A DNA stretch of 64,000 nt, from positions 1 through 64,000 of the forward strand of contig BTWA01000026.1 in the NCBI GenBank assembly GCA_045863295.1, written 5' to 3'. The translations under genes were made by a program, and so were the position numbers. This DNA is from Candidatus Hydrogenedentota bacterium (lineage in GTDB: Bacteria; Hydrogenedentota; Hydrogenedentia; Hydrogenedentales; SLHB01). Below the pieces are notes generated by a model. That model was given only the letters and a program-made list of their open reading frames with translations, searched no databases and was not told the origin of the DNA. How positions within the stretch are numbered: the first letter of the stretch is position 1; each line of letters starts with the position of its first letter. Positions 1 through 64,000 of this stretch are shown here, piece by piece.

Positions 1-46
1 AGGGTCTCCTGACCCTGACACGCCCCCGACCGCAGGTCTCCTCCCC

Positions 47-397
47 TCACCCCCGCAATATCTTCTCCATCTTCTTCCCCTTCGCCAACTCATCGATCAA
101 CTTATCCAAATACCGAATCTTCTTCATCAATGGATCAGGCACATCCTCCACCCGCACCCCACACACCACACCCTTGATCAACGTACAGTTCGGATGCATT
201 TGAGGCGCCTCAGCGAAGAACGTCTCAAAACTCACCTCCCGATCGATCTGCCGCTGCAACCCCGCCTCGTCATACCCCGTCAACCAGCAGATGATTTGAT
301 GGACCTCCGCCTGCGTGCGCCCCTTCCGCTCCGCCTTATGCACATAATGGGGATACACACCCGAGAACTTCATTTTGAACACGCGGGTATTGTCCAT
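47..397 (-). CDS. DUF2200 family protein
   Basis: 116-aa ORF. Motifs '[24 protein letters not shown]', '[11 protein letters not shown]' and '[21 protein letters not shown]' match DUF2200 as recalled. Confidence 0.85.
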
Positions 398-494
398 GTC
401 TTATTCCTATCTCTCTTGCACAAAATGAGGGGTCACCTTGGAAGGCATAATAAAACGACGGCGCGCACCCACACAAAGAACAGCGTCCATACCG

Positions 495-1451
495 TCACAC
501 CTGCCCCTCCCCCTCCCACTTCGGTGGATGGGCCTGCACATCCGGCCGCGGACCGCGGATAGCCGCGCCACGTTGCAGGTTGATCAGCCCGGTCTTCAAC
601 ACCTCGTGCGGATCGGGTGGCATATGCAGTTCCGCCTGCCCCTCAGGCGTCAGATCGGTGTCCACTTCCCGCCGCAACGCATGCTCCACCGCGCTCGTCT
701 CCACCGGACCGTCATCTTCCCCCGGCTCCGGAATCATCTGCCGGATATGCCGGTACTCCGACATCAACCGCATCAGCGTGCGCATACCCGGCCCTGGCCG
801 ATCCGCGCTGGCTTTGGCTTCCGCCTGCGCCACGGCGCCGTCGCGCCCCATGGCTGCCAGCGAACGCGACATCATGACATGCAGAAGTGCCATAAAATGG
901 GCCAACTGCCGGTCCACGGCCCTGGGGTCCTGTCGGCCGTCTGCGAAAGCCAGGTTGTCCGACAGCATCGCGTTATACTCGGCCAACTCGAATGGACACA
1001 CCGGCCGCTCTTGCTTATCCAAAGCTTCGATATCCGGCCCGGCGCAAGGACAGCTCTGCCATACCGCGCACTGTGGACCGCACACCATCAATCGGCGCGA
1101 GTACAGTCCATGCACCACGGCGTTCCGGTTGCCTTTGTCCGCGCCCGTGAAATCGTAACCGCCATGAAACCGGCAGCGCCCGTTCGGGTGTTGGGCGCGA
1201 ATGGTGCAGACACCACCAGCAGTGGATCGCGCACCACAAACACGCCGGCCAAGCTCTGTCTCTTTCTCGTTGACGGTCTTGATCCAGGCGGAATCCCATG
1301 CGCGTGAACAAGGTGTCCCCAACTCTGTCGTCCGTTTCTCGTCCGTCTCCCGCGCCTTGTTTACCTTGGCCACATGATCCTGGACATGCAGCGCGGCACG
1401 CGTAAAACCGGTCTTCAGAATCTCAAATGCGGAATCGATGTTGTCTGACAT
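495..1451 (-). CDS. Hypothetical protein with HGGxSTG-like Cys/His motif
   Basis: Contains 'CGARSTAGGVC...PNGRCRFHGG..TG...GNRNAVVHGLYS'. Start moved to ATG 1451, which follows GGAGG. Confidence 0.65.
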   Translation of the reverse strand: MSDNIDSAFEILKTGFTRAALHVQDHVAKVNKARETDEKRTTELGTPCSRAWDSAWIKTVNEKETELGRRVCGARSTAGGVCTIRAQHPNGRCRFHGGYDFTGADKGNRNAVVHGLYSRRLMVCGPQCAVWQSCPCAGPDIEALDKQERPVCPFELAEYNAMLSDNLAFADGRQDPRAVDRQLAHFMALLHVMMSRSLAAMGRDGAVAQAEAKASADRPGPGMRTLMRLMSEYRHIRQMIPEPGEDDGPVETSAVEHALRREVDTDLTPEGQAELHMPPDPHEVLKTGLINLQRGAAIRGPRPDVQAHPPKWEGEGQV

Positions 1452-1620
1452 GAATAGTACCTCCACTATTAAGGCCAACGCGCTGCACTCACGTGCCTCG
1501 AATCACTGGGAAATTCCTGCCAGTGCAACGCCGTAGCCTATTTAATAGACGCACATTGCAGCGTGTACATTTTTGTAAGGGGTTGTTTCGCGTGGAAGGA
1601 ATCGACTATGAAGTCTGGGA

Positions 1621-1661
1621 CAAAACAAGAGCGGCACGAGATCCATGGGCCTCGTGCCGCT
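1621..1661 (-). terminator. Intrinsic terminator downstream of the DapA-family gene
   Basis: Perfect 11-bp stem AGCGGCACGAG / CTCGTGCCGCT (1630-1661), followed on the minus strand by CTTGTTTTG. Confidence 0.7.
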
Positions 1662-1692
1662 AGCCGCGCAATCGGCGGTTGAACGTCTTCGG

Positions 1693-2586
1693 CTACACCA
1701 AACCCGCGTCCTTTACGCCTTTGGCGAATGCCTTCGCTTCGGCTGCGCTGAGCTCGCGTTGGGGCGGACGCACAAACCCGGAGTCGACACCCTTCAAACG
1801 CAGGCCTTCCTTGTAAAACGCTACACGTGCGCCGTAGTGATAGAGCTTGCAGGCGTTGCTCAACTTGATCTGACTCGCCCACGCCTTCTTCCAATCGCCT
1901 TTTTGGGCCGCGCCGTATATCTCCAGAAAGATCTCCGGCACCACGTTCGCCGTGCTGGAGACACTGCCCTGGGCGCCCGCTGCATAGGCCTGCATGCTGT
2001 ATTCGTCGACACCGTTGATGACGGCGAAATCCTTGGGCTTGCCCGCGAGCACTTCGTTCAACGCAGAAATGCTTCCCCCGCTGTCTTTCATGCCGATGAT
2101 GTTCTCTACTTCTTTTGCCAGTTTGATGGTGACGGCCGGTTTGAGCACGTTCTTTGCGCAGCCCGGAATGTTGTACAACAGGATCGGAAATCCTTTGACA
2201 GAGGCGGCCACCAGTTTGTAGTGATTGGTAATCGCATCGTCGTCCAATGTGTAAAACCCGGGCACGACCACGCCAGCGGCGGCGGCTCCGGCTTGTGCCG
2301 CATGTTCAGTGAGTTCGATCGTGGAGGGCGTGTCGAAATTGCCGGTGTGTGCGATGACCTTGAGGTGCTTTCCAACGGCCGCAATGACCGTTTCAAGCAG
2401 TTTCTTGCGTTCGGCAACGCTCATCAACATGCCTTCGCCTGTCGTACCGGCAATAAACAGGCCTTGCACTTTCTTCTTGGCCAGATGCTGGGCAACGCCC
2501 GCGGCCTTTTCGTAATCTACTTGTTTGCCGCCTTTGGTAAAGGGCGTGACCATTGCGGGAATGATGCCTTCAATACGGATACTCAT
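1693..2586 (-). CDS. Dihydrodipicolinate synthase / N-acetylneuraminate lyase family protein
   Basis: 297 aa with 'GIIPAMVTPF', 'GTTGEG', 'LYNIP' and the Schiff-base Lys motif 'GMKDS'. Confidence 0.9.
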   Translation of the reverse strand: MSIRIEGIIPAMVTPFTKGGKQVDYEKAAGVAQHLAKKKVQGLFIAGTTGEGMLMSVAERKKLLETVIAAVGKHLKVIAHTGNFDTPSTIELTEHAAQAGAAAAGVVVPGFYTLDDDAITNHYKLVAASVKGFPILLYNIPGCAKNVLKPAVTIKLAKEVENIIGMKDSGGSISALNEVLAGKPKDFAVINGVDEYSMQAYAAGAQGSVSSTANVVPEIFLEIYGAAQKGDWKKAWASQIKLSNACKLYHYGARVAFYKEGLRLKGVDSGFVRPPQRELSAAEAKAFAKGVKDAGLV

Positions 2587-2601
2587 AGCGAACCCCCTTG
2601 A

Positions 2602-3981
2602 TTACCAGCCATAGCGTTCCGGTCCCCACGGCTTGGTGATGTGTTCTTGTTTGGTTAACAGCAGCGTGCGCTCGGGCACGTCTTCCTTCACGATGACGCC
2701 CGGTCCGACGCACGAGTAATAGCCCACCTTTACGCCGGGCATGAAAATCGCATTTACGCCCGTACGGCAATAGTCGCCAATATAAGTCTTTTCTCCATAC
2801 GCCTCGGGAATCTCGCGGTGGCCGCAGACGTCGTGCTCGCGAATGGCATTGTCGAACCGCCATGTTCCGCATACGGATGCCGCACCGATATCAACAGCGG
2901 TGCCCATTATGCCGGAGATGGAACAGTAGTGATAGAAATACACGGTGTCAAAACAGAGTCCATTGAATTCAGCGCAGTGACTCACTACACACTCGTTGCC
3001 CAGCACGGTGTTGTGTCCGACAAGGCCGTAATCTTCACAACGGGTTCTGGCGCCAATGTAGTTCCCGCCTCGTAAAATCGCGCCGTTGATAATGGAGGAC
3101 CCTTCTTCAAGAATAGCGTTGCCGCCAATGCGGCATCCCTTGCCTATCCGGGCGCGCGGTCCCAACTTCAGCTTCGCGCCCTCGGCGACGTCCGCGCCAT
3201 CGTGTATGGAAGCCCCTTCGCCAAGCTCGATGCCGGTCATGCTATCGAACGTATGATTCAACACGGCCCGATTGGCCATCAGCAGGTGCCACGGGCGATC
3301 GACATCGACGAAGAAGTCATTGGCCGTGATGCTGCGCACCGGGATCCCTGCTTTGTGCATTGCATCCAGACAGAGCGCGAGATCGCCTTCGAGGGGAGGC
3401 ATGGCGCCGATGCCGGCATTCGTCATAATGCCGGGGTCGCGCTCGTAATTGTGCTTCAACTGTCCGGCTTTCGCAACCATAAACCCAGCAAAACGGGGTT
3501 GGCTCCTCTCCCCCCTGCCCTGCACGGCTGTGACTAATCCACGCGAGTCAGATTCGATCGTGGTGTAGTGGGCCGTCGTGTTTCCCGCCGGTGCAACAAG
3601 CGCAACGGGCGCATTTCCCTCGTCATAAGCAGCGATAAGTCGCGTAAGTGAGTCAGTAGAGGTGATGCAGTCTGCGCAGGCAATCAGCACATCGTCCGTT
3701 TCAACCGCCTGCAATCCGCACAGGGCGGCATGCACCGGGCCATTGTTGGATTTCTGATCGACAAACCGAATGCCTTCCAAATCTCCAAGACAGGCCCGGA
3801 CGGCTTCCGAACGGTGTCCTGTGACCACGACTTGGCGCGTGACGCCGATAGCGGCAAGATCCAGCGCGAGACGGCGAACCATCGGCACATTGGCGATGGG
3901 CAGTGTGACCTTTTGGCGGATACCGCAGTACGGCCATGCGCCTCGGCCTTCCCCGGCGGCAAGTATGACAGCGGTTTTCAT
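2602..3981 (-). CDS. GlmU-like sugar-phosphate nucleotidyltransferase with C-terminal left-handed beta-helix
   Basis: N-terminal 'AVILAAGEG...K..LPIAN.PM', then 'DVDRPWHLL.AN', then hexapeptide repeats. Ends 15 bp before the DapA-like gene, so probably co-transcribed. Confidence 0.8.
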   Translation of the reverse strand: MKTAVILAAGEGRGAWPYCGIRQKVTLPIANVPMVRRLALDLAAIGVTRQVVVTGHRSEAVRACLGDLEGIRFVDQKSNNGPVHAALCGLQAVETDDVLIACADCITSTDSLTRLIAAYDEGNAPVALVAPAGNTTAHYTTIESDSRGLVTAVQGRGERSQPRFAGFMVAKAGQLKHNYERDPGIMTNAGIGAMPPLEGDLALCLDAMHKAGIPVRSITANDFFVDVDRPWHLLMANRAVLNHTFDSMTGIELGEGASIHDGADVAEGAKLKLGPRARIGKGCRIGGNAILEEGSSIINGAILRGGNYIGARTRCEDYGLVGHNTVLGNECVVSHCAEFNGLCFDTVYFYHYCSISGIMGTAVDIGAASVCGTWRFDNAIREHDVCGHREIPEAYGEKTYIGDYCRTGVNAIFMPGVKVGYYSCVGPGVIVKEDVPERTLLLTKQEHITKPWGPERYGW

Positions 3982-4257
3982 TACGATTCCTTACACAGCG
4001 CGGCCGTGCCGCCGGTTGCGATTCATACGTGTCCCAATTCGCGCGAGGGCCGTTGGATTGCGCTGCACCGGCGCGGCGGCAATTTGGGGCAAAAACCGCG
4101 AGTCAAGGCGTACTGATCCCGGATTATACGTTCGCAGCGAGAATGGAGGCAACTTGGGAGTGCCGTACAATTCGCGATAGACTCGGCGGCCATGGGTAAT
4201 GGGTTGCAAACGAGGCTATCTCCTTCGGGAAAACGCGACGCACATGGGTGATCTGCC

Positions 4258-6609
4258 ATGAACCGGCCGGTGGTCTGGGTTGCCGCGGGTATCGCGGCGG
4301 GCACTTTTCTGGCCGCTCACGGCGTGCTGGGAAGCTTCCTGTCCAGCGGTTTTCTTTTCGCATTCGCCATTGCCGTCATTGCCGGCTTTAAGCGCTATCG
4401 AATCGCGGCGGTTGTGGCGGTAATTTTGCTTTTTTGCGGGGTTGCCGCCATGAACTGGAACTTCCGCCGTGCTTCGTTCGAATGGGACGCATTGAGCCGG
4501 TATCTCCTGCGCCTTTCGCCTGCGTACATGACCGTAACCGGCCGCGTGGCGACATCGGACATCGTTCTCCCGGACGACGAGTATACCTCCTTTGTACTGG
4601 ACGTAACCGAAGTACATGCCGAAGGCCATTCCAAAGCGATACCCGGACGAATGCTGGTCCGTTGGACGGGGGCATCGAATCCCGTCTATCCAGGGGAAAC
4701 CATCTCGATTCGCGGCGAACCCGACATTCGCCTGGGATCTGTCAACTTTGATATCTCCGGGGTGGAGGAATACTACCGCCGAAACGGTGTGCATTCGCTG
4801 CTGAGCGTAAGCGGTTCGGGTTCCTACGAGCACCGGAGCGACGCGCCGTGGTGGTGGGTGCCCTACTGGGCGGGACTGTTACGTCAGAAACAAGCGGAAA
4901 CCTTTTCCGCAGTGACGCCGCCCAAGGGGCTGCCATTCGTTCTCGCGGTATGGCTGGGCGATCGGGGGACGCTTCGACAGGATGAACTGGAATCTTATGT
5001 CCGCACCGGCACGGCCCATATCCTATCGGTGTCCGGTGTCCACGTCAGCATCGTCTATGTAAGTCTGGAGTTTCTCCTCGCGCTATTCGTCCGCAAGCGA
5101 TGGATTCGTACAATAGTAATCCTCGCGGCAATTGTCCTCTTCACTCTGATGGCTGGGGCGCGTGTCTCAAGTGTACGCGCGATGCTGATGATTGCCTGTT
5201 ATCTGGCGGCCGATTTGGTAAATCGTGAGCGCGATGCGCCCACGGCTTTGAGCCTGTCCCTCATTGTCATCGTACTACGGAATCCGCTGTTGCTGTTCGA
5301 TGTGGGTTTTCTCCTGTCTTTCAGCAGTGTGGCGTCTATTTTGCTTTTCCAGGATCCCGTGCAGCGGGCGATTGCCGATACACGGCTTACATTCTTCGGC
5401 GCGGGGTTGACGGCAATAACGGTACAGTTGCTACCGCTGCCGCTCGCAATTCGATACTTCCATATTCTCCCCGTAACGGGCGTGGTCGCGAATTTGTTAA
5501 TCATACCGCTCTTGACATTGATTCTTTGGCTATGTCTGATGACATCACTGTGCGCACTGGTATCCATGCGGTTTGCGATGCTATTCGGACATGCCTTATT
5601 ACCGCTGGTGGAGTCGGTCCGATGGATTGCAGGGAGCTTTGCAAGCCTTGGGCCTTCCATTCTGTTGCCGACGCCAACGGCATGGGCCATAGGATTCTGC
5701 TGGGTCGCCACACTCGCGCTGGCATACCTGATATGGCGGCGAGAACACTGGCGGCGAGGAATGAGCCTCGCCCTTGTCGCACTTGTATCAGCAATCGTTT
5801 TATGGCGGCCTCTAACCGTACAACCGCAAGTGGTCTTTCTTGACGTTGGCCACGGCGACGCCGCACTCATCGTGGATCCTTCCGGGGATACAACGTTGGT
5901 TGATGGGGGTAACCGAATAGAAAATATTGACTTAGGCAAGGAGGTCGTGGCGCCCACCCTCTGGGCCATGGGTTATTCCCGCGTTGACCGGATAGTCGTA
6001 TCTCACTCGGATTTGGACCACTTAGGTGGTCTGTTCTATATCCTTGACCACTTTGATGTTGGCGAGGTCATCTTGGGATTCCACCCGTCCGGGAGGACTA
6101 TGGAGACCGATTTTGTGAGTATGTGCACAAACAAGGGGATTCCAGTCCGCCGGGTAATGCGTGGCGACCGGCTATATTTTGGGACGAGTTCCGCCCACAT
6201 CATCCATCCCCCAGAATCCTGGCCAAGCGGGGCAGGAGTAAACAATGCCAGCGTGGTAATGAACGTAAACTGGCAGGGCCAACAGATACTTTTTACCGGC
6301 GACATTGAGACATTTGCTGAAGACAGCCTAAAGGAACTGGATTGCACGGCCAACATCCTCAAGTCCCCTCACCACGGGTCTGATACCTCCAATTCTCAAC
6401 AATTCTTGGAATCTGTTCGACCCGATTGGGCGGTGATATCTACCGGTCCTCAGCGTACCAACCGGGGCCTTGACCGATCGATAATAGAACGTTTCCACGC
6501 CAATTCCATTGATACGCTGCGCACGGACCGGCACGGGGCCGTACGTGTAACTGTAACAAATGGAGAACTTTACATAGATCACGCACGCAAACTACCCTCC
6601 CTGGAATAG
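4258..6609 (+). CDS. comEC: ComEC/Rec2 DNA-uptake competence protein
   Basis: Multi-TM competence domain 'GTAHILSVSGVHV' plus metallo-beta-lactamase domain motifs 'LDVGHGDA', 'SHSDLDH.GG', 'LFTGD', 'PHHGS'. Confidence 0.93.
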   Translation: MNRPVVWVAAGIAAGTFLAAHGVLGSFLSSGFLFAFAIAVIAGFKRYRIAAVVAVILLFCGVAAMNWNFRRASFEWDALSRYLLRLSPAYMTVTGRVATSDIVLPDDEYTSFVLDVTEVHAEGHSKAIPGRMLVRWTGASNPVYPGETISIRGEPDIRLGSVNFDISGVEEYYRRNGVHSLLSVSGSGSYEHRSDAPWWWVPYWAGLLRQKQAETFSAVTPPKGLPFVLAVWLGDRGTLRQDELESYVRTGTAHILSVSGVHVSIVYVSLEFLLALFVRKRWIRTIVILAAIVLFTLMAGARVSSVRAMLMIACYLAADLVNRERDAPTALSLSLIVIVLRNPLLLFDVGFLLSFSSVASILLFQDPVQRAIADTRLTFFGAGLTAITVQLLPLPLAIRYFHILPVTGVVANLLIIPLLTLILWLCLMTSLCALVSMRFAMLFGHALLPLVESVRWIAGSFASLGPSILLPTPTAWAIGFCWVATLALAYLIWRREHWRRGMSLALVALVSAIVLWRPLTVQPQVVFLDVGHGDAALIVDPSGDTTLVDGGNRIENIDLGKEVVAPTLWAMGYSRVDRIVVSHSDLDHLGGLFYILDHFDVGEVILGFHPSGRTMETDFVSMCTNKGIPVRRVMRGDRLYFGTSSAHIIHPPESWPSGAGVNNASVVMNVNWQGQQILFTGDIETFAEDSLKELDCTANILKSPHHGSDTSNSQQFLESVRPDWAVISTGPQRTNRGLDRSIIERFHANSIDTLRTDRHGAVRVTVTNGELYIDHARKLPSLE

Positions 6610-6696
6610 CCCAACGTGCGAGCGCCACCCCTATCCGCCGTATGCAGCAATATGGCGTGTAAACTTCACACGACGCTCCGTTCGTCGAGGGCCTGT

Positions 6697-6725
6697 TTGA
6701 CTTACGCTTCTTTGGAGCCTATACT
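6697..6725 (+). promoter_or_regulatory. sigma-70 promoter of tRNA-fMet
   Basis: TTGACT - 17 nt - TATACT, ending 16 nt before the tRNA. Confidence 0.75.
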
Positions 6726-6741
6726 ACCCCTTCGTACATGA

Positions 6742-6822
<81 letters not shown>

Positions 6823-6830
6823 AACCTTAT

Positions 6831-6866
6831 GCGGCACACAGAGTTATGTGTGTCGTTTTTCTTTTT
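6831..6866 (+). terminator. Terminator-like hairpin after the tRNA
   Basis: GCGGCACACA-gagtta-TGTGTGTCGT (two G:U pairs) followed by TTTTCTTTTT. Confidence 0.65.
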
Positions 6867-7141
6867 CTGCACTTGTCGTCCAGTCTGGTGTACTGCAAAC
6901 TGCGTCACGCGCTTTAATCCCTACCAATAGCGTATCGTTTGTGCTGTCTTTTCTGGCACATGGTCGATCACAAGAAGCGCGAAACTTGCTCAAGCATGCA
7001 CGGCAATTGGAGACACACAGTCTATGCGAAGTACGTGTCGTTGTCCTATTTGTCTGAGCCTCTTGTTAGACATAGAACCCGAAGGGTACCAGAAATCGCA
7101 CGTACCCCTGTCTGCATACTAAGAGATAACCTTTCACCGTT

Positions 7142-7237
7142 AGCTTCGTCAAACAAAATGAGCTTGCGGCGCTTCGGCTGGCACAGGGGCAACACCGTCA
7201 CGGCCTCGTGGAAGTCTTCGGTTAGTCTAAAGATGAC
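7142..7237 (-). pseudogene. Decayed third copy of the WD40-cassette N-terminal module
   Basis: Not in the ORF track. Translates VIFRLTEDFHEAVTVLPLCQPKRRKLILFDEA, 16/32 identical to MIFDLARDFRDALATIPRDHPKRRTLELFEEA. GGAGG lies 6 nt upstream of a GTC codon at the start position; similarity is lost after codon 32. Confidence 0.75.
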
Positions 7238-7490
7238 AGCTCACCTCCGCCATTCCGATACGACCTCACGCTCTCAAGAAAAAACTCTTGAACTCCTAGG
7301 TCCGCGGTGAATGTGTCGCGCTTGCGGTTGGGTGTCAGAAGGAATTCGCCGTAGTGTAAGGCCGTCCCGTGGATCAATGCGGCGGGACGCTGCATCTTGT
7401 GCCATAAATATATGTCAATCGACAAGGAACATCGATTCGAAACGGGACTCGCAGGCGTACAACACCGATTTCATTTCCATCACTGGCACC

Positions 7491-10400
7491 TCAGCGACGC
7501 CAAGGTCCTGACGGTGCCAGTTCCAGAAAATGGACTTCCCCCGCCTCGGTGCCTGCGTATATACGCGACCCAAACACCGCGCATGAAGTCATGGGAGTGC
7601 TGTTGACCCACATCGCCAGACATTCTCCGCTTTCCAAATCCCACAACCTGAGCGTACAGTCCTCACTGACGGACACCGCGCGGCGCCCATCAGCGAGGAC
7701 CGCAACCTCCCACACGGCGCCATGGTGTCCGGGAAGCGTTCGCATGCAAACGCCCGTATTCAGATCCCACAGCCTCACCGTCTTGTCTTCGCTTCCTGAA
7801 CATGCGCGGTGCCCATCCCCGTATACGGCAACCGAACGCACCCAAGCTTTGTGGCCCGTCATAGTCAGTAATCGCGTTCCTTTCTCCAGGTCCCAGACAA
7901 TGATTTGCCCATCCTCCCCGGAAGAGACTAGCTGGCGGTCATTATTAAACGCGGCGAGAGCATCTACCAAGCCGGTGTGCCCACTTAGCGTGCGTGACCG
8001 GACCTGGGTCGTTAGATCCCAGACATAAATGGGGCCAACATTCCTACCTGGAATCCTGGAACCAGTAACCACTTGCCGGCCGCCACCAATAACCGCAATC
8101 GCTCCTATGTCGAATCCCTTAATCATTTGCAGGCCGTCGCCGCTGCCCAAATCCCAGAGTTTGACTGAACTAGGCGCAATTGGTCCCGCCGATACCGCGC
8201 GAAGTCCGTCAGGGAGAAGAGCCAACGACCAGATGGAGTGATTTCCGCTTATCGTTTGTCTGCACGCCCCGCTCGATGTATCCCAGAGCTTTAGAGTACC
8301 CTCCACGCTTCCCGAAAGTAAGGTTCCTCCATCGAGTGAGACAGCAAGCGATGTAACTTCCTGAAAGTGCGCTTCGCCTTTGTCCTCACTGGGGACATCC
8401 AAGTCCCACATCTTGATCACGCGATCAGATCCGCTCGAGAGCAGACGACGCCCGTTTCTGAGAGGAGACAAGGCGTATATGCATCCTTGGTGCCGCCCGA
8501 AATCGCGCAGGCACTTCCCATTCTTCAAGTCCCACAACTTGATGATGCCTTCATTTCCCGATCCTGTAACTGCATGTCGATTGTCCGGAAGGAGTGCGAC
8601 AGAAAAAAGTTGGCCACGATGCCCGTCGAGTGTTATCCGCTCCACACCCGCAACCAAGTCCATCACATGCAGGTTTCGTGGCCCGTCGCCTCCGAAGACG
8701 GCCACGCATCCATCGTGTGAGACTGAGACGTAGCGGACTCGGGAGTTAAAGCTCCTATCACAGGAACCTGTCTCAAGGTTCGCGACGAGTATTCCGCGTT
8801 CGTGCACGGAGACGACCCTGCGGCCGCTCATAAACGTGGCCGCTGAATAGACCGCGCCCAACTTCTCGTGGCCGAACGTGCCCAGGCATTCGCCAGTCTG
8901 CACGTCCCACATCTTAAGGGTCTTGTCGCTACTGCCCGACAAGAACCGGCCCGCCGGTAAACTGACCACGGCTGTGACACCACCCTCGTGCCCTTCATAC
9001 GTACGCAGGCACGTACCGGCTCTCAAGTCCCACAGCTTAATGGTCTTGTCCTGGCTGCCGGAAAATGCATGGAGTTCGTCCGGCAGTACCGCGAGGCATT
9101 TTATTTCCCCTTTGTGCCCTTCCATGGTACGCAGACATTCCCCCGTGGTGAGATCCCATACCTTGAGGGCGTAATGCTTCCCGGCTGGGGGGTGTTCGTA
9201 GCCGCTTGCCGAAAGAGCCTTGCGCCCACCCTCGAGAAACGCCACATCATGGACCGACCCAGAATGGCCCTCGAGGGTCATCATGCACGGGTGCGGAATT
9301 GGATCAAGTGGCCGTTGCAGCGACCGCAGCCAGGGTCTCTCAGGGCCATGTTTCGCAAGCCAAGCTTCGACGGAACGCGCCACGGCACCTTGCTGCGCGT
9401 AGGCATAGGCAGTCTGAAGGAAACAAATCTCGGGGCTGCTAACCGAAACTCGCTGCCAGAGGTGCGAGTTCTGAAAGTAGAAACGATACCACTCCTGAAA
9501 CGCAGGGTCTTTCCGTTCGAGTGCTGCCGCCGTTCTCTCGAATTCCGCTTTGACTGCATACGCTGCACGATTGCCGCCGGACTGGATTTGGGCAAAGTGA
9601 TATTCGAAACGGGTCAGCGCAGAGATCGAGCGATCTCGTTGGACCACATCTATGGACTCAGCGATTCCAGAGTCGGCCTCCAGTCTCGGTGGAGCGGGCG
9701 AGAAATGAGCGGATTCGCCGGACTGCCGCGGGCGCATGGATGCAAATGTACCAACTCGCACGCCTCCGATCGGAGGAACCTGCCCCACGGGCCTGCCAAC
9801 AGGCTTCCTCCTGACTTCCCTGGAAACGGGCACTTCCTGAACTTCCCTCATCCACGTGAAACGCCCTTGCATTGCGGCGTGTCTATCCGGAGCAACCGGT
9901 TCCAGATTTTTCTCGGCCGGAACCGGTTCTTCGCCACCTCTGGCGGTCATTTCCACGGCCGCGCAGTAGACATAGCTGGATCGCTTGCCGGTAGCCGCGA
10001 AAACGCTGGCATTCGGGTGTGGCGTGACGTAGCGCAAAGGTACCCGAAACCAGGCAGCGGCTTTCATGGCAGGCTCGATTTTCAAGACCGCCTCGTTCAA
10101 TTCTGAATCCAAGCCGAACCTGCCAATAGAGGGATTAAGTGGCGGCAACTCCGGGTTGCAGGTGGCCATCCATTCTTCATCGTTCCAAGGGGCCGAAGTC
10201 GTAGTTCCATCCGGAAGGATGGTTATCTCACCTGCCGGCTCCCCCTCATAAACACGGGGAGTGCGTTGGCAGTACATTCCTTTGGCATTCCAGAGTCGTA
10301 TCCCTTCCATTCCAGCCGTGCCAATAAGCGAACCATTGGGTGACCATTTGACCTGTAGACCAGAACCTTCGTGAGCTGTCACAAAACCGGCCGGCCGGCC

Positions 10401-11645
10401 ATCAGCCATTTCGAATAGGTCCAGGCGGCCATTGTGCTTTATTACAGCCAGCCTGCACCCATCGGGGGAAAGTGCGGCAGTCACTCTTTGGCCCCGACCC
10501 TCGCTCGCGCAGAAAACGCTCGCCGGAGATAGATCCTGTGCATGCCAGAGTTTGGCAGATCCATTTCCGCCTCCGCTCCAGACAAGAGAGCCGTTGGGTG
10601 AGAAGCCGACTGCGTTTATAGCTGATCCGACATCCACAACAGTCCGTTGAGTGCCTTCCGGAGAGGTAACGCTCAAATATACTGTGTGCGCTTCGCGCTC
10701 GCAGATTTTTTCCCACGCGTCTCCACGCTTATCGAGCACAATCAGCTTGCCGTTATTGCACCCGCAGATGATGCGCGAACCGGTGGGATGACACGCAATG
10801 CTGACCGCAAAGCAATGCGTAAACGAACCGGTGAAACCGTATAGGAATGTATCCGACAGCGGACCTATCGAGACTTGGCTGATCCGGCGCCAATCGTCGA
10901 TGGACCATTCGGTAACCGACGCTCCCGCCGAAAGCAACACGGGAGCATTGGGGCGTAGACATAGGCTTGTACAACTTCCCTTTGCGTCCAGCGTGCGTAA
11001 GCACGCACCGGAGACGACATCGTAGACGCGTATCGTTTCGTCCCCGCATCCGACAGCGCTCGACCGCCCGTCTGGCAGAAAAACTAGGCATTCAGGGCAT
11101 GCATCGCTCAGCACGATGGTCGTGAGCGCGGCGCAATCCGCAACGTCAATTATGCGTACGGTACCTGTTTTAGCCGTCCTGTTCGCGGAACAGACAGCGC
11201 ATCGGGTGCTATCGGGTGAGAAAGTCAGTGCCGTGACATACCCAGACAGACGGAACGTCCCAAGTGCTCCCGTGCCAAGATGCGTTACCGGCGGATACAG
11301 GCTTCGAATCCAGAGAAGCGGATACTCCTCGTGGTGACGGGCACGCCACGCGCGCCAGCTCCCGAGCAATTCCGACAGCCGGTGACCAGACGCCTGCCAA
11401 GGTAAAGGCAGCATGGTTGGCGGCCACCCCCCGTCCGGTTCCCGGTAGAAAAACGCCGCGTCAGGACAGTCGTACCACCAACAGAGGTTCCACATACACT
11501 GAAAAAGCGTCGTCGGGTGCCGCTCAACGAAATGAATATCCCGGCGAATGGCTTCTTCGAAAAGTTCCAGCGCGCCACGCTTGGGGTGATCGCGCGGAAT
11601 CGTAGCGATCGCGTCGGTGTAATCGCGCGCGAGTTCGAAGATCAT
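7491..11645 (-). CDS. WD40-repeat protein, cassette 2 (two helical-module + WD40 blocks)
   Basis: 1384 aa with many GH...WD repeats in the C-terminal half and degenerate repeats in the N-terminal half. First 63 aa are 52/63 identical to the 11825-15115 product. Confidence 0.9.
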   Translation of the reverse strand: MIFELARDYTDAIATIPRDHPKRGALELFEEAIRRDIHFVERHPTTLFQCMWNLCWWYDCPDAAFFYREPDGGWPPTMLPLPWQASGHRLSELLGSWRAWRARHHEEYPLLWIRSLYPPVTHLGTGALGTFRLSGYVTALTFSPDSTRCAVCSANRTAKTGTVRIIDVADCAALTTIVLSDACPECLVFLPDGRSSAVGCGDETIRVYDVVSGACLRTLDAKGSCTSLCLRPNAPVLLSAGASVTEWSIDDWRRISQVSIGPLSDTFLYGFTGSFTHCFAVSIACHPTGSRIICGCNNGKLIVLDKRGDAWEKICEREAHTVYLSVTSPEGTQRTVVDVGSAINAVGFSPNGSLVWSGGGNGSAKLWHAQDLSPASVFCASEGRGQRVTAALSPDGCRLAVIKHNGRLDLFEMADGRPAGFVTAHEGSGLQVKWSPNGSLIGTAGMEGIRLWNAKGMYCQRTPRVYEGEPAGEITILPDGTTTSAPWNDEEWMATCNPELPPLNPSIGRFGLDSELNEAVLKIEPAMKAAAWFRVPLRYVTPHPNASVFAATGKRSSYVYCAAVEMTARGGEEPVPAEKNLEPVAPDRHAAMQGRFTWMREVQEVPVSREVRRKPVGRPVGQVPPIGGVRVGTFASMRPRQSGESAHFSPAPPRLEADSGIAESIDVVQRDRSISALTRFEYHFAQIQSGGNRAAYAVKAEFERTAAALERKDPAFQEWYRFYFQNSHLWQRVSVSSPEICFLQTAYAYAQQGAVARSVEAWLAKHGPERPWLRSLQRPLDPIPHPCMMTLEGHSGSVHDVAFLEGGRKALSASGYEHPPAGKHYALKVWDLTTGECLRTMEGHKGEIKCLAVLPDELHAFSGSQDKTIKLWDLRAGTCLRTYEGHEGGVTAVVSLPAGRFLSGSSDKTLKMWDVQTGECLGTFGHEKLGAVYSAATFMSGRRVVSVHERGILVANLETGSCDRSFNSRVRYVSVSHDGCVAVFGGDGPRNLHVMDLVAGVERITLDGHRGQLFSVALLPDNRHAVTGSGNEGIIKLWDLKNGKCLRDFGRHQGCIYALSPLRNGRRLLSSGSDRVIKMWDLDVPSEDKGEAHFQEVTSLAVSLDGGTLLSGSVEGTLKLWDTSSGACRQTISGNHSIWSLALLPDGLRAVSAGPIAPSSVKLWDLGSGDGLQMIKGFDIGAIAVIGGGRQVVTGSRIPGRNVGPIYVWDLTTQVRSRTLSGHTGLVDALAAFNNDRQLVSSGEDGQIIVWDLEKGTRLLTMTGHKAWVRSVAVYGDGHRACSGSEDKTVRLWDLNTGVCMRTLPGHHGAVWEVAVLADGRRAVSVSEDCTLRLWDLESGECLAMWVNSTPMTSCAVFGSRIYAGTEAGEVHFLELAPSGPWRR

Positions 11646-11824
11646 GGCAGTTCAATGCATTTTGAGAGAGAAGATGTATGAATTGAGTCTCTCGGCGTCA
11701 TAGCGATCTTCCGGGTTGCTGCACCGTGCATAGCCAGATAACTTTCGCGAGACACAAAGTGTGCATCAGCATATCCGAACAACTTGAGATCTGTCACGCC
11801 CCAGTTGACGGCAGACAGATCAAC

Positions 11825-14800
11825 CTACTTCTCACCTCCGTCATGCCCTTTGGGTCCCTCCAAGCGAAACAGGAGCAAGTGCTCCGCAGAAGAACCGGCC
11901 CACGTCCAGCGAGCCGACGAGACGGTCACATGTTGCAACGAAGCTGGAAACCATGCGCAATCGAGTAGAGATTCTGCGCAAAGCACGGCAGTCGTATATC
12001 CTTGTGTAAACGTTAACCAGCGATATCCTGCCGCGGCGTGGGACACTGATGTCGTATCTCTCACATTCTCGATTCTACGTATACACTCGCCCGATTTGGC
12101 ATCCCAAAAATGAATATCAAACCAGCGTCCTGTCCCCGTCCTCCTGTGAGAAGCAGAAATGACGCGCTGGTCGTCTATCATGAAAGCTACATCTAGCACG
12201 TGGCTTCTGTGCCCTCGCAAGACCATCAATTCCATTCCGGTGTCTAAATTCCAAACTCTTGCAGTCTCATCCATTGACCCTGATACAACATGATTACCAC
12301 TGTGCGAAAATGCGGTCGAGGTGACATCCGAATCATGACCGCGCAGTACGACAAGTTCTCGACCGGAATCCAAGTCCCAGATTCGAACGGTACCGTCACG
12401 CGATGCCGAGCCAATTCGGCGCGTATCCGGCGAGAGTGCAATACTATGTACCCACTTGGTGTGCCCACAAAGAACCGCGAGGTCATCCAGTAAGTAGCCA
12501 TCCGAAACATGAATATTATGGGTGGGCGAATCATACGCGATTATGCGTGAATTTGGGGAGAATGCAACACTATTCGGCGGGCTCGGATCTCCGGTTTCCA
12601 ACGTGTTCAATGCTCTATCTGAGTTTGCATCCCAAATCTTGATAGTCCCACCATATGAACTTGATGCAATAAACTTTCCGTCCGGGGAGAAGGCAACATA
12701 CTTTATGGCGTATTGATGCCCCCTGAGTGTCTGTAGCAATACCCCCGTGTCTCTATCCCAGAGTATGATGTTGTTGTCGGCTGCGCCAGAGGCGATACGT
12801 CGCCCATCTGGCGAGAATGCGGCCGGGCTTGATCCTTGGTTACCGCAAACGGTCCTTAGCTCAATCTTGTTCTGAACGTCCCATAGGTGGACGTAATTGT
12901 AGTCACCCGAGACGATGTAGTTGCCATCCGGTGAAAACGCCACGTGCGTGACGAGCCATTCGTTCGCTTGCAGTGTATAGATTCTGGCTCCCGAGCGTAC
13001 ATCCCACACCTGGATAGAGCCATCGAATAAGCCGACGGCTATGCACTTTCCATCAGGCGAAAAGGCCACGTCGGTATACTTGTTCGGCCCGCGAAACACG
13101 CGAAGTTCGTTTTTCGAGTCGACGTCCCACAGGCGGACCGTATTGTCATACGATGCAGAGGCTACGCATTGTCCATTCGGAGAAAACGCGACGCTGGTCA
13201 CAAAGTCCTCATGGCCGCGCAGAACGCCCGTTTGCATACCAGTTCGTATGTCCCAAATCCGTACAGTCTTATCGCCACAGGAAACGATCCGATCACCTTC
13301 CGGAGAGAAACTAACCTGATTAACTTGACTTTCGTGGCCGCGGAGCGCGAGTACCTCCCTCTCCGTTCGCAAGTCATATAGTAGTACTGTTTTGTCTTCA
13401 GATGCGGTCAGGATGCGGAGAGCGTCTGGCGAATACACGAAGGGGCCACACCCGTGTTCAGACCGCACGGTCCTTAGGTTGATTCCCGTCTCAGAATCCC
13501 ACGCTTGCCATGCCGAATTATTTGCCGTAATAATCCGAAATCCGTCGGGTGAGAACTCAAGCTTCTCTGCCGAACTGCTTGGTAGTTTAGTCAGGGTCTC
13601 ACCGCTGGCGATGTCCGTAACTAAGGCCCCATCTCTAGAACAGGATACGACTCGCTGTCCGTTAGGGGAGAAAGCGACGTTTGCAACGGGAGATTCGTGG
13701 GCTTTTACGACGCGAGTTAGCGTTCCCGTCTGTGCATTCCACAGGCACATTGTGTTGTCTCTAGAACCAGAGGCCACGCAGTCGCCTTCCGATGAAAATG
13801 CGATGCTTTTTATGTCAGATCGGTGTTCATTAAGCTCGTCCATTGTGTATAAGACTTGTGTGTCCCACAATATAACAACGCCGTTAGAAGACCCTGAAGC
13901 GATTTGCTTCCCATCAGGGGAAAATGCAGCAGTTTCGACATAATCTGTGTGGCCGCAGAGCAAACCCAACTCGGTGCCAGTATCGGAATCCCAAAGCCGA
14001 AGCGCTTTCATACTACCGGAGGTAGAGGCGCCCCGGTGCGAGCCGAGCGCCAAGGCTAATGGGAGATCCGTCTTAGGAAATCTGAACAACTCTATGTCGG
14101 TGTCGGCGCCTAGATCCCAAAACCGCACAGTACCATCGCCCAGCACGAATACGATACGGAGCGCGTCCGATGTGAACTCCAGTGATATATCTTTCGCGAT
14201 ATCGCCGAAATCTGAGCACGACCTCCCCAAGATGAGTGACCGTTCCCCGTTCCGTGAATCCCACAGCTTTATTTCAGAGCCTCCCATCGACGCGACACTA
14301 TTGCCATAAGGAGAAAACGCCACGCGCTTCACTTCTCCGTTATGATGGTGCAAGACTCGCATCTCTGACCCTGATTCCGCACCCAAGATATGCACTGTGC
14401 CCTCGTCTGTGCCGAATACGACTCGCCCCCCATCGGGTGAGAAGGTTACATTCGACGATGCGAATATGTGTTGCTTAGTAAACAAGGGGATCCCCCCAGC
14501 GACATCCCACACATTCACGGTGCCAAATGTCGAGCGTGAAACGATGCGCCTGCCATCAGGTGAAAATGAGATGCTTTCAAACTCCTCTTCTTCACGACTA
14601 CGCAACACATTCAACTCGGCACACGTGACCGCATCCCAAATGCGAATTGTCATATCTGTAGAGCCGGAGGCTAGCAGTCGTCCGTCCGCTGAATACGCCA
14701 CGCTCAAAACTCTAGACAGCGATTCGTGACCGCACAATATGCCCCTAAGGGAAGAGCCCAAATGCAGTTTCTGTGGCCGCAAAGTGCGAAGCCAATAGAA

Positions 14801-15115
14801 TTTCGGAGTCAAATCCTCCTTTCTGCGGTGCCACAATTCCATAAGTGCATGCAACTTCTGGCCGGAGTGGTTCCAGTGGCGTTGTTCTGTGTCCGGATTC
14901 TTCTCCGGTACGTTGTAGTGATTCTCCGCCTCGGGGCAGTCATACCACCAACAGAGGTTCCACATGCATTGGAAAAGCGTGGTGGGGTGGCAGTCGATGA
15001 AGCGGATGTCGCGGCGTATGGCTTCTTCGAACAGTTCAAGCGTGCGGCGCTTGGGGTGATCGCGCGGGATCGTAGCGAGGGCGTCGCGAAAATCGCGCGC
15101 GAGATCAAAGATCAT
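11825..15115 (-). CDS. WD40-repeat protein, cassette 1
   Basis: 1096 aa with about 20 'GH...V..VAFSPDG..IASGS.D.TVR.WD' repeats. ATG overlaps the upstream NACHT stop (ATGA). Confidence 0.92.
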   Translation of the reverse strand: MIFDLARDFRDALATIPRDHPKRRTLELFEEAIRRDIRFIDCHPTTLFQCMWNLCWWYDCPEAENHYNVPEKNPDTEQRHWNHSGQKLHALMELWHRRKEDLTPKFYWLRTLRPQKLHLGSSLRGILCGHESLSRVLSVAYSADGRLLASGSTDMTIRIWDAVTCAELNVLRSREEEEFESISFSPDGRRIVSRSTFGTVNVWDVAGGIPLFTKQHIFASSNVTFSPDGGRVVFGTDEGTVHILGAESGSEMRVLHHHNGEVKRVAFSPYGNSVASMGGSEIKLWDSRNGERSLILGRSCSDFGDIAKDISLEFTSDALRIVFVLGDGTVRFWDLGADTDIELFRFPKTDLPLALALGSHRGASTSGSMKALRLWDSDTGTELGLLCGHTDYVETAAFSPDGKQIASGSSNGVVILWDTQVLYTMDELNEHRSDIKSIAFSSEGDCVASGSRDNTMCLWNAQTGTLTRVVKAHESPVANVAFSPNGQRVVSCSRDGALVTDIASGETLTKLPSSSAEKLEFSPDGFRIITANNSAWQAWDSETGINLRTVRSEHGCGPFVYSPDALRILTASEDKTVLLYDLRTEREVLALRGHESQVNQVSFSPEGDRIVSCGDKTVRIWDIRTGMQTGVLRGHEDFVTSVAFSPNGQCVASASYDNTVRLWDVDSKNELRVFRGPNKYTDVAFSPDGKCIAVGLFDGSIQVWDVRSGARIYTLQANEWLVTHVAFSPDGNYIVSGDYNYVHLWDVQNKIELRTVCGNQGSSPAAFSPDGRRIASGAADNNIILWDRDTGVLLQTLRGHQYAIKYVAFSPDGKFIASSSYGGTIKIWDANSDRALNTLETGDPSPPNSVAFSPNSRIIAYDSPTHNIHVSDGYLLDDLAVLCGHTKWVHSIALSPDTRRIGSASRDGTVRIWDLDSGRELVVLRGHDSDVTSTAFSHSGNHVVSGSMDETARVWNLDTGMELMVLRGHRSHVLDVAFMIDDQRVISASHRRTGTGRWFDIHFWDAKSGECIRRIENVRDTTSVSHAAAGYRWLTFTQGYTTAVLCAESLLDCAWFPASLQHVTVSSARWTWAGSSAEHLLLFRLEGPKGHDGGEK

Positions 15116-17637
15116 GTATTGGCTCCAACGCTCGCCGACGGTGGTTCATCCGAACTAAGTTCGACAAAGTTCGGATCCGCTTCCGCTTTGGCCTCAAGGA
15201 ACTGCCAATCCAAGAGCAGTTCCGCTACTGCATCCCAATAAGGCGAGTTTGCGTCGTCTTTGCCGCCAATCTTCGCTGCCTCGAGTCGGTGGTACGGAAG
15301 TTCGACCACTTTTCGGACGTTGGCCGGGCGCGGGGTAGGCGGGAGACGTTTCGCCCGGGCGCGTTGGGCATCAAGGGATTCCGCCCAGAAGTCGAGTCCA
15401 GCAAAGTAATCCCCAAGCCGTACATGGGCTGCCAGCAAGGCGGCCTCGTCGGAACCAAAGTAGCGCGCCGCGACGGCTTCGCCCACTTGGCGATGATAGA
15501 AGTTCATGACGACCGTTCCGTCCGCGCGCCGCTGCACCATGTACGGCCGCAGATCGGCGAAAAGCCGTGACCAGATCACAACCGGCAGTTGCTTGATGCG
15601 GTTTTCAGGCTTCTTCTCGCGTTCCGTCGGGGATTGATCACAAAACCAATTCATTACAGAATCATCTTGAGAAAGGATCTCCACCAGTTCGTCTTCCGTC
15701 AGGCCGTTCTTGCTCGCGGCGATGTTACCCAGCGCGCGTTCCACCAACAGCCTTCCATGATGCCGCGGGTCTTCGATCCGGTGAAGCATGTCAACCAGAA
15801 TACCCTCGACGTTCCCCTCCAATCCGGGAACCGTGTCCGATCCGCAGGGCAGACCACTCCAGGATCGCCAGCTCTTGGCCTCCTCGAAGGCTACCTTCAG
15901 GTAAAGGGGCCTGCCATCGACACCAAACTTCTGGAGTATGTCCGTGCGCTGGGCCGCTTGCAGCGTTCGGCCTTCATCCTGCAGCCAGGCATCCAGCAAT
16001 CGCGCCCCATCTTCCCGCGCGAGGCGCCCCACTTCCAAAAGCGATTCAGGCCATATTCGCCGGGCGACATCGAAGGGACCGTAGATCGTGGCCCTGTTGT
16101 CCACCGCTGTCGACGTCTCTCCTTCCAGCACCGAGAGCACGAGCTTAACGCCGGAAGCGAGTTCCCGGGGAAGCCAGTAGAGCATCCGCGCGTTGTCGGT
16201 CGGGTTCAGTTGGTCCAATGCGTCCAGAAAGACAACGGCTGGAGCAGTGGCTGACTGTGTCTCGCCCGGTTGCTCGGAACCGGCCAGGCGCTCCCGGAAT
16301 GCCTTGACGAGGTCGTTCATCTCTGTGGGGGGAGTCTCTATCTCAAGCTGCTCGCACAGACTGCGCAGTAGCGACCTCAAATCGGCAGACCCGGGCGTGG
16401 CCCCGATAAACCGCATGACTGCCTGCTCAGGATTGGTCTTCGTCAGCCATGCCCGCGCCATCAAAGCGGTCTTACCCGAACCGGAGACGCCATGAACCAC
16501 CAGCGGTTTCCGGTCGTCGCGGTCGTTCAAATAGCGTTCGATACGGGCGAGTTCATCGTCCCGTCCTATAAAGTGCAGGCTGCGCTCCTGGCCGAACTCT
16601 TGGTGCGACTCCTTTTCCCGCTCCAACTCGGCCAAGTTCTTATAGGCATCAAGTTCGGAATCGATAATCGCCTTGAGGTCCGCCTCGACGCGATTGCACA
16701 AGGCTGTCAGGTCCGGCTCTTCCTCGATCGTCAGCTTCGGTCGCGGATCCTGGTTGCGGAACGCGACGCGGTCCCACGCTACGGAGTATTCAAAAGCGTT
16801 GTGAACCGGCAACCGCTTCTTCAATTCGGCGCTGAGTTCGTCAAGGTCCGCCTTGTCCATACCCCCATCGACGTAACCGCGCGCCGCACCATCCGCGGGT
16901 GGCTTGTCAATCGTTCGGAAATAGGCATAGACATGCCTGTCCGCATCGAGCGATTCGTGCAAAGCCCCGTGATCGATTTCCTGATGGGTGGCAGACTTCT
17001 CAAACATTTCGTGCATGGGGGTGCCCCGGTCAACTCCAAGTGTGTCCAGAGCCGTGAGCAGCAGTCGGCGCATCTCCGCCTCGATTCGGTGCCAATCCGC
17101 GGATTCATCCTTGCCAATCTGGATCTTGTCATCATCACTGACACCGTCCGGGTAATCGATCGTGCGCGGTTGCAGCACGTATTCGTGTGGCACTGCGTTC
17201 AAGTCCTTCCGGTACCACCCGATGCGTTGTACTGCTCTTCCTGGAATCCAACTCGGCACGTCGCTGTCCGTGGAGATCAGCGCGCGATCCGGCTCCGGAA
17301 CCGCGGCCAGAATGTCCTCGAACTCTTTTGCGGGCACGCGCCAAGGTAAAGGCCGCCAACCGTACCGCTCACCGAGCAGCACGATGAAATTCGGCTTGGG
17401 AGACAACTCCTGGCATCGCTCAAGTTCCTGAATGCAGATGTTCATCGTCTGCTGATCCAGTGACGCCTCGCTGCTGACGCCCCATCGGAGGTCGATGGCT
17501 TGAAAACGGGCGCCCCGCTGCTGGCAGTAGGTGCGCAACGCGGGAAATACTTTTTCCTGCAATGCATTCCGTTCGGCAATCAGGTCACTGAATGTCGAAC
17601 TTACAAAAACCCGGAAAGTCAGGTCCTTCCTTCCCAC
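15112..17637 (-). CDS. DUF4062-NACHT (STAND) protein without C-terminal repeats
   Basis: DUF4062 motifs 'FRVFVSSTFSD...ER', 'IDLRWGV', 'LLGERYGW'. Walker A GVSGSGKT, Walker B VVFLDALDQL, winged-helix 'GLTEDELVEIL...FYHRQ'. Ends 'LLLDWQFLEAKAEA' plus a short tail. GTG start after AAGGGGGT. Confidence 0.9.
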   Translation of the reverse strand: MGRKDLTFRVFVSSTFSDLIAERNALQEKVFPALRTYCQQRGARFQAIDLRWGVSSEASLDQQTMNICIQELERCQELSPKPNFIVLLGERYGWRPLPWRVPAKEFEDILAAVPEPDRALISTDSDVPSWIPGRAVQRIGWYRKDLNAVPHEYVLQPRTIDYPDGVSDDDKIQIGKDESADWHRIEAEMRRLLLTALDTLGVDRGTPMHEMFEKSATHQEIDHGALHESLDADRHVYAYFRTIDKPPADGAARGYVDGGMDKADLDELSAELKKRLPVHNAFEYSVAWDRVAFRNQDPRPKLTIEEEPDLTALCNRVEADLKAIIDSELDAYKNLAELEREKESHQEFGQERSLHFIGRDDELARIERYLNDRDDRKPLVVHGVSGSGKTALMARAWLTKTNPEQAVMRFIGATPGSADLRSLLRSLCEQLEIETPPTEMNDLVKAFRERLAGSEQPGETQSATAPAVVFLDALDQLNPTDNARMLYWLPRELASGVKLVLSVLEGETSTAVDNRATIYGPFDVARRIWPESLLEVGRLAREDGARLLDAWLQDEGRTLQAAQRTDILQKFGVDGRPLYLKVAFEEAKSWRSWSGLPCGSDTVPGLEGNVEGILVDMLHRIEDPRHHGRLLVERALGNIAASKNGLTEDELVEILSQDDSVMNWFCDQSPTEREKKPENRIKQLPVVIWSRLFADLRPYMVQRRADGTVVMNFYHRQVGEAVAARYFGSDEAALLAAHVRLGDYFAGLDFWAESLDAQRARAKRLPPTPRPANVRKVVELPYHRLEAAKIGGKDDANSPYWDAVAELLLDWQFLEAKAEADPNFVELSSDEPPSASVGANT

Positions 17638-17720
17638 AATTCACCCCCTTTGACAATACCGCAGCCCACGTCTAGCGACCAGGACAGCCAGTTGGCCAAT
17701 CATGCGAATGGTGTAATTGA

Positions 17721-18731
17721 CTAAATGCCGTCACCCGGCAGAGCCTGAGACTCAAACCCCACCCCCAGATTAAAGTTGGTTCCAGTCGTGCCCGCACGGA
17801 TCAGTGGAGTGATACCGACGTTGTCTTCCCAGAAATCCTGGGCAACGGAAGTGTCATAGAAGCCGCCGAACGTGAGCACGAAGGCATCGGCTTGGAGGAG
17901 GACTTTCAGCGACGGTTTGTACGCGGCTTCAATGGGCGCGTGTCCCTGGGCGGCGGAATCGACCTCGTTGTACTGGCCTTTGACATCGATGGACAACATG
18001 TCGGTCAAGTCCGCGGGGAAGTGAGCAGGTTGCAGGGGCGGATACCAGTCAAAGTTGAAGCCGTTGGCGACGACCGCGGCGTACTCCATGTCGCCGGTGT
18101 CGCCGGCGCCTCCGCTGAGGAGTGGGACATCGTCCAAGTAGTTCGATGCGATCTTGTACAGATTGAGATCGCCGGTCGTGTTGTCGATTGCGCCGTCCAG
18201 AGCAACTGACATTGAGCCTTCGCCGGCGATTGACTTCGTCGCCCAGTCATACGTGAATGATATGTTGAGGGTCCAGGCGCCGTAGGTGCTGCCGGTGCCC
18301 GAGGAAACGTCGCCCGACAATTTGACTTCGATTCCATCGCTCATCGCATTGATCGAATCCACCGCGCTATGCCCGAGCACGGCGCCCGCCATAAATGGTT
18401 GCGGATACCAAGTTGACCCCCAGCCATCCGGGTCTACACCGGGATGCGGACGAAACGCCACCGCACCGTTGGATACGATTAGCGTCCCAAAATGACGAGG
18501 CGTTCCGTTCTCGACGAGCTTAAGACGGTACTCCAGTCCCGCCCCCGTTTGAAGCGAACTGACCACATAACCGTCTGGTGTGACCGTGCAATCGGTAAAG
18601 CATGCCACCCCGGCCAAGAGGATCAGCGTAAATACCGCAGCAAAAACGCCTCGTTGAAGCCTCCGGAAATCATGGTGGTCTCTGCATGCAATCTGGCCAA
18701 AATCAGATTCTGACTGCTTTCCCATGCCCAA
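17721..18731 (-). CDS. Hypothetical exported or membrane-anchored beta-rich protein
   Basis: 336 aa with a hydrophobic segment near the N-terminus and an acidic Gly/Asp/Thr-rich body. RBS AAGGGGG. No family recognised. Confidence 0.7.
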   Translation of the reverse strand: MGMGKQSESDFGQIACRDHHDFRRLQRGVFAAVFTLILLAGVACFTDCTVTPDGYVVSSLQTGAGLEYRLKLVENGTPRHFGTLIVSNGAVAFRPHPGVDPDGWGSTWYPQPFMAGAVLGHSAVDSINAMSDGIEVKLSGDVSSGTGSTYGAWTLNISFTYDWATKSIAGEGSMSVALDGAIDNTTGDLNLYKIASNYLDDVPLLSGGAGDTGDMEYAAVVANGFNFDWYPPLQPAHFPADLTDMLSIDVKGQYNEVDSAAQGHAPIEAAYKPSLKVLLQADAFVLTFGGFYDTSVAQDFWEDNVGITPLIRAGTTGTNFNLGVGFESQALPGDGI

Positions 18732-19053
18732 TACCCCCTTCCAGCCAGAGACTGGGCTCCATAGAGAACAGACACTATTGCGTCTTGACCCTCAGAGCGC
18801 ACATCTCATTATACCCAATCCTCCTGTCTGCAGTATCAAGCGGAAAACGCCGAAAGTATCTCGCTTACTGAGCGGATAGGTCCTGCCCAGCCTACGCGCG
18901 CTGCGTAGGCTGCACCCAGAAGCGAGAGTGCAATCTGCACTGCGAACAGCGAACTCATGAGTATAGACTCTCCGGAAATTCGCCCCCCACCCACCTTAAT
19001 GTTATTAGCTCCTGCAACGCACCGCAAATCGACGCTTATACGAGGAACACAGG

Positions 19054-21738
19054 TTACAATCCCCAATACGACAGCTCTGGGCTGAAAGAGGGGCGGCGCC
19101 AGTCTTCCCAGCGTTCGACAATTTGCTGGAACTTTGGGTCGTCGCGGACGCCGGGGAAATGAGATGCGGTGCGGAGCACGGTGCCGAGAATCTCTTCTTG
19201 GCGTGCGGAGTCTGATATGATGCGCGCTTCGACCAGGAGTGCGCGGACGAGTTCTTTGGGATGAAACCGCTCCATGAGCGATTGAGCAATCCGCAGATTG
19301 CGGAGGGCGTCCCTCTCCGTGTGCTGACACTTGGCGCGCTGCAAGTACGAAGGGGCCTGAATTACACCAGCCTCCTCCCGGTACGCAATGTTCTCATCCA
19401 GAATCTGTATAGCCCGTGGCACATCGCCGCGGCGGCGTAGCACCTCGGCCAGTGAGTCCCCAATTCGAGCAATAACGCGCTTCTCGGAAAGACCACTCGT
19501 TTCCAAGGTTAGTGCCTCGCAAAGGACTTCCTCTGCGCGTGAGTTCTCCTCTTGTCCTAGGAGGTAAAGCCCGAAGTACAAGCGCTCGATTGCAGTGAAA
19601 CCGCGTTGTAGAGGCGCCAATTGCAGCGCTTCGAACTGTTCATGCGCGCGTTTGACGATTGGATGCGGAACCAGTCCAATTGCACATCCGGCCTTTTGAA
19701 GGTCGGTGTAGTGCGGGCCAGCCGCAGTAGGCCAATCGAAGAGTCGTATCCCCCATGCGATCGCCTCCGTATCCCCCGCTTCCGCGCCAATCCAGCACTG
19801 CAATCGATCAAACTCCTCGCGGGCGCGCGGACGTTGTAGACTACGCCGGTCGATGGAAGCGCGAATGCCATCAAGGGCGGGTACAAATCTTCCCTTCTGG
19901 TAGTTGTCCGACAATTGGATGAGGTCAAGGACAGGCACTGATGTTTCGTCTGTGTGTGCCGCGACCCAACGACCCAGTTGTGCCACAATCGGAAGTTGGT
20001 GCCACGAATCGTATCTGGTCTCGTTGGTAATGAGGTACAGTACACGTTCAAGATTGCTGATTGCGGCATCGAAATCGACTCCACGCGCAACAACATCGTA
20101 TTCAGCAACGCCGACAACGACACAGGGCGGCCCGTCGGCCGGAGCGATGTCCCATCGATCTACACGCAGGTCAAGCACGCCCCCATGCGTGCCGATGCGC
20201 GCGCGCTCTGGCGGGCGCTTCGCGTGTGCGCAGGCCGCGAAGACGCCAGGGGCGAGCGATTCGGTTCGCTTCGGGTCCGCCGCGATCGCCATGGGCCAAA
20301 CGCGCTCCCGTAGCGCCCAACGTACAACGGTTTCAATGCGTTCATCCGACCCCGTAGAGCCATACGGGCAATGTGCGAGCATCCAAGCGACGGCTTGTTG
20401 TCGGCAGTACGGCACAAACCGCGGCCCGAATGGGTCAGTGGATGAGAGCGCCAGAAGGACGCCCCCCGCTTCGATAGACGCAACGGAACGGTCCGCGGTG
20501 TTGGACGCAGTCCACCATGCGGTCTCGAGTTCACCTATTTCCAGGTGAATTTCCGCGCGATAGCCGGAGACTTGTACATTCTTGCGTTCCAAATACCTGC
20601 CTTCAATATTGAAAAGCGCTTGATTTCGATGCATATTCGCAACCTCCGATTCGCGGCGCTTCGTGTAAATCCGGTACAGCGCGTGGTGTGCCCGGGCGAG
20701 CACACTCCTTCGAAGTTGAAAACTCATGCTGTGCGCCGCCCCATCGGTCTGTGACCGTGTCTGTTCGATGCGAATGCATTCCTGCAGCGAACTTTCACTG
20801 TTTTTGCCGCCTTGGTTGCGGCCGTGTTCGAGTAGCGCCAGCGCCAGGAAGTGTGCCGTATTAAACGTGGCGTACCGCGCGTCCATCGCACGGGCCAGAC
20901 GAATAGCGCGATCGTAGTCGCCGGCTTCGCAGAAGAGCTGGACGAGTGCCAACGCGCCGCGTTCTGGTACGCCATCGCCGCTGGCGATGCGGAAGAACTC
21001 ATCGAATAGAACGTTGTCCGGTACGGCAGCAGCGCTCGTTGCCAGGTCGTGCACTACAGGGCACAACCAGCCATTTGGCGCATACTGGGATTCGAGGAGT
21101 GCGAACACACGTGGAAGAACCGGGGCGGCTAGCGCCCGCCAATGCGCGGCGGCACTGGGATCCCGCTCGATTAGCGTTGCAATCCCGGAGCACCATACAG
21201 GCACTGCAATTGCTTCGGGCGCAACCGAAATCATGTTCTTGAAATGCGCTTCGGAAAGACAGAAATCACGCAGCTCTACAAACCTCTGCGCGGCGGCGAG
21301 AAACCGGGGAGCATATGACCACGCAAGTGGCGCGGCGGACGACGGCAGCGCCAACGCGGCCGTTGCCATATAGTGTGCGCCTGCTCGCTGTACGGCCTGG
21401 TCGATGGCACACTGGGACCCAGAAATGCGTTGCTTCCAAGTCCAGGTCATTTCGACGAAGGCGGCCGAGGACTCAGCAACGTCTCTGGACAACAAATCGT
21501 TTATCCCTTTCTCGACCTCATGTTGCTCCCTCTTTGATCCTGTTCCGCACGCGATGGCCGCTAGCACAAGTTCGTTGCGTTTGATTGGGCCCGGCAACAC
21601 ACTCAGCATGCCAACCAGTTGCCTGACGCGCGACGCATGCCCCGGGCCGCTGGCTAGGCGTTCGATCTCCGAACACACATCCTTCTCGTCGGGGTGCGCA
21701 GTCAACGCCGATGCCCAATAGGCTTGGAGCGGGGTCAT
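19054..21738 (-). CDS. Hypothetical helical-repeat (TPR-like) protein, last gene of the Pup-like operon
   Basis: 894 aa with an ATGA overlap to the pafA-like gene. TPR-like segments 'LVQLFCEAGDYDRAIRLA' and 'LAEVLRRRGDVPRAIQILDE'. Confidence 0.75.
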   Translation of the reverse strand: MTPLQAYWASALTAHPDEKDVCSEIERLASGPGHASRVRQLVGMLSVLPGPIKRNELVLAAIACGTGSKREQHEVEKGINDLLSRDVAESSAAFVEMTWTWKQRISGSQCAIDQAVQRAGAHYMATAALALPSSAAPLAWSYAPRFLAAAQRFVELRDFCLSEAHFKNMISVAPEAIAVPVWCSGIATLIERDPSAAAHWRALAAPVLPRVFALLESQYAPNGWLCPVVHDLATSAAAVPDNVLFDEFFRIASGDGVPERGALALVQLFCEAGDYDRAIRLARAMDARYATFNTAHFLALALLEHGRNQGGKNSESSLQECIRIEQTRSQTDGAAHSMSFQLRRSVLARAHHALYRIYTKRRESEVANMHRNQALFNIEGRYLERKNVQVSGYRAEIHLEIGELETAWWTASNTADRSVASIEAGGVLLALSSTDPFGPRFVPYCRQQAVAWMLAHCPYGSTGSDERIETVVRWALRERVWPMAIAADPKRTESLAPGVFAACAHAKRPPERARIGTHGGVLDLRVDRWDIAPADGPPCVVVGVAEYDVVARGVDFDAAISNLERVLYLITNETRYDSWHQLPIVAQLGRWVAAHTDETSVPVLDLIQLSDNYQKGRFVPALDGIRASIDRRSLQRPRAREEFDRLQCWIGAEAGDTEAIAWGIRLFDWPTAAGPHYTDLQKAGCAIGLVPHPIVKRAHEQFEALQLAPLQRGFTAIERLYFGLYLLGQEENSRAEEVLCEALTLETSGLSEKRVIARIGDSLAEVLRRRGDVPRAIQILDENIAYREEAGVIQAPSYLQRAKCQHTERDALRNLRIAQSLMERFHPKELVRALLVEARIISDSARQEEILGTVLRTASHFPGVRDDPKFQQIVERWEDWRRPSFSPELSYWGL

Positions 21739-23423
21739 GGGTGTGACCCCTCGACGCCCAGCGGCGTGTATTCGACGGCCCGAATTGAAGCGAGGGAATT
21801 GCGTTCTACTAGGTACGCCCGCAGCGATGTGAATGGATGCCGGTCGTCCTTGGACTTAAGTTGCCGCTGCGGAATGGGTCCCCATTCAAATGACCCCGAA
21901 GGGCCTGGAGCCCGCAAGTCCAAAACGCCGCGCCGGAGACTTCGCACTTCCTCCCAGTTGGCCTGCGCCTCTTCCCCATTTCGGGCGAGATCGAGGATGG
22001 CGTTTGCACGTATATGACAACGGCCTTCCTCCTCGGGTGGCGGCTGATGGCATTGGCCATCCAATTGGCTATCGGTGAACAGTACGCCTGGTGCGGCGAG
22101 GCCCGAATCCGTGAGCTGATGAAACAGACCTCCCCTCATAATATCTCCGTACTCGTATGCGATGGCCATGAACTTGCGCATCGCCAGTATGTAGCGGTCA
22201 AGCACATCGGAATCCGGCCGTCTCCAGCGCGTGACACCCACGACATCGCTTGATGGACAAGGTCCAGGTGTTCGTTCATTCGCGACAATCTTCTGCCAAA
22301 TGGCCTGTGCATTCCCCTTGCGGACAAGAGCGCGCCGCGCGGCGCGGGCGGACTTGAGTGGTATGTCGTGCGCGTCGAGCGTACGATTCCACAGTTTCCA
22401 CAACGTCGCGTGGTCGCAAAGCCCCTCAAGCGCGACAAGTCCGCCGTCATTGAGTTTGGTCGCAATCTCGGACACGTTCTCCAATTCCTCGTCGGCCCAC
22501 TGGGGAAGTGGCGTGTCCTTCTTGCGTTCGCGAATCCAGTCGCAATACGTGAGCAGCAATTGTACCCCCGTCATCCTCCTGCCGTCGGCCAGCCGGTAGA
22601 AGTGCGCCAGGTTCGCCCCGGCAACCGCACAGTGCAGATCGGTAACAGGCTGCGCCAACTCGATTCGAGGCGCGCCCTCAGGGTGTGTTTCGAGGCACTG
22701 TACAAGCAGATGGACTGCCGCGTACACCGCTCGGGTCTGCAGGTGCGATTGCAAGTTGTCAATCCCCAGCAAATGCTGGCGGCTGCCGTGTGGCGCGGGA
22801 ATCTCCTTTGTGTCCACAATGCCCCGGCGCGTGCTGGTATGACCCGACGTCATCGCGGTACAGCGCATTGCGCGGAGTGACATCGTGAAATCAAATGTTC
22901 GCAGGTCCAGTCCACCACCACCCGACAACAAGGGGAGAACGGACATGAACGTGCACAAGTCCGGCATGAGTGTATGAACGGGCACGGATCGGCCGATATT
23001 GAAGTGGCCAGCCGTGCTATGGTCAATATCCTCGAGGTTATACGCCGTGTTGTGCTGAGAAATGACGAGCTGCGATAGCGACAGCGCCTCGCGCACTCGT
23101 GTACCCGCCTCTGCGATGACGGTGCGCAAGAGCGCGCCTTGCAGGGTAGCCCCCACCGGCGTGCGACAATCGGCACATGCGGCCTCAAGCAGGCTCTCAA
23201 GTTCGGCATAGACGTGACCATGCGCGAGAAAAAGCCCCTTCGACTCCTTCGACGACGCTACCGACGGCAAAGCGCCAAGTTCTTCCATCATTCTGTCGAC
23301 GAGAAGCTTTGGGTGCACGACCTGGCCGTGCGCGTCACGCGCCATAATCGTCAGTTCGCGCTCATCGCCGTGAAGCCGCTGTGTTCCCATTGTAGTCATG
23401 ATTGTGTCAAGGGGGTCCGTCAT
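21735..23423 (-). CDS. PafA/Dop-family (Pup-ligase fold) protein, probable ligase
   Basis: Collinear family motifs: G-D-E-R-E (GxExE), 'LFLAHGHVYAE..LLEAACADC', 'HNT...AGHFN', 'MSLRA', 'RRGIVDTKE', 'RQHLLGID', 'LADGRRMT', 'YGDI..GLFHQL', 'PPP...GR..IR', 'NW'. Confidence 0.82.
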   Translation of the reverse strand: MTDPLDTIMTTMGTQRLHGDERELTIMARDAHGQVVHPKLLVDRMMEELGALPSVASSKESKGLFLAHGHVYAELESLLEAACADCRTPVGATLQGALLRTVIAEAGTRVREALSLSQLVISQHNTAYNLEDIDHSTAGHFNIGRSVPVHTLMPDLCTFMSVLPLLSGGGGLDLRTFDFTMSLRAMRCTAMTSGHTSTRRGIVDTKEIPAPHGSRQHLLGIDNLQSHLQTRAVYAAVHLLVQCLETHPEGAPRIELAQPVTDLHCAVAGANLAHFYRLADGRRMTGVQLLLTYCDWIRERKKDTPLPQWADEELENVSEIATKLNDGGLVALEGLCDHATLWKLWNRTLDAHDIPLKSARAARRALVRKGNAQAIWQKIVANERTPGPCPSSDVVGVTRWRRPDSDVLDRYILAMRKFMAIAYEYGDIMRGGLFHQLTDSGLAAPGVLFTDSQLDGQCHQPPPEEEGRCHIRANAILDLARNGEEAQANWEEVRSLRRGVLDLRAPGPSGSFEWGPIPQRQLKSKDDRHPFTSLRAYLVERNSLASIRAVEYTPLGVEGSHP

Positions 23424-23453
23424 CGGAGACGATGGCGGACCCCGATTCCCTAT

Positions 23454-23660
23454 TCACTGGCCCGATTGCTGCGTTTTTGAGAGTTCCTGGAACCGCTGCG
23501 GATCACAGTTCAACATGCGGTCAACGATAGCGTTGGTCCGCTCGTGGATCCGGCCGAGCCTCGGCGATTCCTTGTCGATTAGATTCTCGATCGGTGGCGC
23601 CGTATCCGTTACGACCGACTCGTGCTCTCCAACCAATGGTTCCACAGAGGTCTTTGTCAT
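23454..23660 (-). CDS. Pup/UBact-like small protein modifier ending -SGQ
   Basis: 68 aa with a polar/acidic N-half, helical-looking 'IVDRMLNCDPQRFQELSK' and C-terminus QQSGQ. Lies between two PafA/Dop-family genes, with an AAGGA RBS and an ATGA overlap with the dop-like stop. Confidence 0.8.
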   Translation of the reverse strand: MTKTSVEPLVGEHESVVTDTAPPIENLIDKESPRLGRIHERTNAIVDRMLNCDPQRFQELSKTQQSGQ

Positions 23661-25273
23661 ATCGCATTCCTTTCTGTTGCTGCCGGATCTAGACCCGCGT
23701 GATTGCCGCAGGCCCCTTTCCGGTCATGCGGTATATGGGCTGCACCGAGCATCTCAAACGATTGAATAATTTCATCCGTTGAAGGGCTTGCGAGGATGTG
23801 CTCGCAGTCCTGTCGACGGAGAAAGTGCGGGTCCGCAAACCACACCGAATATGTCTTTCCGTCGCGGTTCCGGCGAACAACAGTTTCGTCCCAATTCACG
23901 CGGACCACCGCGTACTCGGGATCATTCGCAACCCGTCGCAGAAACATCGCGTGTCCCCAGGACCGGGTGCCCTCCGGAGGTGAATCCATCGCACGCATGA
24001 TGGCCCCATCTTCGACTTCTCGTATCGTCGCACCTGCTTCCTGCTCCGCAAGAAACAGACTGTCCTCTGGATCGGCGCTTCCGTAAAGCTGATCGAGCAT
24101 TGCGATGTGTGGCGAAGCCCAGTTCAGTCCTTGCCCATTGGCGATGGCATGGGAAAGGATACGGCGCTTGTTTACCCAATCGATGCGAGGCGACAGGAAG
24201 TCCCAATCCTTGCGAAGAAATGCGTCGCTCAATGCCGCAGCAGCGTCGAGGACTGCGGCCAACTCCAAAACATACTGGTCCAAGCCGCGCTCAGATGAGA
24301 CCTGAATAAGCAGCGCTACCAGTTTTGCAAGGTATTGGTCCGACGTAACAAACGTACCGTCCGCCAACTCGGCCCGCGTCGTCAAGGTTGGATCGTGACT
24401 CCACTGCCACAAAGCGTTCACCGGGTCCGCCAGAATCAGGTGAGACACGGGCGTCTCCTCCGTAACCGCCGCCAATAACGCCGAAACTATCCCCGAGGTG
24501 ACGAAAAGCGCGTGTTCATTCAACGGGAAGTCAAGGCAGATGTGGTGGAAGCGCGCCCACGGGTTTCGCATCGAATCGACGGGACCGCACTCCGCCTCAT
24601 CCCGCGTGTTGATCAGGCCGCGCCCTTGACGCCCCATCGTGTCGAGGCAGGCAACTTGCGTTATGAAGTCGGACCGCTGCGCAATCTGAAACGCTACCTG
24701 TGGGCGGCGGTTCGCCGCGCCCACACACCCTTGCCCGGCGACAAGCTGGATTCCCGCCATGGCCGATGCGACGAAGCCGGTCACTGCGGGATACTGGCCG
24801 GAACAAATCCGGTACCAGGTTTCTGAGGGTACGAGGTAGTTGTAGTGCGTTCCGATGGAAACCGCGTCGGGCCCGCGCCCGCACCGGCATTCGAATAGAA
24901 CGACGATGTGGGATCCATCGGCCGCGGCCTCGTTGCACGCGCGCTGTGCCTCGCGAACGCGCCGCCGGGTCGCCCCCGTATACGCGACCAGGTCCCGGGG
25001 GCCCGCACACAGCGGCACGCATGTCTCGAGGTGTCCGAGTTCCGAGTAGTAGCATGCGCCGTTGCGAGGGTCATAACGGCGGCCCAGGTCTAGCGGCGCA
25101 AACCGCCAGAAACGCGCCTTGGGGTGCGCCGGCACACCAGGCAGGCATTCGAGCAACTTCGTATCGAGAAACGGCGCTGCGGAGTGCCCTTCCCGAACCA
25201 TTTGGAAGTGGCTGATCTCCGTGTCCGCGCCGAGGAGGATGGTCTTAGGTCTATGTACAGGTGAAGCACACAT
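23657..25273 (-). CDS. PafA/Dop-family protein, probable Dop-like deamidase/depupylase
   Basis: 'LGADTE', 'RNGACYYSELGHLE', 'GTHYNYLV', 'FQIAQRSDFI', 'RGLINTRDE', 'RFHHICLD', 'LADPV.AL...SHDPTL...ELADG', 'IDWVNK', 'PPEGTRS', 'VNWD'. Start moved to ATG 25273, just downstream of the sigma-54 promoter. Confidence 0.87.
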   Translation of the reverse strand: MCASPVHRPKTILLGADTEISHFQMVREGHSAAPFLDTKLLECLPGVPAHPKARFWRFAPLDLGRRYDPRNGACYYSELGHLETCVPLCAGPRDLVAYTGATRRRVREAQRACNEAAADGSHIVVLFECRCGRGPDAVSIGTHYNYLVPSETWYRICSGQYPAVTGFVASAMAGIQLVAGQGCVGAANRRPQVAFQIAQRSDFITQVACLDTMGRQGRGLINTRDEAECGPVDSMRNPWARFHHICLDFPLNEHALFVTSGIVSALLAAVTEETPVSHLILADPVNALWQWSHDPTLTTRAELADGTFVTSDQYLAKLVALLIQVSSERGLDQYVLELAAVLDAAAALSDAFLRKDWDFLSPRIDWVNKRRILSHAIANGQGLNWASPHIAMLDQLYGSADPEDSLFLAEQEAGATIREVEDGAIMRAMDSPPEGTRSWGHAMFLRRVANDPEYAVVRVNWDETVVRRNRDGKTYSVWFADPHFLRRQDCEHILASPSTDEIIQSFEMLGAAHIPHDRKGACGNHAGLDPAATERNAI

Positions 25274-25286
25274 AGGACCGCACAGG

Positions 25287-25302
25287 AGCAATGACCATGC
25301 CA
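25287..25302 (-). promoter_or_regulatory. sigma-54 (-24/-12) promoter of the Pup-like operon
   Basis: Minus strand reads TGGCATGGTCATTGCT, matching TGGCAY-N5-TTGCW with exact GG-N10-GC spacing; adjacent to a divergent sigma-54 activator gene. Confidence 0.8.
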
Positions 25303-25452
25303 TACGAAGTTTCCGATGTAAGTCGTTTCGCCACGGAGGATCGGTGCAGCGTTGGGCTGCAACCTTGCAGTTGGCGCGCCCATCCCAATCGTTGCATTGC
25401 AGCAAACCTTTCCGTACCATGCACTGGGGTGGGCGATTGGGGGATTACAGCG

Positions 25453-27108
25453 ATGGAAGTAGCCGTCCTGGAGTGTACCATCAGAGGGAAGACTGAAGTC
25501 TTCACCGAAACGGTTCTCGACCGTTCCCTGTCCCCGGATGTCGTCCGCTTGTTTGTTGTGTCCGGCGATCGCATCGCGGAGATTTCGCGCCTGTTTCCGG
25601 CGCTGCGCAATCTGGCGCCCGGCAAAAACCAACTCAATCTCCAGCGCACGTTCAACAAGCTGCGCGAGGGAGAGTGTGGCACGGTCTACCGTGACTATGT
25701 CTCGCTTGCCCGCATGCGCAGTAGTATGAAAACCCTGCTCTCGAATATGCGGCATACCCGCCGAAACGTGACGTGTATTGTCCAGATTCCCCCGCGGATG
25801 TACACGCAACTTGAGGCGGATGTAAAACAACTTGGAATCCATCGGTCAACGTTTAGCGGCAGTGCCGGTTCCCCCGCCTCGCTATACCTGCAGATCCTGC
25901 CCGATGTGGACATACCCCCGTATCTTGAAGCGAACTACATCGGGGCTTCGCGCTCTGTGCAGTTTGTACGGCGGATGATAGTCTTGGCGAGCCGACAGAA
26001 CGTTCCCGTGCTCATCCAAGGCGATTCCGGCACGGGAAAGGAAATAGTCGCGAGAATGGTACATCGATGCAGGTTCAACGGTGCGGAGGACAAGGATTTC
26101 AAACCGGTTAATTGCTCGTCTATCCCCGATTCACTGCTCGAATCTGAGCTGTTTGGTCACGTGTCCGGCGCATTTACAGACGGAAAGAATACCCGTGACG
26201 GTCTGTGGAAAGCGGCAAACGACGGCACGCTGTTTCTGGATGAAATCGGCGAACTCAGCATGTCGAGCCAGGCGAAAATATTGAGGGCCATCGAGACCAA
26301 TACAGTGAGGCCGGTTGGCGCAGACAAAGACGAACCGGTCAAGGCAAACCTCATCATGGCCACCAACCGCGATCTGTTCGCGATGACAAAGCGCGGGGAA
26401 TTTCGAGAAGACCTCTTCTTTCGAATTTGGGTGGGACGCATCGTGACGCCCCCGTTGCGCGAGCACCCCGAGGACATCCCCCTGTTGGCGAATTTTCTAT
26501 GGAATAAAATCACAAACCAAAACGGCGTGACGCTGCCCGATGCGGTGACGGAATGCCTCGCCGAATATCCCTGGCCAGGCAATGTGCGCGAACTCCAATC
26601 CGTGCTGCGCTCCATGTGCATCGCTCACGGCAACGCCGTCACCACGCGCAAGCAAGTCGAGTTCGCCATGGACTACGCGGGGGTGCCCGCGAATGAATTC
26701 TTCCGCGCCGACCGTGCCGTGGCGAAAAGCACGCGTCGCGCCACCCAATTGAAACAAACCCTGAAAGCCCAGGAAGCCATAGCCGTCCTGCGTGCCCTCG
26801 TCGGACAGGTCCAGAATTGCCCCACCCCGGGCCTTGCCGTGCAGGCCGGGCTGCCGCTCAGCATCTTCAATGTGCATCGTGATCTACTCACATTGTGCGA
26901 AGACCCGCTTTCATTTGGTTCAACGGAGATCTACAAAGCGGTCCTCGCGTTCGGGGGAAAACTGGGGCAGTATCTGCTCGCAGTGGACGCTAACCCCGAT
27001 ACGATCGGCGATCGCGCAACATGCCTCGAATTGTTGTCGGGTTCGGACGCGCTCGAAGAGCGTCTGACCAACTACTCGGCTGAACTCGTTAAAGCCCGCA
27101 GAAGTTGA
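25453..27108 (+). CDS. sigma-54-dependent enhancer-binding protein (AAA+), atypical termini
   Basis: Walker A GDSGTGKE, 'ESELFGH..GAFTDG', Walker B LFLDEIGE, 'ATNRDL', 'FREDLFFRI', 'YPWPGNVREL'. Start moved to ATG 25453 after GGGGG. Confidence 0.9.
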   Translation: MEVAVLECTIRGKTEVFTETVLDRSLSPDVVRLFVVSGDRIAEISRLFPALRNLAPGKNQLNLQRTFNKLREGECGTVYRDYVSLARMRSSMKTLLSNMRHTRRNVTCIVQIPPRMYTQLEADVKQLGIHRSTFSGSAGSPASLYLQILPDVDIPPYLEANYIGASRSVQFVRRMIVLASRQNVPVLIQGDSGTGKEIVARMVHRCRFNGAEDKDFKPVNCSSIPDSLLESELFGHVSGAFTDGKNTRDGLWKAANDGTLFLDEIGELSMSSQAKILRAIETNTVRPVGADKDEPVKANLIMATNRDLFAMTKRGEFREDLFFRIWVGRIVTPPLREHPEDIPLLANFLWNKITNQNGVTLPDAVTECLAEYPWPGNVRELQSVLRSMCIAHGNAVTTRKQVEFAMDYAGVPANEFFRADRAVAKSTRRATQLKQTLKAQEAIAVLRALVGQVQNCPTPGLAVQAGLPLSIFNVHRDLLTLCEDPLSFGSTEIYKAVLAFGGKLGQYLLAVDANPDTIGDRATCLELLSGSDALEERLTNYSAELVKARRS

Positions 27109-27322
27109 GGATCACCAAAGAATGAACTGGCACCCACGTTCCGCAACGCAGGAGCCAACCAAACCTTTGGCCCAATACAACACCAACCAAGCCCAAGACT
27201 TGTGGGAAGACAACGCGATTATCTCCCCCCTCATCCGCCAAGACAATCCGCGCACCGAGTTCCGGTTCAAGTTCAAGCGGCAATCGAAACCACAAACCGG
27301 GGACAGGCCGTAGGAGACCTGC

Positions 27323-30300
27323 ATGGCGACATGGAAAACAGTCCGCGTCTTTATCTCCTCCACCTTCCGCGACATGCACGCGGAGCGGGACTACCTGGTC
27401 AAAGTGGTTTTCCCGCGGTTGCGAGAGCGGTTAGATCCGCACCGAATTCATCTAGTCGATATCGATTTGAGGTGGGGCATTACAGAGGAAGAAGCAGAGG
27501 ACAACCGCGTACTCGACCTTTGCCTACAGCAAATTGACACCTGCCGCCCTTTCTTCATCGGCATCCTGGGCGAGCGCTATGGTTGGGTGCCCGGTGCTTT
27601 CGACGAGTCGGCTCTCTCGAAGTATGGCTGGATACAACACGCAACGGGTAAGAGCCTGACCGAACTGGAAATATTGCACGGCGTACTGCGCAATCCCGAG
27701 ATGCGCAGTCATGCGTTCTTCTATTTCCGCAACCCTGCGTTTATTGATGACGTGCCCGTCACAAAACGAAGCGACCTGCGACCGGAGAACGCTGAATCCA
27801 AAGATAAGCTGCTCAGTCTGAGAGAGGCCATTCGACAAACTCCTCTTTCGTACCCGCCAATGGAAAACTACCCTTGCCGTTACGCCGGGCTACGGATCAA
27901 CTGGCGGCTCGCGTCACAGAACCTTACCCAAGCCGACAGAGATGTGCTGCATACCTTGGCGGTGGACGGTGTAGTAGATTCAACCGAATACGCGGCATTG
28001 GACGATCGGCTCCGGTCGGTGATCGACCAGAATAGCCACGTATTGCTGACTGGGCTTGAGATATTTGGGAACAGGGTATTTGACCAACTTTGGAGCGGCA
28101 TCAAATTCGAGTACGAACTGCCCGATACCCCGTCAATTCATACGCTCCGGGAACGCGATCCACTCGCGGAAGATCAGGAATACCACGAGCGATTCATGGA
28201 ATCTCGGACACGGGTGTACATTGGCCGCGAGAATATTCAGCAGCAGCTTTTCGCCGTGGCCAGCAACGACGATACGTATCCATGCCTGGTAACCGGGCCG
28301 GCTGGCTCGGGCAAATCCGCCATACTTGCCAAATTTGCGACGGATTATTTGGCCGCGCATCCCGACGTGCTGGTCATACCTCATTTCGTCGGGGCGAGTC
28401 CCGGCTCGACAAGTCTCATGCACATGCTGCGTCGCTTCTGTCTGATCCTGGGCGATACGTTCGCTATAAAACACGTTCAAACGCAGGAAGAGAGCGAACA
28501 GTGGCAAGTCCCCGCCGAAGTCCCATTCGAACCTATCGAGCTCGCTTCCAGATTCAGGGATTATCTAAATCGTGTGCCAGGAGAAAAACGCGTCGTCTTT
28601 GTCATCGACGCTCTAAATCAACTCGACGAAACGGACAACGCGCATGCCCTTCATTGGCTGCCCCGCGAGTGGCCCACCCATGTGAAATGTATTGCCAGTT
28701 GCACTGCTCACGAGGATAATAACCCTGTCGTGCTGGCAGCATTCAAAGGGCGCCGCACGCACATTATCCGCGTACCGACGCTGACGGACGAAGAGCGCTT
28801 GGCCATTGTGACTGAGGTGCCCTCGCTAAGTGCAAAACGCCTCTCCTCAAGTCAGGTCCGTCTGCTGCTCGATAACCCGGCGACGAAAAACCCTCTGCTT
28901 TTGCTGGTCGCACTCGAGGAACTGCGTGGGTTCGGATCCTTCGATCAACTCAACGCCCGCATTGCCGCACTGCCCCGCGACGGCGATACCGTGACCGCGA
29001 TTTTCACCCAGGTGATCGAACGTCTGGAAGAGGAATTTGACGCGCGGCAGGTGCGAAAAGTCCTTTCATGGCTCGCGTGCGCCCGAAGCGGACTGTCCGG
29101 GCGCGAACTACTAGAACTGCTCGAAGGCATAGGCGCATCAGAATCACGTTCGGACCTGTATCCCATCCTTCGCCAAATCCGCGCATACCTTCAGCACCGT
29201 GGCGAGCTTTTCGATTTCTACCACGGAAGCTTCCGCGACGCCGTGGCCGGGAAATACGGTGCGCACGCCGGTGCCCAGGTCTTACATGCGGAGTTAGCCG
29301 CATACTTTCTCGCAGTGGCCGATCCAGGCGGGAACCGCTCTTGGACCGGGCAAAGCGCGCATAGCATCAATGAACTGCCTTTCCACCTCTACTCCTCTTG
29401 CGCCTACGAGACACTGGCCGCCGTACTGGGCGATACGATGTTTGCCGCGGCAAAATCAACGGGGGGCGCTGTCTACGACCTATTAACCGATTACCAGACC
29501 GCGATCCTCAGTTTTTCATCCGAGGGCAGTGATCAGACCCGCTTAGTTCAACTTGCCAGCATTTTGCGCCGATTTGCGCACGGACTCCACAACGCTCCCG
29601 AATGCAGCCTGCAACAGATACTTATTGGCATTGCAGCGCTGGAATCGCCAGACACATGTTTGGAGATGCAGGGAAACGTAATTGCCAATGAGCACGCGAG
29701 GACCGGCCCTGTTAAGCTTACCAGTTTCATTCCTCTGCACATGACTACCGGCGTCGCTCGGATCCCCGCGGATAACGATCGAGTCGTTGAGAATTCCGTT
29801 CTAAGACAAGCCTCCATTTTGTTGCGTTATAGAGGCGGAGAGTGGACAGAATTCTCGTCTGACTTCGAAGTGCTCGGAATGGGTTCGACCAATTCGGCCA
29901 CCATGTCAACTATGGTCGCTGGCACGCAAGCCTTGGTGATGTGCAGCGCGAACGTTGCTCAGATTTACAGATATTGGCCCGTTGGCCAGCCTCTGAAACA
30001 TCGCTGCACCCATCCCATTACTACAGCGGCCTGTTCGACGGATGATCGGTTCGTCCTGCTCGGATGCGCCGATGGCGCATTGGAACTGCTGATCTTGGAG
30101 GACGACGGGAGAGTCACAATCGAATCTAACCAATTAGGGACAATGGTCGTGGCGTCATGGTTTGATAGCGGTGGCGTCGCGGTAGCGGTGACTCGAAACG
30201 GTAGTATCCACTATCTACGGTGTGATTCGCATACTGTCACTTATTCGGCCCAAACCCCGCACCCGTGTGCTGCTGCATGCGGAGCCTGGCAGGGAAAAGC

Positions 30301-31633
30301 GTGTCTGCTATCCGAAGACAACCACCTATTCGTTCGTCGTCTGAATGCAGAGTTAGTTTGGGAAGACATGCTTCCGACTCGAGCGTACAGTCTGGCGTTT
30401 GCGGCTAAAACGGCCGATTCCGCTGCAACAATTGTATCAGGCCTGGAAGATGGTAATTTACAGGTGCGCGATGCCGAGTCGGGTAAACTCCAAGAAACGA
30501 TTCAGGTGAGCCATACCGCGTTGCAGCATGTCGAAATAGCACAAGCCGGAAATCTCATTCTGTGCCGCGACTCGGCACATAACGTCTATGTGATATCGCC
30601 AAGACGAGGCGACGATGTCGCACGGTTCAGGTCTTGGCCGTTTTGCGGCCATATTCTCGATACTCACTGGAATGCACGGCTCAGAAGATTGTCGGTCGTC
30701 ACCGCCGATGGTGAACCGTTAATAATCCACGAATCAGGTCATTCCGGCACCAATTGGAATATATCCCATGCGCCCAAGCTCGCCGCTCGGCTCGACGATG
30801 CTAGTTTCGCCCCTGACGGCTCCATCACCGCACTCCATCGCGAACCGGGTGTAAGCCAGGTGTGGCGTCATTCTCCAGTCGGCAACAACGGGTCTACTCC
30901 CGGCCGAACCCCTGAAACAGCCATTGCATTCAGAAGCCGGAGATTGTGGTCTGGACATGTGGCTCGTCTCTCACAACCTCAATGGCTTAAAATCGTGAAA
31001 GTTTCCCGATCAGGAAACGCATTTGCGATGTATTCCAATGCTGGGTTAATAAGTTGGGGGCGATTCCGGCTTTGGGGTATACGGCCGCATTGGGAAAAGT
31101 GGCCCAATCCAATCGACGAGTTCGCCATATCCGATAGAGGAACCGTAATCGTCTTGACACAGCAAACGGGCACGGCTATAGATAAACCACCAGCCCGGCT
31201 TCTTTTGTGCAAGGGTTTCAAGCACACATTGCTGAAAGATGGCTGGGGCGGGGGAACGCGTGGGATAGAGCGCGGAATGGCCAAACAGCTTCGGGGAATA
31301 TCAATTAGCTGTGACGGACGAATTATCACGGCCATTGACCTCGCGCATAACCTGTGGGTATTCAATTTTGAACCCGACAGACCCGATGATCCTCCAAGTG
31401 GGGATATTGTGCTTTCAAACGTTGTAGCCTGCGAAACGTCGTCGTCAGGCGTCTTTTTCGCTGCATTGCACCTTGACATGACGATCCAAGTACTCTCGCG
31501 CGAAATGAAGGCCTGTCCCCAGAATCTCGGAAAACTCCTGCTGCCTGGCCAGGCTAACCATTTTCGCATCGATGAAACAGCGCGCTGTCTGATTGTCTCA
31601 GGACACAATTATGTTCAGTCGGTGAGATTCTAG
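27323..31633 (+). CDS. Full-length DUF4062-NACHT-beta-propeller (NWD/TEP1-like STAND) protein
   Basis: 'VRVFISSTFRDMHAERDYL', 'IDLRWGI', 'LGERYGW'. Walker A GPAGSGKS, Walker B VFVIDALNQL, winged helix, 'FAAAK.GGAVYDLLTDY', then a degenerate WD40-like C-terminus. Confidence 0.9.
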   Translation: MATWKTVRVFISSTFRDMHAERDYLVKVVFPRLRERLDPHRIHLVDIDLRWGITEEEAEDNRVLDLCLQQIDTCRPFFIGILGERYGWVPGAFDESALSKYGWIQHATGKSLTELEILHGVLRNPEMRSHAFFYFRNPAFIDDVPVTKRSDLRPENAESKDKLLSLREAIRQTPLSYPPMENYPCRYAGLRINWRLASQNLTQADRDVLHTLAVDGVVDSTEYAALDDRLRSVIDQNSHVLLTGLEIFGNRVFDQLWSGIKFEYELPDTPSIHTLRERDPLAEDQEYHERFMESRTRVYIGRENIQQQLFAVASNDDTYPCLVTGPAGSGKSAILAKFATDYLAAHPDVLVIPHFVGASPGSTSLMHMLRRFCLILGDTFAIKHVQTQEESEQWQVPAEVPFEPIELASRFRDYLNRVPGEKRVVFVIDALNQLDETDNAHALHWLPREWPTHVKCIASCTAHEDNNPVVLAAFKGRRTHIIRVPTLTDEERLAIVTEVPSLSAKRLSSSQVRLLLDNPATKNPLLLLVALEELRGFGSFDQLNARIAALPRDGDTVTAIFTQVIERLEEEFDARQVRKVLSWLACARSGLSGRELLELLEGIGASESRSDLYPILRQIRAYLQHRGELFDFYHGSFRDAVAGKYGAHAGAQVLHAELAAYFLAVADPGGNRSWTGQSAHSINELPFHLYSSCAYETLAAVLGDTMFAAAKSTGGAVYDLLTDYQTAILSFSSEGSDQTRLVQLASILRRFAHGLHNAPECSLQQILIGIAALESPDTCLEMQGNVIANEHARTGPVKLTSFIPLHMTTGVARIPADNDRVVENSVLRQASILLRYRGGEWTEFSSDFEVLGMGSTNSATMSTMVAGTQALVMCSANVAQIYRYWPVGQPLKHRCTHPITTAACSTDDRFVLLGCADGALELLILEDDGRVTIESNQLGTMVVASWFDSGGVAVAVTRNGSIHYLRCDSHTVTYSAQTPHPCAAACGAWQGKACLLSEDNHLFVRRLNAELVWEDMLPTRAYSLAFAAKTADSAATIVSGLEDGNLQVRDAESGKLQETIQVSHTALQHVEIAQAGNLILCRDSAHNVYVISPRRGDDVARFRSWPFCGHILDTHWNARLRRLSVVTADGEPLIIHESGHSGTNWNISHAPKLAARLDDASFAPDGSITALHREPGVSQVWRHSPVGNNGSTPGRTPETAIAFRSRRLWSGHVARLSQPQWLKIVKVSRSGNAFAMYSNAGLISWGRFRLWGIRPHWEKWPNPIDEFAISDRGTVIVLTQQTGTAIDKPPARLLLCKGFKHTLLKDGWGGGTRGIERGMAKQLRGISISCDGRIITAIDLAHNLWVFNFEPDRPDDPPSGDIVLSNVVACETSSSGVFFAALHLDMTIQVLSREMKACPQNLGKLLLPGQANHFRIDETARCLIVSGHNYVQSVRF

Positions 31634-31658
31634 CCAGTGAGAACGAAAAGGTACTGAA

Positions 31659-32780
31659 ATGAACACTGCCAAGGACTACTTCGTGGGCGCAACTAGCGTC
31701 GTCAGTATGTGTTTACTTGTAAGTTCATTCGTGCTCATGTATCGCAACTTCTTTACTGAATCGCACTATTCGTGGTGGCTCATCGGCGGCCTCGCTTTAC
31801 AGTTTCCAGTGATGGCAAAGATAATGGCGAAGCTCTTTCGCGGATCCGTCCGGCCGTCTGATGAAGTTATCAATCATGCTTTCGATCGCGTCTACGAACA
31901 GAGACTTCGTTCGGTTGTATTCAAATTTCCCGAAGGCTGGCGCTACAAGAAGCAAGGACGCGGCGTGCACAGTTTCTACATGCAAGAATGTGGCCACGCG
32001 GCAGTAATACACGTCGAGCTTACATATCTCTTCGAAACCGAGATTGACTCGCTGGAGGGGTACTTGGCGTACGCAACGGAATTTGTGCGTGGGCTAAACG
32101 CCGAACTTATGTTTAACCGTGTCGCAGATCGATGGGGAATGCGTATTCACGAGTTTGCGTACAAGTCACCGCGTAGTTGCGGGCAACGGCTGACTGTGCC
32201 CTATCATGGCACTGAATATGGGTTCTTTTTGCGGACCGATGTCGCGGACCTGGCGCAGCCTGCAGGTAAGCTCTTCGATCACTTCTTGAGCCACGTGCGA
32301 TTTGATCCCCCACCACTAAAACCGCAACTGGCATTTGGTGGACAATTGTCAGTTGCACTTCCAGCGGAATTCATGCCCGTCCAGACCCAAAAAACGGACA
32401 CCGCAACTTGGAAAAGCACGACTCGAAAAGACTGTAGCATCTGGTTGCAGTACCGTCACGAATGTGAAGCACCAATGCGCCCTGAACTACTTCGCCCGCT
32501 GCTGAAAAGCTGCCCCCGTCCCGAACAGGGCGCGAACGACTTCGTCCGGGGACTAAAAAAGGGTCAAATCAGACTATCTGAAAATGGATTTGGGGGATAC
32601 ATCTATTATCAAGCCACGGATAGGTGGGGTTGGTTAGCGGCGGTGGGAGACCTACCGTCGGGCGGGCGTGTTCTGTTCTGCCTTGACGACAAAGACCCTG
32701 AACAGGCTCCATATTATGGGACATACTTTTATGAGCAAATCTCAATTGAAATTCTAGTTACCTTGTCGGAACGGCTGTAG
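31659..32780 (+). CDS. Hypothetical membrane protein (2 N-terminal TM, possibly two PsbP/DcrB-like domains)
   Basis: 373 aa starting 25 bp after the STAND gene. Two hydrophobic helices, then the repeated pattern 'FKFPEGW...FDHFLSHVRF' / 'VALPAEF...IEILVTL'. Confidence 0.65.
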   Translation: MNTAKDYFVGATSVVSMCLLVSSFVLMYRNFFTESHYSWWLIGGLALQFPVMAKIMAKLFRGSVRPSDEVINHAFDRVYEQRLRSVVFKFPEGWRYKKQGRGVHSFYMQECGHAAVIHVELTYLFETEIDSLEGYLAYATEFVRGLNAELMFNRVADRWGMRIHEFAYKSPRSCGQRLTVPYHGTEYGFFLRTDVADLAQPAGKLFDHFLSHVRFDPPPLKPQLAFGGQLSVALPAEFMPVQTQKTDTATWKSTTRKDCSIWLQYRHECEAPMRPELLRPLLKSCPRPEQGANDFVRGLKKGQIRLSENGFGGYIYYQATDRWGWLAAVGDLPSGGRVLFCLDDKDPEQAPYYGTYFYEQISIEILVTLSERL

Positions 32781-32880
32781 TGGCGCAAGGCGACACAATA
32801 ATGATGAAATATGACATATGACCGATTCTACAAGATTGAAAGAGACGAGGTAAGGCTGACAGGAGCATGACTGGAAGAAG

Positions 32881-34641
32881 ATGACCTATACTTCGAAAAT
32901 ACGCGGGGGGTGGGAACCCGTTCGAGCTTTTTGGCGCGTTTGGGGGTGGCCTATTATCTGGGCGCTTGGGGTGGCGTCGTTTGTGTGCGGATATGTGGGG
33001 TTCGCGCAATATTACCAGTCACAGGCCGAAGTCCATTCGGTGTTGGAACTGGTGTACCGCACGCTCCAGCTCTACGTCCTCCAATCCGGAGCGTTGGACT
33101 ATCCGGTCCCGCCTGCGCTTGAGGTCGCGCGGTTTCTTGCGCCCGCCGTGTTCGGTTACACGGCAACCCGCGCGCTGACATCGCTGCTGCGCGAACAGTT
33201 TCTCACGTTATGGCTATGGCGGCGGCGGGAGCACGTCGTTGTGTGCGGACTTGGGCGCAAGGGCCTCCAAATCGCAAAAGACTTCAGCAACCGGTACTCC
33301 GTCGTTGTTATCGAGCCCGATGCGCACAACGACCGCATCCGTCACTGCCGCGACTTTGGCGCGCGCGTCCTCATCGGCGACGCATCGGACATCGACCTGC
33401 TACGGCAGGCGGGCGTGGCGCGCGCGCGTTACGTCGTCGCCACGACGGGCGACGACGGGGTAAATGTGGAAATCGTGCTCCACGCCCGCGAACTGGTGCA
33501 ATCGCGCCCCGCGATGTTCTCGCATACCTGCACGTGCCTGGTTCACATTGTCGACTCCACATTGTGTGCGGTCTTCAAAATGGCGCCGACTTTTACCTCA
33601 GGCAAGGATTGGTTCGAGGCAACGGTTTTCAACATATACGAAAACTGCGCAAGGCAACTGTTCGAAGTGCAACCGCTGGACCGCGTGCCCATCGGCGTTT
33701 CTAGCCGGGTGTCGGTCCACCTCGTCGTAATCGGATTCGGCCAAATGGGTCAGGCTGTCGCGCTGCAGGCGGCACGCGTGGGCCATTTCGCAAATGGACG
33801 CCGGCTGCGCATCAGCGTCGTCGATCGAAACGCGAAGGAAGCACACGCCGCCTTCCTTGCGTTGTATCCGCGATTTGGCGACATCTGCGACATCGAGTTC
33901 GTTCACGCACTCGCGGGAAGCGCGGAAGTCAACGAACGCTTGATCGCTTGGGCGACCGAAGAGAACGCGATGCTGACCGTTGCCATTTGCCTCGACAACG
34001 ACACGCGCAGTCTGACGCGGGCCCTGGCTATCGCGGAGAAGCTCCGGGAGTATAACGTGCCCGTTCGTGTTCGGATGGAAGAAGACACGGGACTGGCCAG
34101 CTTGCTCGTATGCGAGGGCGTATGTCATCCTTCGATTGCATACATCCGCGCATTTGGCCAGATTGATCGCGTGTGCGCGCTGAACCGGCTACTGTCCGAA
34201 GAGCAGGACCGCAAGGCGCGCCGGCTCCACAATCGGTTTATCGCCGTGGCGCGGCAAGATCTCAAGAGACCGAAAGATGACCCGGCGCTTCTGGACTGGG
34301 AGAAACTCCCCGAAACATACAAGGAGTCGAACCGGCAGGCGGCGGATCATCTTCCGGTGAAACTGCGCGCAATCGGAATCACAGAGAATGGCGATCTCAC
34401 ACGCGAATTGAAAACACGTGAGATCGAAATTCTAGCCCGCATGGAACACGCGCGCTGGATGGCCGAGCGCCAGCTTTCTGGCTGGAAGTACGCGCCCGGG
34501 CCGAAGAACGACACGAAGAAGACGAACCCAAACCTCGTGGCATGGTCGAAACTCGATCGCGCGAATAAGGACAAAGATCGCGGCGCGGTCCGCGAAATGG
34601 TAAGTTGGCTCAAAGTCCCAACGCACAGGAGTGCTACATGA
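32881..34641 (+). CDS. Membrane protein with tandem TrkA-N/RCK domains and C-terminal RyR domain
   Basis: Two TM segments; Rossmann motifs 'HVVVCGLGRKG' and 'HLVVIGFGQMG'; RyR motifs 'WEKLPETYKESNR.AADH' and 'LARMEHARW.AER...GW.Y....D......NLV.W..L'. Confidence 0.85.
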   Translation: MTYTSKIRGGWEPVRAFWRVWGWPIIWALGVASFVCGYVGFAQYYQSQAEVHSVLELVYRTLQLYVLQSGALDYPVPPALEVARFLAPAVFGYTATRALTSLLREQFLTLWLWRRREHVVVCGLGRKGLQIAKDFSNRYSVVVIEPDAHNDRIRHCRDFGARVLIGDASDIDLLRQAGVARARYVVATTGDDGVNVEIVLHARELVQSRPAMFSHTCTCLVHIVDSTLCAVFKMAPTFTSGKDWFEATVFNIYENCARQLFEVQPLDRVPIGVSSRVSVHLVVIGFGQMGQAVALQAARVGHFANGRRLRISVVDRNAKEAHAAFLALYPRFGDICDIEFVHALAGSAEVNERLIAWATEENAMLTVAICLDNDTRSLTRALAIAEKLREYNVPVRVRMEEDTGLASLLVCEGVCHPSIAYIRAFGQIDRVCALNRLLSEEQDRKARRLHNRFIAVARQDLKRPKDDPALLDWEKLPETYKESNRQAADHLPVKLRAIGITENGDLTRELKTREIEILARMEHARWMAERQLSGWKYAPGPKNDTKKTNPNLVAWSKLDRANKDKDRGAVREMVSWLKVPTHRSAT

Positions 34642-34919
34642 GCTACGCCCCAAGACCAATCGACACATCAGGTGTGGTGTTGACAGAAGAAATTGCAAAG
34701 CTGACGGAACTGCTCGCGGAAAATGCCCACGAGCATTGGGCCAAGCAGCGTCTCAGCGATGGCTGGCGCTACGGTCCCACGCGGGACGATGCCAAGAAAG
34801 AACATCCCTGCCTCATTCCCTACGGTGATCTCCCCGATTCCGAAAAGACATACGACCGAAAAATGGCCATAGAAACCCTGAAGGTAATCCTGGCCCTCGG
34901 CTATCGCATAGCGAAATAG
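34638..34919 (+). CDS. Stand-alone RyR (ryanodine receptor repeat) domain protein
   Basis: 93 aa 'YAPRPIDTS.V.L...LAENAHEHWA..R..DGW.YG..RDD..K.HPCL.PY..LP.SEK.YDR'. ATGA overlap with the upstream stop. Confidence 0.92.
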   Translation: MSYAPRPIDTSGVVLTEEIAKLTELLAENAHEHWAKQRLSDGWRYGPTRDDAKKEHPCLIPYGDLPDSEKTYDRKMAIETLKVILALGYRIAK

Positions 34920-34961
34920 ACGATTGATACGGACCAATTAACGATTTCGAAAGGAGGCCGC

Positions 34962-37748
34962 ATGAAAACGGTCGTCGTGACTGGCGATGTCATGGTGGAC
35001 CACCACCTTTACGAAGGCAAACGCTTGACGGCATCCGCGACCGATCAACCGGGCTTTAAAGTGTGCCGGCAGCATGGAGGCGCCATGGCCGTTTGCGATC
35101 TCGTTAACGCGGTCATAAACCAGTCGATAACGGACTCTGCTGCCGAGATGGAATGCAAGGCGAAGGCCGTAGAAGACGCCAGACAGGCCTGCGCGAAAGA
35201 CAGTGAAAAGGAAGCTGCACAACAGAAACTCGCGGAGGCGGAAGAGGCCCTCCAGAAACATAAGCGGGTAAGAGAATCTGACTGGAAAGCATGCTTCGGT
35301 CTGACGACGCCCCTGGAACACGAGATACCCTGCGGGCATCATGCCCTCTCCATATGGAAACCATTCCAAACAATGGAAGGCAATGAGGAGAAGAAAGTCT
35401 GGCGGGCGGATTTGCTGATGGGCTACGGCCACGATGACGCTCCAGCAAAATGCGACACGGAGAAGTGCGAGTATACACCCAAAGTCCTTTCCCCGCCGCC
35501 GCCACGCGCGGATGTCCTGGTGTTGGACGACGGCGGCTTCATTTTTCGACACCGTTTCCAACGCGATTGTTGGCTTTTGCCATCGGCGCAGGAAAGTAAG
35601 CCCCATTGGATTGTAATGAAGATGAGCGGGCCGGTCTGCCAAGGCGATCTGTGGTCGCACCTCAAGACGTATGGAGATCGGCTTATCGTCGTGGTCTCCG
35701 CGAACGATTTACGCCAAGAGTGCGTACATTTGGGCGAAGGACTTTCATGGGAGCGCACCGTAGAAGAACTGCGGGACGCGCTGCTAACAAACCCTGCATT
35801 GAGCGACTTGGTGTCCGTTCCGCGCCACTTAATTGTGCTGTTCTCGGCCGACGGCGCGCTGTGGTTGGATAGGTCTGGCGAACAACTCAAAGCGACGCTT
35901 GTCTTCGACGCCGGTGGCATTGAGGGCTGGTGGGGGCGGAAGATCGAGGGCAAGGCCTTTGGATACATGTCGTGCATGGTTGCCTCTGTTGTTCGGGCGG
36001 CGATGCACGATTCAGAGGAACCGGCGATCGATCCGGCGGTTCGGGCAGGCCTCGCCGCAATGCGGGACCTTGCCCGGTGGGGACACGGTGAGGTAAACGA
36101 CGGCTGGCCATCCGGCTTTCCGTGCGACCGGTTGGCGCGGGTGATCGTTCGGGGCGGCAGCGGCTTCGCCGTCACGCGCGTCCCGTGGAGCGAGGCCGAA
36201 CGAAACCTCTATGCCCCCGCACCCGAAAATCCAGACGGGAAGTCTCCTTGGCGGATTGTCGAGACGTCTCAGTGCCCCTTTGGAGACGGAAAGACACCCT
36301 CGCTGCTCGGCCTGGCCTCGCAGGTAGTGATCTATGGAGAACTGGCCATTCGCGCACTCCCCCATGCCCGATTTCGCAACCTGCTAACAGCCGACCGTAT
36401 TGAAATCGAGGCCCTGCGATCCATCGAAGTGCTGATGAACCGGTATCTCGACGAGACAAAACCAAAGCGGCCGCTCTCGATAGGCGTGTTTGGCCCGCCG
36501 GGCGCCGGCAAATCATTTGGCGTCCGGCAGCTTGCCGACGACATCTTTGGCGCAAAAGCATGGTTGGAATTTAATCTGTCACAGTTCAAGGATTCCAAGG
36601 ATCTAATCGGCGCATTTCATCAAGTGCGGGACACGGTGCTAAGCGGGCAAACCCCTACCGTCTTCTGGGATGAATTCGATTCCCGCGAATATGAGTGGCT
36701 CCAGTACCTGCTCGCGCCGATGCAGGATGGGCGCTTCCAGGAAGGCCAGATCAGTCACTACATTGGCAAGTGTGTCTTCATTTTCGCCGGAGCGACCGCC
36801 TATTCGTTTAACGAGTTTGGACCTGCGAAGCCGCCGGACAAACGGTTCGATGCAGACGCGTGGAAAAAATTCAGCTTGCGCAAAGGCCCGGATTTCCACA
36901 GCCGCTTGGACGCCTATTACGACGTGCTCGGGCCCAATCCGCGCACGGTATTGCCCCACGATGGCTGCGGCTCGCAACGCGTACCGGACCCAACAGATGT
37001 CTGCTACCCGCTGCGGCGGGCCTTGCTGATTCGATCTCTCTTGAAAGCCAAGAATTCGGCGCTCGATTTCGATCCGGAATTGCTCCACGCCCTGCTGCAA
37101 ACTGCCGAATACACGCACGGGGCACGCTCCCTCGAAAAACTCGTTACAGCACTCATTCCCACAAAAAAAGGCCAGTCAATCCGGCGCTCGGCATTGCCGC
37201 CGCCGGCCCAACTCGCGATGCACGTGACGGAACCAGAACAGTTCATACACATGCTGGGCCGACACGTCCAATATCGCAATCCTGAAACGATCAATGCCAT
37301 TGCACAAGGCATCCACGAAACGTGGCGTGAGCTTTCGGCAATAGAGCATTGGAAGATGCAGCCCGCCTATGACATGCCATACGAATTGCTTGGAGATGTG
37401 GAAAAGGATGAAAACCGTGCGGCCGCCCGCCGCATCCCGGACATCCTCGCCCTCGCCGGACTGCGGATCGAGCAGTCCGATCTGCCACACGGCGCCGGCG
37501 TCGAAGACCAGTTGAAGCAACCGCATCAACTGCGGCGGTTGGCAGAAGCCGAACACGAAAGGTGGATGGCGCATCGCATCAAGAACGGATGGCGTTATAG
37601 CGAGCAGCGTGACGACGCAAAGAAGCTGCACCATGCGCTCGTGCCGTATGCCGACTTGGCTGAGGCCGACCAGAAAAAGGATCAGAATTCGGTGAAGCAC
37701 TTCCCCGAAATGCTGCGCCGCGCGGGTTACCGTATCGTTTGGGCATGA
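34962..37748 (+). CDS. AAA+ ATPase with C-terminal RyR domain and PfkB-like N-terminal region
   Basis: Begins 'VVVTGDVMVD'. Walker A GPPGAGKS, 'FNLSQF', Walker B VFWDEFD, 'LAPMQDG.F', 'HGARSLE'. C-terminal 'LAEAEHERW...GW.Y...RDD.KKLH..LVPY..L'. Confidence 0.85.
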   Translation: MKTVVVTGDVMVDHHLYEGKRLTASATDQPGFKVCRQHGGAMAVCDLVNAVINQSITDSAAEMECKAKAVEDARQACAKDSEKEAAQQKLAEAEEALQKHKRVRESDWKACFGLTTPLEHEIPCGHHALSIWKPFQTMEGNEEKKVWRADLLMGYGHDDAPAKCDTEKCEYTPKVLSPPPPRADVLVLDDGGFIFRHRFQRDCWLLPSAQESKPHWIVMKMSGPVCQGDLWSHLKTYGDRLIVVVSANDLRQECVHLGEGLSWERTVEELRDALLTNPALSDLVSVPRHLIVLFSADGALWLDRSGEQLKATLVFDAGGIEGWWGRKIEGKAFGYMSCMVASVVRAAMHDSEEPAIDPAVRAGLAAMRDLARWGHGEVNDGWPSGFPCDRLARVIVRGGSGFAVTRVPWSEAERNLYAPAPENPDGKSPWRIVETSQCPFGDGKTPSLLGLASQVVIYGELAIRALPHARFRNLLTADRIEIEALRSIEVLMNRYLDETKPKRPLSIGVFGPPGAGKSFGVRQLADDIFGAKAWLEFNLSQFKDSKDLIGAFHQVRDTVLSGQTPTVFWDEFDSREYEWLQYLLAPMQDGRFQEGQISHYIGKCVFIFAGATAYSFNEFGPAKPPDKRFDADAWKKFSLRKGPDFHSRLDAYYDVLGPNPRTVLPHDGCGSQRVPDPTDVCYPLRRALLIRSLLKAKNSALDFDPELLHALLQTAEYTHGARSLEKLVTALIPTKKGQSIRRSALPPPAQLAMHVTEPEQFIHMLGRHVQYRNPETINAIAQGIHETWRELSAIEHWKMQPAYDMPYELLGDVEKDENRAAARRIPDILALAGLRIEQSDLPHGAGVEDQLKQPHQLRRLAEAEHERWMAHRIKNGWRYSEQRDDAKKLHHALVPYADLAEADQKKDQNSVKHFPEMLRRAGYRIVWA

Positions 37749-37812
37749 CGACAAATGAACTACATGTCCGGCGCCGCAATACCAAGGCCGTTGTTTGAGT
37801 GGCTTCTCACGA

Positions 37813-39678
37813 TCACGCCGGCAGGTGCGGTCCGTGGAACGCCAGCGATGCGGCCCACTCGTAGTTCTCCGAGGCCATGATGTCGCTTGCCGTTCGGACG
37901 TGGGCGCGAATTTCGTCGGGGGTTTCCGCTTTCCGAAGGTCCTCGGCGACATCGTTCAACAACCTCGCCATATTCGCGGACCGGCTCGAGATCCGCTCGC
38001 CATCGAGCAGGGTGTTGATCGCCTGAAACGTTGCGCCCCACAACGGCAGCAGCACGGTGATGCCAAACAGGACGGCCGTGACCGTGCCCATGCCATGCTT
38101 GCCCGGTTCGCCGTGGCCGATCCCTATAGCGTGGAAGAAGGCGGCTACCAGCGTCAGCGAGAAGAGCACCAGTCCCACGCGGTGCAGCGTCTTTGGCAAC
38201 TTCAGTTTCCTCTCGACATTATCCATGTGCCATTGGGCCTGCGGCGTGATCCAGTCCTGCTCGATGAAATCTCGCAATGCCAGCCACCCGGCCTTTTCGT
38301 CCGCGGGATGTAGCGCGGGGCCGGAGGCGCGCATGATGGCCACGTCCACCCAGTCCGCGGGCCGCCGGTAAAAAGGAAGGTGGGATACATCGCGGCGTTG
38401 CCCCGACGCGGTCATTTCGCCCAGCAAGTCCGTGTACAATTTCGCGCGCAGGCGCTCGGCGAAATGGCGGTCGTGCAGCCATTTTTCGTGCCAGCGCTCC
38501 TTTCGCGATATGCGCAGCAACGCCAGAATTGCGACCATCGCCAGCACTTCGAGAAAGGCCGCCGCATACCACGACGGCGCAAACAACATCTGCATGACGG
38601 AAACCGTTACGCCGGAAGCGGCGAGTGTAAAAAGCCCTCGCGCGCTTCTAAAGTGCAGATTCTGGTAGTGAAGCGACAACACGTCGCTCCGGGCATAGTG
38701 CGCCAGCGTTTGCCATGTCTTGTCATTGAGAACCCACTCCGGCGGGTGAGTTTTCTGCGCGGTGTCCAGCATCGAATCCTGGTGTTCGCGAAATTTCCGC
38801 GCAATCGATTCCGCCGAAACCGCGGTGTCGCGGTTGTACGCCGCCAGCGCGTGATAACTTGGCGAAAACTCCTTCGCAGTCTGCGGGAGTTCGCACGTTT
38901 TCAATTTGACTGGCGTCTCTTCTGAATCGGAAGATTCCGGCACTACTAACTTCGCGGGAGTTCGAGGGTTGTCCGCGTTAATCCATAGAATGGTTCGCCC
39001 GTGCAGCAGCGCGTGCTTCACGATATCGCCGGTCCCCCCCCATCCTTTGGCGGGTTTCCCGTCCCACACGGCGATGAGTATGTCGCACTGGTGCACGACC
39101 AACTCGCCCGCTTCCCGGTACAGACAGTCTCGATTCGAACCGTGCGCGTCCAGCATGCCTGCGATTCCCGGCGATGCGTCCAGCGCGAGGAGCTTGCGAA
39201 ACGCCTCCAAACTCGGCGCGTCGAAATCGTGTTCGTATTCCTCGGCATCAAACGGTAGAACCACCTGCAATTGGGAGTCCTTCCGCGCCAGTACAGCCTC
39301 CGCCACGATAATGTCCGCGCCCTGCGCCAACGCCGAAACGACGCGCCATCGCAATGGTGTCGTCATGGACGGATCGACCACGGCCGGTGTCACCGGTACG
39401 GCCGGCCAAATCCACTTCAGCGCGGCAACCAACGCCCGATCGGCCCGCCTCTTGATGGTCTGTTGATTGGTGTGTGGCCCAAGCGGATTTGATCCAGCCG
39501 ATTCCAGCACGCGCTGGACATGATCCAACAGCGCGTCCACGGCCAGTCGCACGCCCGCTTCATCTCCCAACGCCCGATGGCCTGTCACGCCGATCCGCAA
39601 CTCGTACGGTATGGGTTCAGGCAGGCCGACGGAACTCGCGGAACTCCCGCTCGTTTCACTTCCCACTACAGGAGACAT
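37813..39678 (-). CDS. SLOG (YspA-like) domain fused to two SLATT-type 2TM domains
   Basis: SLOG motifs 'IGVTGHR', 'SALAQGAD', 'VVLPF', 'CDILIAVWDG....GGT.D.V'. Two 2-TM units, followed by 'W...R..AERLR' and 'IM.SEN.EW'. Start at ATG 39678 after GAGGG. Confidence 0.8.
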   Translation of the reverse strand: MSPVVGSETSGSSASSVGLPEPIPYELRIGVTGHRALGDEAGVRLAVDALLDHVQRVLESAGSNPLGPHTNQQTIKRRADRALVAALKWIWPAVPVTPAVVDPSMTTPLRWRVVSALAQGADIIVAEAVLARKDSQLQVVLPFDAEEYEHDFDAPSLEAFRKLLALDASPGIAGMLDAHGSNRDCLYREAGELVVHQCDILIAVWDGKPAKGWGGTGDIVKHALLHGRTILWINADNPRTPAKLVVPESSDSEETPVKLKTCELPQTAKEFSPSYHALAAYNRDTAVSAESIARKFREHQDSMLDTAQKTHPPEWVLNDKTWQTLAHYARSDVLSLHYQNLHFRSARGLFTLAASGVTVSVMQMLFAPSWYAAAFLEVLAMVAILALLRISRKERWHEKWLHDRHFAERLRAKLYTDLLGEMTASGQRRDVSHLPFYRRPADWVDVAIMRASGPALHPADEKAGWLALRDFIEQDWITPQAQWHMDNVERKLKLPKTLHRVGLVLFSLTLVAAFFHAIGIGHGEPGKHGMGTVTAVLFGITVLLPLWGATFQAINTLLDGERISSRSANMARLLNDVAEDLRKAETPDEIRAHVRTASDIMASENYEWAASLAFHGPHLPA

Positions 39679-40446
39679 GATCTTCCCTCGCACTGGAACG
39701 CGCGACGCAGTCTACGCGCGGAGAATTGCGTCAACCGCGCCCGCGGACCAATTGCCGGGCGAGTCCATCCATTTCCTTGATCACGTGCAGTCGACCTGCG
39801 CGGTATCGTTTCTGAGTTTCGTATTGCGGCCAGAACCCGGCAGGTCAACGAGACTCTTCACGGTTTCCACGTCATCGCACACCCCCCAGAATGTTGTGTC
39901 TGTGGATCCTATCGACAACCACTCCATAAATCAACGGACTGCAATTTCAAATTCAACAGTACTCAACAACACCTCTACTAGGCGTTCAGTAGCCTCAACA
40001 CGCATCAATCTCGTTTGGCGTGGTAACTCTACCTCCAGATGTATACTTTGAGACCACTAACAATCCCGCTCATTGGACATCTTGCGGCACATCCTGAAAT
40101 CCCGAACATGCAGCTTAACCGCTACAGGAGTCCATCGCCGGAACTCCTTAACCTGGACCGCCAAAGCGCAGGAGAAGGAGTTTCACGGTGGACGATTTCG
40201 ACGGTCAAAGCCATGCCACATGGGATCGCAGATACCACATACTGCTTCTCCCTAAGCTCTGGAGAAAGGTGTTGTACCGGTAATTGCGAAAGCAACTTGA
40301 AGGAATATTTCACTGATTGGCGGGGCAAAAGGAGTGCCGGTTCAATAGGGCATCAAATGGCCGAACATTCCTTCAACCACACATCCGGTCACAGGCGCTA
40401 GGCTCCGTGTTGCCAATTGCCGTTTCGGCTTAAGAAGATTGTTCTA

Positions 40447-40647
40447 CTTTGTGTGCCACTTTATTTGAAGAACTCCGTGCTGTTAGTGGAAGGTGGAATG
40501 TGCCAAGTGACATGGATAACGATCAAAGACGTTTCACAGGGCACCTTGGAGGGCGGAGGCACGACCGTTACCCCCGATACTCTCTAGAATCTCGCTCAAA
40601 GCAAGTCAGCGCGTCTGCCGTGTCTTTGTGTGACACATTCTTTGAAG
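40447..40647 (+). repeat. Imperfect 24-bp direct repeat pair near the right end of island 1
   Basis: CTTTGTGTGCCACTTTATTTGAAG (40447-40470) and CTTTGTGTGACACATTCTTTGAAG (40624-40647); 21/24 identical. Confidence 0.6.
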
Positions 40648-40756
40648 TATATGTGCTACACGGCGTTGCATGTGGCACAGAGACCGAAGGCTGGAAACGG
40701 TTTGGACTCTGTAAACTACAATGATTTCCACGGGTTACGGGTCATAGGTGGAAGCC

Positions 40757-40805
40757 GCTCATAACCCAATGGTCGTAGGTTCGAATCCTACCCCCGCTAC
40801 CAATT
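40757..40805 (+). repeat. att core copy 2 (tRNA-fMet 3' fragment), junction of islands 1 and 2
   Basis: 48/49 identical to 6773-6821; the 5' half of the tRNA is absent. Confidence 0.92.
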
Positions 40806-40812
40806 ATGTATC

Positions 40813-40844
40813 AGGGACTTGCAAGCAATTGCAGTTCCCTTTTT
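40813..40844 (+). terminator. Terminator-like hairpin after att copy 2
   Basis: AGGGACTTGCAA-gcaa-TTGCAGTTCCCT (imperfect stem) followed by TTTT. Confidence 0.6.
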
Positions 40845-40862
40845 GTGTGCCCAAAATGGCCC

Positions 40863-40884
40863 ACTGTACACGAAACTGTACACG
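40863..40884 (+). repeat. Tandem 10-bp repeat, 12-bp period (candidate integrase arm-type sites)
   Basis: ACTGTACACG-aa-ACTGTACACG, about 60 bp right of att copy 2. Confidence 0.5.
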
Positions 40885-40941
40885 GTCCGGCGGTGAAGAC
40901 TGGACACGTGGCACTCCGTCGCACGTTGCTCCCCACCGCCG

Positions 40942-41301
40942 TTCATCGAACTCCCGGAGTGCAACAGCCTCTTTGCGTTTACCTATGGCACAATCGACCA
41001 AGACGACGCCGTGTAGAGCGGCATGCAGACGTTGCGCGAGATACCGCTGGACTGGTGAAATTGGGTCCTGTAGAATCACCACTGCGTCGGCATTCAGTCT
41101 CAACCGGAATCTTCTTAAACCAAAATTTGGTTGATGACAACGGTGCTTCCAGCGGACAAACGCGATTTCGAGTGCTGGAACCAGGCTCCGTATCGGCCCG
41201 ATTCATCTGACCACGCCCACACCGAAGGCTCCGGCGAACACTATCTGCCGCCCTATTGGATGGGCCGCTACTACGGTCTCAACGCGGTGCCTCTCAAGTA
41301 A
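40942..41301 (+). pseudogene. C-terminal fragment of a homologue of the 59925-62084 gene
   Basis: Single frame with 4 internal stops: 'ELPECNSLFAFTYG..GMQTLREIPLDW*NW..NHH..VLPADKR...WNQAPY..GEHYLPPYWMGRYYG'. Aligns with 'EKYERNAFENFIYA..AIETLRRYPWDLVDW..NAH..VYQIDER...WDRDPW..GYHYLLAYYLGRAHG'. Confidence 0.75.
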
Positions 41302-41333
41302 CATCGAGGACAGCATTGTCGCCGGTCAGGCCT

Positions 41334-43439
41334 CTATTGCTGCTCATGCTGTGTGCTTGACGCTTCGATGACGCACGTCTCGGGACGGAGTCGCCGCGCG
41401 AGTTCCGTCGCCGTCATGGCATTGGTCGGGACGGGAAGGTCGTTATTCAGCCAATCTGCCCCGGCCACCCATTGGGTCTCTCCGGTCTCAAGTGCGCCAA
41501 TGGATGGCGAGCGCCCGCCGTTGCCCTCAGCGATTCCAGGCACCAGCACGCCGGTGCCATCCAGCGGGCCGCCCGGCTTGGGGCGAAAATCATACTGAGC
41601 CGGATCCACAAAAAATTGCCCTTCTGACCCCGGCACAAGGGTCGCATTAGAATCGATGGCGCCCGGTTCAGACGTGAGTGGAAGCACGAACTCCCGCTCG
41701 GCATTCTTGTAGTCGCTACGCCAGGACATGCGGTCGAGAAACGAATAGGCAACATTGTTGCGCACGCGCCACCCGGCGCGTTCGGCGGAAGAAATCTCCG
41801 GCTCGAAGACAACGATGAGCCCGCCTTTTAGATTGTTCACCACAAGCGTGTTGTTGTATCCCTCCAGTTGGAAGCCCTGCATCTTACAGCCGACGGAAGC
41901 GTTCCAGACCAAGTTGTGATGGAAAACGATATCGCGCCCCTGAATATCCACGCGATAGCCAATGCCGCGAATATCGTGAAGCCAGTTGTGATTGACCACT
42001 GTACCCGACATTCTCCGTCCGATCGGCACATACAGCGACGAAACATCCACGCAATATAAACCGACGTTGAACACGTGGCAGTATTCCACCTTGGCGGGGC
42101 TCGCACCCCGCGGGTAGATAGCCACGCCGCCAACGTTGTACACCGTATTGCGGCGGATAATGTTGGGAGACGGGGCGCGCGCGGCGGCTTTTTCGTTGCC
42201 CGTTGAAGTACCGGTTCGCCTCGTTCGCGCATTGGCCAGGCTTTCCGCGCCGTCTATGGTGATGCCGGGACCGGGATGTCGGCCGTGCAGGTTGCTGTCG
42301 TGCACGATGCAATTCTCCACCCGGTTGCCCGAGCCTTCGACCTCCAGCGCGCCATCCACCGCCCATTCAATCAGGCAACGCTCAAGGACATTCTCGTCGC
42401 CTTCGATGCGAAGATTTTTCTGCAATTTCTCCGCCGTCTTAAGGCCGGGGAATAGTTTCGGCGTCGATGGATACAGAAATCGGCACCCGCGCAGAACGAT
42501 GCGTCGGCTTTGCGCAAAGCGCACATTGCATTTGTGAAACTCCAGACCGCTAATGACGATATTGCTGACGCCGTTGCCTCCCATTCCAGCGACGCGCGCC
42601 TTTACCGAGACCGCGTTCTGCCGCGGCTCCAGGCCATCGGGAGCAATCAGAAGCAGTTCGCGCTGCTCCACGTCATGCCACCATTCGCCGGGCGCATCGA
42701 GTGCCCCGCGGGCCGCTATGAAAAACCGGTTGCCTTCTAAGCCGTAGCTCGCGATTCGTTCCGGCATCGAGTCCTCGCCCCAGGCTCTGCCTTCCATATC
42801 CGTCGAATCGTAGCGCAGCGTCGCGCTGCCGGATTGATGCTCGGTCACAACGCGGGTGAAGCAATTGTTGCCTTTGCTCAGCTTCAGGTAGACCAATCCA
42901 CCGCGCAAATCCTGGCCCGATTCCGCCATCGCCGGGCTTTCGATCTGGCCGAGCGTAGTGCCATGACCTGTTAGTGCCCACTTTTTCGCCGGCTGCCAGT
43001 TCTCTTCCCACGAGCAATTGGGCCACCGCGCCTCGACCAGCATGCGTTCATCAAAAAAGACCGCTTCAATGGACTCCTTTGCATCTACTTTCATCGCCCA
43101 TATCGTGTCACTCTTTTGCGTCCAAGTGCCGGTGACGATGTCGGAGCCATCAATGATGACGCGTTCGTTTTGGTAACTCGTAAACGTGATGGACTTTTCT
43201 TCGTCGCCGGAAGTTCTGAGTATGGCCATCTCCCGGTAGACCCCGGCGCGGATGAAACAGGTATCGCCCGCTACAGCCGCGTCGGCGGCACGCTGAATTG
43301 ACTTAAACGGCCGATCGATAGCCGTGCCCGAATTCGAATCGTTTCCGTCCGGCGCCACAAAATAATTCGCGGCATACAGCGGCGCCGGCGGAATCAGAAA
43401 CAGGGCGGTCATGGAACAGAGCAAAAGCGTGTGCTTCAT
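41334..43439 (-). CDS. Secreted right-handed parallel beta-helix protein (pectin-lyase-like fold)
   Basis: Signal peptide MKHTLLL...; 'YFVAPDGNDSNSGT...PFKSIQRAA...AGDT..IRAGVYRE'; repeated beta-helix Asn stacks. ATG 43439 after GAGG. Confidence 0.82.
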   Translation of the reverse strand: MKHTLLLCSMTALFLIPPAPLYAANYFVAPDGNDSNSGTAIDRPFKSIQRAADAAVAGDTCFIRAGVYREMAILRTSGDEEKSITFTSYQNERVIIDGSDIVTGTWTQKSDTIWAMKVDAKESIEAVFFDERMLVEARWPNCSWEENWQPAKKWALTGHGTTLGQIESPAMAESGQDLRGGLVYLKLSKGNNCFTRVVTEHQSGSATLRYDSTDMEGRAWGEDSMPERIASYGLEGNRFFIAARGALDAPGEWWHDVEQRELLLIAPDGLEPRQNAVSVKARVAGMGGNGVSNIVISGLEFHKCNVRFAQSRRIVLRGCRFLYPSTPKLFPGLKTAEKLQKNLRIEGDENVLERCLIEWAVDGALEVEGSGNRVENCIVHDSNLHGRHPGPGITIDGAESLANARTRRTGTSTGNEKAAARAPSPNIIRRNTVYNVGGVAIYPRGASPAKVEYCHVFNVGLYCVDVSSLYVPIGRRMSGTVVNHNWLHDIRGIGYRVDIQGRDIVFHHNLVWNASVGCKMQGFQLEGYNNTLVVNNLKGGLIVVFEPEISSAERAGWRVRNNVAYSFLDRMSWRSDYKNAEREFVLPLTSEPGAIDSNATLVPGSEGQFFVDPAQYDFRPKPGGPLDGTGVLVPGIAEGNGGRSPSIGALETGETQWVAGADWLNNDLPVPTNAMTATELARRLRPETCVIEASSTQHEQQ

Positions 43440-43501
43440 CGTGCCAGGTTCCTCAAAATGGGTTCGCGCGCCTTGGCCATTTATCGCGCCTCCGTTGCCC
43501 A

Positions 43502-45982
43502 TCACGGAGTGACCACGAAGTGCGCGGCGAAACGGTGGGCCACGTTCGTCGGCAGCGAGCAGTCAAGACGGAGTTCGAATGGTCGCGGCGCGTCCGACGG
43601 CGCAATGGTCAAGCGCCACGTTTGCCACGGCGCGGCGTACATGCCGTTGTCGATGACGGGTGTGAAAGTGGCTGGTTGACCGTCGAGCGTGCCCACAATC
43701 GTAAAACCGTTCTTGCACTCTTTCGTCCAGTGGAGATTCGACTGTTCGGAGAATTGGTCGTTCACGGCAAGGAGGCCGCCTGTCGTGGTCGGCGGCACGA
43801 CACCGCGCACGACGAATCGTGTTCCGGCCGTCGCGTCATCGGGTGTTTCGACATCGATCTCTACCGCACGGCTTGGCTCAGTGAACGTGTTCGGCATTTC
43901 CTGCGTCTTGAAGTCGCGGCTGAGCGTCGGCGGCGTGCCGGACGGAACGACTTCGAGCAATACAATGTCAAAGGGCCGCAGCGCGAGCGTGACTTGCGAT
44001 CCGTGTTCATCGCCCAACTTGGCGGCCTCGGGCCAGCAGCGATACAAATCCCAGCGCTGGCCGTCGGGAAGTCCCCACTTGGAATTCAGTTCCAAGGTCA
44101 GCGTGCTGTCGTTCCACACTCCGTTGTTGATCGCCAGGAACGCGCGATTGCCATCGGTACAGCAGTAGCCATACGGCTCGTTTTTCCACGGGTTGCCGAG
44201 AATAAATCGCGTGTTGCGGAAACAGTTCGGCCGCGCCTTCATCAGCGCGATGAAGTCCGCCATTTCACGGCGCTCGTCGGGCGAGAGGTACGCGGTGTCT
44301 GACCAGAGTTGCGCGAGCAGATGACCGCGGCTGATGTCCATGATAACGCCGCCCTGCCACGCTTCTTTGCCGATGTGACTGTTCCAGTTCCAGTCCGAGA
44401 GCCAGATGCCCAACGAGTCCCAGCCGAGCGTCGGCCAGTCTTTCAACATCCACCGGCCGGAATCGAGGCGTCGCGCAACGCTGTCGCGTGCGCGCAACGC
44501 GGGATAGGTGGAAAAGCTCGCGCCTTCCATATGCATGCCGACGTCGAACACCGTGTCGGCGTATTGAAGCCACCACGGCGAGAGGTAGTACCAATAGAGC
44601 ATGATGAACACATCGGGGCTCTCGCGGTCCAGCGAACGGTAGAATTCGATTAGCGCGTTTTCGATGGGTTCGACCGAATACTCGCCGGGCAGGTGCTCGT
44701 GTTCGGGCACGGAGCAGGTCAACTGCGCGTTGTCGAATTTCACCAGGCACACGCCACTCTCGCGCAGGTGGTGTGCGTATCCGTCGATGTAGAACCGGTT
44801 GGCCGGATCGGTCGCGCGACACAGACCGAACCCGCTGCGGCCACGCGCCGGCGTGAGCGCCTGCGCCACAGCAGGATTCTCCGCGATAGTCCAATCCCCC
44901 ACGTTTCCGCTATCCACCCACAACCCCGGTTGGATGCCGAGCTTGGCCAACTCCGGCAGCATCCTCGTGAACCCGTTCGGAAACCGTTCGGCATCCGGGG
45001 TTATCAGATCGCCCTTCGAGTCGGTCCAGAAATCGATCGAGTAATAATCCCAATGCAGACTCGAATCGCGCTGGCCCTCGGCAACTTTTGCGATGTTGTC
45101 CATAAAAAACGCTTCGTCCTGCCAGAAGTCTCCACCCGGTTTTGCGCCGAACGGTTCAAAAATCGCCAGCGGCCTGTCGTGGCCGCGCTGCACGCGCCGC
45201 ATGCGCGTTTGCAGATGATCGCGGAAGGCCTGACGCGACTGCCCCTCGCCGCTGACGCCGTAAATCGCTTCCATACACTCAAAGGTCGCACCCGGCGCAA
45301 GCTTGGCCCCGGGCATTTGAAGCAAGTTTAAGTTCCGATCCTGCCGCAGTACGGACCCGGCGGGATGGGCAAGGCCAACAAAGAACTGCCACTCGACATA
45401 TGCAGGAAAACCGCGCTGTTTCCCCGCAAGATCGACGATCGGACTCTCAAGCATCGCCGGAAAGTCCTTATCGGAAATCTCCGACTGCGTATCGGTGGAA
45501 TAACTCCCGAGCTGGATATTCAGCAGCCGGTTCCATTCCTGATCGCTGCGGTTGGTAATCGCGACGAACTTGCGCAACACCGGCTGGCTCACGTCCCAAC
45601 GATAGGTCACCGTTATGGAAAGGTTCGGGTCGTCCGCGCCGAGTTCGAATATCGCTTCGCCCGTCGCGCCCGTGAATGCCGCGGGTCCTCGGATCACGCG
45701 TAGCTTTGGCCTTGTGATCGCTTCATTTGGCAAGCCGATATCGAGGCCCACCTCTTCCCCGTTCCCCATGCTCAGTTTCCGCCCCGTGATTCGGTTCTCC
45801 CACACCATCGCGCGCAAGCCGTCCGATGTGTCAAGACCAAAAGAGAACGCAGGCGACTCCAGCGTCACTCGCGTGTCTGTAACCGTCGTCGAGCAGGTAT
45901 TTATAGGCTCGGCAGCGAAGACGAAATCGCCGGATACGATGCAGATCATGGACAACCATGGCACGAAGGAAGGCGTGGTCAT
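43502..45982 (-). CDS. Putative glycoside hydrolase, alpha-galactosidase-like (clan GH-D-type TIM barrel)
   Basis: 'DYYSIDFW', 'RFPNGF', 'GIQPGLWV', 'LVKFDN'. ATG 45982 after GGAGG. Confidence 0.65.
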   Translation of the reverse strand: MTTPSFVPWLSMICIVSGDFVFAAEPINTCSTTVTDTRVTLESPAFSFGLDTSDGLRAMVWENRITGRKLSMGNGEEVGLDIGLPNEAITRPKLRVIRGPAAFTGATGEAIFELGADDPNLSITVTYRWDVSQPVLRKFVAITNRSDQEWNRLLNIQLGSYSTDTQSEISDKDFPAMLESPIVDLAGKQRGFPAYVEWQFFVGLAHPAGSVLRQDRNLNLLQMPGAKLAPGATFECMEAIYGVSGEGQSRQAFRDHLQTRMRRVQRGHDRPLAIFEPFGAKPGGDFWQDEAFFMDNIAKVAEGQRDSSLHWDYYSIDFWTDSKGDLITPDAERFPNGFTRMLPELAKLGIQPGLWVDSGNVGDWTIAENPAVAQALTPARGRSGFGLCRATDPANRFYIDGYAHHLRESGVCLVKFDNAQLTCSVPEHEHLPGEYSVEPIENALIEFYRSLDRESPDVFIMLYWYYLSPWWLQYADTVFDVGMHMEGASFSTYPALRARDSVARRLDSGRWMLKDWPTLGWDSLGIWLSDWNWNSHIGKEAWQGGVIMDISRGHLLAQLWSDTAYLSPDERREMADFIALMKARPNCFRNTRFILGNPWKNEPYGYCCTDGNRAFLAINNGVWNDSTLTLELNSKWGLPDGQRWDLYRCWPEAAKLGDEHGSQVTLALRPFDIVLLEVVPSGTPPTLSRDFKTQEMPNTFTEPSRAVEIDVETPDDATAGTRFVVRGVVPPTTTGGLLAVNDQFSEQSNLHWTKECKNGFTIVGTLDGQPATFTPVIDNGMYAAPWQTWRLTIAPSDAPRPFELRLDCSLPTNVAHRFAAHFVVTP

Positions 45983-46168
45983 GAAGATTCCTCCAATGTA
46001 AGCCAACGGAGAACGAAACCTGCGCGTGGTCTCACCCAAAGAAGGTGCACTATCCATTGTCGTGATTCCCACACGATGCATCAACCATTTTCCCGCACAT
46101 CGCAAATGTCTTCTTCGACTACCATGGGTCGGTGCGTGGGTTCTATATCAACGGAAGCAGTCTTATTG

Positions 46169-46426
46169 CGCGAGTTACGAACATGCTGGAGATTGTGGTT
46201 CCAAGAGTACGAAGCATTCGTCTCCAAAGCAGTTCTCGACGAGATTCGGCGAGGCGATGTAGATGCCGCCCGGCGCAGAATCGAGGTGATTAGCGGATTC
46301 CCCGTGTTGAATGTTACGGACATAGCCGCAGAGATTGCGGGGGCATACCTGGACGCGTTGCCATCGCCCCGAACCGCGCTTGCCGATGCTCTTCATCTGG
46401 CCCGCTACGCATTAGCACGGCATGAT
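46169..46426 (+). pseudogene. Truncated PIN-domain (VapC-like) toxin fragment
   Basis: 'FVSKAVLDEI.RGD..AA.RR.......L......EIA..YL......A.ADALHLA'. The N-terminal acidic strand and C-terminal 'LLTWN' motif typical of this PIN subgroup are missing. Confidence 0.6.
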
Positions 46427-46450
46427 TCAATGACCCTCTTGCCGGTGCCA

Positions 46451-46482
46451 GTGACAGTTTCGGTGATACTTAATTTGATACT
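46451..46482 (+). repeat. Three 8-bp repeats, 12-bp period (candidate arm-type sites)
   Basis: GTGACAGT-ttcg-GTGATACT-taat-TTGATACT, about 120 bp left of att copy 3. Confidence 0.45.
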
Positions 46483-46603
46483 CACGAATTGACGACCATG
46501 GTGAAAGTGGTTAACATGGACATGTGGTGAGGAGTGAGTGCTTCTCGCGCAGTTGTCGTAAGTTTTAGAATTCACAGGTGGTTGTACCGGCTGAAGTTGA
46601 GCC

Positions 46604-46653
46604 GCTCATAACCCAAAGGTCGTAGGTTCGAATCCTACCCCCGCTACCAATTT
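46604..46653 (+). repeat. att core copy 3 (tRNA-fMet 3' fragment), right end of the tandem islands
   Basis: 50/50 identical to 6773-6822. Confidence 0.93.
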
Positions 46654-46660
46654 GATTTCA

Positions 46661-46690
46661 AAGGACTTACGGTGACGTAAGTCCTTTTTT
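46661..46690 (+). terminator. Intrinsic terminator, possibly the original tRNA terminator
   Basis: Perfect stem AAGGACTTACG-gtga-CGTAAGTCCTT followed by TTTT. Confidence 0.75.
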
Positions 46691-46911
46691 GTGCCCGAAA
46701 ACGGTCCCGTATTGTTTAAATTGTTACTTGTGAAACCCGCCGGACCCGCCGCCATACAGACCAGGGCGCCAATGAAGAGGAATGCGTGGCATGGCCTCCA
46801 TCTGGAAACCAAAATGGTATGTGCTGCGGTTAGAGGTGCAGGCAGACTACTTCGGCGGAATAGTCGCGTGGACGGCACGAGCAGCGAACGACTCGCGCTA
46901 GGGCCATGAAG

Positions 46912-48192
46912 TCAATCTCCTTTTTGTCTTCCGTGCTCATTGGCTGCGCGGAGAATGGATTCTTCCATGCGGTCCCATTGACGTCTTTCGGCGGCTTCGG
47001 CTTTCTGGGTGGCGGAAGCATCCCAGGTTTTGGCGAAGCGGGTGCGGAAGATTTCCATGATGACGTAGAAGCGCGCGTCTTTTGCAGGAGTGAGGGTTGC
47101 GCCTTTTTGTTTGGGTGCTTGATCGGGAGTGAGGTAGAGGCTCTTGGCGCAACGGTTGACGACGGCCGTGGCTTCGGCTTCGGATTCGCAGGCAAATGGT
47201 CCGGTGGCACTGGTTTGAGCAAGCAGTTGGAGGGCCGCGTTCAGGGTGTCGCTGTCGACGGCGGGTGTGGCTTCAGTAATTTGCCATTGGCCCTTGACGA
47301 CAGGACCGTTGTAACGATGCCAACCGATGCCTTTTCCGCCGCGGCTGCGGCCGGAGACCACGGTGAGTTCTTCCAGGCCGGGGGCGGAGGCGAGTTGTTC
47401 GGCGGCGCGTTTGATGACGTTGGCTTTGAGGCCGATGCCACCGTCGGCTTCGACGTAGGTGGTACCGTGGCTCGTGCTGATCTTGCAGGGGATGTCGAGG
47501 GCGACGTCTGGCAAATTATCTCCATCGGCGATGAGGGACACGAGGACATCGGGATCGCAGAAGAGGGCAATTGCCCCGAGGAGGCCGGCGAGTTCGGCGG
47601 GGATGGACACGCCGGTGATCGCGCTACGCGCGCGTGCGGCGTGGCCCTTTAGCAAGGTGAGCGTGCGCGTAGGTTGGTTGGCACGCTGGCGGCGTTTCGG
47701 CGGGTCTACGGGGATGTCTGCGATAGTGGTTGCTCCGAGGATGTGCAGCAGGCGGGGTAGGTCACCGAGGTCGGATTCCAACTCGGCATTGCACAAAACG
47801 CGGCCTGCGAGCACGTCTTCGAGGGCCTTGGTATCTGCCTCGCTGGCTACGGAATTAATGAGCGCGGCGAGTTTGGCGACGCGCTTTTCGGCGGGTTTGT
47901 TTCCTTCGGCCCAGTCTTTTGTGAAGTCGTGCTTCGCCTCGGTGAGTTTGCCAGCGGCGCTTGCGGAGAGATGCCAGCCATCGCCGTCGTAGGTGGTGAA
48001 GAGCAGGAAAGGCACTTTCGCTCTTGCCGCTGTGTCACGTAAAGATTCATGGGATGCGGCCAGCGCAGAGGCAACGGTCCAGCACCAAGGGCCTGACACT
48101 TCTATCGGGACACAAGGGGTATGACCGAGCGCCTGGCCGAGAGTTTCGTTATTGGCCATGGGGGACAGTAGCAGATGTCTGCGGATAGCCAT
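46912..48192 (-). CDS. Hypothetical protein
   Basis: 426-aa ORF with GGAG RBS; no family recognised. Confidence 0.65.
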   Translation of the reverse strand: MAIRRHLLLSPMANNETLGQALGHTPCVPIEVSGPWCWTVASALAASHESLRDTAARAKVPFLLFTTYDGDGWHLSASAAGKLTEAKHDFTKDWAEGNKPAEKRVAKLAALINSVASEADTKALEDVLAGRVLCNAELESDLGDLPRLLHILGATTIADIPVDPPKRRQRANQPTRTLTLLKGHAARARSAITGVSIPAELAGLLGAIALFCDPDVLVSLIADGDNLPDVALDIPCKISTSHGTTYVEADGGIGLKANVIKRAAEQLASAPGLEELTVVSGRSRGGKGIGWHRYNGPVVKGQWQITEATPAVDSDTLNAALQLLAQTSATGPFACESEAEATAVVNRCAKSLYLTPDQAPKQKGATLTPAKDARFYVIMEIFRTRFAKTWDASATQKAEAAERRQWDRMEESILRAANEHGRQKGD

Positions 48193-48325
48193 GGGTGAAT
48201 CTCCAACAAATCAAGTGGGGAAAAGCTAATTGAACCCGTTGTAAGTTTTCAATGCGATAGCGACTCGGTATACCCGATTTTCACAGGCGAGATTGTGAGA
48301 GCAACGGGCATGGGAGTGGCACTTT

Positions 48326-49099
48326 TTATGGAGCGGGCAATTCGGGAGTTGGAGTGTCGCCCATGAGTTCTGCGACTTTGGGTTCAATAGCGGCGGCCCA
48401 GATACGGTGACCCTCTTCGTTGGGATGTTCAAAGTCGGGCATGAGGGTAGCAGGAATGCTGCCATCGGGCTTGAGAAAGAGGTGGTTCACGTCCATGTAG
48501 AATATGTGTTCGTCGTCCGCGAGCTTGGATGCGATGTCATTGGCCCTTGTGAGCACTGCCCGTTCCTCCGTGGGTTTTTCGCCTCTGAAGAAAATGGCCA
48601 ACACGAGAATCCTGGTTTGCGGCAGTTTTTCGCGCAGGGTGTCTACAATGGCCGTAATGCCTGCGCCGATTTCATCCCCGGTATTGAAGGGACCATTGTT
48701 CTGTCCAATCATGACGATGGCTAGTTTGGGTGCTATGCCATCAATATTGCCGTTTTGCAGACGCCAGAGAACGTGTTCGGTGCGGTCGCCGGAAATGCCG
48801 AGGATGAGGCCACGGCGCTTGGCGTAGTAATGATCCCAAACGGGTTTTCCTTCCCACTGCCAATTGCCGACAATGGAGTCGCCGATATAGATGAGATCGA
48901 CGTTGCCTTGTTTGGCGCGTTCATTCATGGCTTCGTGGCGCGCGCGCCAGGTATCGCTGCCACCGGGCACGGGCATGACTGCGGTATTTACCTTCTGCGC
49001 TGGAGCCGAGGGCGCCAAGGTACTGTCGGCAATTGCCACGTATCCCGCGAAAGCCATCAACCCTACGGCGAACGCGAATCGTGCACTGTTGTTATTCAT
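48326..49099 (-). CDS. SGNH/GDSL esterase (PAF-acetylhydrolase Ib-like), secreted
   Basis: 'IGDSI', 'GISGDRTEHVLWRL', 'MIGQNN', 'PDFEHP'; signal peptide; start overlaps the upstream stop. Confidence 0.88.
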   Translation of the reverse strand: MNNNSARFAFAVGLMAFAGYVAIADSTLAPSAPAQKVNTAVMPVPGGSDTWRARHEAMNERAKQGNVDLIYIGDSIVGNWQWEGKPVWDHYYAKRRGLILGISGDRTEHVLWRLQNGNIDGIAPKLAIVMIGQNNGPFNTGDEIGAGITAIVDTLREKLPQTRILVLAIFFRGEKPTEERAVLTRANDIASKLADDEHIFYMDVNHLFLKPDGSIPATLMPDFEHPNEEGHRIWAAAIEPKVAELMGDTPTPELPAP

Positions 49100-50537
49100 T
49101 ATAAGATCCCCCACGGTTACTTTCTCGGATGAGGTTCAAGAGCATGGTCAGGTGTTTTTCGCTGGTCAAAGGATTCATGAGCGTCGTTCTCAGGAACAAA
49201 CCTTTCGGAAGCCGCACTTGCACGATGTAGGTCTTGCCACTTTCGATAAGTCGCTGGCGCGTGCTCGCCTGAAGTCTGTCAAGGTCTCGTGCGCCAGATG
49301 GAGTGTACCGAAAACATACGATGTTGCTTTCGGGTGGGGAGGCAAGTTCAAAATCCGGTGCCGCTTCAATGAGTTCCGCAAAGCTTCGAGCAAGGTCAAA
49401 TGCGTGGGTCACGTAGCCGCCCAGCACCTGGGTGCCATTGCACGCCAGAGTGGCGTAAAGCTTCAAGCCCAACATGCGTTTTGTACATTCGATAGTCCGG
49501 TGGCCGAGATTGTACCGTTCTTCCTCGGCTGTACGATCAAAAAGATACGATGCCTTTTCGGCAAATGCAGCGTGGGTATTGCTTCGTGATTTGAAGAGCA
49601 CGGCGGTACACAAAGCCGGCATAAGGAGGAGTTTGTGGGCGTCCCACACTACGGAGTCGGCGCGTTCGATGCCTGATACGAGGTGCCGGTACTTATCGCT
49701 CAGGCATGCGGCGGCGCCGTGTGCGCCATCGACGTGAAGCCACAAGTTGCGGCGTTCGCAGAAGTCTGCGATTGCTGGCAGTGGATCGTAGGTTCCGGTA
49801 GGGGTGCAACATGCGTTTGCAACTACGGCGACAACATGCATCCCACTCTTCTGGGCATCATGAAATGACTCTTCAAGGGCCTCGGGGCGGAGTCGAAGAC
49901 TTTCGTCGTGTGGGACGGTGACGAATCCTTCGTCACCCCATCCCATGATCCTGACGGCACGGTTGATCGAATAGTGAGCGTGTTCAGTACCAAGCACGGC
50001 GAGTTGGGCGTTTCGAGACGCGATGCCACGTCCCATGGCGGCTTCGCGAGCGGCGAGCAGAGCGGTGAGATTGCCCACCGATCCGCCGGAGGTCAATAGC
50101 CCGTCGGCCTGATCGCCAAAGCCAATAACTTTCGCCATCCACGTTACGGCCTGTAGTTCCATGGCAGTGACCGCGGCACCGTGTTCGTATACGGCCATTC
50201 CGTTGTTGAGAACGGACGCTGTCAAATCGCAGAGGGCTGCCTCAAGCAGCGGCGGGGAGACCTGGTGGCCCATGTGCATGGGGTGGTGAAGGTGGTTGGC
50301 CGACTTCATTACTTCTCGCAACAAACTCACAAGGTCAGCACGTCGTTCACCTGCGCCGGGCACGGGCCAACGCTGCATCATCTCTTCAGGTTTGGTCCAA
50401 TCGAGAACAGGCAAGCTCTCGCCTGCGGTTACGGCGGCCAGGTAGCCAGCCAGCATATCGACTAGCTCATGCCCCTGGTTGCGAAATCGTTCTATGTCGT
50501 AAAGCGACCTGCTTGGATTCTGTTCTGCGCTATGCAC
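49092..50537 (-). CDS. Group II PLP-dependent amino-acid decarboxylase
   Basis: 'GLLTSGGS.GN', 'HYS', 'WLHVDGAHG', PLP-Lys motif 'DSVVWDAHK', 'NIVCFRY'. Confidence 0.9.
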   Translation of the reverse strand: MHSAEQNPSRSLYDIERFRNQGHELVDMLAGYLAAVTAGESLPVLDWTKPEEMMQRWPVPGAGERRADLVSLLREVMKSANHLHHPMHMGHQVSPPLLEAALCDLTASVLNNGMAVYEHGAAVTAMELQAVTWMAKVIGFGDQADGLLTSGGSVGNLTALLAAREAAMGRGIASRNAQLAVLGTEHAHYSINRAVRIMGWGDEGFVTVPHDESLRLRPEALEESFHDAQKSGMHVVAVVANACCTPTGTYDPLPAIADFCERRNLWLHVDGAHGAAACLSDKYRHLVSGIERADSVVWDAHKLLLMPALCTAVLFKSRSNTHAAFAEKASYLFDRTAEEERYNLGHRTIECTKRMLGLKLYATLACNGTQVLGGYVTHAFDLARSFAELIEAAPDFELASPPESNIVCFRYTPSGARDLDRLQASTRQRLIESGKTYIVQVRLPKGLFLRTTLMNPLTSEKHLTMLLNLIRESNRGGSYNE

Positions 50538-50739
50538 CTGTTTTCTGGCTCCGTTCCCAACACGCCGACTGCTGCATTAGTTTACAATGGCGAGTTGTGA
50601 AGGTGTGAGCGCGCAGTTGAGATTCAATTTGGCGAAGTGGGAGAAGTAACCGCACATTCGACTCTGTGAACGACGACAATCATTGGCCGTGAACAGGAAA
50701 GTTCTCATGCGAGCGATTTCGCCGCCTTGTAGACGTACA

Positions 50740-50768
50740 TTGACGCCAAGGGCAGAGCGGGATAGAAT
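50740..50768 (+). promoter_or_regulatory. sigma-70-like promoter
   Basis: TTGACG - 17 nt - TAGAAT, about 60 bp upstream of the oxidoreductase. Confidence 0.6.
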
Positions 50769-50831
50769 CCCGTATTGCACGAAGCACCGAAGGGCCAGTG
50801 AGGTGCAACGACGGGCTGGGAGACTTGGATT

Positions 50832-52133
50832 ATGTCTGTGCGAAAGGTAGATAGACGTGGTTTCTTAAGGTCTGTGGTAACCATGGCATCGGTGAGCCCG
50901 TTCGCGGTAATGAAGGCGACGGCACAAGGAGCTTCTGTCCCGGCGCCGAGCAATCGGGTTAACTTGGGGTTCATTGGGGTCGGATCACACGGGCTGGGAT
51001 GGAATCTGGCCGCGTTTCTTGCTCTTCCTGAGGCCCGTGTGCTGGCCGTCTGCGACGTGTTCCGCGATCGGCGAGAACTGGCCCGAGACAAGGTAAACAG
51101 TGTTTACGGCGGGCGCGATTGCACAGCGTATGCGGATTTTCGAAGCATTCTGGCGCGGAGCGATATTGACGCGGTGGTAATTTCCACTCCGGATCACTGG
51201 CACGTGCTCATGTCTGTTATGGCCGCGAAAGCCGGCAAGCATGTGTTTTGCGAGAAACCAACGCTCACGGTTAAAGAGGGACGGGCTCTGGTCGAGGTGA
51301 TACGGCAATGCGGTGTCGTGTATCAAGGCGGCATCGAAGATCGCTCGGTCGAGCAGTATCACCGCATGGCAGAACTTGTTCGCAACGGACGGCTGGGCAA
51401 ACTGAACCGTATTCTCGTGACACTTCCACAGGGCGAGATCTTTCCCAAAGAGGACCCTGTGCCGGTTCCCGAAGGGCTGGACTACGACCTGTGGCTCGGA
51501 CCCGCTCCGTATTCACCATACACGCCGACGAAGCTGGGGCCACAACAATGGCGCAATGTGTGGGATTATTCAGGCGGAAAGTTTACGGATTGGGGAGCGC
51601 ATCTGCTGGACACCGCGCAGGTGGCCATTCATCAGCAGCATGGAGGTCCAATCAATGTGGACGGCAAAGGGGTATTTCCAGAGAATGCCATGACCACGAC
51701 GGCGACAGAATATGAAATCCGTTACGAGTATGCCGGTGACGTTGAGGTGATAGTGAAATCCGGGGGAACCGGCATACGATTCGAAGGCGCCGATGGTTGG
51801 ATAGACTGTCCCGCGTGGCGTGAGCCACTTGAAGCAAGCGATCCGGACATATTGGCAACGACGTTTGCATCCGATACAAACAAGATGTGGCCAAGGCCTC
51901 CAAGCGAGCACCAGGCTTTCCTTGATGGTATCCTAAGAGAAGAAACACCGTATTATACGCCCGAAGACATCCATCGCTTAAGTACGGCGATGCACATCGG
52001 AAACATCTCAATGCGCCTCGGACGCAAATTGTCATGGGACGCAATTCGCGAAGAATTTACCGGGGACGATGAGGCCAATGCCCTTTTATCCCGCGAGAAT
52101 CGCGCGCCTTGGCAGCTTAGGGACGCACTATAG
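50832..52133 (+). CDS. Gfo/Idh/MocA oxidoreductase with Tat signal
   Basis: 'DRRGFL', 'GFIGVG..G', 'STPDHWH', 'CEKP', 'DWGAH..D'. Confidence 0.92.
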   Translation: MSVRKVDRRGFLRSVVTMASVSPFAVMKATAQGASVPAPSNRVNLGFIGVGSHGLGWNLAAFLALPEARVLAVCDVFRDRRELARDKVNSVYGGRDCTAYADFRSILARSDIDAVVISTPDHWHVLMSVMAAKAGKHVFCEKPTLTVKEGRALVEVIRQCGVVYQGGIEDRSVEQYHRMAELVRNGRLGKLNRILVTLPQGEIFPKEDPVPVPEGLDYDLWLGPAPYSPYTPTKLGPQQWRNVWDYSGGKFTDWGAHLLDTAQVAIHQQHGGPINVDGKGVFPENAMTTTATEYEIRYEYAGDVEVIVKSGGTGIRFEGADGWIDCPAWREPLEASDPDILATTFASDTNKMWPRPPSEHQAFLDGILREETPYYTPEDIHRLSTAMHIGNISMRLGRKLSWDAIREEFTGDDEANALLSRENRAPWQLRDAL

Positions 52134-52998
52134 GCGCTGGATTGCTCGCCTCCGCTTGAAGCTTGGCACAGAACAATCGCCATTGGGCGATGTTATGCTT
52201 TAGATTCTCCAACGTATCTCCCTTGACCTGGTAGCACTGAAGTCCGATTGGACCTGAATACTGAATCGAACGGAGTTTGCGCAACAACGCCAAGAGATCG
52301 AACTCACCCTGCCCAAGTGGACGGATGAGCCTATCCCAGTCTCCCTCGTGGTCGGCGCCATTGATCGAGACGAAAAAGAGCCGTGATCCGGCACGATCCA
52401 GTATCTCGTCAAAACGATTTTCGTTGCCCGCCTTGAGTTCGTGGCACAAATTGAAGGTCACCCCGAGATTCTCGCGCTGCACCTGGTTAGCGATCCTCAT
52501 GGCATCGTCCAAGGTCGCGACATAGAAACCCGCGTGCGGATACAGGGCCACCCGAAGTCCCGATGCCGCGGCCAAGTCCGCAATCCCCGTTACTGTCTCG
52601 ACAGCCCGCTGGTCGTTGTCCGCGCGCCCCTGCACGGTTAGCCAGAGCGCCACGTCAGTGCCTTTTAATCGTTTGATGGCGGCGGCCAGGGATTCGTCAT
52701 AGGGCGGCTCATTCTCCAGATTACAGCCGACATACAGGTTGACAATTCGTACTCCATGCCGCTTGAAGGCCGACAGCCGTTCATCCAAATCCTCTACGCC
52801 CGTATATCCCACGCCGTCGTAACCGAGGTCGGCCAGTGTCTGTGCCTGCCTATCCGGCGTCCATTCGCCTCGCCCTAATCCGTTGTCAAAAACAAAAAAG
52901 GGATTCACCGCCGGAACTCCCGACTCGGCAATAGTCTCACCTATCCCGTGGGCCGCACTGTACATGACTGCGACCGCTGCGAAGAGTAATCTGGTCAT
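52117..52998 (-). CDS. Sugar phosphate isomerase/epimerase-like TIM-barrel protein
   Basis: 'LGYDG', 'ALYPH', 'GVTFNLCH', 'PLGQGEFD', 'YSGPIGLQ'. Confidence 0.8.
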   Translation of the reverse strand: MTRLLFAAVAVMYSAAHGIGETIAESGVPAVNPFFVFDNGLGRGEWTPDRQAQTLADLGYDGVGYTGVEDLDERLSAFKRHGVRIVNLYVGCNLENEPPYDESLAAAIKRLKGTDVALWLTVQGRADNDQRAVETVTGIADLAAASGLRVALYPHAGFYVATLDDAMRIANQVQRENLGVTFNLCHELKAGNENRFDEILDRAGSRLFFVSINGADHEGDWDRLIRPLGQGEFDLLALLRKLRSIQYSGPIGLQCYQVKGDTLENLKHNIAQWRLFCAKLQAEASNPAPIVRP

Positions 52999-53033
52999 GG
53001 TGTAGCCTCTCTGGTCCCGCTAGCAGGCAACGC

Positions 53034-54299
53034 TCACGGTTCTGATGCAATTTGTTCAATCTTGTAGAGATGGGATGTCGTTCGTAGAAAGAGTGCAGTA
53101 CCGGCAACGGCCGGCGAAGCCAGTATCTCACCGTCCAACTCGTTCGTAGCCAACTCCCTGTATTCCCGCCCGGCGGCGAACACGACCGTGGTGCCTTTCT
53201 TGCCTGGCATGTAAATTCGATCTGGAGTTGCCAGCAACGATGCCCAGTAATCCCCTTTCAATTCCTGTGTCCACACTTGATTCCCAGTGGTTGCCTCGGT
53301 GCAGATCACAATTCCCCGCTCGCTTACGGAGTAAATCAGATCACCCACCAATACGGGCGATGACTCGTGCGGAGCCTCCTTGGTCATCTTCCAGACGACG
53401 TGCGTATCCGTCACATCCCCCTCGGCGCCCTGACGAACGGCCCACAATTCCGTCGCTCCGGGAGAACCGCCGGTGTTGACGAACAATAACCCGTATCCAT
53501 GGAGAATACGTGATATGGTGCTGTCGTCCCTGTAGCGGACTCGCCAAATCTCATGCCCGGTTTTTGGGTCGTGACCCGTCACAAGCAAGGCCCCATTGCT
53601 GACCATTTGAGTCCTGCCATTGATCTCGACAAAGACAGGAGTTTGATAGGATTTCTTATAAACACCCTGGATTTCATCGGTGTAGAGTTCCGCCGGGCGG
53701 TTGTATATCCAGACAGTGTCACCGGTCTTCTTGTCTAATGCGGCGATGAACTGTTTGTCGGTGCCTTCCAGGGTAACGATGATCAGATCCTCGTAAATGA
53801 CGGGTGACGATGCCGGTCCTTGCATGTGATCACAATTGAGATCCGTACGTCGCCACAAAACTTGCCCCGATTCCGTATCAATGCAGGCGGTTCCAAAGGT
53901 TCCGTAGTGAACGTAGACCCGGCCGGACTCGATTGCCGCGGAGGGTGTGGCATACGAATTCAGAGGATTTATACGCTGAGGCTCGTCCACCTGAAAAACA
54001 GATAGGTCATGGAGGATACTTCCAGACTTCCTGTCCACGGCTATTGCATATAATGCCGTTCCGTCCTTCTTGGCGGTAGTCAGCCAGATTTGCTCGCCCC
54101 ATATGACAGGTGTGGAGAATCCCGTATCGTGAATGGGAGTCTTCCATGAAATGTTTTCATTTTCCGACCAGGTCAAAGGTAAAGCATTTGACTGTACCGA
54201 CCCATCTTGCGCTGGCCCTCTCCAATCCGGCCACTCTGCCTGAGACCATGCAGACCCGCCGACCCACAAAACTATAAGCGCTTGAATACATGAACGCAT
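53034..54299 (-). CDS. PQQ-binding-like (BamB-type) beta-propeller protein
   Basis: 'WPDWRGP..DG', 'WKT', repeated 'SSP' and 'A.D.KTG..VW' motifs. Confidence 0.88.
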   Translation of the reverse strand: MRSCIQALIVLWVGGSAWSQAEWPDWRGPAQDGSVQSNALPLTWSENENISWKTPIHDTGFSTPVIWGEQIWLTTAKKDGTALYAIAVDRKSGSILHDLSVFQVDEPQRINPLNSYATPSAAIESGRVYVHYGTFGTACIDTESGQVLWRRTDLNCDHMQGPASSPVIYEDLIIVTLEGTDKQFIAALDKKTGDTVWIYNRPAELYTDEIQGVYKKSYQTPVFVEINGRTQMVSNGALLVTGHDPKTGHEIWRVRYRDDSTISRILHGYGLLFVNTGGSPGATELWAVRQGAEGDVTDTHVVWKMTKEAPHESSPVLVGDLIYSVSERGIVICTEATTGNQVWTQELKGDYWASLLATPDRIYMPGKKGTTVVFAAGREYRELATNELDGEILASPAVAGTALFLRTTSHLYKIEQIASEP

Positions 54300-54435
54300 G
54301 GTATCTCTTTGTCCCCCATCTTTGGAAATACATTTAGGGTTTCTCTATCTGCAGCGCGTTTGCACAGCGTACAACGACGGATGAGGATCTGCCGTTAGAC
54401 GACTCCCTTCGATTTCACGACCAAGTTGCGCGGGT

Positions 54436-57400
54436 TTATTTCGAATCGTTAAGAATCTGCCGCACTTCCCGCAGGAGATCCGAACGCCGATACGGCTTGG
54501 AAACGAGTTTCAGTCCTTTCTCAATGACAAAGTTCGTGTGAATTCCGTCGTGGCTGTATCCGCTGCTAAACAGAAATCGAATGCGTGGGAATTTTGACTG
54601 AATACGATCCATCACTTCTCGCCCGTTGTATTTGGGCATCATTACATCCAACAGCGCTAAGTCGATGGAATCGCCGTGCTGTTCGCACATCTGCAGCGCG
54701 GTCTCGCCATCAGACGCCGCAAAGACCCGATAACCGCCACTTTCCAACATCCGCACCGCCAATTCGCGGACCATTTCTTCGTCTTCGGCCACGAGGATGG
54801 TCTCCGAACCCCCTTCGACAATCTCTTCTCGCGGTTGAACATCCGACTCCACCGGACTTTCGACTGCAGGAAGATAAACTCTGAAAACGGTTCCCATGCC
54901 GGGTTCGCTATACACATGGATCAATCCATTGTGTTGCTTTACGATGCCATAAACAGTGGCCAGTCCGAGTCCCGTGCCCTGGCCCACGTCTTTCGTTGTG
55001 AAAAAGGGCTCGAAGATCTGTGTACTCGTTGCTTTGTCCATTCCATGACCCGTATCGGAAACGCTAAGGCAGACGTAACGGCCTTCCACCGCCCAGGGAT
55101 GTTCGGCGCAATACTGCTTGTCAATGACGATGTCTTGCGTGTCAAGCATCAGGGTCCCGCCGTCCGGCATCGCATCACGGGCGTTCACGCACAAATTCAT
55201 TAGTATTTGTTCCAGTTGCCCTTTGTCTCCGTACACCGTTCCCAGTTTTCTGCCCGGCATGAATCGCAGTTCGATATGCTCGCCAATAACCCGGCGAATC
55301 ATGCGAATGACTCCATCGATGAGCACATTCATATCCAGGTTGACCGGCTTGATGATCTGCCGCCGGCTGAATGACAAAAGTTGTTGGGTTAATTCTGCGG
55401 CGCGAACCGCCGCCTTGTGAACTTCTCGGAGCGCTCCCTTGTCTGACTCGCCAAGGCCGCTGCCTTCCAGCAATAGTCCCGTATAACCCAAAATCACTTG
55501 CAACAAATTGTTGAAATCGTGGGCTACTCCGCCGGCAAGTTGTCCAATCGCCTCCATTTTCTGCGATTGCCGGTATTGCTCCTCCAACTTGAGTTCGCCT
55601 GTAATATCGCGCTTAACCGCAACATAGTTGACAATATTGCCCGCCATATCCTGGACGGGCGTAATTACTGCATCCTCTGTATAAAGTGAACCGTCCTTCT
55701 TCTTGTTTACGATGCGTCCAATCCAAGGCTCGCCACGTAAAAGCACCTCCCACAAACCTTGATAGAATGAAAGGGGATGCTCGCCGCTCTTCAATATCCT
55801 CGGATTCTGGCCCAGCGCTTCAATCCGGGTGTAGCCGGTTACACGCTCGAAGGCGGCATTGACATACTGAATCGTTCCGTGGATATCAGTAATAACGACG
55901 ATTTCGCTGGTTTGCTCGATGGCCGTGATGAGGTGCTGCCGTTCTTCCTCCGCGCGCTTCCTCTCAGTAATGTCGCGAATGGCCGTACTCCAGCATTCCC
56001 GCCCGCCCAACGTGATTGCTGTCCCACGGACCTCTACATCGATAACGCTGCCGTCCTTTCGGATCATTCGATATTCGTAGGGTCGTTCAAATGCGTCGCG
56101 GATGCGGGAATTCACAAGCTCCCAATCATCCGCTTCAACAAAAACACTTAGTTCATTTCCAACAAGCTCTTCCCGGCTATATCCAAGAATCTTGAGCAAC
56201 GCGGTATTCACTTCGACAATCCGGCCGCCATCGGTGACTGCAATCCCTTCAAACGAGGCTTCCATAAGGGCTCTGGACCGCTTTTCGCTATCCAATAAAG
56301 CGGCCTCGGATCGCTTTCGCTGCGTAATGTCCTGCAACAAACCAATCGAACCCTCGGATTGGCCATTCGAGCCGATAAGTTCAACCGCGGCGTCTGAAAA
56401 CCAAATAATCTGCCCGGTGCGCGTCCGCACCGAGAAGTCCGACACCCACACTTTCGACTCTCCACCCCGGTACTTGGCGATTACTTTGTCAGGATTCGAA
56501 ACCTCGCCCTCCCCGATAACGAAATCCTCGACCGTAATGCTCGTCAACATGGACGGTGTAATTTCCTCCATGGGATACCCAATGAGATCGGCAATACGCG
56601 CGTCGAGAAAAGAATACTTCTCCACAGGATAATACGTATGCACGTATGGAATGGCTCCGGCGGCGGTGATGGCGCTCCGGTAGATCCCTTCTATTCGCTG
56701 AATCTCCTTTTCTTGGACGACTCGGTCCGTAATGTCCAGGATAATTCCCGTGGAACTGTCGGCAAGTCCGTCCGAACCAATAAATTCGACCGATATTTCC
56801 GAAATCCAGCGGATATCGCCCGATTTCGTCTTGACGGCCATGTCGCACTGCCAGTAGTCAAACTCGCCCCGACGGGCCCGTTGAATCGCGTCTTCCAAGG
56901 CCATGCCCGTGCCGGGGCCACGAAGGATGTACTCCAATACGATCGTATCGAGTAACTGGGGCGTAAACTCTTCGGGCGTGTAACCGGTAATGCGCGTGAT
57001 TTGGTTTCCCATGAAGGTGTACGCACTCGGATCGTATACCTGGACATACGGTGCGGCGCCCGCCGCATCAATCGCAATCTGATATGCTTTTGCTACACGC
57101 AATTCAGTGCTCTTGTGGAAGCGAAGCTCGTCGATCATGAAGAGGTGAGCAATGAGTCCGGCCAATTCGCGGCATTGCGAGACTGTCGTGTCATCCCATG
57201 CACGAGGCGCAACACGGGTTTCCAGGCTCAATGCACCCGCAAGGCGGCTGCCAAGGAAAACGGGGATATGCAACTCCAGAGTCGGCCCTGAAGAAACGGG
57301 CGAACTGGATTGAATGCCGTTTCCGCTCTCGCCGGGGTGAACGGAAACCGTATGCAACCTGACCACACGTTCAACAACAGACGGCGACAATTGAAAGTGC

Positions 57401-57621
57401 GGAGCCCCAGCGTTGTCATGCCCTTGTTCAAAGCAATCAACAACCGTCGCACGGTCGGAATCGCCTTCCGGCAACCGCCACACATAGACGCGATCCACGC
57501 AAAACAAGTCCGCGCTATGCCGCGTAAGAAACCGGACGGAGTCCATCAGCTCGCCGCTCAAAAACGCCGGCTGTGTCACAAAATTGTAGAGAAACTCGCG
57601 AAATCTACTTATGTCGCTCAT
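54436..57621 (-). CDS. Hybrid sensor histidine kinase (GAF-like, 4 PAS, HisKA, HATPase, REC)
   Basis: 'LAGGVAHDFNNLL', 'NLCVNARDAM', 'DTGHGM', 'FEPFFTTK..G.GTGLGL', receiver 'LVAEDE...LLDVMMP...KPY'. Confidence 0.95.
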   Translation of the reverse strand: MSDISRFREFLYNFVTQPAFLSGELMDSVRFLTRHSADLFCVDRVYVWRLPEGDSDRATVVDCFEQGHDNAGAPHFQLSPSVVERVVRLHTVSVHPGESGNGIQSSSPVSSGPTLELHIPVFLGSRLAGALSLETRVAPRAWDDTTVSQCRELAGLIAHLFMIDELRFHKSTELRVAKAYQIAIDAAGAAPYVQVYDPSAYTFMGNQITRITGYTPEEFTPQLLDTIVLEYILRGPGTGMALEDAIQRARRGEFDYWQCDMAVKTKSGDIRWISEISVEFIGSDGLADSSTGIILDITDRVVQEKEIQRIEGIYRSAITAAGAIPYVHTYYPVEKYSFLDARIADLIGYPMEEITPSMLTSITVEDFVIGEGEVSNPDKVIAKYRGGESKVWVSDFSVRTRTGQIIWFSDAAVELIGSNGQSEGSIGLLQDITQRKRSEAALLDSEKRSRALMEASFEGIAVTDGGRIVEVNTALLKILGYSREELVGNELSVFVEADDWELVNSRIRDAFERPYEYRMIRKDGSVIDVEVRGTAITLGGRECWSTAIRDITERKRAEEERQHLITAIEQTSEIVVITDIHGTIQYVNAAFERVTGYTRIEALGQNPRILKSGEHPLSFYQGLWEVLLRGEPWIGRIVNKKKDGSLYTEDAVITPVQDMAGNIVNYVAVKRDITGELKLEEQYRQSQKMEAIGQLAGGVAHDFNNLLQVILGYTGLLLEGSGLGESDKGALREVHKAAVRAAELTQQLLSFSRRQIIKPVNLDMNVLIDGVIRMIRRVIGEHIELRFMPGRKLGTVYGDKGQLEQILMNLCVNARDAMPDGGTLMLDTQDIVIDKQYCAEHPWAVEGRYVCLSVSDTGHGMDKATSTQIFEPFFTTKDVGQGTGLGLATVYGIVKQHNGLIHVYSEPGMGTVFRVYLPAVESPVESDVQPREEIVEGGSETILVAEDEEMVRELAVRMLESGGYRVFAASDGETALQMCEQHGDSIDLALLDVMMPKYNGREVMDRIQSKFPRIRFLFSSGYSHDGIHTNFVIEKGLKLVSKPYRRSDLLREVRQILNDSK

Positions 57622-57946
57622 ATCGGCTCATATCTTGCCCAATTCAGCATTCCCCATGTGTGCTGTGCCGTCGAGCAAAATCAGTACTGGACGCACGCTA
57701 GGCCGCCTAACGGCCTGCGGCTGTATAAGTATACGCTTGACGGGACGCCTAGCGCCATAGTCCACCGGGTAATAGCGCATCGACCTCGACAATGAGAAAG
57801 GCTTCGTATACGTGAACAGGTTTGATTTAGGATATGGGTCATGGTCGACTGACCGGTAATGTGTATCCCATTAGATCGCGCCAACCTGTCTGAGGCACCT
57901 TCCAAATGAAATCAGAGTCAGCCGTCCTGAACAGGAGGATCACGAA

Positions 57947-58705
57947 TTGACCGACAACGCGGAACCCAACTTGCTTTCTGAATCTTCACTGGCCCGTGAA
58001 GGGAAAATTATTCGTCTGATGGATTTCTTCGACCGTGCCTATATCATTAATCTACCGGAACGGGTCGATAGACGCCGCGAAATGGATGCGGAATTGAAAA
58101 AGGTTGGAATGCTCGGGCAAAGCGCGAAGCTACAGTATTTTCCCGCAGTACGCCCGGACGACGCCGGAGGGTTTCCTTCCCGCTCCGTTCGGGGCTGCTT
58201 CATGAGCCACTTGTCTGCGCTGAAGAAAGCGTACACAGAAGGCCTTTCCAATCTCCTTATTATGGAAGATGACTTGTCATTTGAACCCGCTTTTGTGGCA
58301 ACAGAAACTGCCATTGTCGAAATGCTTTCGCAACACGACTGGGGATTTGCCTACTTCGGGCACGGCTTGGCCATCCCCCCTGGAACCAAGCCCATGGAGC
58401 CATATCACGGACCCATCGTACTTGCGCACTTCTATGCGGTAAATGGCCCTTGCCTGGGTAACCTCGTCGCCTTTCTCGAACAGCTGCTGACCCGATCACC
58501 CGGCGACCCAGAAGGCGGCCCCATGCACGTGGACGGAGCATTCAGTACGTTTCGTGAACGCAATCCCGACATAGTCACCCTCGTCGCAAACCCCAGTATG
58601 GGAGGCCAACGCAGTTCCCGAAGTGATATTCATCCCTCGTGGTTTGACCGGATTCCCATCCTCCGTTCGATGGCAGGGCTGGCTCGCTCGCGCCTTAGAC
58701 GCTGA
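57947..58705 (+). CDS. Glycosyltransferase family 25-like protein
   Basis: 'YIINL.ER.DRR', 'GCF.SH', 'LIMEDD'. TTG start after AGGAGG; alternative ATG at 58019. Confidence 0.82.
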   Translation: MTDNAEPNLLSESSLAREGKIIRLMDFFDRAYIINLPERVDRRREMDAELKKVGMLGQSAKLQYFPAVRPDDAGGFPSRSVRGCFMSHLSALKKAYTEGLSNLLIMEDDLSFEPAFVATETAIVEMLSQHDWGFAYFGHGLAIPPGTKPMEPYHGPIVLAHFYAVNGPCLGNLVAFLEQLLTRSPGDPEGGPMHVDGAFSTFRERNPDIVTLVANPSMGGQRSSRSDIHPSWFDRIPILRSMAGLARSRLRR

Positions 58706-58733
58706 ATGCCAAATCCGCAGTAGTCAATCCGCC

Positions 58734-59915
58734 TCAACCATTGGGAGGCAGATTCACCCGAACAAACCGTGCTTGGCGCCGGTTGTAGTCGTAGCTGAAT
58801 ACAAGTTGACCATCCACAACAAGAGGACAGGGATAGGCGAGCGAACCCCCTGTGATCACGTCAGCCTTCACGGACCAGGTAGCCATCTCGTCGCTGCTCA
58901 GCCAGATGGAGAGCGGATCCCGGACTGCCCGTTTCCCTACTTCGCCCCCGGAATTATTATGTATCAGGGCAATACGGCCGTCAGGCAGACGAATGAGGGC
59001 CGCAAGACTGGTCGGATTGGGTATGTCGGTTTGCCAGGCATCGGTCCAGGTGCGTCCGTTGTCAAAGCTGTCTGAACGCCATAAAAAACCGCCGTACTCA
59101 GCTCTCATCAGCATGACGATACTGCCGTCTTTCCGTTGCACCAACGTGTTTTCCAACAAACCCAGTGGACGGTTCCGGATCCCACGGTGTTCTACCAATC
59201 CAAACAGGTCAGGGTCGCCGGTGGAAAGCACGGAACACCCATGCAGATGCGTCAGAAACTTGTTCGCATGATTTCGAGAATCGGGGTCGTCCGGCAATGA
59301 AACTGCCTCCGCTTCGCTCCGCGCATGGGCCGCAGGCTCTATTGCACAACGCAATGGTCGCGACCGCTTCTCAAAAAACGATATCGGAAAGAGATACTCC
59401 CCACTATGCAATTGGATGGGTCGCTGAATCATGACGTTTTCCGTATCTCGCACTTGAAACGGCTCTCGAGGCGACCAAGTGAACCCATTGTCGCTGGATT
59501 CCATTCGAAAATAGTGCCACACGGTATACTGCAACTCAGACGGCCACTCGGCCCCGAAGGCAATTATCTTGCCTCCTCGCCCTACATGTATTGTGGAGAG
59601 TGCCGCGGCATGCTTGCCTGATTCGATCAGAATATAGGGCTCACTCCACGTCACTCCATTGTCCGTGGAGCGCGACGCGAGGACGTTGTTGTCGGTCGCG
59701 GGCTCGCTGTCGCTTCCAGATAGCCACCAACATATCAAATCGCCATTCGGCACCTGGACAATGTTCGCACCACAGGCAAGCCGGTACACTGTACCGTCAT
59801 GTTCCCACCCCAGATTGCCGTCAAATACGACTGTCTCGTGAACGGTTATCACGCCGGATGCGGAACCCGGCTGGGCAAGATGGACGAGTACCATGAATGT
59901 AAGTACCATGCGCAT
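58734..59915 (-). CDS. BNR/Asp-box sialidase-family protein
   Basis: Asp boxes 'STDNGVTW', 'SSDNGFTW', 'SFDNGRTW', 'SSDEMATW'; 'RDPL', 'AYP'; signal peptide. Confidence 0.85.
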   Translation of the reverse strand: MRMVLTFMVLVHLAQPGSASGVITVHETVVFDGNLGWEHDGTVYRLACGANIVQVPNGDLICWWLSGSDSEPATDNNVLASRSTDNGVTWSEPYILIESGKHAAALSTIHVGRGGKIIAFGAEWPSELQYTVWHYFRMESSDNGFTWSPREPFQVRDTENVMIQRPIQLHSGEYLFPISFFEKRSRPLRCAIEPAAHARSEAEAVSLPDDPDSRNHANKFLTHLHGCSVLSTGDPDLFGLVEHRGIRNRPLGLLENTLVQRKDGSIVMLMRAEYGGFLWRSDSFDNGRTWTDAWQTDIPNPTSLAALIRLPDGRIALIHNNSGGEVGKRAVRDPLSIWLSSDEMATWSVKADVITGGSLAYPCPLVVDGQLVFSYDYNRRQARFVRVNLPPNG

Positions 59916-59924
59916 CCCTCTTCA

Positions 59925-62084
59925 CTACTCGGAAATAAACCCGTGCGCGCGGCCCAGGTAATAGGCCAGAAGATAGTGATAACCCTCTCGAAGACGAGTG
60001 CCTGTACCTGAATTGGACAAAACCCAGGGATCGCGATCCCAGTAAATTTCGTGGCGCTCGTCGATCTGATAGACCCGGCCATCATTCCGGTGTCCCGTAC
60101 CCGGTTTCTGATCCAAATGATCGCCAAGGGGAACCATGTCTATCCGATGCGCATTGGACATCGGCCAGTCGACAAGATCCCATGGATACCGTCTCAGTGT
60201 CTCGATGGCATCATCAAAGCACAACCGAGGAGGAGTCAAATCAGTCTCGCCCCACTGATCACGGCGAACCTTGCCGAAACAACAGGCGGCGTATATGAAA
60301 TTCTCGAATGCATTGCGCTCATACTTCTCGATGTGCCAATGCCGGTTGATGGCACGGTAATACATGCTAAGCAATTTGGGTTCCGTCTCGTACCGGATGA
60401 GGTGATAGTAATTGACGAATGCCATGTTGTCATCGGGCTGCCCAAACGTCCCGGGCCCCGCGATATCCTTGGGTTGGGTCATCCCATTCATTCCATACCC
60501 GTGTTCAATGGCCAGCCTCAAGTATTCTTCCCGGTACTTTGAATCACCGAGTATATGATGCGCGATGGAAAGGTACGTGAGTATGCTGTATGAATTCAGG
60601 CCCCTCTCGTAACACCATGCCTCGTTCTGATTCAAATCCTCCGGAGAAAAATGCCCCCACCGGGTCGGAAGTCCGTCAAAGTCGACCATGTTGTAGCCGT
60701 GATCGATTACATGATCGATAATCCGGCGCACAACGTCGCGCACAACTCGTTTCTCGTCTTCCGTTTCGCACACCCGATCATAATAAATCGCATATCCGAA
60801 AAAATGACCGTCCAGTTCATCGGAACTGGAATCATTCTTCCAATACCACTGACCGGACTCGTCCACCGGCCATCGCGGCTGGATAATCTGCCAAAGTGAA
60901 TCGGCGGCCTTCCGCTTTTGATCGTACGCCAGATCGAATTGAGGGTTGGGGTCGGGCTCGGAAGTGGGTCGAACCGCCCTCGCCACAAATCCCTTGGGCG
61001 CTGGATGGGTGCCTCCTTGGGTTACCTCACTCAAAAATGCCAGGGCGCGGAAAGCATTGGCCGCCTTGGTCTTCATCTCCGGATCGCGAGTTACCGAATA
61101 CCCCAGACTTACCGCGCCGAGGTAGAGGCCCGTATTGTGGCCATCGTTATCGGTGAATTCGGCTTTTGCCGTGCTCTTGTCGCCTGGAGACGATAGAATC
61201 GCAGGGTTTACGTATCCAAAAGTCGTGCGTCGGTGGTACTTCTCTATCTCCGCCTCAAAAAATGCCGCCTTTTCCTGAAGTGTCGTTGCTTGACTGGCAA
61301 TACACGACACGCCTGACGGAGTCGCCAGCCACGCGTTCTCCTCATCGTCAACAGCAATATCGTGCACATGGTTGTCCACCAACCACCGCCGGCCCTGGCG
61401 AAAACTCCACTCGCCACTCCTGTACCGTATGGCTCCGTTCGTTGTGCCAAACCACACGCTATCACGACCGGATGCCATGCATGTGAAATCGTTGAATGGA
61501 AGTCCCTCGGTCGCAGTAAAGAGCGTCCAGGCTCCGGAGAGATCGCGACGTCCTACCCCCTGGGGCGAAGCGAACCACAACGCGCCTTCCGGCTCATAGG
61601 CCACTGCGCGAACATCCACAGGAGCCCAGCGAACGGATCCTTCACGCGGCAACGCCAAATTCCAACGCCGCCGCTGCCACAGATAAAGGCCGTGACTGGT
61701 CGCCACGGCAATTTCGCCCGCAAATGTCGCGGCTTCCCGAATCTCGACTGGTACTCCGGCAACCTTGGTCAGTTTCTCTGTTTGGGCACTGCTCAATACC
61801 AGCCTATTGGGTGACACCCGATTTTCATGCCCTGGAACGGCTACCCACCGGTCATGTTTGAAGTTCGCGATACCACCTTCCGTGCCCGCCAGCATACCCA
61901 TCGATGGATCCCATTGGATCCACTGCACGTTGTTCGCGGGCAGGCCGTGTTCGGAGGTATATGCGCGATGAACGTCTTGTTCAAACCGCTCCACGGATAT
62001 CGGAAGATAATGAGCGGTGTCTTGCCCCAGGCAGACGGTTTGCATGGCAAAATTCATCAACGTCACCAATACTGCGAGTCGCAT
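59925..62084 (-). CDS. Secreted hypothetical protein: propeller-like repeats plus helical (possibly glycosidase-like) domain
   Basis: 'GLP.N' two-component-propeller-like repeats, then 'DNDG.NTG.Y' and 'WK.D.SSDE..GH'. ATG 62084 after AGGGGG. Confidence 0.75.
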   Translation of the reverse strand: MRLAVLVTLMNFAMQTVCLGQDTAHYLPISVERFEQDVHRAYTSEHGLPANNVQWIQWDPSMGMLAGTEGGIANFKHDRWVAVPGHENRVSPNRLVLSSAQTEKLTKVAGVPVEIREAATFAGEIAVATSHGLYLWQRRRWNLALPREGSVRWAPVDVRAVAYEPEGALWFASPQGVGRRDLSGAWTLFTATEGLPFNDFTCMASGRDSVWFGTTNGAIRYRSGEWSFRQGRRWLVDNHVHDIAVDDEENAWLATPSGVSCIASQATTLQEKAAFFEAEIEKYHRRTTFGYVNPAILSSPGDKSTAKAEFTDNDGHNTGLYLGAVSLGYSVTRDPEMKTKAANAFRALAFLSEVTQGGTHPAPKGFVARAVRPTSEPDPNPQFDLAYDQKRKAADSLWQIIQPRWPVDESGQWYWKNDSSSDELDGHFFGYAIYYDRVCETEDEKRVVRDVVRRIIDHVIDHGYNMVDFDGLPTRWGHFSPEDLNQNEAWCYERGLNSYSILTYLSIAHHILGDSKYREEYLRLAIEHGYGMNGMTQPKDIAGPGTFGQPDDNMAFVNYYHLIRYETEPKLLSMYYRAINRHWHIEKYERNAFENFIYAACCFGKVRRDQWGETDLTPPRLCFDDAIETLRRYPWDLVDWPMSNAHRIDMVPLGDHLDQKPGTGHRNDGRVYQIDERHEIYWDRDPWVLSNSGTGTRLREGYHYLLAYYLGRAHGFISE

Positions 62085-62284
62085 ATTCACCCCCTGAAAA
62101 AGTAGTCTCACTTGAATTTGCCGGGCCGCGTTCCAGGCGAGAAATCACGACACAGTGTATCAGATCAATGGCAATCACCTCCTCCAAGCGCGCTCGATCC
62201 ACGTATTCCAATGAAACACATTCCATCGAAGTGGTATCATCCGGAGCCGAATCTCCGGCAACAGCACTGAGGGAAGTTCGTCTC

Positions 62285-64000
62285 ATGGTCTACCTGATGA
62301 TGTTACTGGCAAGTTTGGGGTCGAACGAACCGCTCGTGTTCGAAGCCGACTCGTTTCGATATGTGCTCTCCCGAAACGCCACCAGTGTTGCATTCGTAGA
62401 CAAGACCACTGGCCAGGATTATTGCGACAACACAAGCGGCATCCCGTTCGCAGTATGGATTGACGAACGTGCCCACCCCGCATCCAGCGCTACGCTGGTC
62501 GACGGACAACTCGTAGTGCAATTCACCGACGCCAGCAGGCAAGCCACGTTTCGGGTAACACCATCTAAACAAAGTCTTGTATTCGAACTCGTCTCCTTGT
62601 CTCCCGCAAGTACGCCGTTGCGTGAACTCCAGTTTGCAACTATTCCGCTAACGCTGAAAGGGACCTTGGAGGAGCCGTTTGCCGTCAGCCCGCTGGCGCT
62701 GAATATCGAAACATATTGCCCGACGATTCCCGGATACACTGCAACCCTTCCGGGAGTCAAATGCTTCGAAAAGTTGGGAATGGTGGGAGCCGCGGTCGCC
62801 ATTGTCGGGTGCCCTTCGCCTCAACTTCGAGATGCACTAAAAGACGCGATCACCGGAGCCCCAGGCATCCCTCAGTCGTCCAACGGCGGACCGTGGGCCA
62901 TGGACTCGCCGATCAACCAACAGTCCTACTTCCTGGACACCACCGGCAAAGTGAACGAACAAACGGTATCCTCATGGATCGACATGCTGAACGCGCTTGG
63001 AATAAAGCAGCTGGACTTACACGGCGGTTATGCGTTTCGATTCGGCGACTATATGCCAAACCCCGCCGAGTATCCCAACGGCAGGGAAAGCCTCAAAGCC
63101 GTGGTCAATGCCCTTCACGACGCGGGCATTGCCGCTGGCCTGCACACGTACGCTATGTTCATTGCGAAAGACACTCCGTGGGTAACGCCCATCCCGGATC
63201 CGGGTCTGGCAAAGAATGCACAGTTCACTCTGGCTACGGATCTGACTACTGCTGATACAACGGTGCCGGTACTTGAAAGTACCGAATTAATGTCTCCGCT
63301 CACCGGCTTTCATCACAGAAACAGCGCCACGATTCAAATCGATGACGAGTTGATCGTGTTCTCCAATGTATCCAAAATTGAACCCTACGCATTTACTGAA
63401 TGCACGCGCGGCGCATACGGCACCGCCATCGCATTCCACGACAAAGGCGCAAACGTCTATCATCTCAAGGAATGCTTCGGCCTGTTCGCGCCGGATCCTG
63501 AATCCGACCTGTTTCATAAGGTGATCGCCGAAACAGCAAAGACCTACAACGAGTGCGGATTCGACATGATGTATATGGATGCCCTGGATGGGTCCGACGT
63601 ACTCGACGTAAAGGCTGGCGGTGAGTTCGGCTGGTATTATGCGGCCAAATTTACCTACGAATTGATGCGCCAACTGAAGAAACCGCCCCTGATGGAAATG
63701 AGCACATTCGGACATCACCTGTGGGCCGTGCGCTCACGCATGGGCGCATGGGATGCCTGCCAGCGCGCACCACATACATTTGCCGACATCCATGTGCTGT
63801 CCAACAACGAATGGCGAAAGCATTTTCTACCAACCAATCTGGGTTGGTGGGGCGTGTTTCCATGGAGCGGTGTGCAACCAAAGCGCTCCTTGCCGGAAGA
63901 CGTCGAGTACATATGCGCAAAGGCGCTCGGGACCAACAGCAGCTTGTCCCTGCTTTTGGGTTTCAATCCCGCAACATACCCAACCAGCGACAACCAGCAG
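62285..64000 (+). CDS. Partial CDS running off the window; putative glycoside-hydrolase-like TIM-barrel protein
   Basis: Absent from the ORF track because no stop is reached. Reads MVYLMMLLASLG...'YPNGRESLKAVVNALHDAGIAAGLHTY'...'GFDMMYMDALDG'. Confidence 0.75.
   Translation, partial: MVYLMMLLASLGSNEPLVFEADSFRYVLSRNATSVAFVDKTTGQDYCDNTSGIPFAVWIDERAHPASSATLVDGQLVVQFTDASRQATFRVTPSKQSLVFELVSLSPASTPLRELQFATIPLTLKGTLEEPFAVSPLALNIETYCPTIPGYTATLPGVKCFEKLGMVGAAVAIVGCPSPQLRDALKDAITGAPGIPQSSNGGPWAMDSPINQQSYFLDTTGKVNEQTVSSWIDMLNALGIKQLDLHGGYAFRFGDYMPNPAEYPNGRESLKAVVNALHDAGIAAGLHTYAMFIAKDTPWVTPIPDPGLAKNAQFTLATDLTTADTTVPVLESTELMSPLTGFHHRNSATIQIDDELIVFSNVSKIEPYAFTECTRGAYGTAIAFHDKGANVYHLKECFGLFAPDPESDLFHKVIAETAKTYNECGFDMMYMDALDGSDVLDVKAGGEFGWYYAAKFTYELMRQLKKPPLMEMSTFGHHLWAVRSRMGAWDACQRAPHTFADIHVLSNNEWRKHFLPTNLGWWGVFPWSGVQPKRSLPEDVEYICAKALGTNSSLSLLLGFNPATYPTSDNQQ

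Follow-up and report, generated by a model that had tools for sequence, protein, structure and literature searches.

A tRNA-flanked island of an uncultured bacterium that may encode a multi-module NLR-like conflict system built around NAD+/ADP-ribose

In an uncultured Hydrogenedentota bacterium, a ~34-kb island adjoining a tRNA gene encodes NLR-like STAND and WD40 proteins, RyR-domain proteins, a SLOG-SLATT protein, a Pup-type module and a sigma-54 activator. From their domains and folds, the island borders, a promoter-like site and the recurrent linkage of the genes in other genomes, all of which were observed, we suggest that most of the island may make up a single NLR-like immune (conflict) system of several modules with NAD+/ADP-ribose at its centre, with a probability of roughly 0.55. 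The window analysed was the whole stretch of 64,000 nucleotides that contains the island.

The left border is a tRNA-Met (CAT) gene (6742..6818, + strand; ARAGORN; Rfam tRNA, 65.4 bits). The 49 nt at its 3′ end (6773..6821, +; attL-like) are directly repeated at the right border (40757..40805, +; 48 of 49 identical), so that the limits 6819-40805 proposed in the sequence-only reading are real. A further copy of the repeat lies at 46604-46652, and the 25-mer core of the repeat gave three matches where none was expected. No integrase was found on the contig and no integrase remnant at the island ends. The genome has three RyR, two DUF4062 and two Pup_ligase genes, and every one of them sits inside the island. 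Pfam recovered every gene class of that reading where it had been placed, and also bore out the absence of restriction-modification, CRISPR, replication, conjugation and phage structural domains (25 ORFs scanned); two small genes, for a 68-aa tag and a stand-alone RyR protein, had been missed. These two genes, a channel model and a SLOG fold are what is added here. PADLOC gave no system-level match, only WD40 and bEBP-AAA cross-matches. The description of the island as a eukaryote-like innate-immunity toolkit agrees with matches to the human TEP1 TIR-like domain and to repeat 1 of animal RyR2.

Two of the proteins combine an N-terminal DUF4062 (TIR-like NADase) domain with a STAND NTPase. The 841-aa protein, STAND1 (15112..17637, −), has an NWD1-type winged helix and matched DUF4062 (3.4e-11), AAA_16, NACHT and HTH_NWD1 in Pfam. 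The 1436-aa protein (27323..31633, +; Pfam) has a DUF4062-STAND-WD40-like layout of TEP1/NWD1 architecture, and its N-terminal domain matched the solved human TEP1 TIR-like domain (11gz) over 189 residues (E 1.9e-43). Two WD40 beta-propeller giants are encoded nearby. The 1384-aa giant is a candidate sensor (7491..11645, −; Pfam WD40 2.3e-91), and its homologues adjoin STAND genes at other loci. The start of the gene for the 1096-aa giant (11825..15115, −; Pfam) overlaps the stop of the STAND1 gene by 4 nt; this giant is probably a sensor arm that has become detached from STAND1. At an Acidobacteriaceae locus (L189) the two are fused in one ORF of 1531 aa (STAND1+WD40b).

Avs-type STAND proteins with a DUF4062/NIR NADase effector (PsAvs2) and human TEP1/NWD1 likewise begin with DUF4062 and end in repeats, with the STAND NTPase between them, and the winged helix is shared with TEP1/NWD1-type proteins. 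Unlike in those proteins, WD40 propellers are the sensors of the island, in one case encoded as polypeptides of their own, and, unlike in Avs-type DUF4062 systems, the STAND genes show linkage to RyR and SLOG-SLATT genes. In preprints, NADase activity is given for the DUF4062 of Avs2, Swarozyc and TEP1, and this activity may be carried over to the island proteins by analogy. The systems described there work alone by NAD+ depletion, with linear ADPR as the product and no cyclic signal, which leaves no need for a second tier. RyR, SLOG and SLATT are mentioned zero times in the DUF4062 preprints.

The H-x-x-W and D motifs of RyR are kept in all three RyR proteins of the island. One of these (32881..34641, +; Pfam TrkA_N 9.7e-26, RyR 3.8e-11) has a 2TM pore-like domain, two Rossmann (RCK) domains and C-terminal RyR repeats. 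Its structure model (pLDDT 91.6) found GsuK as best matches in Foldseek, with VIA Z values of 18.7 to GsuK (model 18..440 against GsuK 18..479) and 16.1 to MthK. The model is that of a 2TM channel like GsuK and MthK, but with no K+ filter. It shares with GsuK and MthK the order TM1, pore helix, TM2 and then RCK Rossmann domains with GxGxxG, and the alignments begin within the membrane domain. In contrast to GsuK and MthK, it lacks TVGYG, the loop reading QSGALDYPVPP (family consensus SGxVxGP), and has an added C-terminal RyR double repeat. The stand-alone RyR protein of up to 104 aa (34605..34919, +, the domain itself spanning 34644-34913; Pfam RyR 1.8e-35) matched repeat 1 of animal RyR2 (E 4.5e-71 for the whole protein; best repeat, 90.6 bits). 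The third is a 928-aa AAA+ ATPase with C-terminal RyR repeats, AAA-RyR (34962..37748, +; Pfam RyR 4.2e-16), in whose Atlas clusters 83-93% of members have RyR and 44-52% have AAA.

RyR-domain proteins bind or cleave 2′/3′cADPR, as stated in a preprint (10.64898/2026.05.28.727677). The phage protein RyDEP described there, an RyR-domain glycosidase or sponge for 2′/3′cADPR, belongs to the same Pfam family (PF02026), and the ligand/catalytic positions named for it, H-x-x-W and an Asp, are also present in the island RyR domains. Unlike RyDEP, these domains are host-encoded and are fused to the channel or the AAA+ ATPase, or free beside them. By analogy, they may bind cADPR/ADPR and could have receptor and buffer roles. 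No publication on host RyR-domain partners was found in the literature.

The gene for the 626-aa SLOG-SLATT protein (37813..39693, −) is convergent with the AAA-RyR gene across a 64-nt gap. Pfam gave weak SLATT/DUF4231 matches and did not call the SLOG domain, a label that the structure model (pLDDT 88.7) confirmed, with YpsA (2nx2) as the best PDB match, followed by DprA (both at probability 1.0). Homologues bear PF18181/PF18184. Among Thoeris systems, type I is SIR2-SLOG and type VII is TIR+SLATT; an NAD+-processing TIR-type domain is paired with a SLOG-bearing and SLATT-bearing effector, as in the island, and the logic of making a nucleotide and opening the membrane matches our reading. Unlike in Thoeris, the producer in the island is a DUF4062-STAND-WD40 NLR-like protein with no small ThsB, the DUF4062 product in the tested cases is linear ADPR, and the island adds RyR-domain proteins, a channel, an AAA+ ATPase, a Pup module and a sigma-54 activator.

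A comparison of genomes, as had been proposed, found that sub-blocks of the island do recur elsewhere. The SLOG-SLATT gene has at least 544 relatives, of which the 80 best were analyzed with 10-kb flanks. AAA-RyR was present at 30 of these 80 loci, DUF4062-STAND at 18, WD40 at 12, TrkA_N-RyR at 7 and the activator at 5. In 17 of the 30 cases AAA-RyR was directly adjacent on the same strand (gap ≤50 nt). By clustering, 48 of the 80 loci had at least one of AAA-RyR, a STAND cluster, TIR-STAND, TIR-DUF4189 and TrkA_N-RyR. For TrkA_N-RyR, 79 loci were taken from the 80 best-scoring relatives (of 313); they had AAA-RyR (17), STAND (9), WD40 (7), the activator (4) and homologues of a 336-aa island protein (3). 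At 81 control loci anchored on Dop, STAND and AAA-RyR were never found, SLATT, TrkA_N-RyR and WD40 were found once each, and the activator twice. No partner was found within 10 kb at 30 of the 80 SLOG-SLATT loci and at most TrkA_N-RyR loci. These counts are not independent events, since the loci are a best-scoring subset that includes related lineages (many Acidobacteriaceae, six Marinicaulis).

Tight operons with most of the parts occur in at least eight phyla. For example, a same-strand operon in Eubacteriales (L238) reads WD40, STAND, WD40, a 141-aa ORF that separates the second WD40 gene from the next, AAA-RyR and SLOG-SLATT, with three junction gaps of 10-22 nt. Others were found in Bacteroidales (L173), Planctomycetaceae (L175), Acidobacteriaceae (L189) and Chloroflexi (L157), the last with a fused RyR+SLOG ORF. 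At other SLOG-SLATT loci the STAND partner has TIR_2 in place of DUF4062, a replacement that fits an NAD+ cleavage product as the common currency. Among 121 genomes sampled from the phylum, 19 had RyR, 21 had DUF4062 and 10 had both, against 3.3 expected if independent; in 6 of the 10 the two lay within 8 kb on one contig. On the question whether the island is one system or several, functional linkage is thus favoured for STAND/WD40, RyR and SLOG-SLATT. The Pup module, with 5 other loci, and the activator, with 10, are less strongly linked.

Two of the island genes are hypotheticals. The 336-aa protein (17721..18731, −) has an N-terminal hydrophobic segment and neither a Pfam nor a PDB match; its homologues, 42-45% identical, lie beside TrkA_N-RyR genes at three loci (L085, L087, L150). 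The 373-aa protein (31659..32780, +) had no Pfam match, only weak, PsbP-like structural neighbours (TM 0.41-0.46) and no homologue at any of the loci fetched.

For the tagging step of the sequence-only reading, support comes from a gene for a Pup-like tag and from an interface predicted between its product and a Dop-like enzyme. This Dop/PafA-family enzyme (538 aa from Met50 of a long ORF; 23657..25273, −; Pfam Pup_ligase 2.9e-56) scored higher for Dop (6e-48) than for PafA (5.6e-31) in NCBIfam, both below the cut-off, and its N-terminal LLGADTEISHF is kept in homologues. The 68-aa Pup/UBact-like tag (23454..23660, −) was recognized as an ORF ending in QQSGQ, with a tail similar to those of tags downstream of Dop-like genes at other loci; it has no Pfam match. 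The complex model of tag and Dop-like enzyme scored 0.80 (best control, 0.10); 116 of 157 solved complexes attain that mark, as do 2 of 215 mismatched pairs. Between runs, at least 60% of contacts were in common, and the partner pLDDT was at least 51. Memory of solved Pup complexes may account for this score. A divergent 562-aa Pup-ligase-family protein (21735..23423, −; Pfam Pup_ligase 2e-20) has substitutions at several positions that are otherwise conserved, which makes its catalytic competence doubtful and counts against the multi-module reading. Its gene is translationally coupled to that of an 894-aa TPR-like protein (19054..21738, −), whose homology is with the sensor arm that TIR-STAND proteins have at their C-terminus: residues 138-894 align with the C-termini of three TIR_2-NPHP3_N/NACHT proteins (P0295-P0297). 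Relatives of the TPR protein are few (34 representatives in 1.84 billion); in one protein (P0308) Pup_ligase is fused to a related TPR region. Pup genes adjoin RyR/SLATT genes at five loci (L008, L135, L222, L242, L016).

As in dop-pup loci, the small tag gene is flanked by two Pup_ligase-family genes, and tag-Dop docking is predicted as in Pup/UBact systems (Dop, Pup, PafA, Mpa, 20S). Unlike in those with a proteasome, the Mpa-type OB domain had no match in this bacterium, and the one PF00227 match, of 183 aa, is as in HslV-only genomes. The tag also ends in SGQ, the divergent ligase is coupled to an NLR-type TPR arm, and control is by sigma-54.

The sigma-54 enhancer-binding protein (~25453..27108, +; Pfam Sigma54_activat 9.9e-54; loop GAFTDG) has an N-terminal domain of ~160 aa without a match in Pfam or PDB, its NCBIfam and PADLOC matches being confined to the AAA core. 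A −24/−12-type element, TGGCATGGTCATTGCT (25287..25302, −; TGGCAT-N5-TTGCT, one mismatch), lies 13 nt upstream of the Dop-like ATG and scored highest among the 22 window sites; the genome also has rpoN. The earlier picture of two divergent arms around a sigma-54 promoter was only partly upheld: there is a single good site and it faces the left (Pup) arm, so induction is supported for that arm only. Upstream of it, a palindrome read from the sequence, CTGCAAGGTTGCAG (25357..25370), is a possible activator site; it is absent from the repeat-tool listing. No conserved sigma-54 site was evident at related activator loci.

Defence genes also cluster in islands for non-functional reasons. A possible but doubtful explanation is that self-sufficient systems piled up at a hotspot beside tRNA-Met: two Avs-like DUF4062-STAND NADases with WD40 sensors, an AAA-RyR/SLOG-SLATT pair, an RCK-RyR channel with a small RyR partner, and a proteasome-less Pup module with its activator. 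Linkage would then be only apparent, resulting from travelling mobile cassettes. The modules often occur singly, gene order and content differ among loci, the island genes form at least four transcription units, and homologues of the TPR protein and the 373-aa protein were absent from all fetched RyR/SLATT loci, all of which counts against a single pathway. In the preprints DUF4062 proteins give defence unaided, and the repeats at 40757 and 46604 indicate two tandem insertions and thus repeated use of one att site. Against such a hotspot, STAND and AAA-RyR recurred far above the control (18 and 30 of 80 versus 0 and 0 of 81), operons in distant phyla often have gaps of ≤22 nt, fusion proteins exist, and restriction-modification, CRISPR and other common defence families are absent from the recurrent neighbour clusters.

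We consider it improbable that the island serves housekeeping or developmental signalling, with an NAD(H)/ADP-ribose-responsive channel and membrane protein for ion balance or programmed dormancy under metabolic or redox stress, and sigma-54 and Pup tagging for proteostasis. PDB titles indicate that NAD+ or ADP gates RCK channels such as GsuK, some SLOG-SLATT genes adjoin histidine kinases and sigma-54 activators, and the G+C content of the island is no different from that of its flanks. However, the genes are patchy in the phylum (RyR in 19, DUF4062 in 21 and TrkA_N-RyR in 15 of 121 genomes) and lie within a tRNA-flanked insertion. NLR-type architecture and large variable repeat arrays suit conflict systems, and preprints show roles of DUF4062, SLATT and RyR in phage-bacterium conflict.

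For the multi-module conflict system, we infer the sequence of steps as well as ligands, targets and phenotype, including killing. An invader- or stress-derived protein would be recognized by WD40 propellers, which share a chain with the NTPase in the 1436-aa protein but are detached in the case of STAND1 and its WD40 neighbours. The STAND NTPases would then oligomerize and bring their N-terminal DUF4062/NIR domains together, and these TIR-like domains would convert NAD+ into ADP-ribose (or a related product) and nicotinamide. The sigma-54 activator would turn on the operon of the tag, the Dop-like enzyme, the ligase-like protein and the TPR arm, which may tag chosen proteins without a proteasome, for regulation of the system or marking of targets. 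The product, the drop in NAD+ or both would be sensed by the RyR-type adenine-nucleotide pockets of the GsuK-like RCK channel, the AAA+ ATPase and the free RyR protein (a possible buffer or degrader of the signal), as well as by the SLOG domain of the SLATT membrane protein. Depolarization or perforation of the membrane by this protein and the channel would then arrest the growth of the infected cell or kill it.

Island A (6819-40805) carries a left arm on the reverse strand and a right arm on the forward strand. The left arm encodes a Dop/PafA-family enzyme (Dop-like; 23657-25273(-), Pfam; start at Met50 backed by the conserved sequence LLGADTEISHF), a 68-aa ORF ending in QQSGQ (23454-23660(-)), a divergent Pup_ligase protein (ligase-like; 21735-23423(-), Pfam) and an 894-aa TPR-like protein (TPR894; 19054-21738(-)), whose gene has a 4-nt overlap with the ligase gene. 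A 336-aa protein without family (hyp336), a DUF4062-STAND protein of 841 aa (15112-17637(-), Pfam) and two WD40 giants, the first starting inside the STAND stop codon, are encoded on the same strand of this arm. The two giants have an identical 16-mer near their 5′ ends (11477-11492 and 14947-14962), which points to probable paralogy of their N-terminal regions. The right arm, on the forward strand, encodes a sigma-54 activator (about 25453-27108(+), Pfam), a DUF4062-STAND-WD40-like protein of 1436 aa (Pfam), a 373-aa hypothetical protein (hyp373), a TrkA_N+RyR protein of 586 aa (Pfam), a stand-alone RyR domain (34605-34919(+), E 1.8e-35) and an AAA+RyR protein of 928 aa (34962-37748(+), Pfam). 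A SLATT-type gene (37813-39693) is convergent with this arm.

All matches of RyR (3), DUF4062 (2) and Pup_ligase (2) in the genome, which is 96% complete, sit in the island. A tblastn search of the genome, with WD40 matches left out of the listing, found no paralogues elsewhere except for the AAA core of the activator. PADLOC recognised no system in the window. Structure comparison of hyp373 (Atlas) gave only weak PsbP-like neighbours, and hyp336 and the N-terminal domain of the activator had no sequence match in the PDB.

The island begins at 6819, one base after a tRNA-Met (6742-6818). A second copy of the tRNA 3′ end lies at 40757-40805 (48/49 identical to the last 49 nt of the tRNA) and a third at 46604-46652; the 25-nt core of this repeat had three matches against none expected. 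As in tRNA-integrated islands, a tRNA marks one boundary and its 3′ end recurs as direct repeats, and from the three copies we conclude that the locus consists of two tandem insertions at the tRNA, island A of 34 kb and island B of 5.8 kb. Island B (40806-46652) encodes a 723-aa right-handed beta-helix (pectate-lyase-like) protein and an 867-aa protein without family. The genome has nine integrase (PF00589) matches, none of them on this contig, and tblastn with seven genomic integrases gave only chance matches at the three island ends (best E 0.32). At the right-hand end of island A, a stretch of about 1 kb (39694-40756) has no convincing ORF and no integrase similarity; it may be a decayed recombination module. 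The G+C content of the island (0.51-0.60) is like that of its flanks. ComEC homologues were present in 21 of 21 relatives, and none of the eight regions downstream of comEC that we inspected had a tRNA or the flanking genes of the window. Same-family relatives share no synteny with the locus, their ComEC being only about 40% identical, and for this reason an empty site could not be demonstrated. Short contigs identical to both flank and island (window 1-20000) occurred in four sludge-type metagenomes from three studies (runs X2, X3, X4 and X7), so the same strain with the island recurs.

The sequence-only reading had taken the island for a eukaryote-like innate-immunity toolkit, built either as one system or from several, and had suggested looking for recurring sub-blocks in other genomes. 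We used three island proteins as anchors in one-genome-per-species contigs with 10-kb flanks: TrkA_N-RyR (79 loci), the SLATT-type protein, here called SLOG-SLATT (80 loci), and Dop-like as control (81 loci). Partners were scored by tblastn with all island proteins, and a match had to reach 150 aa and 80 bits to be counted. The sub-blocks did recur. Within 10 kb of SLOG-SLATT, AAA-RyR was found in 30/80 loci and STAND in 18/80, against 0/81 for each in the control; these loci are best-scoring subsets that include related lineages, and the counts here and below measure recurrence, not independent events. WD40 (12/80), TrkA_N-RyR (7), the activator (5) and Dop (1) were also found there, and hyp336 was not (0/80). 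Around TrkA_N-RyR the corresponding counts were 17/79 for AAA-RyR, 9 for STAND, 7 for WD40, 4 for the activator, 3 for hyp336, 2 for SLATT (5 at a looser cut) and 1 for Dop. The control had two loci with the activator, one each with WD40, TrkA_N-RyR and SLATT, and none with hyp336.

In more than half (17 of 30) of the SLOG-SLATT loci having AAA-RyR, the two genes were directly adjacent on the same strand; in two (L232 and L242) they were convergent, as in the window. Blind clustering of the neighbours at the 80 SLOG-SLATT loci gave AAA-RyR (30), a STAND/WD40/TPR cluster (29), TIR_2-STAND (6) and TIR_2-DUF4189 (5), and 30 of the 80 had no such partner. Compact operons holding most of the parts were found in Eubacteriales (L238), Bacteroidales (L173), Planctomycetaceae (L175), Chloroflexi (L157), Acidobacteriaceae (L189), Kiritimatiellia (L115), Verrucomicrobiota (L113) and Hydrogenedentota (L084). 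Fusions of STAND+WD40b and, apparently, of RyR+SLOG occurred among the loci. In the Chloroflexi locus, what looks like a single ORF (L157:3071-4684, as assembled) combines the C-terminal region of an AAA-RyR homologue, with its RyR, and a SLOG domain. Within the phylum (121 genomes), 19 genomes had RyR, 21 had DUF4062 and 10 had the two together; in six of these ten they lay within 8 kb on one contig, and the other four are fragmented assemblies. Some SLOG-SLATT genes have as neighbours a homologous sigma-54 activator and either a PFK-domain protein or a PAS histidine kinase (L016:17269-19569; L223:12314-14203).

Both STAND proteins have an N-terminal DUF4062 (Pfam 2.3e-17 and 3.4e-11), a central STAND NTPase (AAA_16, NACHT and nSTAND1 matches; P-loops GSGKT/GSGKS in the translations) and a C-terminal WD40 repeat sensor, fused or adjacent. 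They share this plan of DUF4062, P-loop NTPase and C-terminal repeats with the DUF4062/NIR-STAND proteins (Avs-like, TEP1-like). The DUF4062 of the 1436-aa protein matched the solved TIR-like domain of human TEP1 (11gz) with E 1.9e-43. The motif that may hold the catalytic Glu (E1008 in TEP1) reads S-L-T-E-L-E-I in the 1436-aa protein, S-A-T-H-Q-E-I in the 841-aa protein and S-V-T-E-M-E-V in TEP1. According to preprints on relatives, DUF4062 serves STAND proteins and TEP1 as their NADase effector. The island had no Pfam match to TIR or TIR_2, only to DUF4062; unlike Thoeris, it shows no canonical TIR-domain ThsB, the maker of the signalling nucleotide. TIR+SLATT is described as a Thoeris type that signals through cADPR.

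The TrkA_N-RyR model (pLDDT 91.6, from 50 sequences) starts with a long and a short helix, continues with a loop and another long helix, and then has two Rossmann domains and RyR. Foldseek placed GsuK entries at the top, NAD- and ADP-bound ones among them, and then TrkA, MthK and Slo1. In VIA, residues 18..440 of the model aligned with 18..479 of GsuK (Z 18.7, rmsd 9.7, 347 aligned) and residues 26..481 with 24..301 of full-length MthK (Z 16.1), so the membrane pore domain belongs to the match. The predicted fold therefore shares a 2TM/pore-helix domain followed by RCK with the GsuK/MthK RCK-gated 2TM K+ channels, but lacks their TVGYG filter; the position reads QSGALDYPVPP, with a family consensus of SGxVxGP. 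The closest match of this protein was in a Hydrogenedentota MAG (65-68% identity). NUDIX hydrolase was the commonest extra neighbour of the TrkA_N-RyR family (10/81 loci; for example, L092:11861-12403), which fits ADP-ribose chemistry beside these channels; the window has no NUDIX gene.

The stand-alone RyR protein matched RyR2 with E 4.5e-71. In the island, all three RyR proteins retain H-x-x-W and the (Y/K)D aspartate, and two of the three also retain the His of the HP/HH motif. The corresponding residues, matched by motif and not by alignment, are named as ligand-binding or catalytic in a preprint on RyDEP, a phage RyR-domain protein acting on 2′/3′cADPR; it also reports that cADPR isomers are bound or cleaved by RyR domains, which hold ADPR as well (10.64898/2026.05.28.727677). 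One Atlas cluster of AAA-RyR look-alikes lists Ascomycota among its members, which hints that the family reaches fungi.

SLOG and SLATT were reportedly defined by Burroughs and co-workers in 2015. In the model of the SLATT-type protein (pLDDT 88.7, from 32 sequences), residues ~30-270 matched YpsA (2nx2, E 1.8e-4, prob 1.0), DprA (prob 1.0) and ShosA, and are a predicted SLOG fold; the SLOG motifs GVTGHR and GxGGT are present. Its candidate SLATT 2TM module scored below the cut-off with each profile (DUF4231 19.4 bits, SLATT_1 25.7 bits, SLATT_3 16.3 bits), and homologues carry PF18181/PF18184. A SLOG fold with a SLATT-type membrane region resembles the plan of Thoeris effectors, in which a ligand-sensing SLOG or Macro domain is joined to a toxic module.

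The two Pup_ligase-family proteins matched the Pfam family with 2.9e-56 and 2e-20, and neither reached its NCBIfam equivalog cut-off. Among genomes, the nearest relatives of the Dop-like gene have ~30-33% identity, in loci ordered (RING)-E1-E2-x-JAB-Mpa-like AAA-Dop-small tag-PafA; four closer homologues (44-60%) sit on short contigs, and a metagenome scan gave relatives at ~33% identity only (9 loci). In Gram-negative MAGs (L016:3539-13189; L003, L005-L007, L009, L010 and L041), a conserved block runs from Prok-RING through ThiF E1, UQ_con E2, JAB and Mpa-like AAA to Dop, a small tag ending in GGQ/GGE and PafA. This Prok-RING-to-PafA block unites a ubiquitin-like system and a Pup-like one; Kaur et al. 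2020 mention the coupling of a Ubl system to a Pup system. The window contains no Ubl, Mpa or proteasome parts. PF16450 (Mpa/ARC unfoldase) had no match in the 96%-complete genome, and PF00227 had a single 183-aa match, on another contig. The island thus shares Dop/PafA-family enzymes with Pup/UBact-proteasome systems, but without the Mpa/ARC unfoldase and the 20S proteasome.

The 68-aa ORF ends in SGQ and has a helix motif like that of the tags in relatives' Dop loci (...AIxRxL..D...F......GQ); it had no Pfam Pup match. The modelled complex of this putative tag with the Dop-like enzyme scored 0.80 (best control 0.10) and so passed a mark that 116 of 157 solved complexes, but just 2 of 215 mismatched pairs, had attained. 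The model runs agreed in at least 60% of contacts, the pLDDT of the partner was at least 51, and the C-terminal half of the putative tag was predicted to dock on the enzyme with its tail at a conserved cradle. Pup-enzyme complexes have solved structures, and for this reason the pass shows the likeness of the predicted complex to them, not binding. Several conserved positions are missing from the ligase-like protein. TPR894 is rare (34 representatives among 1.84 billion), and over residues 138-894 it aligns with the C-terminal arms of TIR_2-NACHT-type proteins (P0295-P0297 and P0301). Another homologue, P0308, joins a Pup_ligase and a TPR894-related TPR region in one fusion protein. The homology and the fusion suggest that an NLR-type recognition arm might guide the tagging enzyme. 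Five other loci have Pup genes beside RyR/SLATT genes (L008, L135, L222, L242 and L016), three of them in Acidobacteriaceae; in L008 the order is AAA-RyR, TrkA_N-RyR, Dop, tag, ligase, regulator, WD40 giant.

Among the sigma-54-type sites in the window, TGGCATGGTCATTGCT (25302-25287(-); TGGCAT-N5-TTGCT) scored best; it precedes the Dop-like ATG by 13 nt and is part of the 179-nt gap common to the Dop-like and activator genes. The activator (Sigma54_activat 9.9e-54) has the loop GAFTDG, of the GAFTGA type, and rpoN is present in the genome (on C34). Judged by sequence, the elements of a sigma-54 regulon, namely an activator, rpoN and a putative -24/-12 promoter, are all in place. No comparable site was found ahead of the right arm, none was consistent beside activator homologues across the seven loci scanned, and a palindrome lying upstream of the promoter was not among the repeats that the repeat search listed.

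In the simplest model, based on the preprints' statements about DUF4062, RyR and TIR+SLATT in relatives together with our linkage data, the STAND sensors with their NADase would form an upstream tier. RyR/SLOG-gated membrane effectors would act downstream of it, and a sigma-54/Pup tagging layer would control this sensor-effector pathway. In its full form, to which we give a probability of about 0.3, bacteria would have a cell-intrinsic RyR-receptor pathway: NLR-like TEP1-type NADases would make an ADP-ribose-type signal, host RyR/SLOG pockets would read it and gate an RCK channel and a SLATT pore, and in parallel an NLR-type TPR arm would guide a proteasome-independent Pup-type ligase to chosen proteins. 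The island might also be a hotspot where independent systems have gathered, a tentative reading that stays plausible, since every module is also found by itself and DUF4062 proteins can work on their own.

In the collection of papers searched for RyR with TrkA, SLOG, SLATT, STAND or anti-phage activity, we found only the phage RyDEP work, and the main texts of the three DUF4062 preprints mention neither RyR, SLOG nor SLATT. What this window adds is a Pup-type arm and its NLR-type TPR partner, putative control by sigma-54 and the tRNA-island setting. If the parts cooperate, they would represent a widespread multi-phylum immune pathway missing from current defence catalogues, as the lack of a PADLOC match indicates. 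Thoeris/Avs logic would then gain host-encoded RyR-domain receptors, a ligand-gated RCK channel as effector and a Pup-type tagging arm without proteasome. If the RyR-receptor pathway is real, it would be a bacterial counterpart of the ADPR/cADPR-modulated channels, such as RyR and TRPM2, and likewise of the ubiquitin-type tagging used by the innate immunity of animals; with Pup-type tagging, it would possibly be the evolutionary source of those animal systems. The RyDEP preprint raises the question of ADP-ribose-nucleotide sensing for animal ryanodine receptors (10.64898/2026.05.28.727677). The island would offer a simple bacterial system for the old question of whether RyR-type domains of cellular proteins sense ADP-ribose-derived nucleotides, and the same system could reveal the role of the TEP1/NWD1-type NADase architecture.

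Follow-up and report, generated by a model that had tools for sequence, protein, structure and literature searches.

A bacterial NLR-type receptor apparently divided between one DUF4062-NACHT core gene and separate WD40 sensor genes with a common head

The NLR/STAND receptors of animals, plants, fungi and bacteria are, to our knowledge, described as single chains joining sensor, switch and effector. The locus reported here raises the question whether such a chain can be divided among genes, so that one core serves several sensors. In a window of 64,000 nt (the whole stretch of DNA analysed), a gene for a DUF4062-NACHT protein is followed by genes for WD40 proteins that begin with a common helical head (Table 1). 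We consider it likely that their products make up an NLR assembled in trans, in which sensor subunits are interchangeable on a single NADase/NTPase core.

Table 1. Coordinates of the core gene, the sensor genes and their parts in the window
Feature	Position	Strand	Description or basis
Core gene, P0001	15112..17637	-	841 aa, GTG start; DUF4062/TIR-like N-terminus, NACHT-type STAND NTPase, winged helix, first half of helical arm, short tail
DUF4062 core stretch, residues 9-95; putative NADase effector	17353..17613	-	Pfam, alignment
DLRWGV in DUF4062 stretch	17476..17493	-	
NTPase domain, residues 347-510	16108..16599	-	Pfam, motifs
Walker A, G.SGSGKT	16468..16491	-	
Walker B region, FLDALDQ	16210..16230	-	
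Winged helix, residues 608-730	15448..15816	-	Pfam HTH_NWD1
C-terminal helices, residues 755-822; predicted docking surface for sensor heads	15172..15375	-	Complex-prediction interface
FLEAKAEA in C-terminal helices	15178..15201	-	
21-aa tail DPNF...ANT after last helix	15115..15177	-	Translation
ATGA, core stop overlapping sensor 1 start	15112..15115	-	GGAG 7 nt upstream of ATG
Sensor 1, P0002	11825..15115	-	1096 aa; docking head, WD40 beta-propellers, C-terminal cap motif
Sensor 1 head, residues 1-120	14756..15115	-	Helical; second half of helical arm
Sensor 1 C-terminal cap, AWFP...WAG...LLLFRLEG	11855..11956	-	
Gap, sensor 1 to sensor 2	11646..11824	-	179 nt
Sensor 2, P0003	7491..11645	-	1384 aa, composite
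Sensor 2 head	11286..11645	-	
Sensor 2, cap-like end motif of degenerate propeller, residues 532-565	9951..10052	-	
Dead third head (VIFRLTEDFHEAV...)	7049..7240	-	E 3.3e-5

The core, the sensors and their junction

The N-terminal stretch of P0001 matches DUF4062 in Pfam with 43.6 bits against a cut-off of 24.7 (E 3.4e-11), and the core-family profile matches the solved TIR-like domain of TEP1 (11gz_A) with E 8.3e-30. The glutamate E57 in DLRWGVxxE, a candidate for the catalytic residue, is invariant in 56/56 sequences and aligned with a TEP1 glutamate; position 90 (GERYGW) varies within the family. The accessible part of a preprint (bioRxiv 10.64898/2026.05.01.722283) gives NADase activity for DUF4062, and the accessible text on this TIR-like NADase family has it depleting NAD+ in phage defence and in TEP1. 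In the NTPase region the Pfam models AAA_16, nSTAND1 and NPHP3_N are all above their cut-offs, while the NACHT model itself reaches 25.0 bits against 26.7 (E 2e-5). Walker A (GxxxxGK[ST]) is present as GVSGSGKT at residues 383-390. The Walker B region FLDALDQL reads D-A-L-D-Q, with Q where the D[GAS]hDE signature given in the preprint of Kibby et al. has its final acidic residue; D472, D475 and Q476 are conserved across the core family. The winged helix after the NTPase is recognised by HTH_NWD1 with 29.0 bits against a cut-off of 27. PADLOC profiles (2023 library) assign 0 families to P0001 and 0 to the fused paralogue P0004, and give only a repeat-model match for P0002, so the immune role of the core rests on domain analogy.

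Conservation within the core family is highest in the C-terminal helices, with invariant or nearly invariant columns at 753-822 of the core alignment. Translation of P0001 ends with ...LLLDWQFLEAKAEA plus the 21 aa DPNFVELSSDEPPSASVGANT. This tail is a diverged version of an acidic tail, DPNF[RQ]EQES.EP, which is conserved and common among split cores; in other split cores the tail is just 5 aa long. The chain thus stops 21 aa past the arm helix and carries no repeat sensor, the WD40 repeats being encoded in separate genes. The open reading frames and translations bear out what the first-pass annotation had read here, namely that the core ends in this way and that the next gene starts with MIFDLARDF through an ATGA overlap. 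A stop codon lies in the P0002 frame 33 nt upstream of its ATG, so there is no hidden fused frame. Two contigs from two studies other than that of the window span the junction without a single difference or indel (X2 record 14, 14843-15401; X4 record 22, 14955-15252); the stretch 15110-15180, for which read support had been asked, is thereby crossed by two independent contigs, and no fused NACHT-WD40 ORF is found.

The second WD40 gene begins at the same residue, with MIFELARDY. Its product is ordered as head, degenerate propeller with cap-like motif, second helical linker and canonical WD40 propellers, where the linker resembles the head only in its ...PWLRSLRP end. The cap motif occurs in split and fused members alike and probably closes the last propeller. 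The bodies of P0002 and P0003 are about 20-30% identical, in agreement with the earlier view that the propellers are very different; the AlphaFold model of P0002 is mediocre (mean pLDDT 69.5). Sensor 2 lies behind the gap without overlap, so its co-expression with the core is not assured; a weak sigma-70-like match is found inside the gap at 11797-11768, in a promoter scan that performs no better than shuffles. The dead third head has GTC in place of the start, shares 14/32 residues with the P0002 head in a 64-aa open frame, and breaks off after about 32 head residues.

Fused relatives, repeated split/fused change and selection on the head

The break was proposed to fall inside the helical domain after the winged helix, by comparison with the unsplit P0004, which indeed carries the continuous segment VLGDTMFAAAKSTGGAVYDLLTDY. 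P0004 is a distant paralogue with 27% identity in the NACHT part, and the point is better made by much closer fused relatives. These fused bacterial proteins align with the whole core (P0123, E 3e-198) and read FLEAKAEAG/LVFDL at the junction (slash), although some junctions are re-fused in appearance, e.g. AEAQP/TMIFDL. In the AlphaFold model of the fused P0134 (pLDDT 89.8), the junction falls in a loop of 3 residues that connects helix 420-429 with helix 433-447, in a helical run 340-534, which places the break where it had been proposed. The top full-length Foldseek matches of P0134 are the Apaf-1 entries 3shf and 3sfz (E about 1e-40, about 1267 columns), with low TM-scores of 0.26 owing to domain arrangement, and the first propeller is 8-bladed in type, as in Apaf-1. 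Such a full-length match holds for P0134, and for the window proteins only as the sum of two chains.

Among 126 core-family proteins, 102 stop 5-36 aa past FLEAK; a further 10 are fused, and 14 fall in neither group. Split members include proteins that sources assign to Stieleria varia and Maioricimonas rarisocia, where the contigs measure 9.7 and 7.7 Mb. The split is found at the identical residue in 3/36 other genomes of the family and in 27 loci of other species, mostly Planctomycetota, with ATGA overlap at 11/11 core-to-sensor junctions in loci. For the heads, each of the 50 cassettes examined opens with a start codon of its own, placed precisely at residue 1 of the head (44 ATG, 5 GTG, 1 TTG), mostly at full length, and 28 of the 50 starts overlap the upstream stop as ATGA. 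When the best 150 of 1271 head-carrying cluster representatives are considered, the head lies at residue <=3 in 135, while the remainder have it at 4-30 (2), 31-200 (7) or beyond 200 (6), and clearly fused NOD-head-WD40 proteins number 6; the head is thus far from being confined to fused proteins, and both forms occur elsewhere. In the NACHT tree (118 rows) there are at least 6 changes between split and fused, 5 of them forced by starred branches; for instance, the fused P0246 is nested among the split P0244, P0247 and P0249 (96-99, starred).

Whether other genomes vary in their number of sensor cassettes had also been asked, and 2-7 heads are found against 0-1 core. The ratios of cores to heads are 1:2 in G000 (plus one dead head), 1:7 in G061, 1:5 in G062, 1:3 in G063, 1:2 in G065 and 0:6 in G064. 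No core was found in the G064 assembly as available, and one of its six heads sits within a fused TIR-NB-ARC protein. Short or broken sensors are present in some arrays, which may reflect decay or sequencing error. This conserved layout of a core followed by sensors suggests that one core shares several interchangeable sensors.

The heads of P0002 and P0003 share 52/63 aa and 152/185 nt (14931-15115 vs 11461-11645), which reproduces the first-pass counts, and 24 of the 33 nucleotide differences are at third codon positions, as its mention of many synonymous changes implied. With dS 0.96, dN 0.089 and omega (dN/dS) 0.09, synonymous sites are near saturation, so conservation acts on the protein and not on the DNA as such; ahead of the two heads, the 200-nt flanks match at 47/200 positions and are unrelated. 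Within arrays, conservation of the head far exceeds that of the body in 20/20 sensor pairs, at median identities of 87% and 32%. Comparison of the sequences therefore puts the head under strong purifying selection at the protein level, as had been suggested.

A docking surface for this head is predicted on the core. The complex prediction for the P0001 core with the head of P0002, the one head folded with it, scores 0.85 against 0.00 for the best of 3 controls, although the halves of a split gene could score high via likeness to fused or solved Apaf-1-like structures. The score mark is reached by 116/157 solved complexes and 2/215 mismatched pairs, counts that hold only roughly with the unpaired alignments used here. 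Contacts agree between runs to at least 91%, with partner pLDDT of at least 61, and the interface joins core residues 755-822 to head residues 1-51 and 91-107, overlapping the most conserved columns of both alignments. The head is thus predicted to pack against the last helices of the core, restoring the arm of the fused protein. The earlier proposal that the helical domain is rebuilt in trans gains support from this predicted binding, together with the repeated changes between split and fused forms.

A proposed receptor assembled in trans and its alternatives

We propose that the chain of an NLR-type (STAND) receptor is cut in two within the helical arm that joins the winged helix to the WD40 propellers. 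From the first gene would come the putative NADase effector (TIR-like DUF4062) together with the NACHT NTPase, the winged helix and the initial arm helices, and each downstream gene would supply the remaining arm helices, as a head of about 120 aa, with its own distinct beta-propellers. One core molecule would hold one sensor at a time, hence each cell would contain a mixed population of receptors with differing specificities. A ligand bound to the propellers would free the NTPase for oligomerisation, by analogy with Apaf-1, and the TIR-like domains, once clustered, would hydrolyse NAD+, so that the infected cell is stopped or killed. The split would allow sensors to duplicate, diversify, move or disappear with no further copy of the dangerous core being made. 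The fuller picture is that of a combinatorial bacterial innate receptor, in which up to seven co-encoded sensors draw on one NADase-NTPase core, with the common head completing the helical domain of the core, specificities added, lost or exchanged as whole genes, and small indels at the ATGA junction toggling lineages between one chain and several. If the unbound core is active, this design would serve as a guard too, firing on sensor destruction. We regard this fuller picture as evenly balanced between right and wrong.

It is also conceivable, though unlikely, that the docked sensors act like a guard or antitoxin and mainly restrain a constitutively active core, the trigger being loss, degradation or displacement of the sensor in infection and not a propeller ligand. 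The docking prediction serves this reading equally. Apaf-1 lacking its WD40 repeats is deregulated, and by analogy a core without a repeat domain is expected to be so; the tight ATGA coupling and the surplus of sensor genes over cores would ensure an excess of inhibitor. Restraint needs no set of 2-7 very different propellers, however, and diversifying sensors suit ligand recognition better, while the interconversion of fused and split relatives argues for one mechanism in both forms.

A non-immune role, in which the split protein is a STAND switch for a cellular process with WD40 subunits as scaffolds, appears rather improbable. It would agree with the missing PADLOC match and with the surroundings of the locus: no known defence gene is directly adjacent, and next to it lie a lipoprotein-like ORF, genes of the Pup-ligase family and a sigma-54 activator. 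It accords poorly with an effector from a family which, in the accessible text noted above, depletes NAD+ in phage defence and TEP1, and with a patchy distribution (3/36 family genomes), copy-number variation and fast-diverging sensors, all typical of conflict systems.

The first-pass annotation offered as its alternative that the heads are recombination anchors for cassette swapping. In such a scheme they would provide homology for bringing silent sensors into an expression site, as in orphan toxin or pilin cassettes; as the main role this is disfavoured and has little chance of being right, recombination being possible as a side effect. Stretches of exact nucleotide identity shared by heads of an array (median 27.5 nt, up to 68 nt) would suit it, as would the dead or truncated heads at 7049-7240 of the window, at 2850-2987 of locus L008 and also in L018, and two near-identical junctions in L010 whose likeness extends to their upstream sequence. 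The core of a split locus, however, has no sensor of its own to replace, the 50 cassettes all start at head residue 1, and the window heads combine dS 0.96 and omega 0.09 with unrelated upstream DNA. Lastly, the split might be put down to a recent frameshift that made a pseudogene of a normally fused gene, or to faulty assembly of such a gene, and the existence of fused relatives might point that way; this is refuted by the identical junction in independent contigs, the split in 27 loci and 102/126 family proteins, and the purifying selection on the head.

Relation to known systems

The eukaryotic NACHT proteins of the TEP1/NWD1 type and the fused bacterial DUF4062/TeTIR-NACHT-WD40 proteins agree with the present system in their domain families and in the order of these (TIR-like DUF4062, NACHT, NWD1-type winged helix, arm, propellers). 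The difference is that here the chain is cut in the helical arm and the WD40 part comes from at least two separate genes, a split of which the accessible parts of two 2026 preprints make no mention. Apaf-1 is alike in its NOD, winged helix, helical domain 2 and two propellers, and the activation logic proposed above is borrowed from it; however, it is one chain, belongs to the NB-ARC and not the NACHT clade, has a CARD effector instead of a NADase, and has a single sensor. With bNACHT and Avs proteins the system would share the STAND NTPase, N-terminal effector, C-terminal repeat sensor and presumed abortive-infection output, but its core has no PADLOC family match.

In NAIP-NLRC4 and the plant sensor-helper NLR networks several sensors feed one executor. 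Each partner there is a complete NLR with NOD, whereas the sensors here lack an NTPase and, in our proposal, supply the missing part of a domain that belongs to the core. Type I restriction HsdS variants and the orphan cassettes of polymorphic toxins likewise combine one catalytic core with tandem exchangeable specificity modules, having a conserved junction and a variable body. Their proteins are unrelated to those here, and the toxin cassettes recombine into the main gene, a mode disfavoured here by the dS and omega data. Swarozyc has in common the DUF4062 TIR-like NADase effector family; according to the accessible text on it, it is without NACHT and WD40 and senses the phage portal via an auxiliary domain, so on that text an identity is rejected, the order here being DUF4062-NACHT-winged helix against DUF4062 plus a portal-binding auxiliary domain without NTPase.

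If the proposed assembly is true, a form of receptor that is natural and widespread would show that the link between sensor and switch can be a non-covalent, exchangeable interface, and the sensor a separate subunit encoded in arrays (hundreds of protein clusters). The locus would then be a simple system for studying how repeats keep a NOD inactive, in what way a single executor can serve many specificities, and by what means a repertoire grows without more toxic effector. It also bears on annotation, where the core is at present named 'DUF4062 domain-containing protein' and the sensors 'WD40 repeat protein', and defence finders leave DUF4062 cores and WD40 sensors unlinked.

The core gene and its tandem sensor genes

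The locus is composed of three co-oriented genes on the minus strand of the window, one encoding the core (P0001) and two encoding sensors (P0002 and P0003), each sensor having a helical head of about 120 aa at its N-terminus followed by WD40 propellers. In the NTPase of the core, AAA_16, nSTAND1 and NPHP3_N are detected above their cut-offs and NACHT slightly below its own, with the Walker A motif GVSGSGKT at residues 383-390. The winged helix is a Pfam match at residues 608-730, beyond which lie about 90 helical residues, the last of them being LLLDWQFLEAKAEA, and then a tail of 21 aa. The core stop and the ATG of P0002 overlap as ATGA, with GGAG 7 nt upstream of the ATG, and the P0002 frame is closed by a stop 33 nt upstream. 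The split of core and sensor is real; contigs of two other studies cross the junction in agreement with this assembly, with 0 differences and 0 indels. On the whole, the genome (G000, 96% complete) has one core of the P0001 kind and two intact heads. The array seems to be cut off at a dead third head, beside a possible integration site near the tRNA-Met gene. Scans for promoters, terminators and sigma-54 sites give matches no better than shuffles.

Features of the split locus and of the genes around it, in window coordinates
Feature	Position	Strand	Description
tRNA-Met gene	6742-6818	+	
Dead third head	7049-7240	-	about 230 nt from the tRNA-Met gene
Sensor 2, P0003	7491-11645	-	1384 aa; N-terminus MIFELARDY; 179-nt gap before the gene
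Sensor 1, P0002	11825-15115	-	1096 aa; N-terminus MIFDLARDF
Aromatic/cysteine-rich motif of the P0002 head	14936-14989	-	head residues 43-60
Core, P0001	15112-17637	-	841 aa; DUF4062, STAND NTPase, NWD1-type winged helix
Lipoprotein-like ORF	17721-18731	-	336 aa; directly upstream of P0001
Pup-ligase-family gene	21735-23423		between the two NLR genes
Pup-ligase-family gene	23657-25420		between the two NLR genes
sigma-54 promoter match	25287-25302	-	one mismatch; faces the Pup-ligase genes
RtcR/PspF-like sigma-54 activator	25291-27108		PADLOC RtcR_PspF2, E 1e-81
Lipoprotein-like fragment	27068-27310	+	directly upstream of P0004
P0004	27323-31633	+	second DUF4062-NACHT protein, one chain
ORF after P0004	31659-32780		373 aa; no family match; hydrophobic N-terminal stretch

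The system is found in 3 of the 36 other genomes of the same family (G013, G016 and G035) and in 0 of 24 genomes from other families of the order. In all three, the core ends with FLEAKAEADPN and a tail, the following gene overlaps the core stop as ATGA and begins MIFELA, and more sensors follow in tandem, with a 49-aa remnant besides in G035. The head profile also picks up 27 loci from other species; by title most of these are Planctomycetota, and some are 'Hydrogenedentota' and 'Nitrospiraceae' MAGs. Head starts were compared at 50 places in these loci and in the window, leaving aside L035, which overlaps L018. The start codon is ATG in 44, GTG in 5 and TTG in 1. An ATGA overlap with the preceding stop occurs at 28 of the starts, a gap of 4-244 nt comes before 18, and for the last 4 no upstream ORF is visible. 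The ATGA overlap is present at each of the 11 core-to-sensor junctions. Since ATGA is inherent to a Met-Ile start (ATGATC), the conserved feature is an upstream frame running exactly to the head start, and the overlap reflects the end of that frame, being no separate motif. Shine-Dalgarno-like motifs are present upstream of 31 of the 50 heads, a count without control to which no weight is given.

The ratio of cores to heads, counted over whole genomes, varies, being 1:2 in G000 (plus the dead one), 1:7 in G061, 1:5 in G062, 1:3 in G063, 1:2 in G065 and 0:6 in G064. The G061 heads form a single array on one contig, one of the 7 copies having a stop, and one of the 6 heads in G064 lies inside a fused TIR-NB-ARC protein of 1452 aa. 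Sensors that are short or broken, as well as remnants of heads, are seen in long arrays (L018/L035, one contig; L008 2850-2987) and may be due to birth-and-death turnover or to indel errors of assembly. In the sensors of the window, a tandem-repeat search finds no high-identity WD40 repeat arrays, and therefore repeat-driven hypervariation is not evident there; tandem repeats of 126 nt with about 80% identity are found in G035. In addition, P0003 resembles two sensors joined, with a degenerate propeller ending in a cap-like motif (residues 532-565), then a different helical linker and two canonical WD40 propellers. A second docking head embedded in P0003 was considered and rejected, as the only part of its second half that fits the head profile is the PWLRSLRP end (hhalign probability 5%).

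Split and fused forms in other genomes

A search with the head module shows that split and fused forms both occur, with 2-7 heads in each of the six genomes counted. The head profile matches 1271 cluster representatives at E <= 1e-3, 404 of them at E <= 1e-30. In the best 150 of the 1271, the head begins at residue 3 or before in 135 (118 of which start with MIF), at residues 4-30 in 2, whose starts are probably miscalled, at residues 31-200 in 7, and beyond residue 200 in 6, which are fused NOD-head-WD40 proteins. Six of the 7 start with a Met 45-85 aa upstream, including the FLEAK helix, and may represent other split points or miscalled starts. In the fused P0123, the first 792 residues match P0001 with E 3e-198.

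The core side is assessed in a set of 126 proteins, consisting of P0001, 119 other listed matches and 6 fused proteins added to them. Of these, 102 stop 5-36 aa past FLEAK, 10 continue into the head on one polypeptide and 14 have some other build. Among the split cores are proteins assigned by their sources to Stieleria varia and to Maioricimonas rarisocia, whose contigs are 9.7 and 7.7 Mb long. Their tails fall into two classes, either 5 aa (AEAQP and the stop) or about 24 aa with the acidic motif DPNF[RQ]EQES.EP. The acidic tail after the docking helix is conserved in many split cores as DPNF[RQ]EQES.EP....EAKP, and this conservation of sequence suggests a role, for example as a linker or a pseudo-ligand. 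The fused junctions read FLEAKAEAG/LVFDL in seven proteins (the slash marking the boundary), and the three others, AEAQP/TMIFDL, TEARQ/DMIFEL and AET/GMVFDL, look like re-fused split genes.

A quick maximum-likelihood tree was built on the NTPase-to-arm region with 118 rows, leaving out rows shorter than 700 aa (except the fused P0134) or with fewer than 300 aligned residues; P0004 serves as the outgroup and the root is insecure. The tree requires a minimum of 6 switches between the split and the fused state, 5 of them forced by starred branches, and the fused P0246 is nested in a split clade (support 96-99, starred). Repeated interconversion of the two forms is thus shown at the level of these sequences, in a direction that the insecure root does not fix.

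Fused DUF4062-NACHT-WD40 proteins, Apaf-1, bNACHT/Avs and networks in which several sensors serve one executor are already known. A NOD-sensor cut conserved across many genomes, together with tandem sensor genes sharing a docking head, appears to be new relative to them, in that our full-text search of the literature, whose supplements may list such operons, returned no description of a NOD/sensor split with tandem head-sharing sensor genes.

Head conservation and predicted docking

The first-pass annotation held that the head is kept under protein-level selection as an interface rebuilding the helical domain in trans. Its identity figures for the heads of P0002 and P0003, 52/63 aa and 152/185 nt, are reproduced exactly, and the selection is borne out by an omega of 0.09 (dN 0.089 at dS 0.96), 24 of the 33 differences being at third codon positions. 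The 200-nt stretches preceding these heads show no relationship to each other. Within arrays, the head is far better kept than the body in 20 of 20 sensor pairs, with medians of 87% over 63 aa vs 32%. Runs of exact nucleotide identity shared by heads are 27.5 nt long at the median (23 nt for the pair of the window), and the propellers are only 20-30% identical, so that their synonymous sites are saturated.

As to the position of the break, the fused P0134 was folded from an alignment that combined fused proteins with cores and sensors (pLDDT 89.8, pTM 0.67). The model has a helical run at 340-534 after the winged helix, then two propellers, and the junction (432/433) falls in a 3-residue loop that separates helix 420-429 from helix 433-447, in accordance with the earlier placing of the break inside the post-winged-helix helical domain. 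The best full-length structural match is full-length Apaf-1, and for the first propeller the matches are 8-bladed proteins (Z 46-50). VIA-align gives propeller matches only (model range 551-890), and does not independently assign the arm to Apaf-1 HD2. P0002 alone gives a mediocre AlphaFold model (pLDDT 69.5), with the head at 58-73 vs 83-95 in the fused P0134, a comparison given no weight as the alignments differ.

Complex prediction was performed with the core from residue 590 to 841 (56 aligned rows) and residues 1-130 of the P0002 head (45 rows), both on our own alignments. The score is 0.85, vs 0.00 for the best of 3 controls; it is a model score and no measurement of binding, and since both chains are halves of a protein that relatives make as one chain and that is similar to solved proteins of the Apaf-1 type, the pass may reflect this likeness. 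That score was reached by 116 of 157 solved complexes and by 2 of 215 mismatched pairs, a calibration that is only approximate for our own alignments. Contact agreement between runs is at least 91%, with partner pLDDT at least 61. The predicted interface joins core residues 755-822, including FLEAKAEA, with head residues 1-51 and 91-107, and coincides with the most conserved columns of both families; at its 27 positions in head 1-51, P0003 has 23 residues identical to P0002 and 4 conservative changes. The in-trans reading, and with it a split NLR with docking heads, is therefore supported by conservation, selection, the fusion-fission pattern and the controlled complex prediction, as far as sequence and models go.

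Some further features of the sensors are noted. The C-terminal cap AWFP...WAG..NHL.L..LEG is common to sensors of split and fused forms, and presumably closes the last propeller. In the head alignment, the aromatic/cysteine-rich motif HPTTLFQCMWNxCWWYDCP is strikingly conserved, with H43, C50, C55 and C60 regularly spaced, and could be a metal site or a hydrophobic core. By sequence, the head has no significant match in the PDB, the best being the ASC CARD (E 0.052). The head also occurs behind other NODs (TIR with NB-ARC, TIR with NPHP3_N; P0294, P0316, P0333 and L037 659-5017), some of these proteins having no WD40 Pfam domain listed, and it may be an adaptor that is portable among cores and propellers of different kinds.

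Proposed mechanism and neighbouring genes

According to two preprints, DUF4062 is a TIR-like NADase; that of Swarozyc depletes NAD+ in abortive infection, and that of TEP1 is active and occupies the place of the Apaf-1 CARD (bioRxiv 10.64898/2026.05.01.722283, 10.64898/2026.09.21.753143). At its N-terminus the core family gives a match to the solved TEP1 domain (E 8.3e-30), and E57 is invariant. The families involved suggest that the locus encodes a receptor assembled in trans. Translational coupling would deliver sensors beside the nascent core, one head would be bound per core, a ligand of the propeller would free the NTPase for oligomerisation, and the clustered putative NADase domains would then act. 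A guard-like variant, in which loss of the sensor triggers the core, fits the sequence equally, and we consider it improbable. The use of the heads as anchors for recombination cassettes, the alternative raised at first pass, is disfavoured on three grounds: the synonymous sites have reached saturation, each cassette carries a start codon of its own, and no sensor resides in the core.

Besides the split locus, P0004 shares only 27% identity with P0001 over the NTPase, and its C-terminal beta-propeller is not canonical WD40. The fragment upstream of it resembles the lipoprotein-like ORF (E 1.9e-5), a clear homologue of which lies directly upstream of a fused TIR-NB-ARC-head-propeller gene in G064 (L037 5033-5980, minus strand), where it comes after a sigma-54 activator. 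The order of sigma-54 activator, lipoprotein-like ORF and NLR is recurrent. Matches such as the sigma-54 promoter match of the table are not enriched in the window. Several genes lie between P0001 and P0004 (19054-27108), including that of an 894-aa TPR-like protein, a homologue of which adjoins the NLR locus in L025 (E 1e-32).

What the first reader, a model, noticed from the sequence alone, without database searches (positions are those of the whole stretch)
19054..25302. Proteasome-less, sigma-54-controlled pupylation-like operon on a genomic island
Seen: a four-gene operon with ATGA coupling at two junctions, in the order dop-like, 68-aa ORF ending QQSGQ, pafA-like, 894-aa helical-repeat gene. 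Only 30 bp separate the small ORF from the ligase. Established: actinobacterial Pup and the related UBact loci encode Dop, a small tag ending in G-Q/E, 20S proteasome subunits and PafA, and a terminal Gln must be deamidated by Dop before ligation. No proteasome subunit or ARC/Mpa ATPase gene is visible in this window. Inference: a mobile, inducible protein-conjugation system whose output may not be proteasomal degradation. It could tag invader proteins or the neighbouring STAND/TPR proteins, like ubiquitin-like anti-phage conjugation systems but with Pup-ligase chemistry. Divergent proteasome-independent PafA pairs have been noted bioinformatically before; I know of no characterised function for them.
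Basis: partly seen in the sequence, partly recalled or inferred. Interest (0 to 1): 0.92.

Follow-up and report, generated by a model that had tools for sequence, protein, structure and literature searches.

The report
Proteasome-less Pup-like tagging operon
A rare four-gene operon encodes a small Pup-like protein tag, two enzymes of the family that attaches and removes such tags, and a large helical-repeat partner, in a bacterium that has no proteasome, so the tag probably serves some purpose other than proteasomal degradation.

Summary
On the minus strand lie a Dop-like gene (23657-25273), a 68-aa ORF ending QQSGQ, a very divergent Pup-ligase-family gene and an 894-aa helical-repeat gene, with two ATGA overlaps and a 30-bp gap. 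Both enzymes pass the Pfam Pup_ligase cut-off and keep the family's catalytic motifs. The modelled second enzyme matches solved Dop and PafA structures.

The genome (96% complete) has HslV as its only proteasome-family hit. It has no Mpa/ARC-type ATPase and no other Pup-ligase gene. It does have rpoN. A divergent sigma-54 activator and a -24/-12 motif just upstream of gene 1 recur in the one fully syntenic relative found, a metagenome locus at 35-43% protein identity. That locus keeps all five genes and a tag ending SGQ.

New here: the 894-aa protein is homologous to the post-NTPase arm of TIR-NACHT proteins. Its C-terminal third is homologous to a module fused behind Pup-ligase domains elsewhere, so it is probably the ligase's adaptor. 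A DUF4062-STAND-WD40 gene and a SLATT-like gene co-occur in both loci.

I read this as a proteasome- and Mpa-independent, sigma-54-induced Pup-like conjugation system, a new variant of a known kind. A defence role is plausible but not shown. Mobility of the "island" is not shown.

The parts
25453..27108 (+). Sigma-54 enhancer-binding activator (551 aa), transcribed divergently from the operon. It has an N-terminal alpha/beta domain of unknown type, an AAA+ core with a GAFTDG loop, and no recognised HTH.
   Evidence: Pfam Sigma54_activat 9.9e-54. NCBIfam best hit RtcR, AAA part only. PADLOC RtcR_PspF2, AAA part only. 38% identical over its whole length to the divergent activator of L095. N-terminal domain: only weak receiver/Rossmann-like leads.
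25288..25302 (-). Candidate sigma-54 -24/-12 promoter element (TGGCAT-N5-TTGC). It ends 15 nt before the ATG of gene 1.
   Evidence: One mismatch to the recalled consensus. An equivalent one-mismatch element sits 12 nt before the first ATG of the gene-1 homologue in L095. rpoN is present in the genome.
23657..25273 (-). Gene 1: Dop-lineage member of the Pup-ligase family (538 aa). Predicted tag deamidase/deconjugase.
   Evidence: Pfam Pup_ligase 191.8 bits. Best solved relatives are Dop structures (9cku_G 1.4e-30; PafA 1.7e-16). In the tree it is sister to the first paralogue of the type-B loci, inside the Dop side. Catalytic motifs are present.
23454..23660 (-). Gene 2: 68-aa Pup-like tag ending SGQ. 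Its start overlaps the stop of gene 1 (ATGA).
   Evidence: Homologues P0125 (68% identity, same end) and L095 P0126 (31% identity, ends TSGQ). Profile match to the tags of type-B loci, E 2.5e-4, running to the C-terminus.
21735..23423 (-). Gene 3: highly divergent Pup-ligase-family enzyme (562 aa) in the PafA position. Predicted tag-protein ligase.
   Evidence: Pfam Pup_ligase 73.6 bits. The AF2 model (pLDDT 77.4) matches Dop 5lrt (E 5e-18, TM 0.78 by target) and PafA-Pup 4bjr (E 2.8e-16). All family motifs are kept. Nearest by tree path and by tblastn to the second paralogue of type-B loci.
19054..21738 (-). Gene 4: 894-aa alpha-solenoid/TPR-like protein with an N-terminal winged-helix-like unit and a small beta unit (507-553). 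Predicted ligase adaptor or target receptor.
   Evidence: AF2 model pLDDT 88.7, pTM 0.87. 35% identical over its full length to the fourth gene of L095. Residues 586-894 align with the C-terminal module fused to Pup_ligase domains. Residues 150-894 align with the post-NTPase arm of TIR-NACHT proteins.
27323..31633 (+). DUF4062-STAND-WD40 protein (1436 aa). Co-occurs with the operon in both loci.
   Evidence: Pfam. 54% identity over about 820 residues to L095 1643-6061.
37813..39693 (-). 626-aa protein with weak SLATT/DUF4231 matches. Co-occurs with the operon in both loci.
   Evidence: NCBIfam SLATT_1 8.6e-6, below the cut-off. Pfam DUF4231 0.0014, below the cut-off. tblastx matches to L095 4-1314.
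11825..17637 (-). Second DUF4062-STAND gene (15112-17637) and a WD40 gene (11825-15115) that overlap by 4 nt, downstream of the operon. Context only.

Best explanation
This is a proteasome- and Mpa-independent Pup-like protein-conjugation module under sigma-54 control.

Proposed mechanism:
1. An unknown signal activates the divergent enhancer-binding protein. It then drives a sigma-54 promoter immediately upstream of gene 1, which would give a nearly leaderless four-gene transcript.
2. Gene 1 (Dop lineage) deamidates the C-terminal Gln of the 68-aa tag to Glu, and can probably also remove the tag.
3. Gene 3 activates that gamma-carboxylate with ATP and joins it to lysines of target proteins.
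4. Gene 4, a TPR-like solenoid, binds the ligase and chooses the target.

Because the genome has no 20S proteasome and no Mpa/ARC-type unfoldase, the tag acts as something other than a proteasome degron.

Shown: gene order, family membership, catalytic motifs, the fold of gene 3, absence of 20S and Mpa from the genome bin, conservation of the module, and the fusion and homology links of gene 4.

Inferred: every biochemical step, which paralogue ligates and which deamidates, promoter use, the gene 3-gene 4 contact, and the targets.
For: Family and active sites:
- Both enzymes pass the Pfam Pup_ligase cut-off.
- Iyer et al. 2008 list the family motifs (section 5 read). The Fig. 6 legend of Cui et al. 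2021 names the Mg ligands. In my alignment all of these are present in genes 1 and 3: GhExE (GADTE in gene 1, GDERE in gene 3), the Tyr-x-acid of strand 2 (Glu replaces the catalytic Asp), the Glu of strand 3, HxN, [QH]x4D and both Arg.
- The gene 3 model matches Dop and PafA structures. The ESM Atlas gives Pup_ligase clusters at 0.95 and TM 0.81.

Lineage:
- Gene 1 groups with 6 close relatives. It is sister to 14 first-paralogue sequences of type-B loci (SH-aLRT 100), inside the Dop side (94).
- The best tblastn hits of gene 3 in 11 of 11 type-B loci that gave a hit fall on or after the tag, not on the Dop-like gene.

Tag:
- 3 of 3 known type-C tags are 68-70 aa and end SGQ.
- They match type-B tags (E 2.5e-4). 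Type-B tags match canonical Pup (E 1.2e-7, probability 94%).

No proteasome route.

Conservation: L095 keeps the activator, both enzymes, the tag and gene 4.

Sigma-54: motifs at equivalent places in both loci. By my arithmetic from those two calls, the chance of a motif at that place is about 0.01 and 0.007. rpoN is present.

Gene 4 as partner:
- 6 of 19 Pfam-scanned gene-4 homologues carry an N-terminal Pup_ligase domain fused to the gene-4-like C-terminal module. An example is P0147 at 29% identity over 329 residues, ending in the same WGL.
- The long ligase-position paralogue of L024 has the module too.
- P0128 (gene-4-like) and P0008 (gene-1-like) both report a longest contig of 9697 bases. 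That suggests a third co-located instance but does not prove it.
Against: - No biochemical or expression data exist. No RNA run holds the stretch.
- Gene 3 lies on a very long branch (4.65 substitutions per column). It lacks the His of the HPE motif and the acidic pair of NTRDE.
- The alpha-loop of gene 3 is not modelled as the helix that Hecht et al. 2020 tie to ligase activity, and its model is marginally closer to Dop than to PafA. So gene 3 could be a hydrolase or an altered enzyme.
- Gene 1 lacks the canonical Dop-loop consensus. Hecht et al. report that loss of this loop favours ligase activity, so the two roles could be swapped.
- The tag has no Pfam Pup hit. Its direct profile match to canonical Pup is not significant (E 0.01, probability 4%).
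- The genome bin is 96% complete with 88 contigs, so a 20S or Mpa gene on a missing piece cannot be excluded.
- Only one fully syntenic relative could be inspected.
Confidence: 0.6

Rival explanations
1. The tag is still a degradation or unfolding signal, but it is read by another AAA+ machine of the host (HslUV, ClpXP/ClpAP, Lon, FtsH or an unrecognised unfoldase) instead of Mpa-20S.
For: HslV is present, and several AAA+ proteins gave partial TIGR03689 matches (7 matches, best 139.6 bits). In the sister type-B loci an Mpa-like AAA gene precedes the Dop-like gene in 10 of 10 loci scanned, although 0 of 77 ORFs scanned there hit PF00227. So an unfoldase without a linked proteasome is the ancestral partner of this lineage.
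Against: The type-C module has lost exactly that ATPase in both loci inspected. The genome has no Prot_ATP_ID_OB_C domain at all. Nothing in the operon resembles a protease adaptor. Instead, gene 4 is related to STAND sensor arms.
Confidence: 0.15
2. The 68-aa product is not a protein modifier. It is a scaffold or precursor peptide whose C-terminal Glu/Gln is joined by the carboxylate-amine ligases to a small amine or amino acid, in the manner of peptide natural-product or cofactor chemistry.
For: The superfamily includes small-molecule ligases such as GCS2 and glutamine synthetase (Iyer et al. 2008; fold hits to YbdK and GS). Gene 3 is so divergent that a change of amine substrate is conceivable.
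Against: The tag keeps the length, the helical binding segment and the G-Q end of Pup-like tags. Its gene order is that of Pup systems. No transporter, peptidase or tailoring gene is conserved with it. Gene 4 is a protein-protein interaction scaffold.
Confidence: 0.08
3. The operon is a decaying remnant of a type-B Pup-like system. Gene 3 is a pseudo-enzyme and no conjugation takes place.
For: Gene 3 has a very long branch and has lost some conserved positions. The family is extremely rare.
Against: All four frames are intact, and they stay intact at 35-43% identity in L095. Every Mg ligand and motif that Iyer et al. 2008 list is retained in both copies of gene 3, the single His/Gln change lying within the published [QH] motif. 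The couplings by ATGA overlap are preserved. Pieces of near-identical DNA were laid from contigs of 4 runs of 4 different studies, with 0-2 differences in the listed pieces.
Confidence: 0.07

Closest known systems
Actinobacterial Pup-proteasome system (Dop, Pup, PafA, Mpa, PrcAB)
   Same: A small tag ends in G-Q next to two paralogous carboxylate-amine ligase-fold enzymes. One of them belongs to the Dop lineage. The order Dop-tag is the same. The terminal Gln implies deamidation before ligation.
   Different: There is no 20S and no Mpa/ARC anywhere in the genome bin. Both enzymes score far below the NCBIfam equivalog cut-offs. The canonical Dop-loop consensus is missing. Gene 3 lies outside the canonical PafA clade. 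The tag is not detected by the Pfam Pup model. An 894-aa TPR-like partner and a sigma-54 activator have been added.
Proteasome-less pupylation of Corynebacterium
   Same: Pupylation without a 20S proteasome.
   Different: As I recall, Corynebacterium keeps canonical Pup, PafA, Dop and the ARC ATPase. Here the ATPase is missing too and all parts are highly divergent.
Non-actinobacterial 'type-B' loci found here (Ubl E1/JAB + Mpa-like AAA + Dop-like + tag + PafA-like). Kaur et al. 2020 mention in one sentence a Ubl system coupled to a Pup system (passage read).
   Same: This is the closest sequence relative. Gene 1 is sister to their Dop-like gene. The tags are related. Some of their ligases carry the gene-4-like module as a C-terminal fusion.
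   Different: Type B keeps an Mpa-like AAA ATPase (10 of 10 loci) and often ThiF (5 of 10) and JAB (7 of 10) genes. The window's type C has none of these. In type C the TPR module is a separate, much longer gene, and an activator, a DUF4062-STAND gene and a SLATT-like gene are associated with it.
Membrane-anchored Pup ligases of Plesiocystis and Rhodopirellula (Iyer et al. 2008, passages read)
   Same: Pup and Pup-ligase genes are not linked to proteasome genes outside Actinobacteria.
   Different: Those ligases carry a four-helix transmembrane insert and are linked to a membrane protein. Gene 3 has no such insert in my alignment.
Ubiquitin-like conjugation in anti-phage systems (CBASS Cap2/Cap3, Bil/Bub; recalled)
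   Same: An inducible or defence-linked protein-conjugation module sits next to immune genes.
   Different: The chemistry and folds are unrelated (E1/E2 thioester against an acyl-phosphate carboxylate-amine ligase). No defence phenotype is known for this module.

Membership tests
Pup-ligase/Dop family (Pfam PF03136) | Score over the curated Pfam cut-off (25 bits) | tested here: met
   Gene 1 scores 191.8 bits and gene 3 scores 73.6 bits.
Pup-ligase/Dop family (Pfam PF03136) | Motifs of Iyer et al. 2008: GhExE, acidic residues on strands 2 and 3, [HQ]x[NH], [QH]x4D and two Arg | tested here: met
   The alignment was read against section 5 of PMC2588565. Gene 3 has GDERE, YAE, LLE, HFN, HLLGID, R184 and R200. 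Gene 1 has GADTE (Asp for the first Glu), YSE, HLE, HYN and HHICLD, plus the Arg of QRSD and the Arg of GRGLIN.
Pup-ligase/Dop family (Pfam PF03136) | Glutamine-synthetase-type fold of Dop/PafA | tested here: met
   The gene 3 model matches 5lrt (E 5e-18, TM 0.66/0.78) and 4bjr (E 2.8e-16). Gene 1 was tested by sequence only (9cku_G 1.4e-30).
Dop (NCBIfam TIGR03688 equivalog) | Score over the equivalog cut-off (492.3 bits) | tested here: not met
   Gene 1 scores 163.8 bits.
Dop (NCBIfam TIGR03688 equivalog) | Conserved Dop-loop of 40-65 residues before strand 2 (Cui et al. 2021, passage) | tested here: not met
   Gene 1 has about 26 residues there, with no resemblance to the loop of the canonical Dop sequences in the alignment.
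Dop (NCBIfam TIGR03688 equivalog) | Placement on the Dop side of the Dop/PafA split | tested here: met
   The Dop + B1 + C1 side has SH-aLRT 94, and B1 + C1 has 100 (quick IQ-TREE, 64 rows).
PafA (NCBIfam TIGR03686 equivalog) | Score over the equivalog cut-off (551.3 bits) | tested here: not met
   Gene 3 scores 37.2 bits.
PafA (NCBIfam TIGR03686 equivalog) | Placement in the canonical PafA clade | tested here: not met
   Gene 3 and its L095 orthologue form a long branch next to the ligase-position paralogues of type-B loci, outside the 13-row canonical PafA clade.
PafA (NCBIfam TIGR03686 equivalog) | Helical alpha-loop (Hecht et al. 2020, passages) | tested here: inconclusive
   The AF2 model shows strands, not a helix, at residues 188-204, with block pLDDT of 76-87. 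A model cannot settle a conformational feature.
Pup (Pfam PF05639) | Match to the Pup profile | tested here: not met
   No Pfam hit at E <= 1. hhalign against 11 canonical tags gives E 0.01 and probability 4%.
Pup (Pfam PF05639) | 50-90 residues, C-terminal G-[EQ], gene adjacent to a PafA homologue (Iyer et al. 2008) | tested here: met
   68 aa, ends SGQ, lies between the two enzymes. The same holds in 3 of 3 type-C tags.
Pup (Pfam PF05639) | Profile link through intermediates | tested here: inconclusive
   Type C against type-B tags: E 2.5e-4, probability 43%. Type B against canonical Pup: E 1.2e-7, probability 94%.
Pup-proteasome system | 20S alpha and beta subunits in the genome | tested here: not met
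   The single PF00227 hit is HslV. The bin is 96.25% complete.
Pup-proteasome system | Mpa/ARC ATPase | tested here: not met
   The best TIGR03689 match is 139.6 bits against a cut-off of 504.75. There is no PF16450 hit.
UBact | UBact sequence signature | not testable with these tools
   No UBact model or sequence was on hand. The original paper was not in the searchable library (one search returned only papers that mention it).
Sigma-54-dependent operon | -24 GG / -12 GC element upstream, an adjacent activator, and rpoN in the genome | tested here: met
   The consensus pattern is recalled.
Sigma-54-dependent operon | GAFTGA loop in the activator (recalled motif) | tested here: inconclusive
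   The window has GAFTDG and L095 has HSFTDA (alignment).
Known anti-phage defence systems (PADLOC 2.0.0) | Match of any operon protein to a defence model | tested here: not met
   0 of 4 operon proteins match. Only the AAA part of the activator matches RtcR-type models.

The most novel reading that the evidence does not exclude
The operon is the tagging arm of an NLR-like immune island. Gene 4 is an NTPase-less copy of a TIR-NACHT sensor arm. It would recognise an invader protein, or an activated host immune protein, and present it to the divergent ligase. The ligase would mark it with the Pup-like tag to neutralise, relocalise or regulate it. The sigma-54 activator would switch the system on during infection or stress, together with the co-conserved DUF4062 (TIR-like NADase)-STAND-WD40 and SLATT-like genes. 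This would be the first Pup-chemistry counterpart of the ubiquitin-like anti-phage conjugation systems.
Probability: 0.25. Interest if true: 0.9.

Novelty: new variant of a known kind. Interest (0 to 1): 0.72.

Why it matters
Pupylation is known mainly as a proteasome-targeting signal. A conserved, intact Pup-like module has lost both the proteasome and its unfoldase. It has gained a STAND-sensor-like adaptor and a sigma-54 switch. That makes the question of what else a Pup-type tag can do directly testable with four genes.

The homology between the adaptor, the C-terminal extensions of other Pup ligases and the sensor arms of TIR-NACHT proteins gives a concrete hypothesis for how such ligases choose their targets. 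It also links Pup chemistry to bacterial NLR-like immunity.

In the collections searched the family is extremely rare. Five close relatives of gene 1 were found among 5.8 billion protein clusters, and 34 relatives of gene 4 among 1.84 billion representatives. It could not have been found by annotation.

Tried and rejected
- Co-folding of gene 3 with the tag: no verdict. The three runs scored 0.01, 0.86 and 0.00, and the controls were not run. This is neither support nor evidence against.
- RNA evidence: no RNA holder was listed for the stretch. Contigs of four sludge-type DNA runs were laid and showed only short, near-identical pieces.
- Foldseek of the gene 4 model against the PDB gave only generic TPR scaffolds (Ctr9, Ski3, IFT-A, APC/C subunits, Avs3 at rank 23) with TM <= 0.24. 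No specific relative emerged.
- Gene 4 is not similar to the two STAND proteins of the window.
- N-terminal domain of the activator: only weak receiver/VpsR-like and Rossmann-like leads (scores <= 0.83, TM < 0.5). A CARF-like reading suggested by the RtcR matches is not supported, because only the AAA part matches.
- Island test: ComEC and the PLP-decarboxylase lie about 9 kb apart in one relative (G013), but in a different relative orientation and with no tRNA between them. This is inconclusive.
- No integrase or transposase domain appeared in the ORFs I scanned.
- The sigma-54 pattern is not enriched in the window as a whole (84 hits against 75.9 expected at <= 2 mismatches). Only its position counts.
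- The earlier-findings look-up by place gave nothing.
So conservation of the tag and of gene 4 there is untested, apart from the hint of equal contig lengths.
- Literature searches for Pup/PafA with 'conflict systems', and for pupylation with anti-phage defence, found no description of this arrangement. The library lacks most subscription journals.

Full report
**1. What is in the sequence**

On the minus strand four ORFs follow one another:
- Gene 1: longest frame 23657-25420.
- Gene 2: 23454-23660, 68 aa, ending QQSGQ.
- Gene 3: 21735-23423, 562 aa.
- Gene 4: 19054-21738, 894 aa.

The stop of gene 1 overlaps the start of gene 2 in ATGA. The same holds for genes 3 and 4. Thirty bases separate genes 2 and 3.

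An alignment with the closest relatives shows that gene 1 starts at the invariant Met at 25273 (538 aa). The gene-caller's 514-aa version (P0005) would cut off the ATP-binding motif.

A sigma-54 activator gene runs divergently from 25453.

**2. The two enzymes**

Both pass the Pfam Pup_ligase cut-off of 25 bits: gene 1 scores 191.8 bits and gene 3 scores 73.6 bits. Both lie far below the NCBIfam equivalog cut-offs for Dop and PafA.

Gene 1:
- Its best solved relatives are Dop structures (1.4e-30), ahead of PafA (1.7e-16).
- In a 64-row tree (quick IQ-TREE) gene 1 and six relatives form a clade (SH-aLRT 100).
- That clade is sister to the first paralogue of a group of non-actinobacterial loci, which I call type B (SH-aLRT 100).
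- Both sit on the Dop side of the family (SH-aLRT 94).

Gene 3:
- With its one orthologue it sits on a very long branch of 4.65 substitutions per column.
- Its nearest rows by path are the second, ligase-position paralogues of type-B loci. Together these stand apart from canonical PafA plus Dop (SH-aLRT 93).
- Long-branch artefacts cannot be excluded.
- By tblastn, gene 3 hits the region on or after the tag, not the Dop-like gene, in all 11 type-B loci that gave a hit.

I read the family's defining motifs in Iyer et al. 2008 (section 5). The Mg ligands of Acidothermus Dop come from the Fig. 6 legend of Cui et al. 2021. In my alignment both window enzymes keep all of them:
- A GhExE-type motif (GADTE in gene 1, GDERE in gene 3).
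- The Tyr and the acid of strand 2, with Glu in place of the catalytic Asp. Some gene-1 relatives have Asp.
- The Glu of strand 3.
- HxN.
- [QH]x4D.
- Both Arg.

There are also departures:
- Gene 1 has no canonical Dop-loop.
- Gene 3 lacks the His of HPE and the acidic pair of NTRDE.
- The alpha-loop of gene 3 is not modelled as a helix. Hecht et al. 2020 tie the helix to ligase activity (passages).

The AF2 model of gene 3 has pLDDT 77.4 and pTM 0.80. It matches Dop (5lrt, E 5e-18, TM 0.78 by target) and the PafA-Pup complex (4bjr, E 2.8e-16). The ESM Atlas agrees.

So the fold and family are settled. Which paralogue ligates and which deamidates is inferred from lineage and position only.

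**3. The small ORF**

It has no Pfam or NCBIfam hit. It has two homologues:
- P0125: 68 aa, 68% identity, same QQSGQ end.
- The ORF between the two enzymes in L095: 70 aa, 31% identity, ending QTSGQ.

I extracted small ORFs from the fetched loci. Three tag types emerge:
- Canonical Pup.
- Type-B tags ending mostly GGQ or GGE.
- Type-C tags (this one) ending SGQ, with one more residue between the conserved Phe and the end.

Profile comparisons give:

| Comparison | E-value | Probability |
|---|---|---|
| Type C vs type B | 2.5e-4 | 43% |
| Type B vs canonical Pup | 1.2e-7 | 94% |
| Type C vs canonical Pup | 0.01 | 4% |

The type C vs type B match covers 32 columns and runs to the C-terminus. 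The type C vs canonical Pup match is not significant.

The tag therefore meets the descriptive criteria of Iyer et al. (50-90 residues, G-[EQ] end, adjacency). Its homology to Pup rests on the type-B intermediates and on synteny.

**4. No proteasome route**

Searches of the window's genome (6.3 Mb, 88 contigs, 96.25% complete) gave:
- PF00227: one hit, which NCBIfam names HslV (282 bits against a cut-off of 137).
- TIGR03689 (Mpa/ARC): seven partial AAA matches, none over the cut-off.
- PF16450: nothing at E <= 0.1.
- PF05639 (Pup): nothing over the cut-off.
- PF03136: only the two window genes.

**5. Relatives and rarity**

Gene 1:
- Five relatives at 44-60% identity among 5.8 billion clusters. 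After these, identity drops to 33% or less.
- In the same taxonomic family, 2 of 53 other genomes have only weak matches at 28-32% identity.

Gene 3:
- One weak match (23% identity) in the 134 other genomes of the phylum.

Gene 4:
- One word-index relative, 57% identical, from a MAG named Candidatus Hydrogenedentes.
- 34 relatives at E <= 0.001 among 1.84 billion representatives.

A scan of metagenome contigs found one fully syntenic locus, L095, on a 1-Mb contig. It carries:
- A divergent activator (38% identity over the full length).
- A gene-1 homologue (43%).
- A tag.
- A gene-3 homologue (38%).
- A gene-4 homologue (35% over the full length).

**6. Sigma-54**

- The window has TGGCAT-N5-TTGC at 25302-25288 on the operon strand, ending 15 nt before the ATG.
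- L095 has TGGCCC-N5-TTGC ending 12 nt before its first ATG. A GTG with a GGGAG box lies 33 nt further on.
- The window has seven one-mismatch hits in total and L095 has two. From those counts I estimate a chance of about 0.01 and 0.007 for a hit on the right strand inside each intergenic region.
- rpoN is present in the genome.
- The activator's sigma-54 contact loop is a variant: GAFTDG in the window and HSFTDA in L095.
- Its N-terminal domain could not be classified.
- Use of the promoter is inferred, not shown.

**7. Gene 4**

The AF2 model is confident (pLDDT 88.7, pTM 0.87). It shows:
- A winged-helix-like unit at residues 35-97.
- A long alpha-solenoid.
- A four-strand unit at 507-553.
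- A TPR-like C-terminal third.

Foldseek gives only generic TPR scaffolds. The sequence links say more.

- *Fusion link.* Of 19 homologues scanned with Pfam, six are Pup_ligase domains fused to a C-terminal module that aligns with gene 4 from about residue 590-735 to the end. P0147, for example, ends in the same WGL. The long ligase-position paralogue of the type-B locus L024 also matches (E 6e-5).
- *STAND link.* Three 1376-1388-aa proteins carry TIR_2 and NACHT/NPHP3_N domains. One of them also has a winged-helix (HTH_TANC1) domain. All three align with gene 4 from about residue 138-158 to the very end. For P0132 this is 27% identity over 780 residues, E 1e-46. Two further TIR proteins and a Ser/Thr kinase carry parts of the same arm.

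The fusion is classic evidence that gene 4 works with the ligase. The STAND link suggests it is a ligand- or target-recognition arm.

**8. Surroundings**

- The operon lies between two DUF4062-STAND units: 15112-17637 with WD40 genes downstream, and 27323-31633.
- The latter is 54% identical over about 820 residues to a gene in L095.
- A 626-aa protein with weak SLATT/DUF4231 matches (37813-39693) also has a homologue in L095.
- Seven genes therefore co-occur in two loci whose gene order differs.
- Three 2026 preprints describe DUF4062 as a TIR-like NADase domain of anti-phage systems. I saw only their abstracts in the search listing.
- PADLOC has no model for genes 1-4.
- This supports a conflict-system setting but does not show a defence function.

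**9. The sister type-B loci**

In the 10 loci scanned:
- A Mpa-like AAA gene precedes the Dop-like gene in 10 of 10. In 9 of the 10 it also has a proteasomal-ATPase OB hit.
- JAB genes are present in 7 of 10 and ThiF genes in 5 of 10.
- 0 of 77 ORFs hit the proteasome family.

Kaur et al. 2020 mention such a coupling in one sentence. Iyer et al. 2008 noted proteasome-unlinked Pup ligases with transmembrane inserts in Plesiocystis and Rhodopirellula. Hecht et al. 2020 noted sporadic homologues outside Actinobacteria. I found no description of the type-C arrangement. The library lacks most subscription journals, and I did not read the supplements of the papers cited.

**10. Island**

- The distribution is sporadic.
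- A tRNA-Met lies at 6742-6818.
- I found no integrase or transposase domain in the ORFs scanned and no deviant GC content.
- The single synteny comparison was inconclusive.
- 'Accessory, defence-island-like' is justified. 'Mobile' is not.

**11. Other evidence**

Near-identical pieces of the region occur in contigs of sludge, activated-sludge and bioreactor runs. Four runs from four studies were laid, with 0-2 differences in the listed pieces. The sequence is therefore not an artefact of a single assembly.

**Verdict**

This is a real, intact and extremely rare variant of the Pup-type conjugation system. It has no proteasome and no Mpa. It has a STAND-sensor-like adaptor and probably sigma-54 control. 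The mechanism given is the best-supported reading (confidence 0.6). A role in immunity is the boldest reading the data allow (probability about 0.25).

Noticed in passing
L016-L035, L051 (e.g. L018:1725-11194): The sister 'type-B' loci, from several phyla, join a ubiquitin-like set (ThiF, two unnamed ORFs, JAB) to an Mpa-like AAA gene, a Dop-like gene, a GGQ/GGE tag and a PafA-like gene. None of the 77 ORFs scanned there hit the proteasome family.
   Followed up: partly
P0132-P0134, P0138, P0142, P0143 (proteins): The gene-4-like arm forms the whole post-NTPase part of TIR-NACHT proteins. Parts of it also follow TIR-only proteins and a Ser/Thr kinase. It is a shared sensor or adaptor module with no Pfam model.
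   Followed up: partly
window 27128-27142 (+) and 17842-17856 (-): Two further one-mismatch sigma-54-type elements lie upstream of the two DUF4062-STAND genes. Each has its mismatch in an invariant dinucleotide (-12 GC or -24 GG), so they are weak. Even so, 4 of the window's 7 one-mismatch hits fall in this gene cluster.
   Followed up: no
window 11825-17637 (-): A DUF4062-STAND gene (15112-17637) and a 1096-aa WD40 gene (11825-15115) overlap by 4 nt. They look like an NLR-like protein split into NTPase and repeat parts. A further 1384-aa WD40 gene follows at 7491-11645.
   Followed up: no
window 32881-37748 (+): Two consecutive genes end in RyR domains. The first also has a TrkA_N domain. They lie between the STAND gene and the SLATT-like gene.
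   Followed up: no
window 25273-25420 (-): The longest frame of gene 1 runs 49 codons upstream, across the promoter-like element. The database gene call (P0005, 514 aa) starts 24 codons too late and removes the GhExE-type motif.
   Followed up: yes
L095:6707-8058 and 9779-9841: In the syntenic locus two stand-alone receiver-domain genes lie next to the activator. Four copies of TCAACAC stand in the divergent intergenic region. The window has other repeats there (inverted 11-nt arms at 25377-25387 and 25425-25435).
   Followed up: partly
L024:9620-10762: In one Planctomycetota type-B locus the tag's frame is open for 380 codons, and proline-rich repeats lie upstream of the Pup-like end.
   Followed up: no
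L023:12873-14651: One type-B locus also has a sigma-54 activator 3 kb downstream. It is 52% identical in the AAA core to the window's activator, unrelated outside the core, and lacks a GAFTGA-like loop in the alignment.
   Followed up: partly
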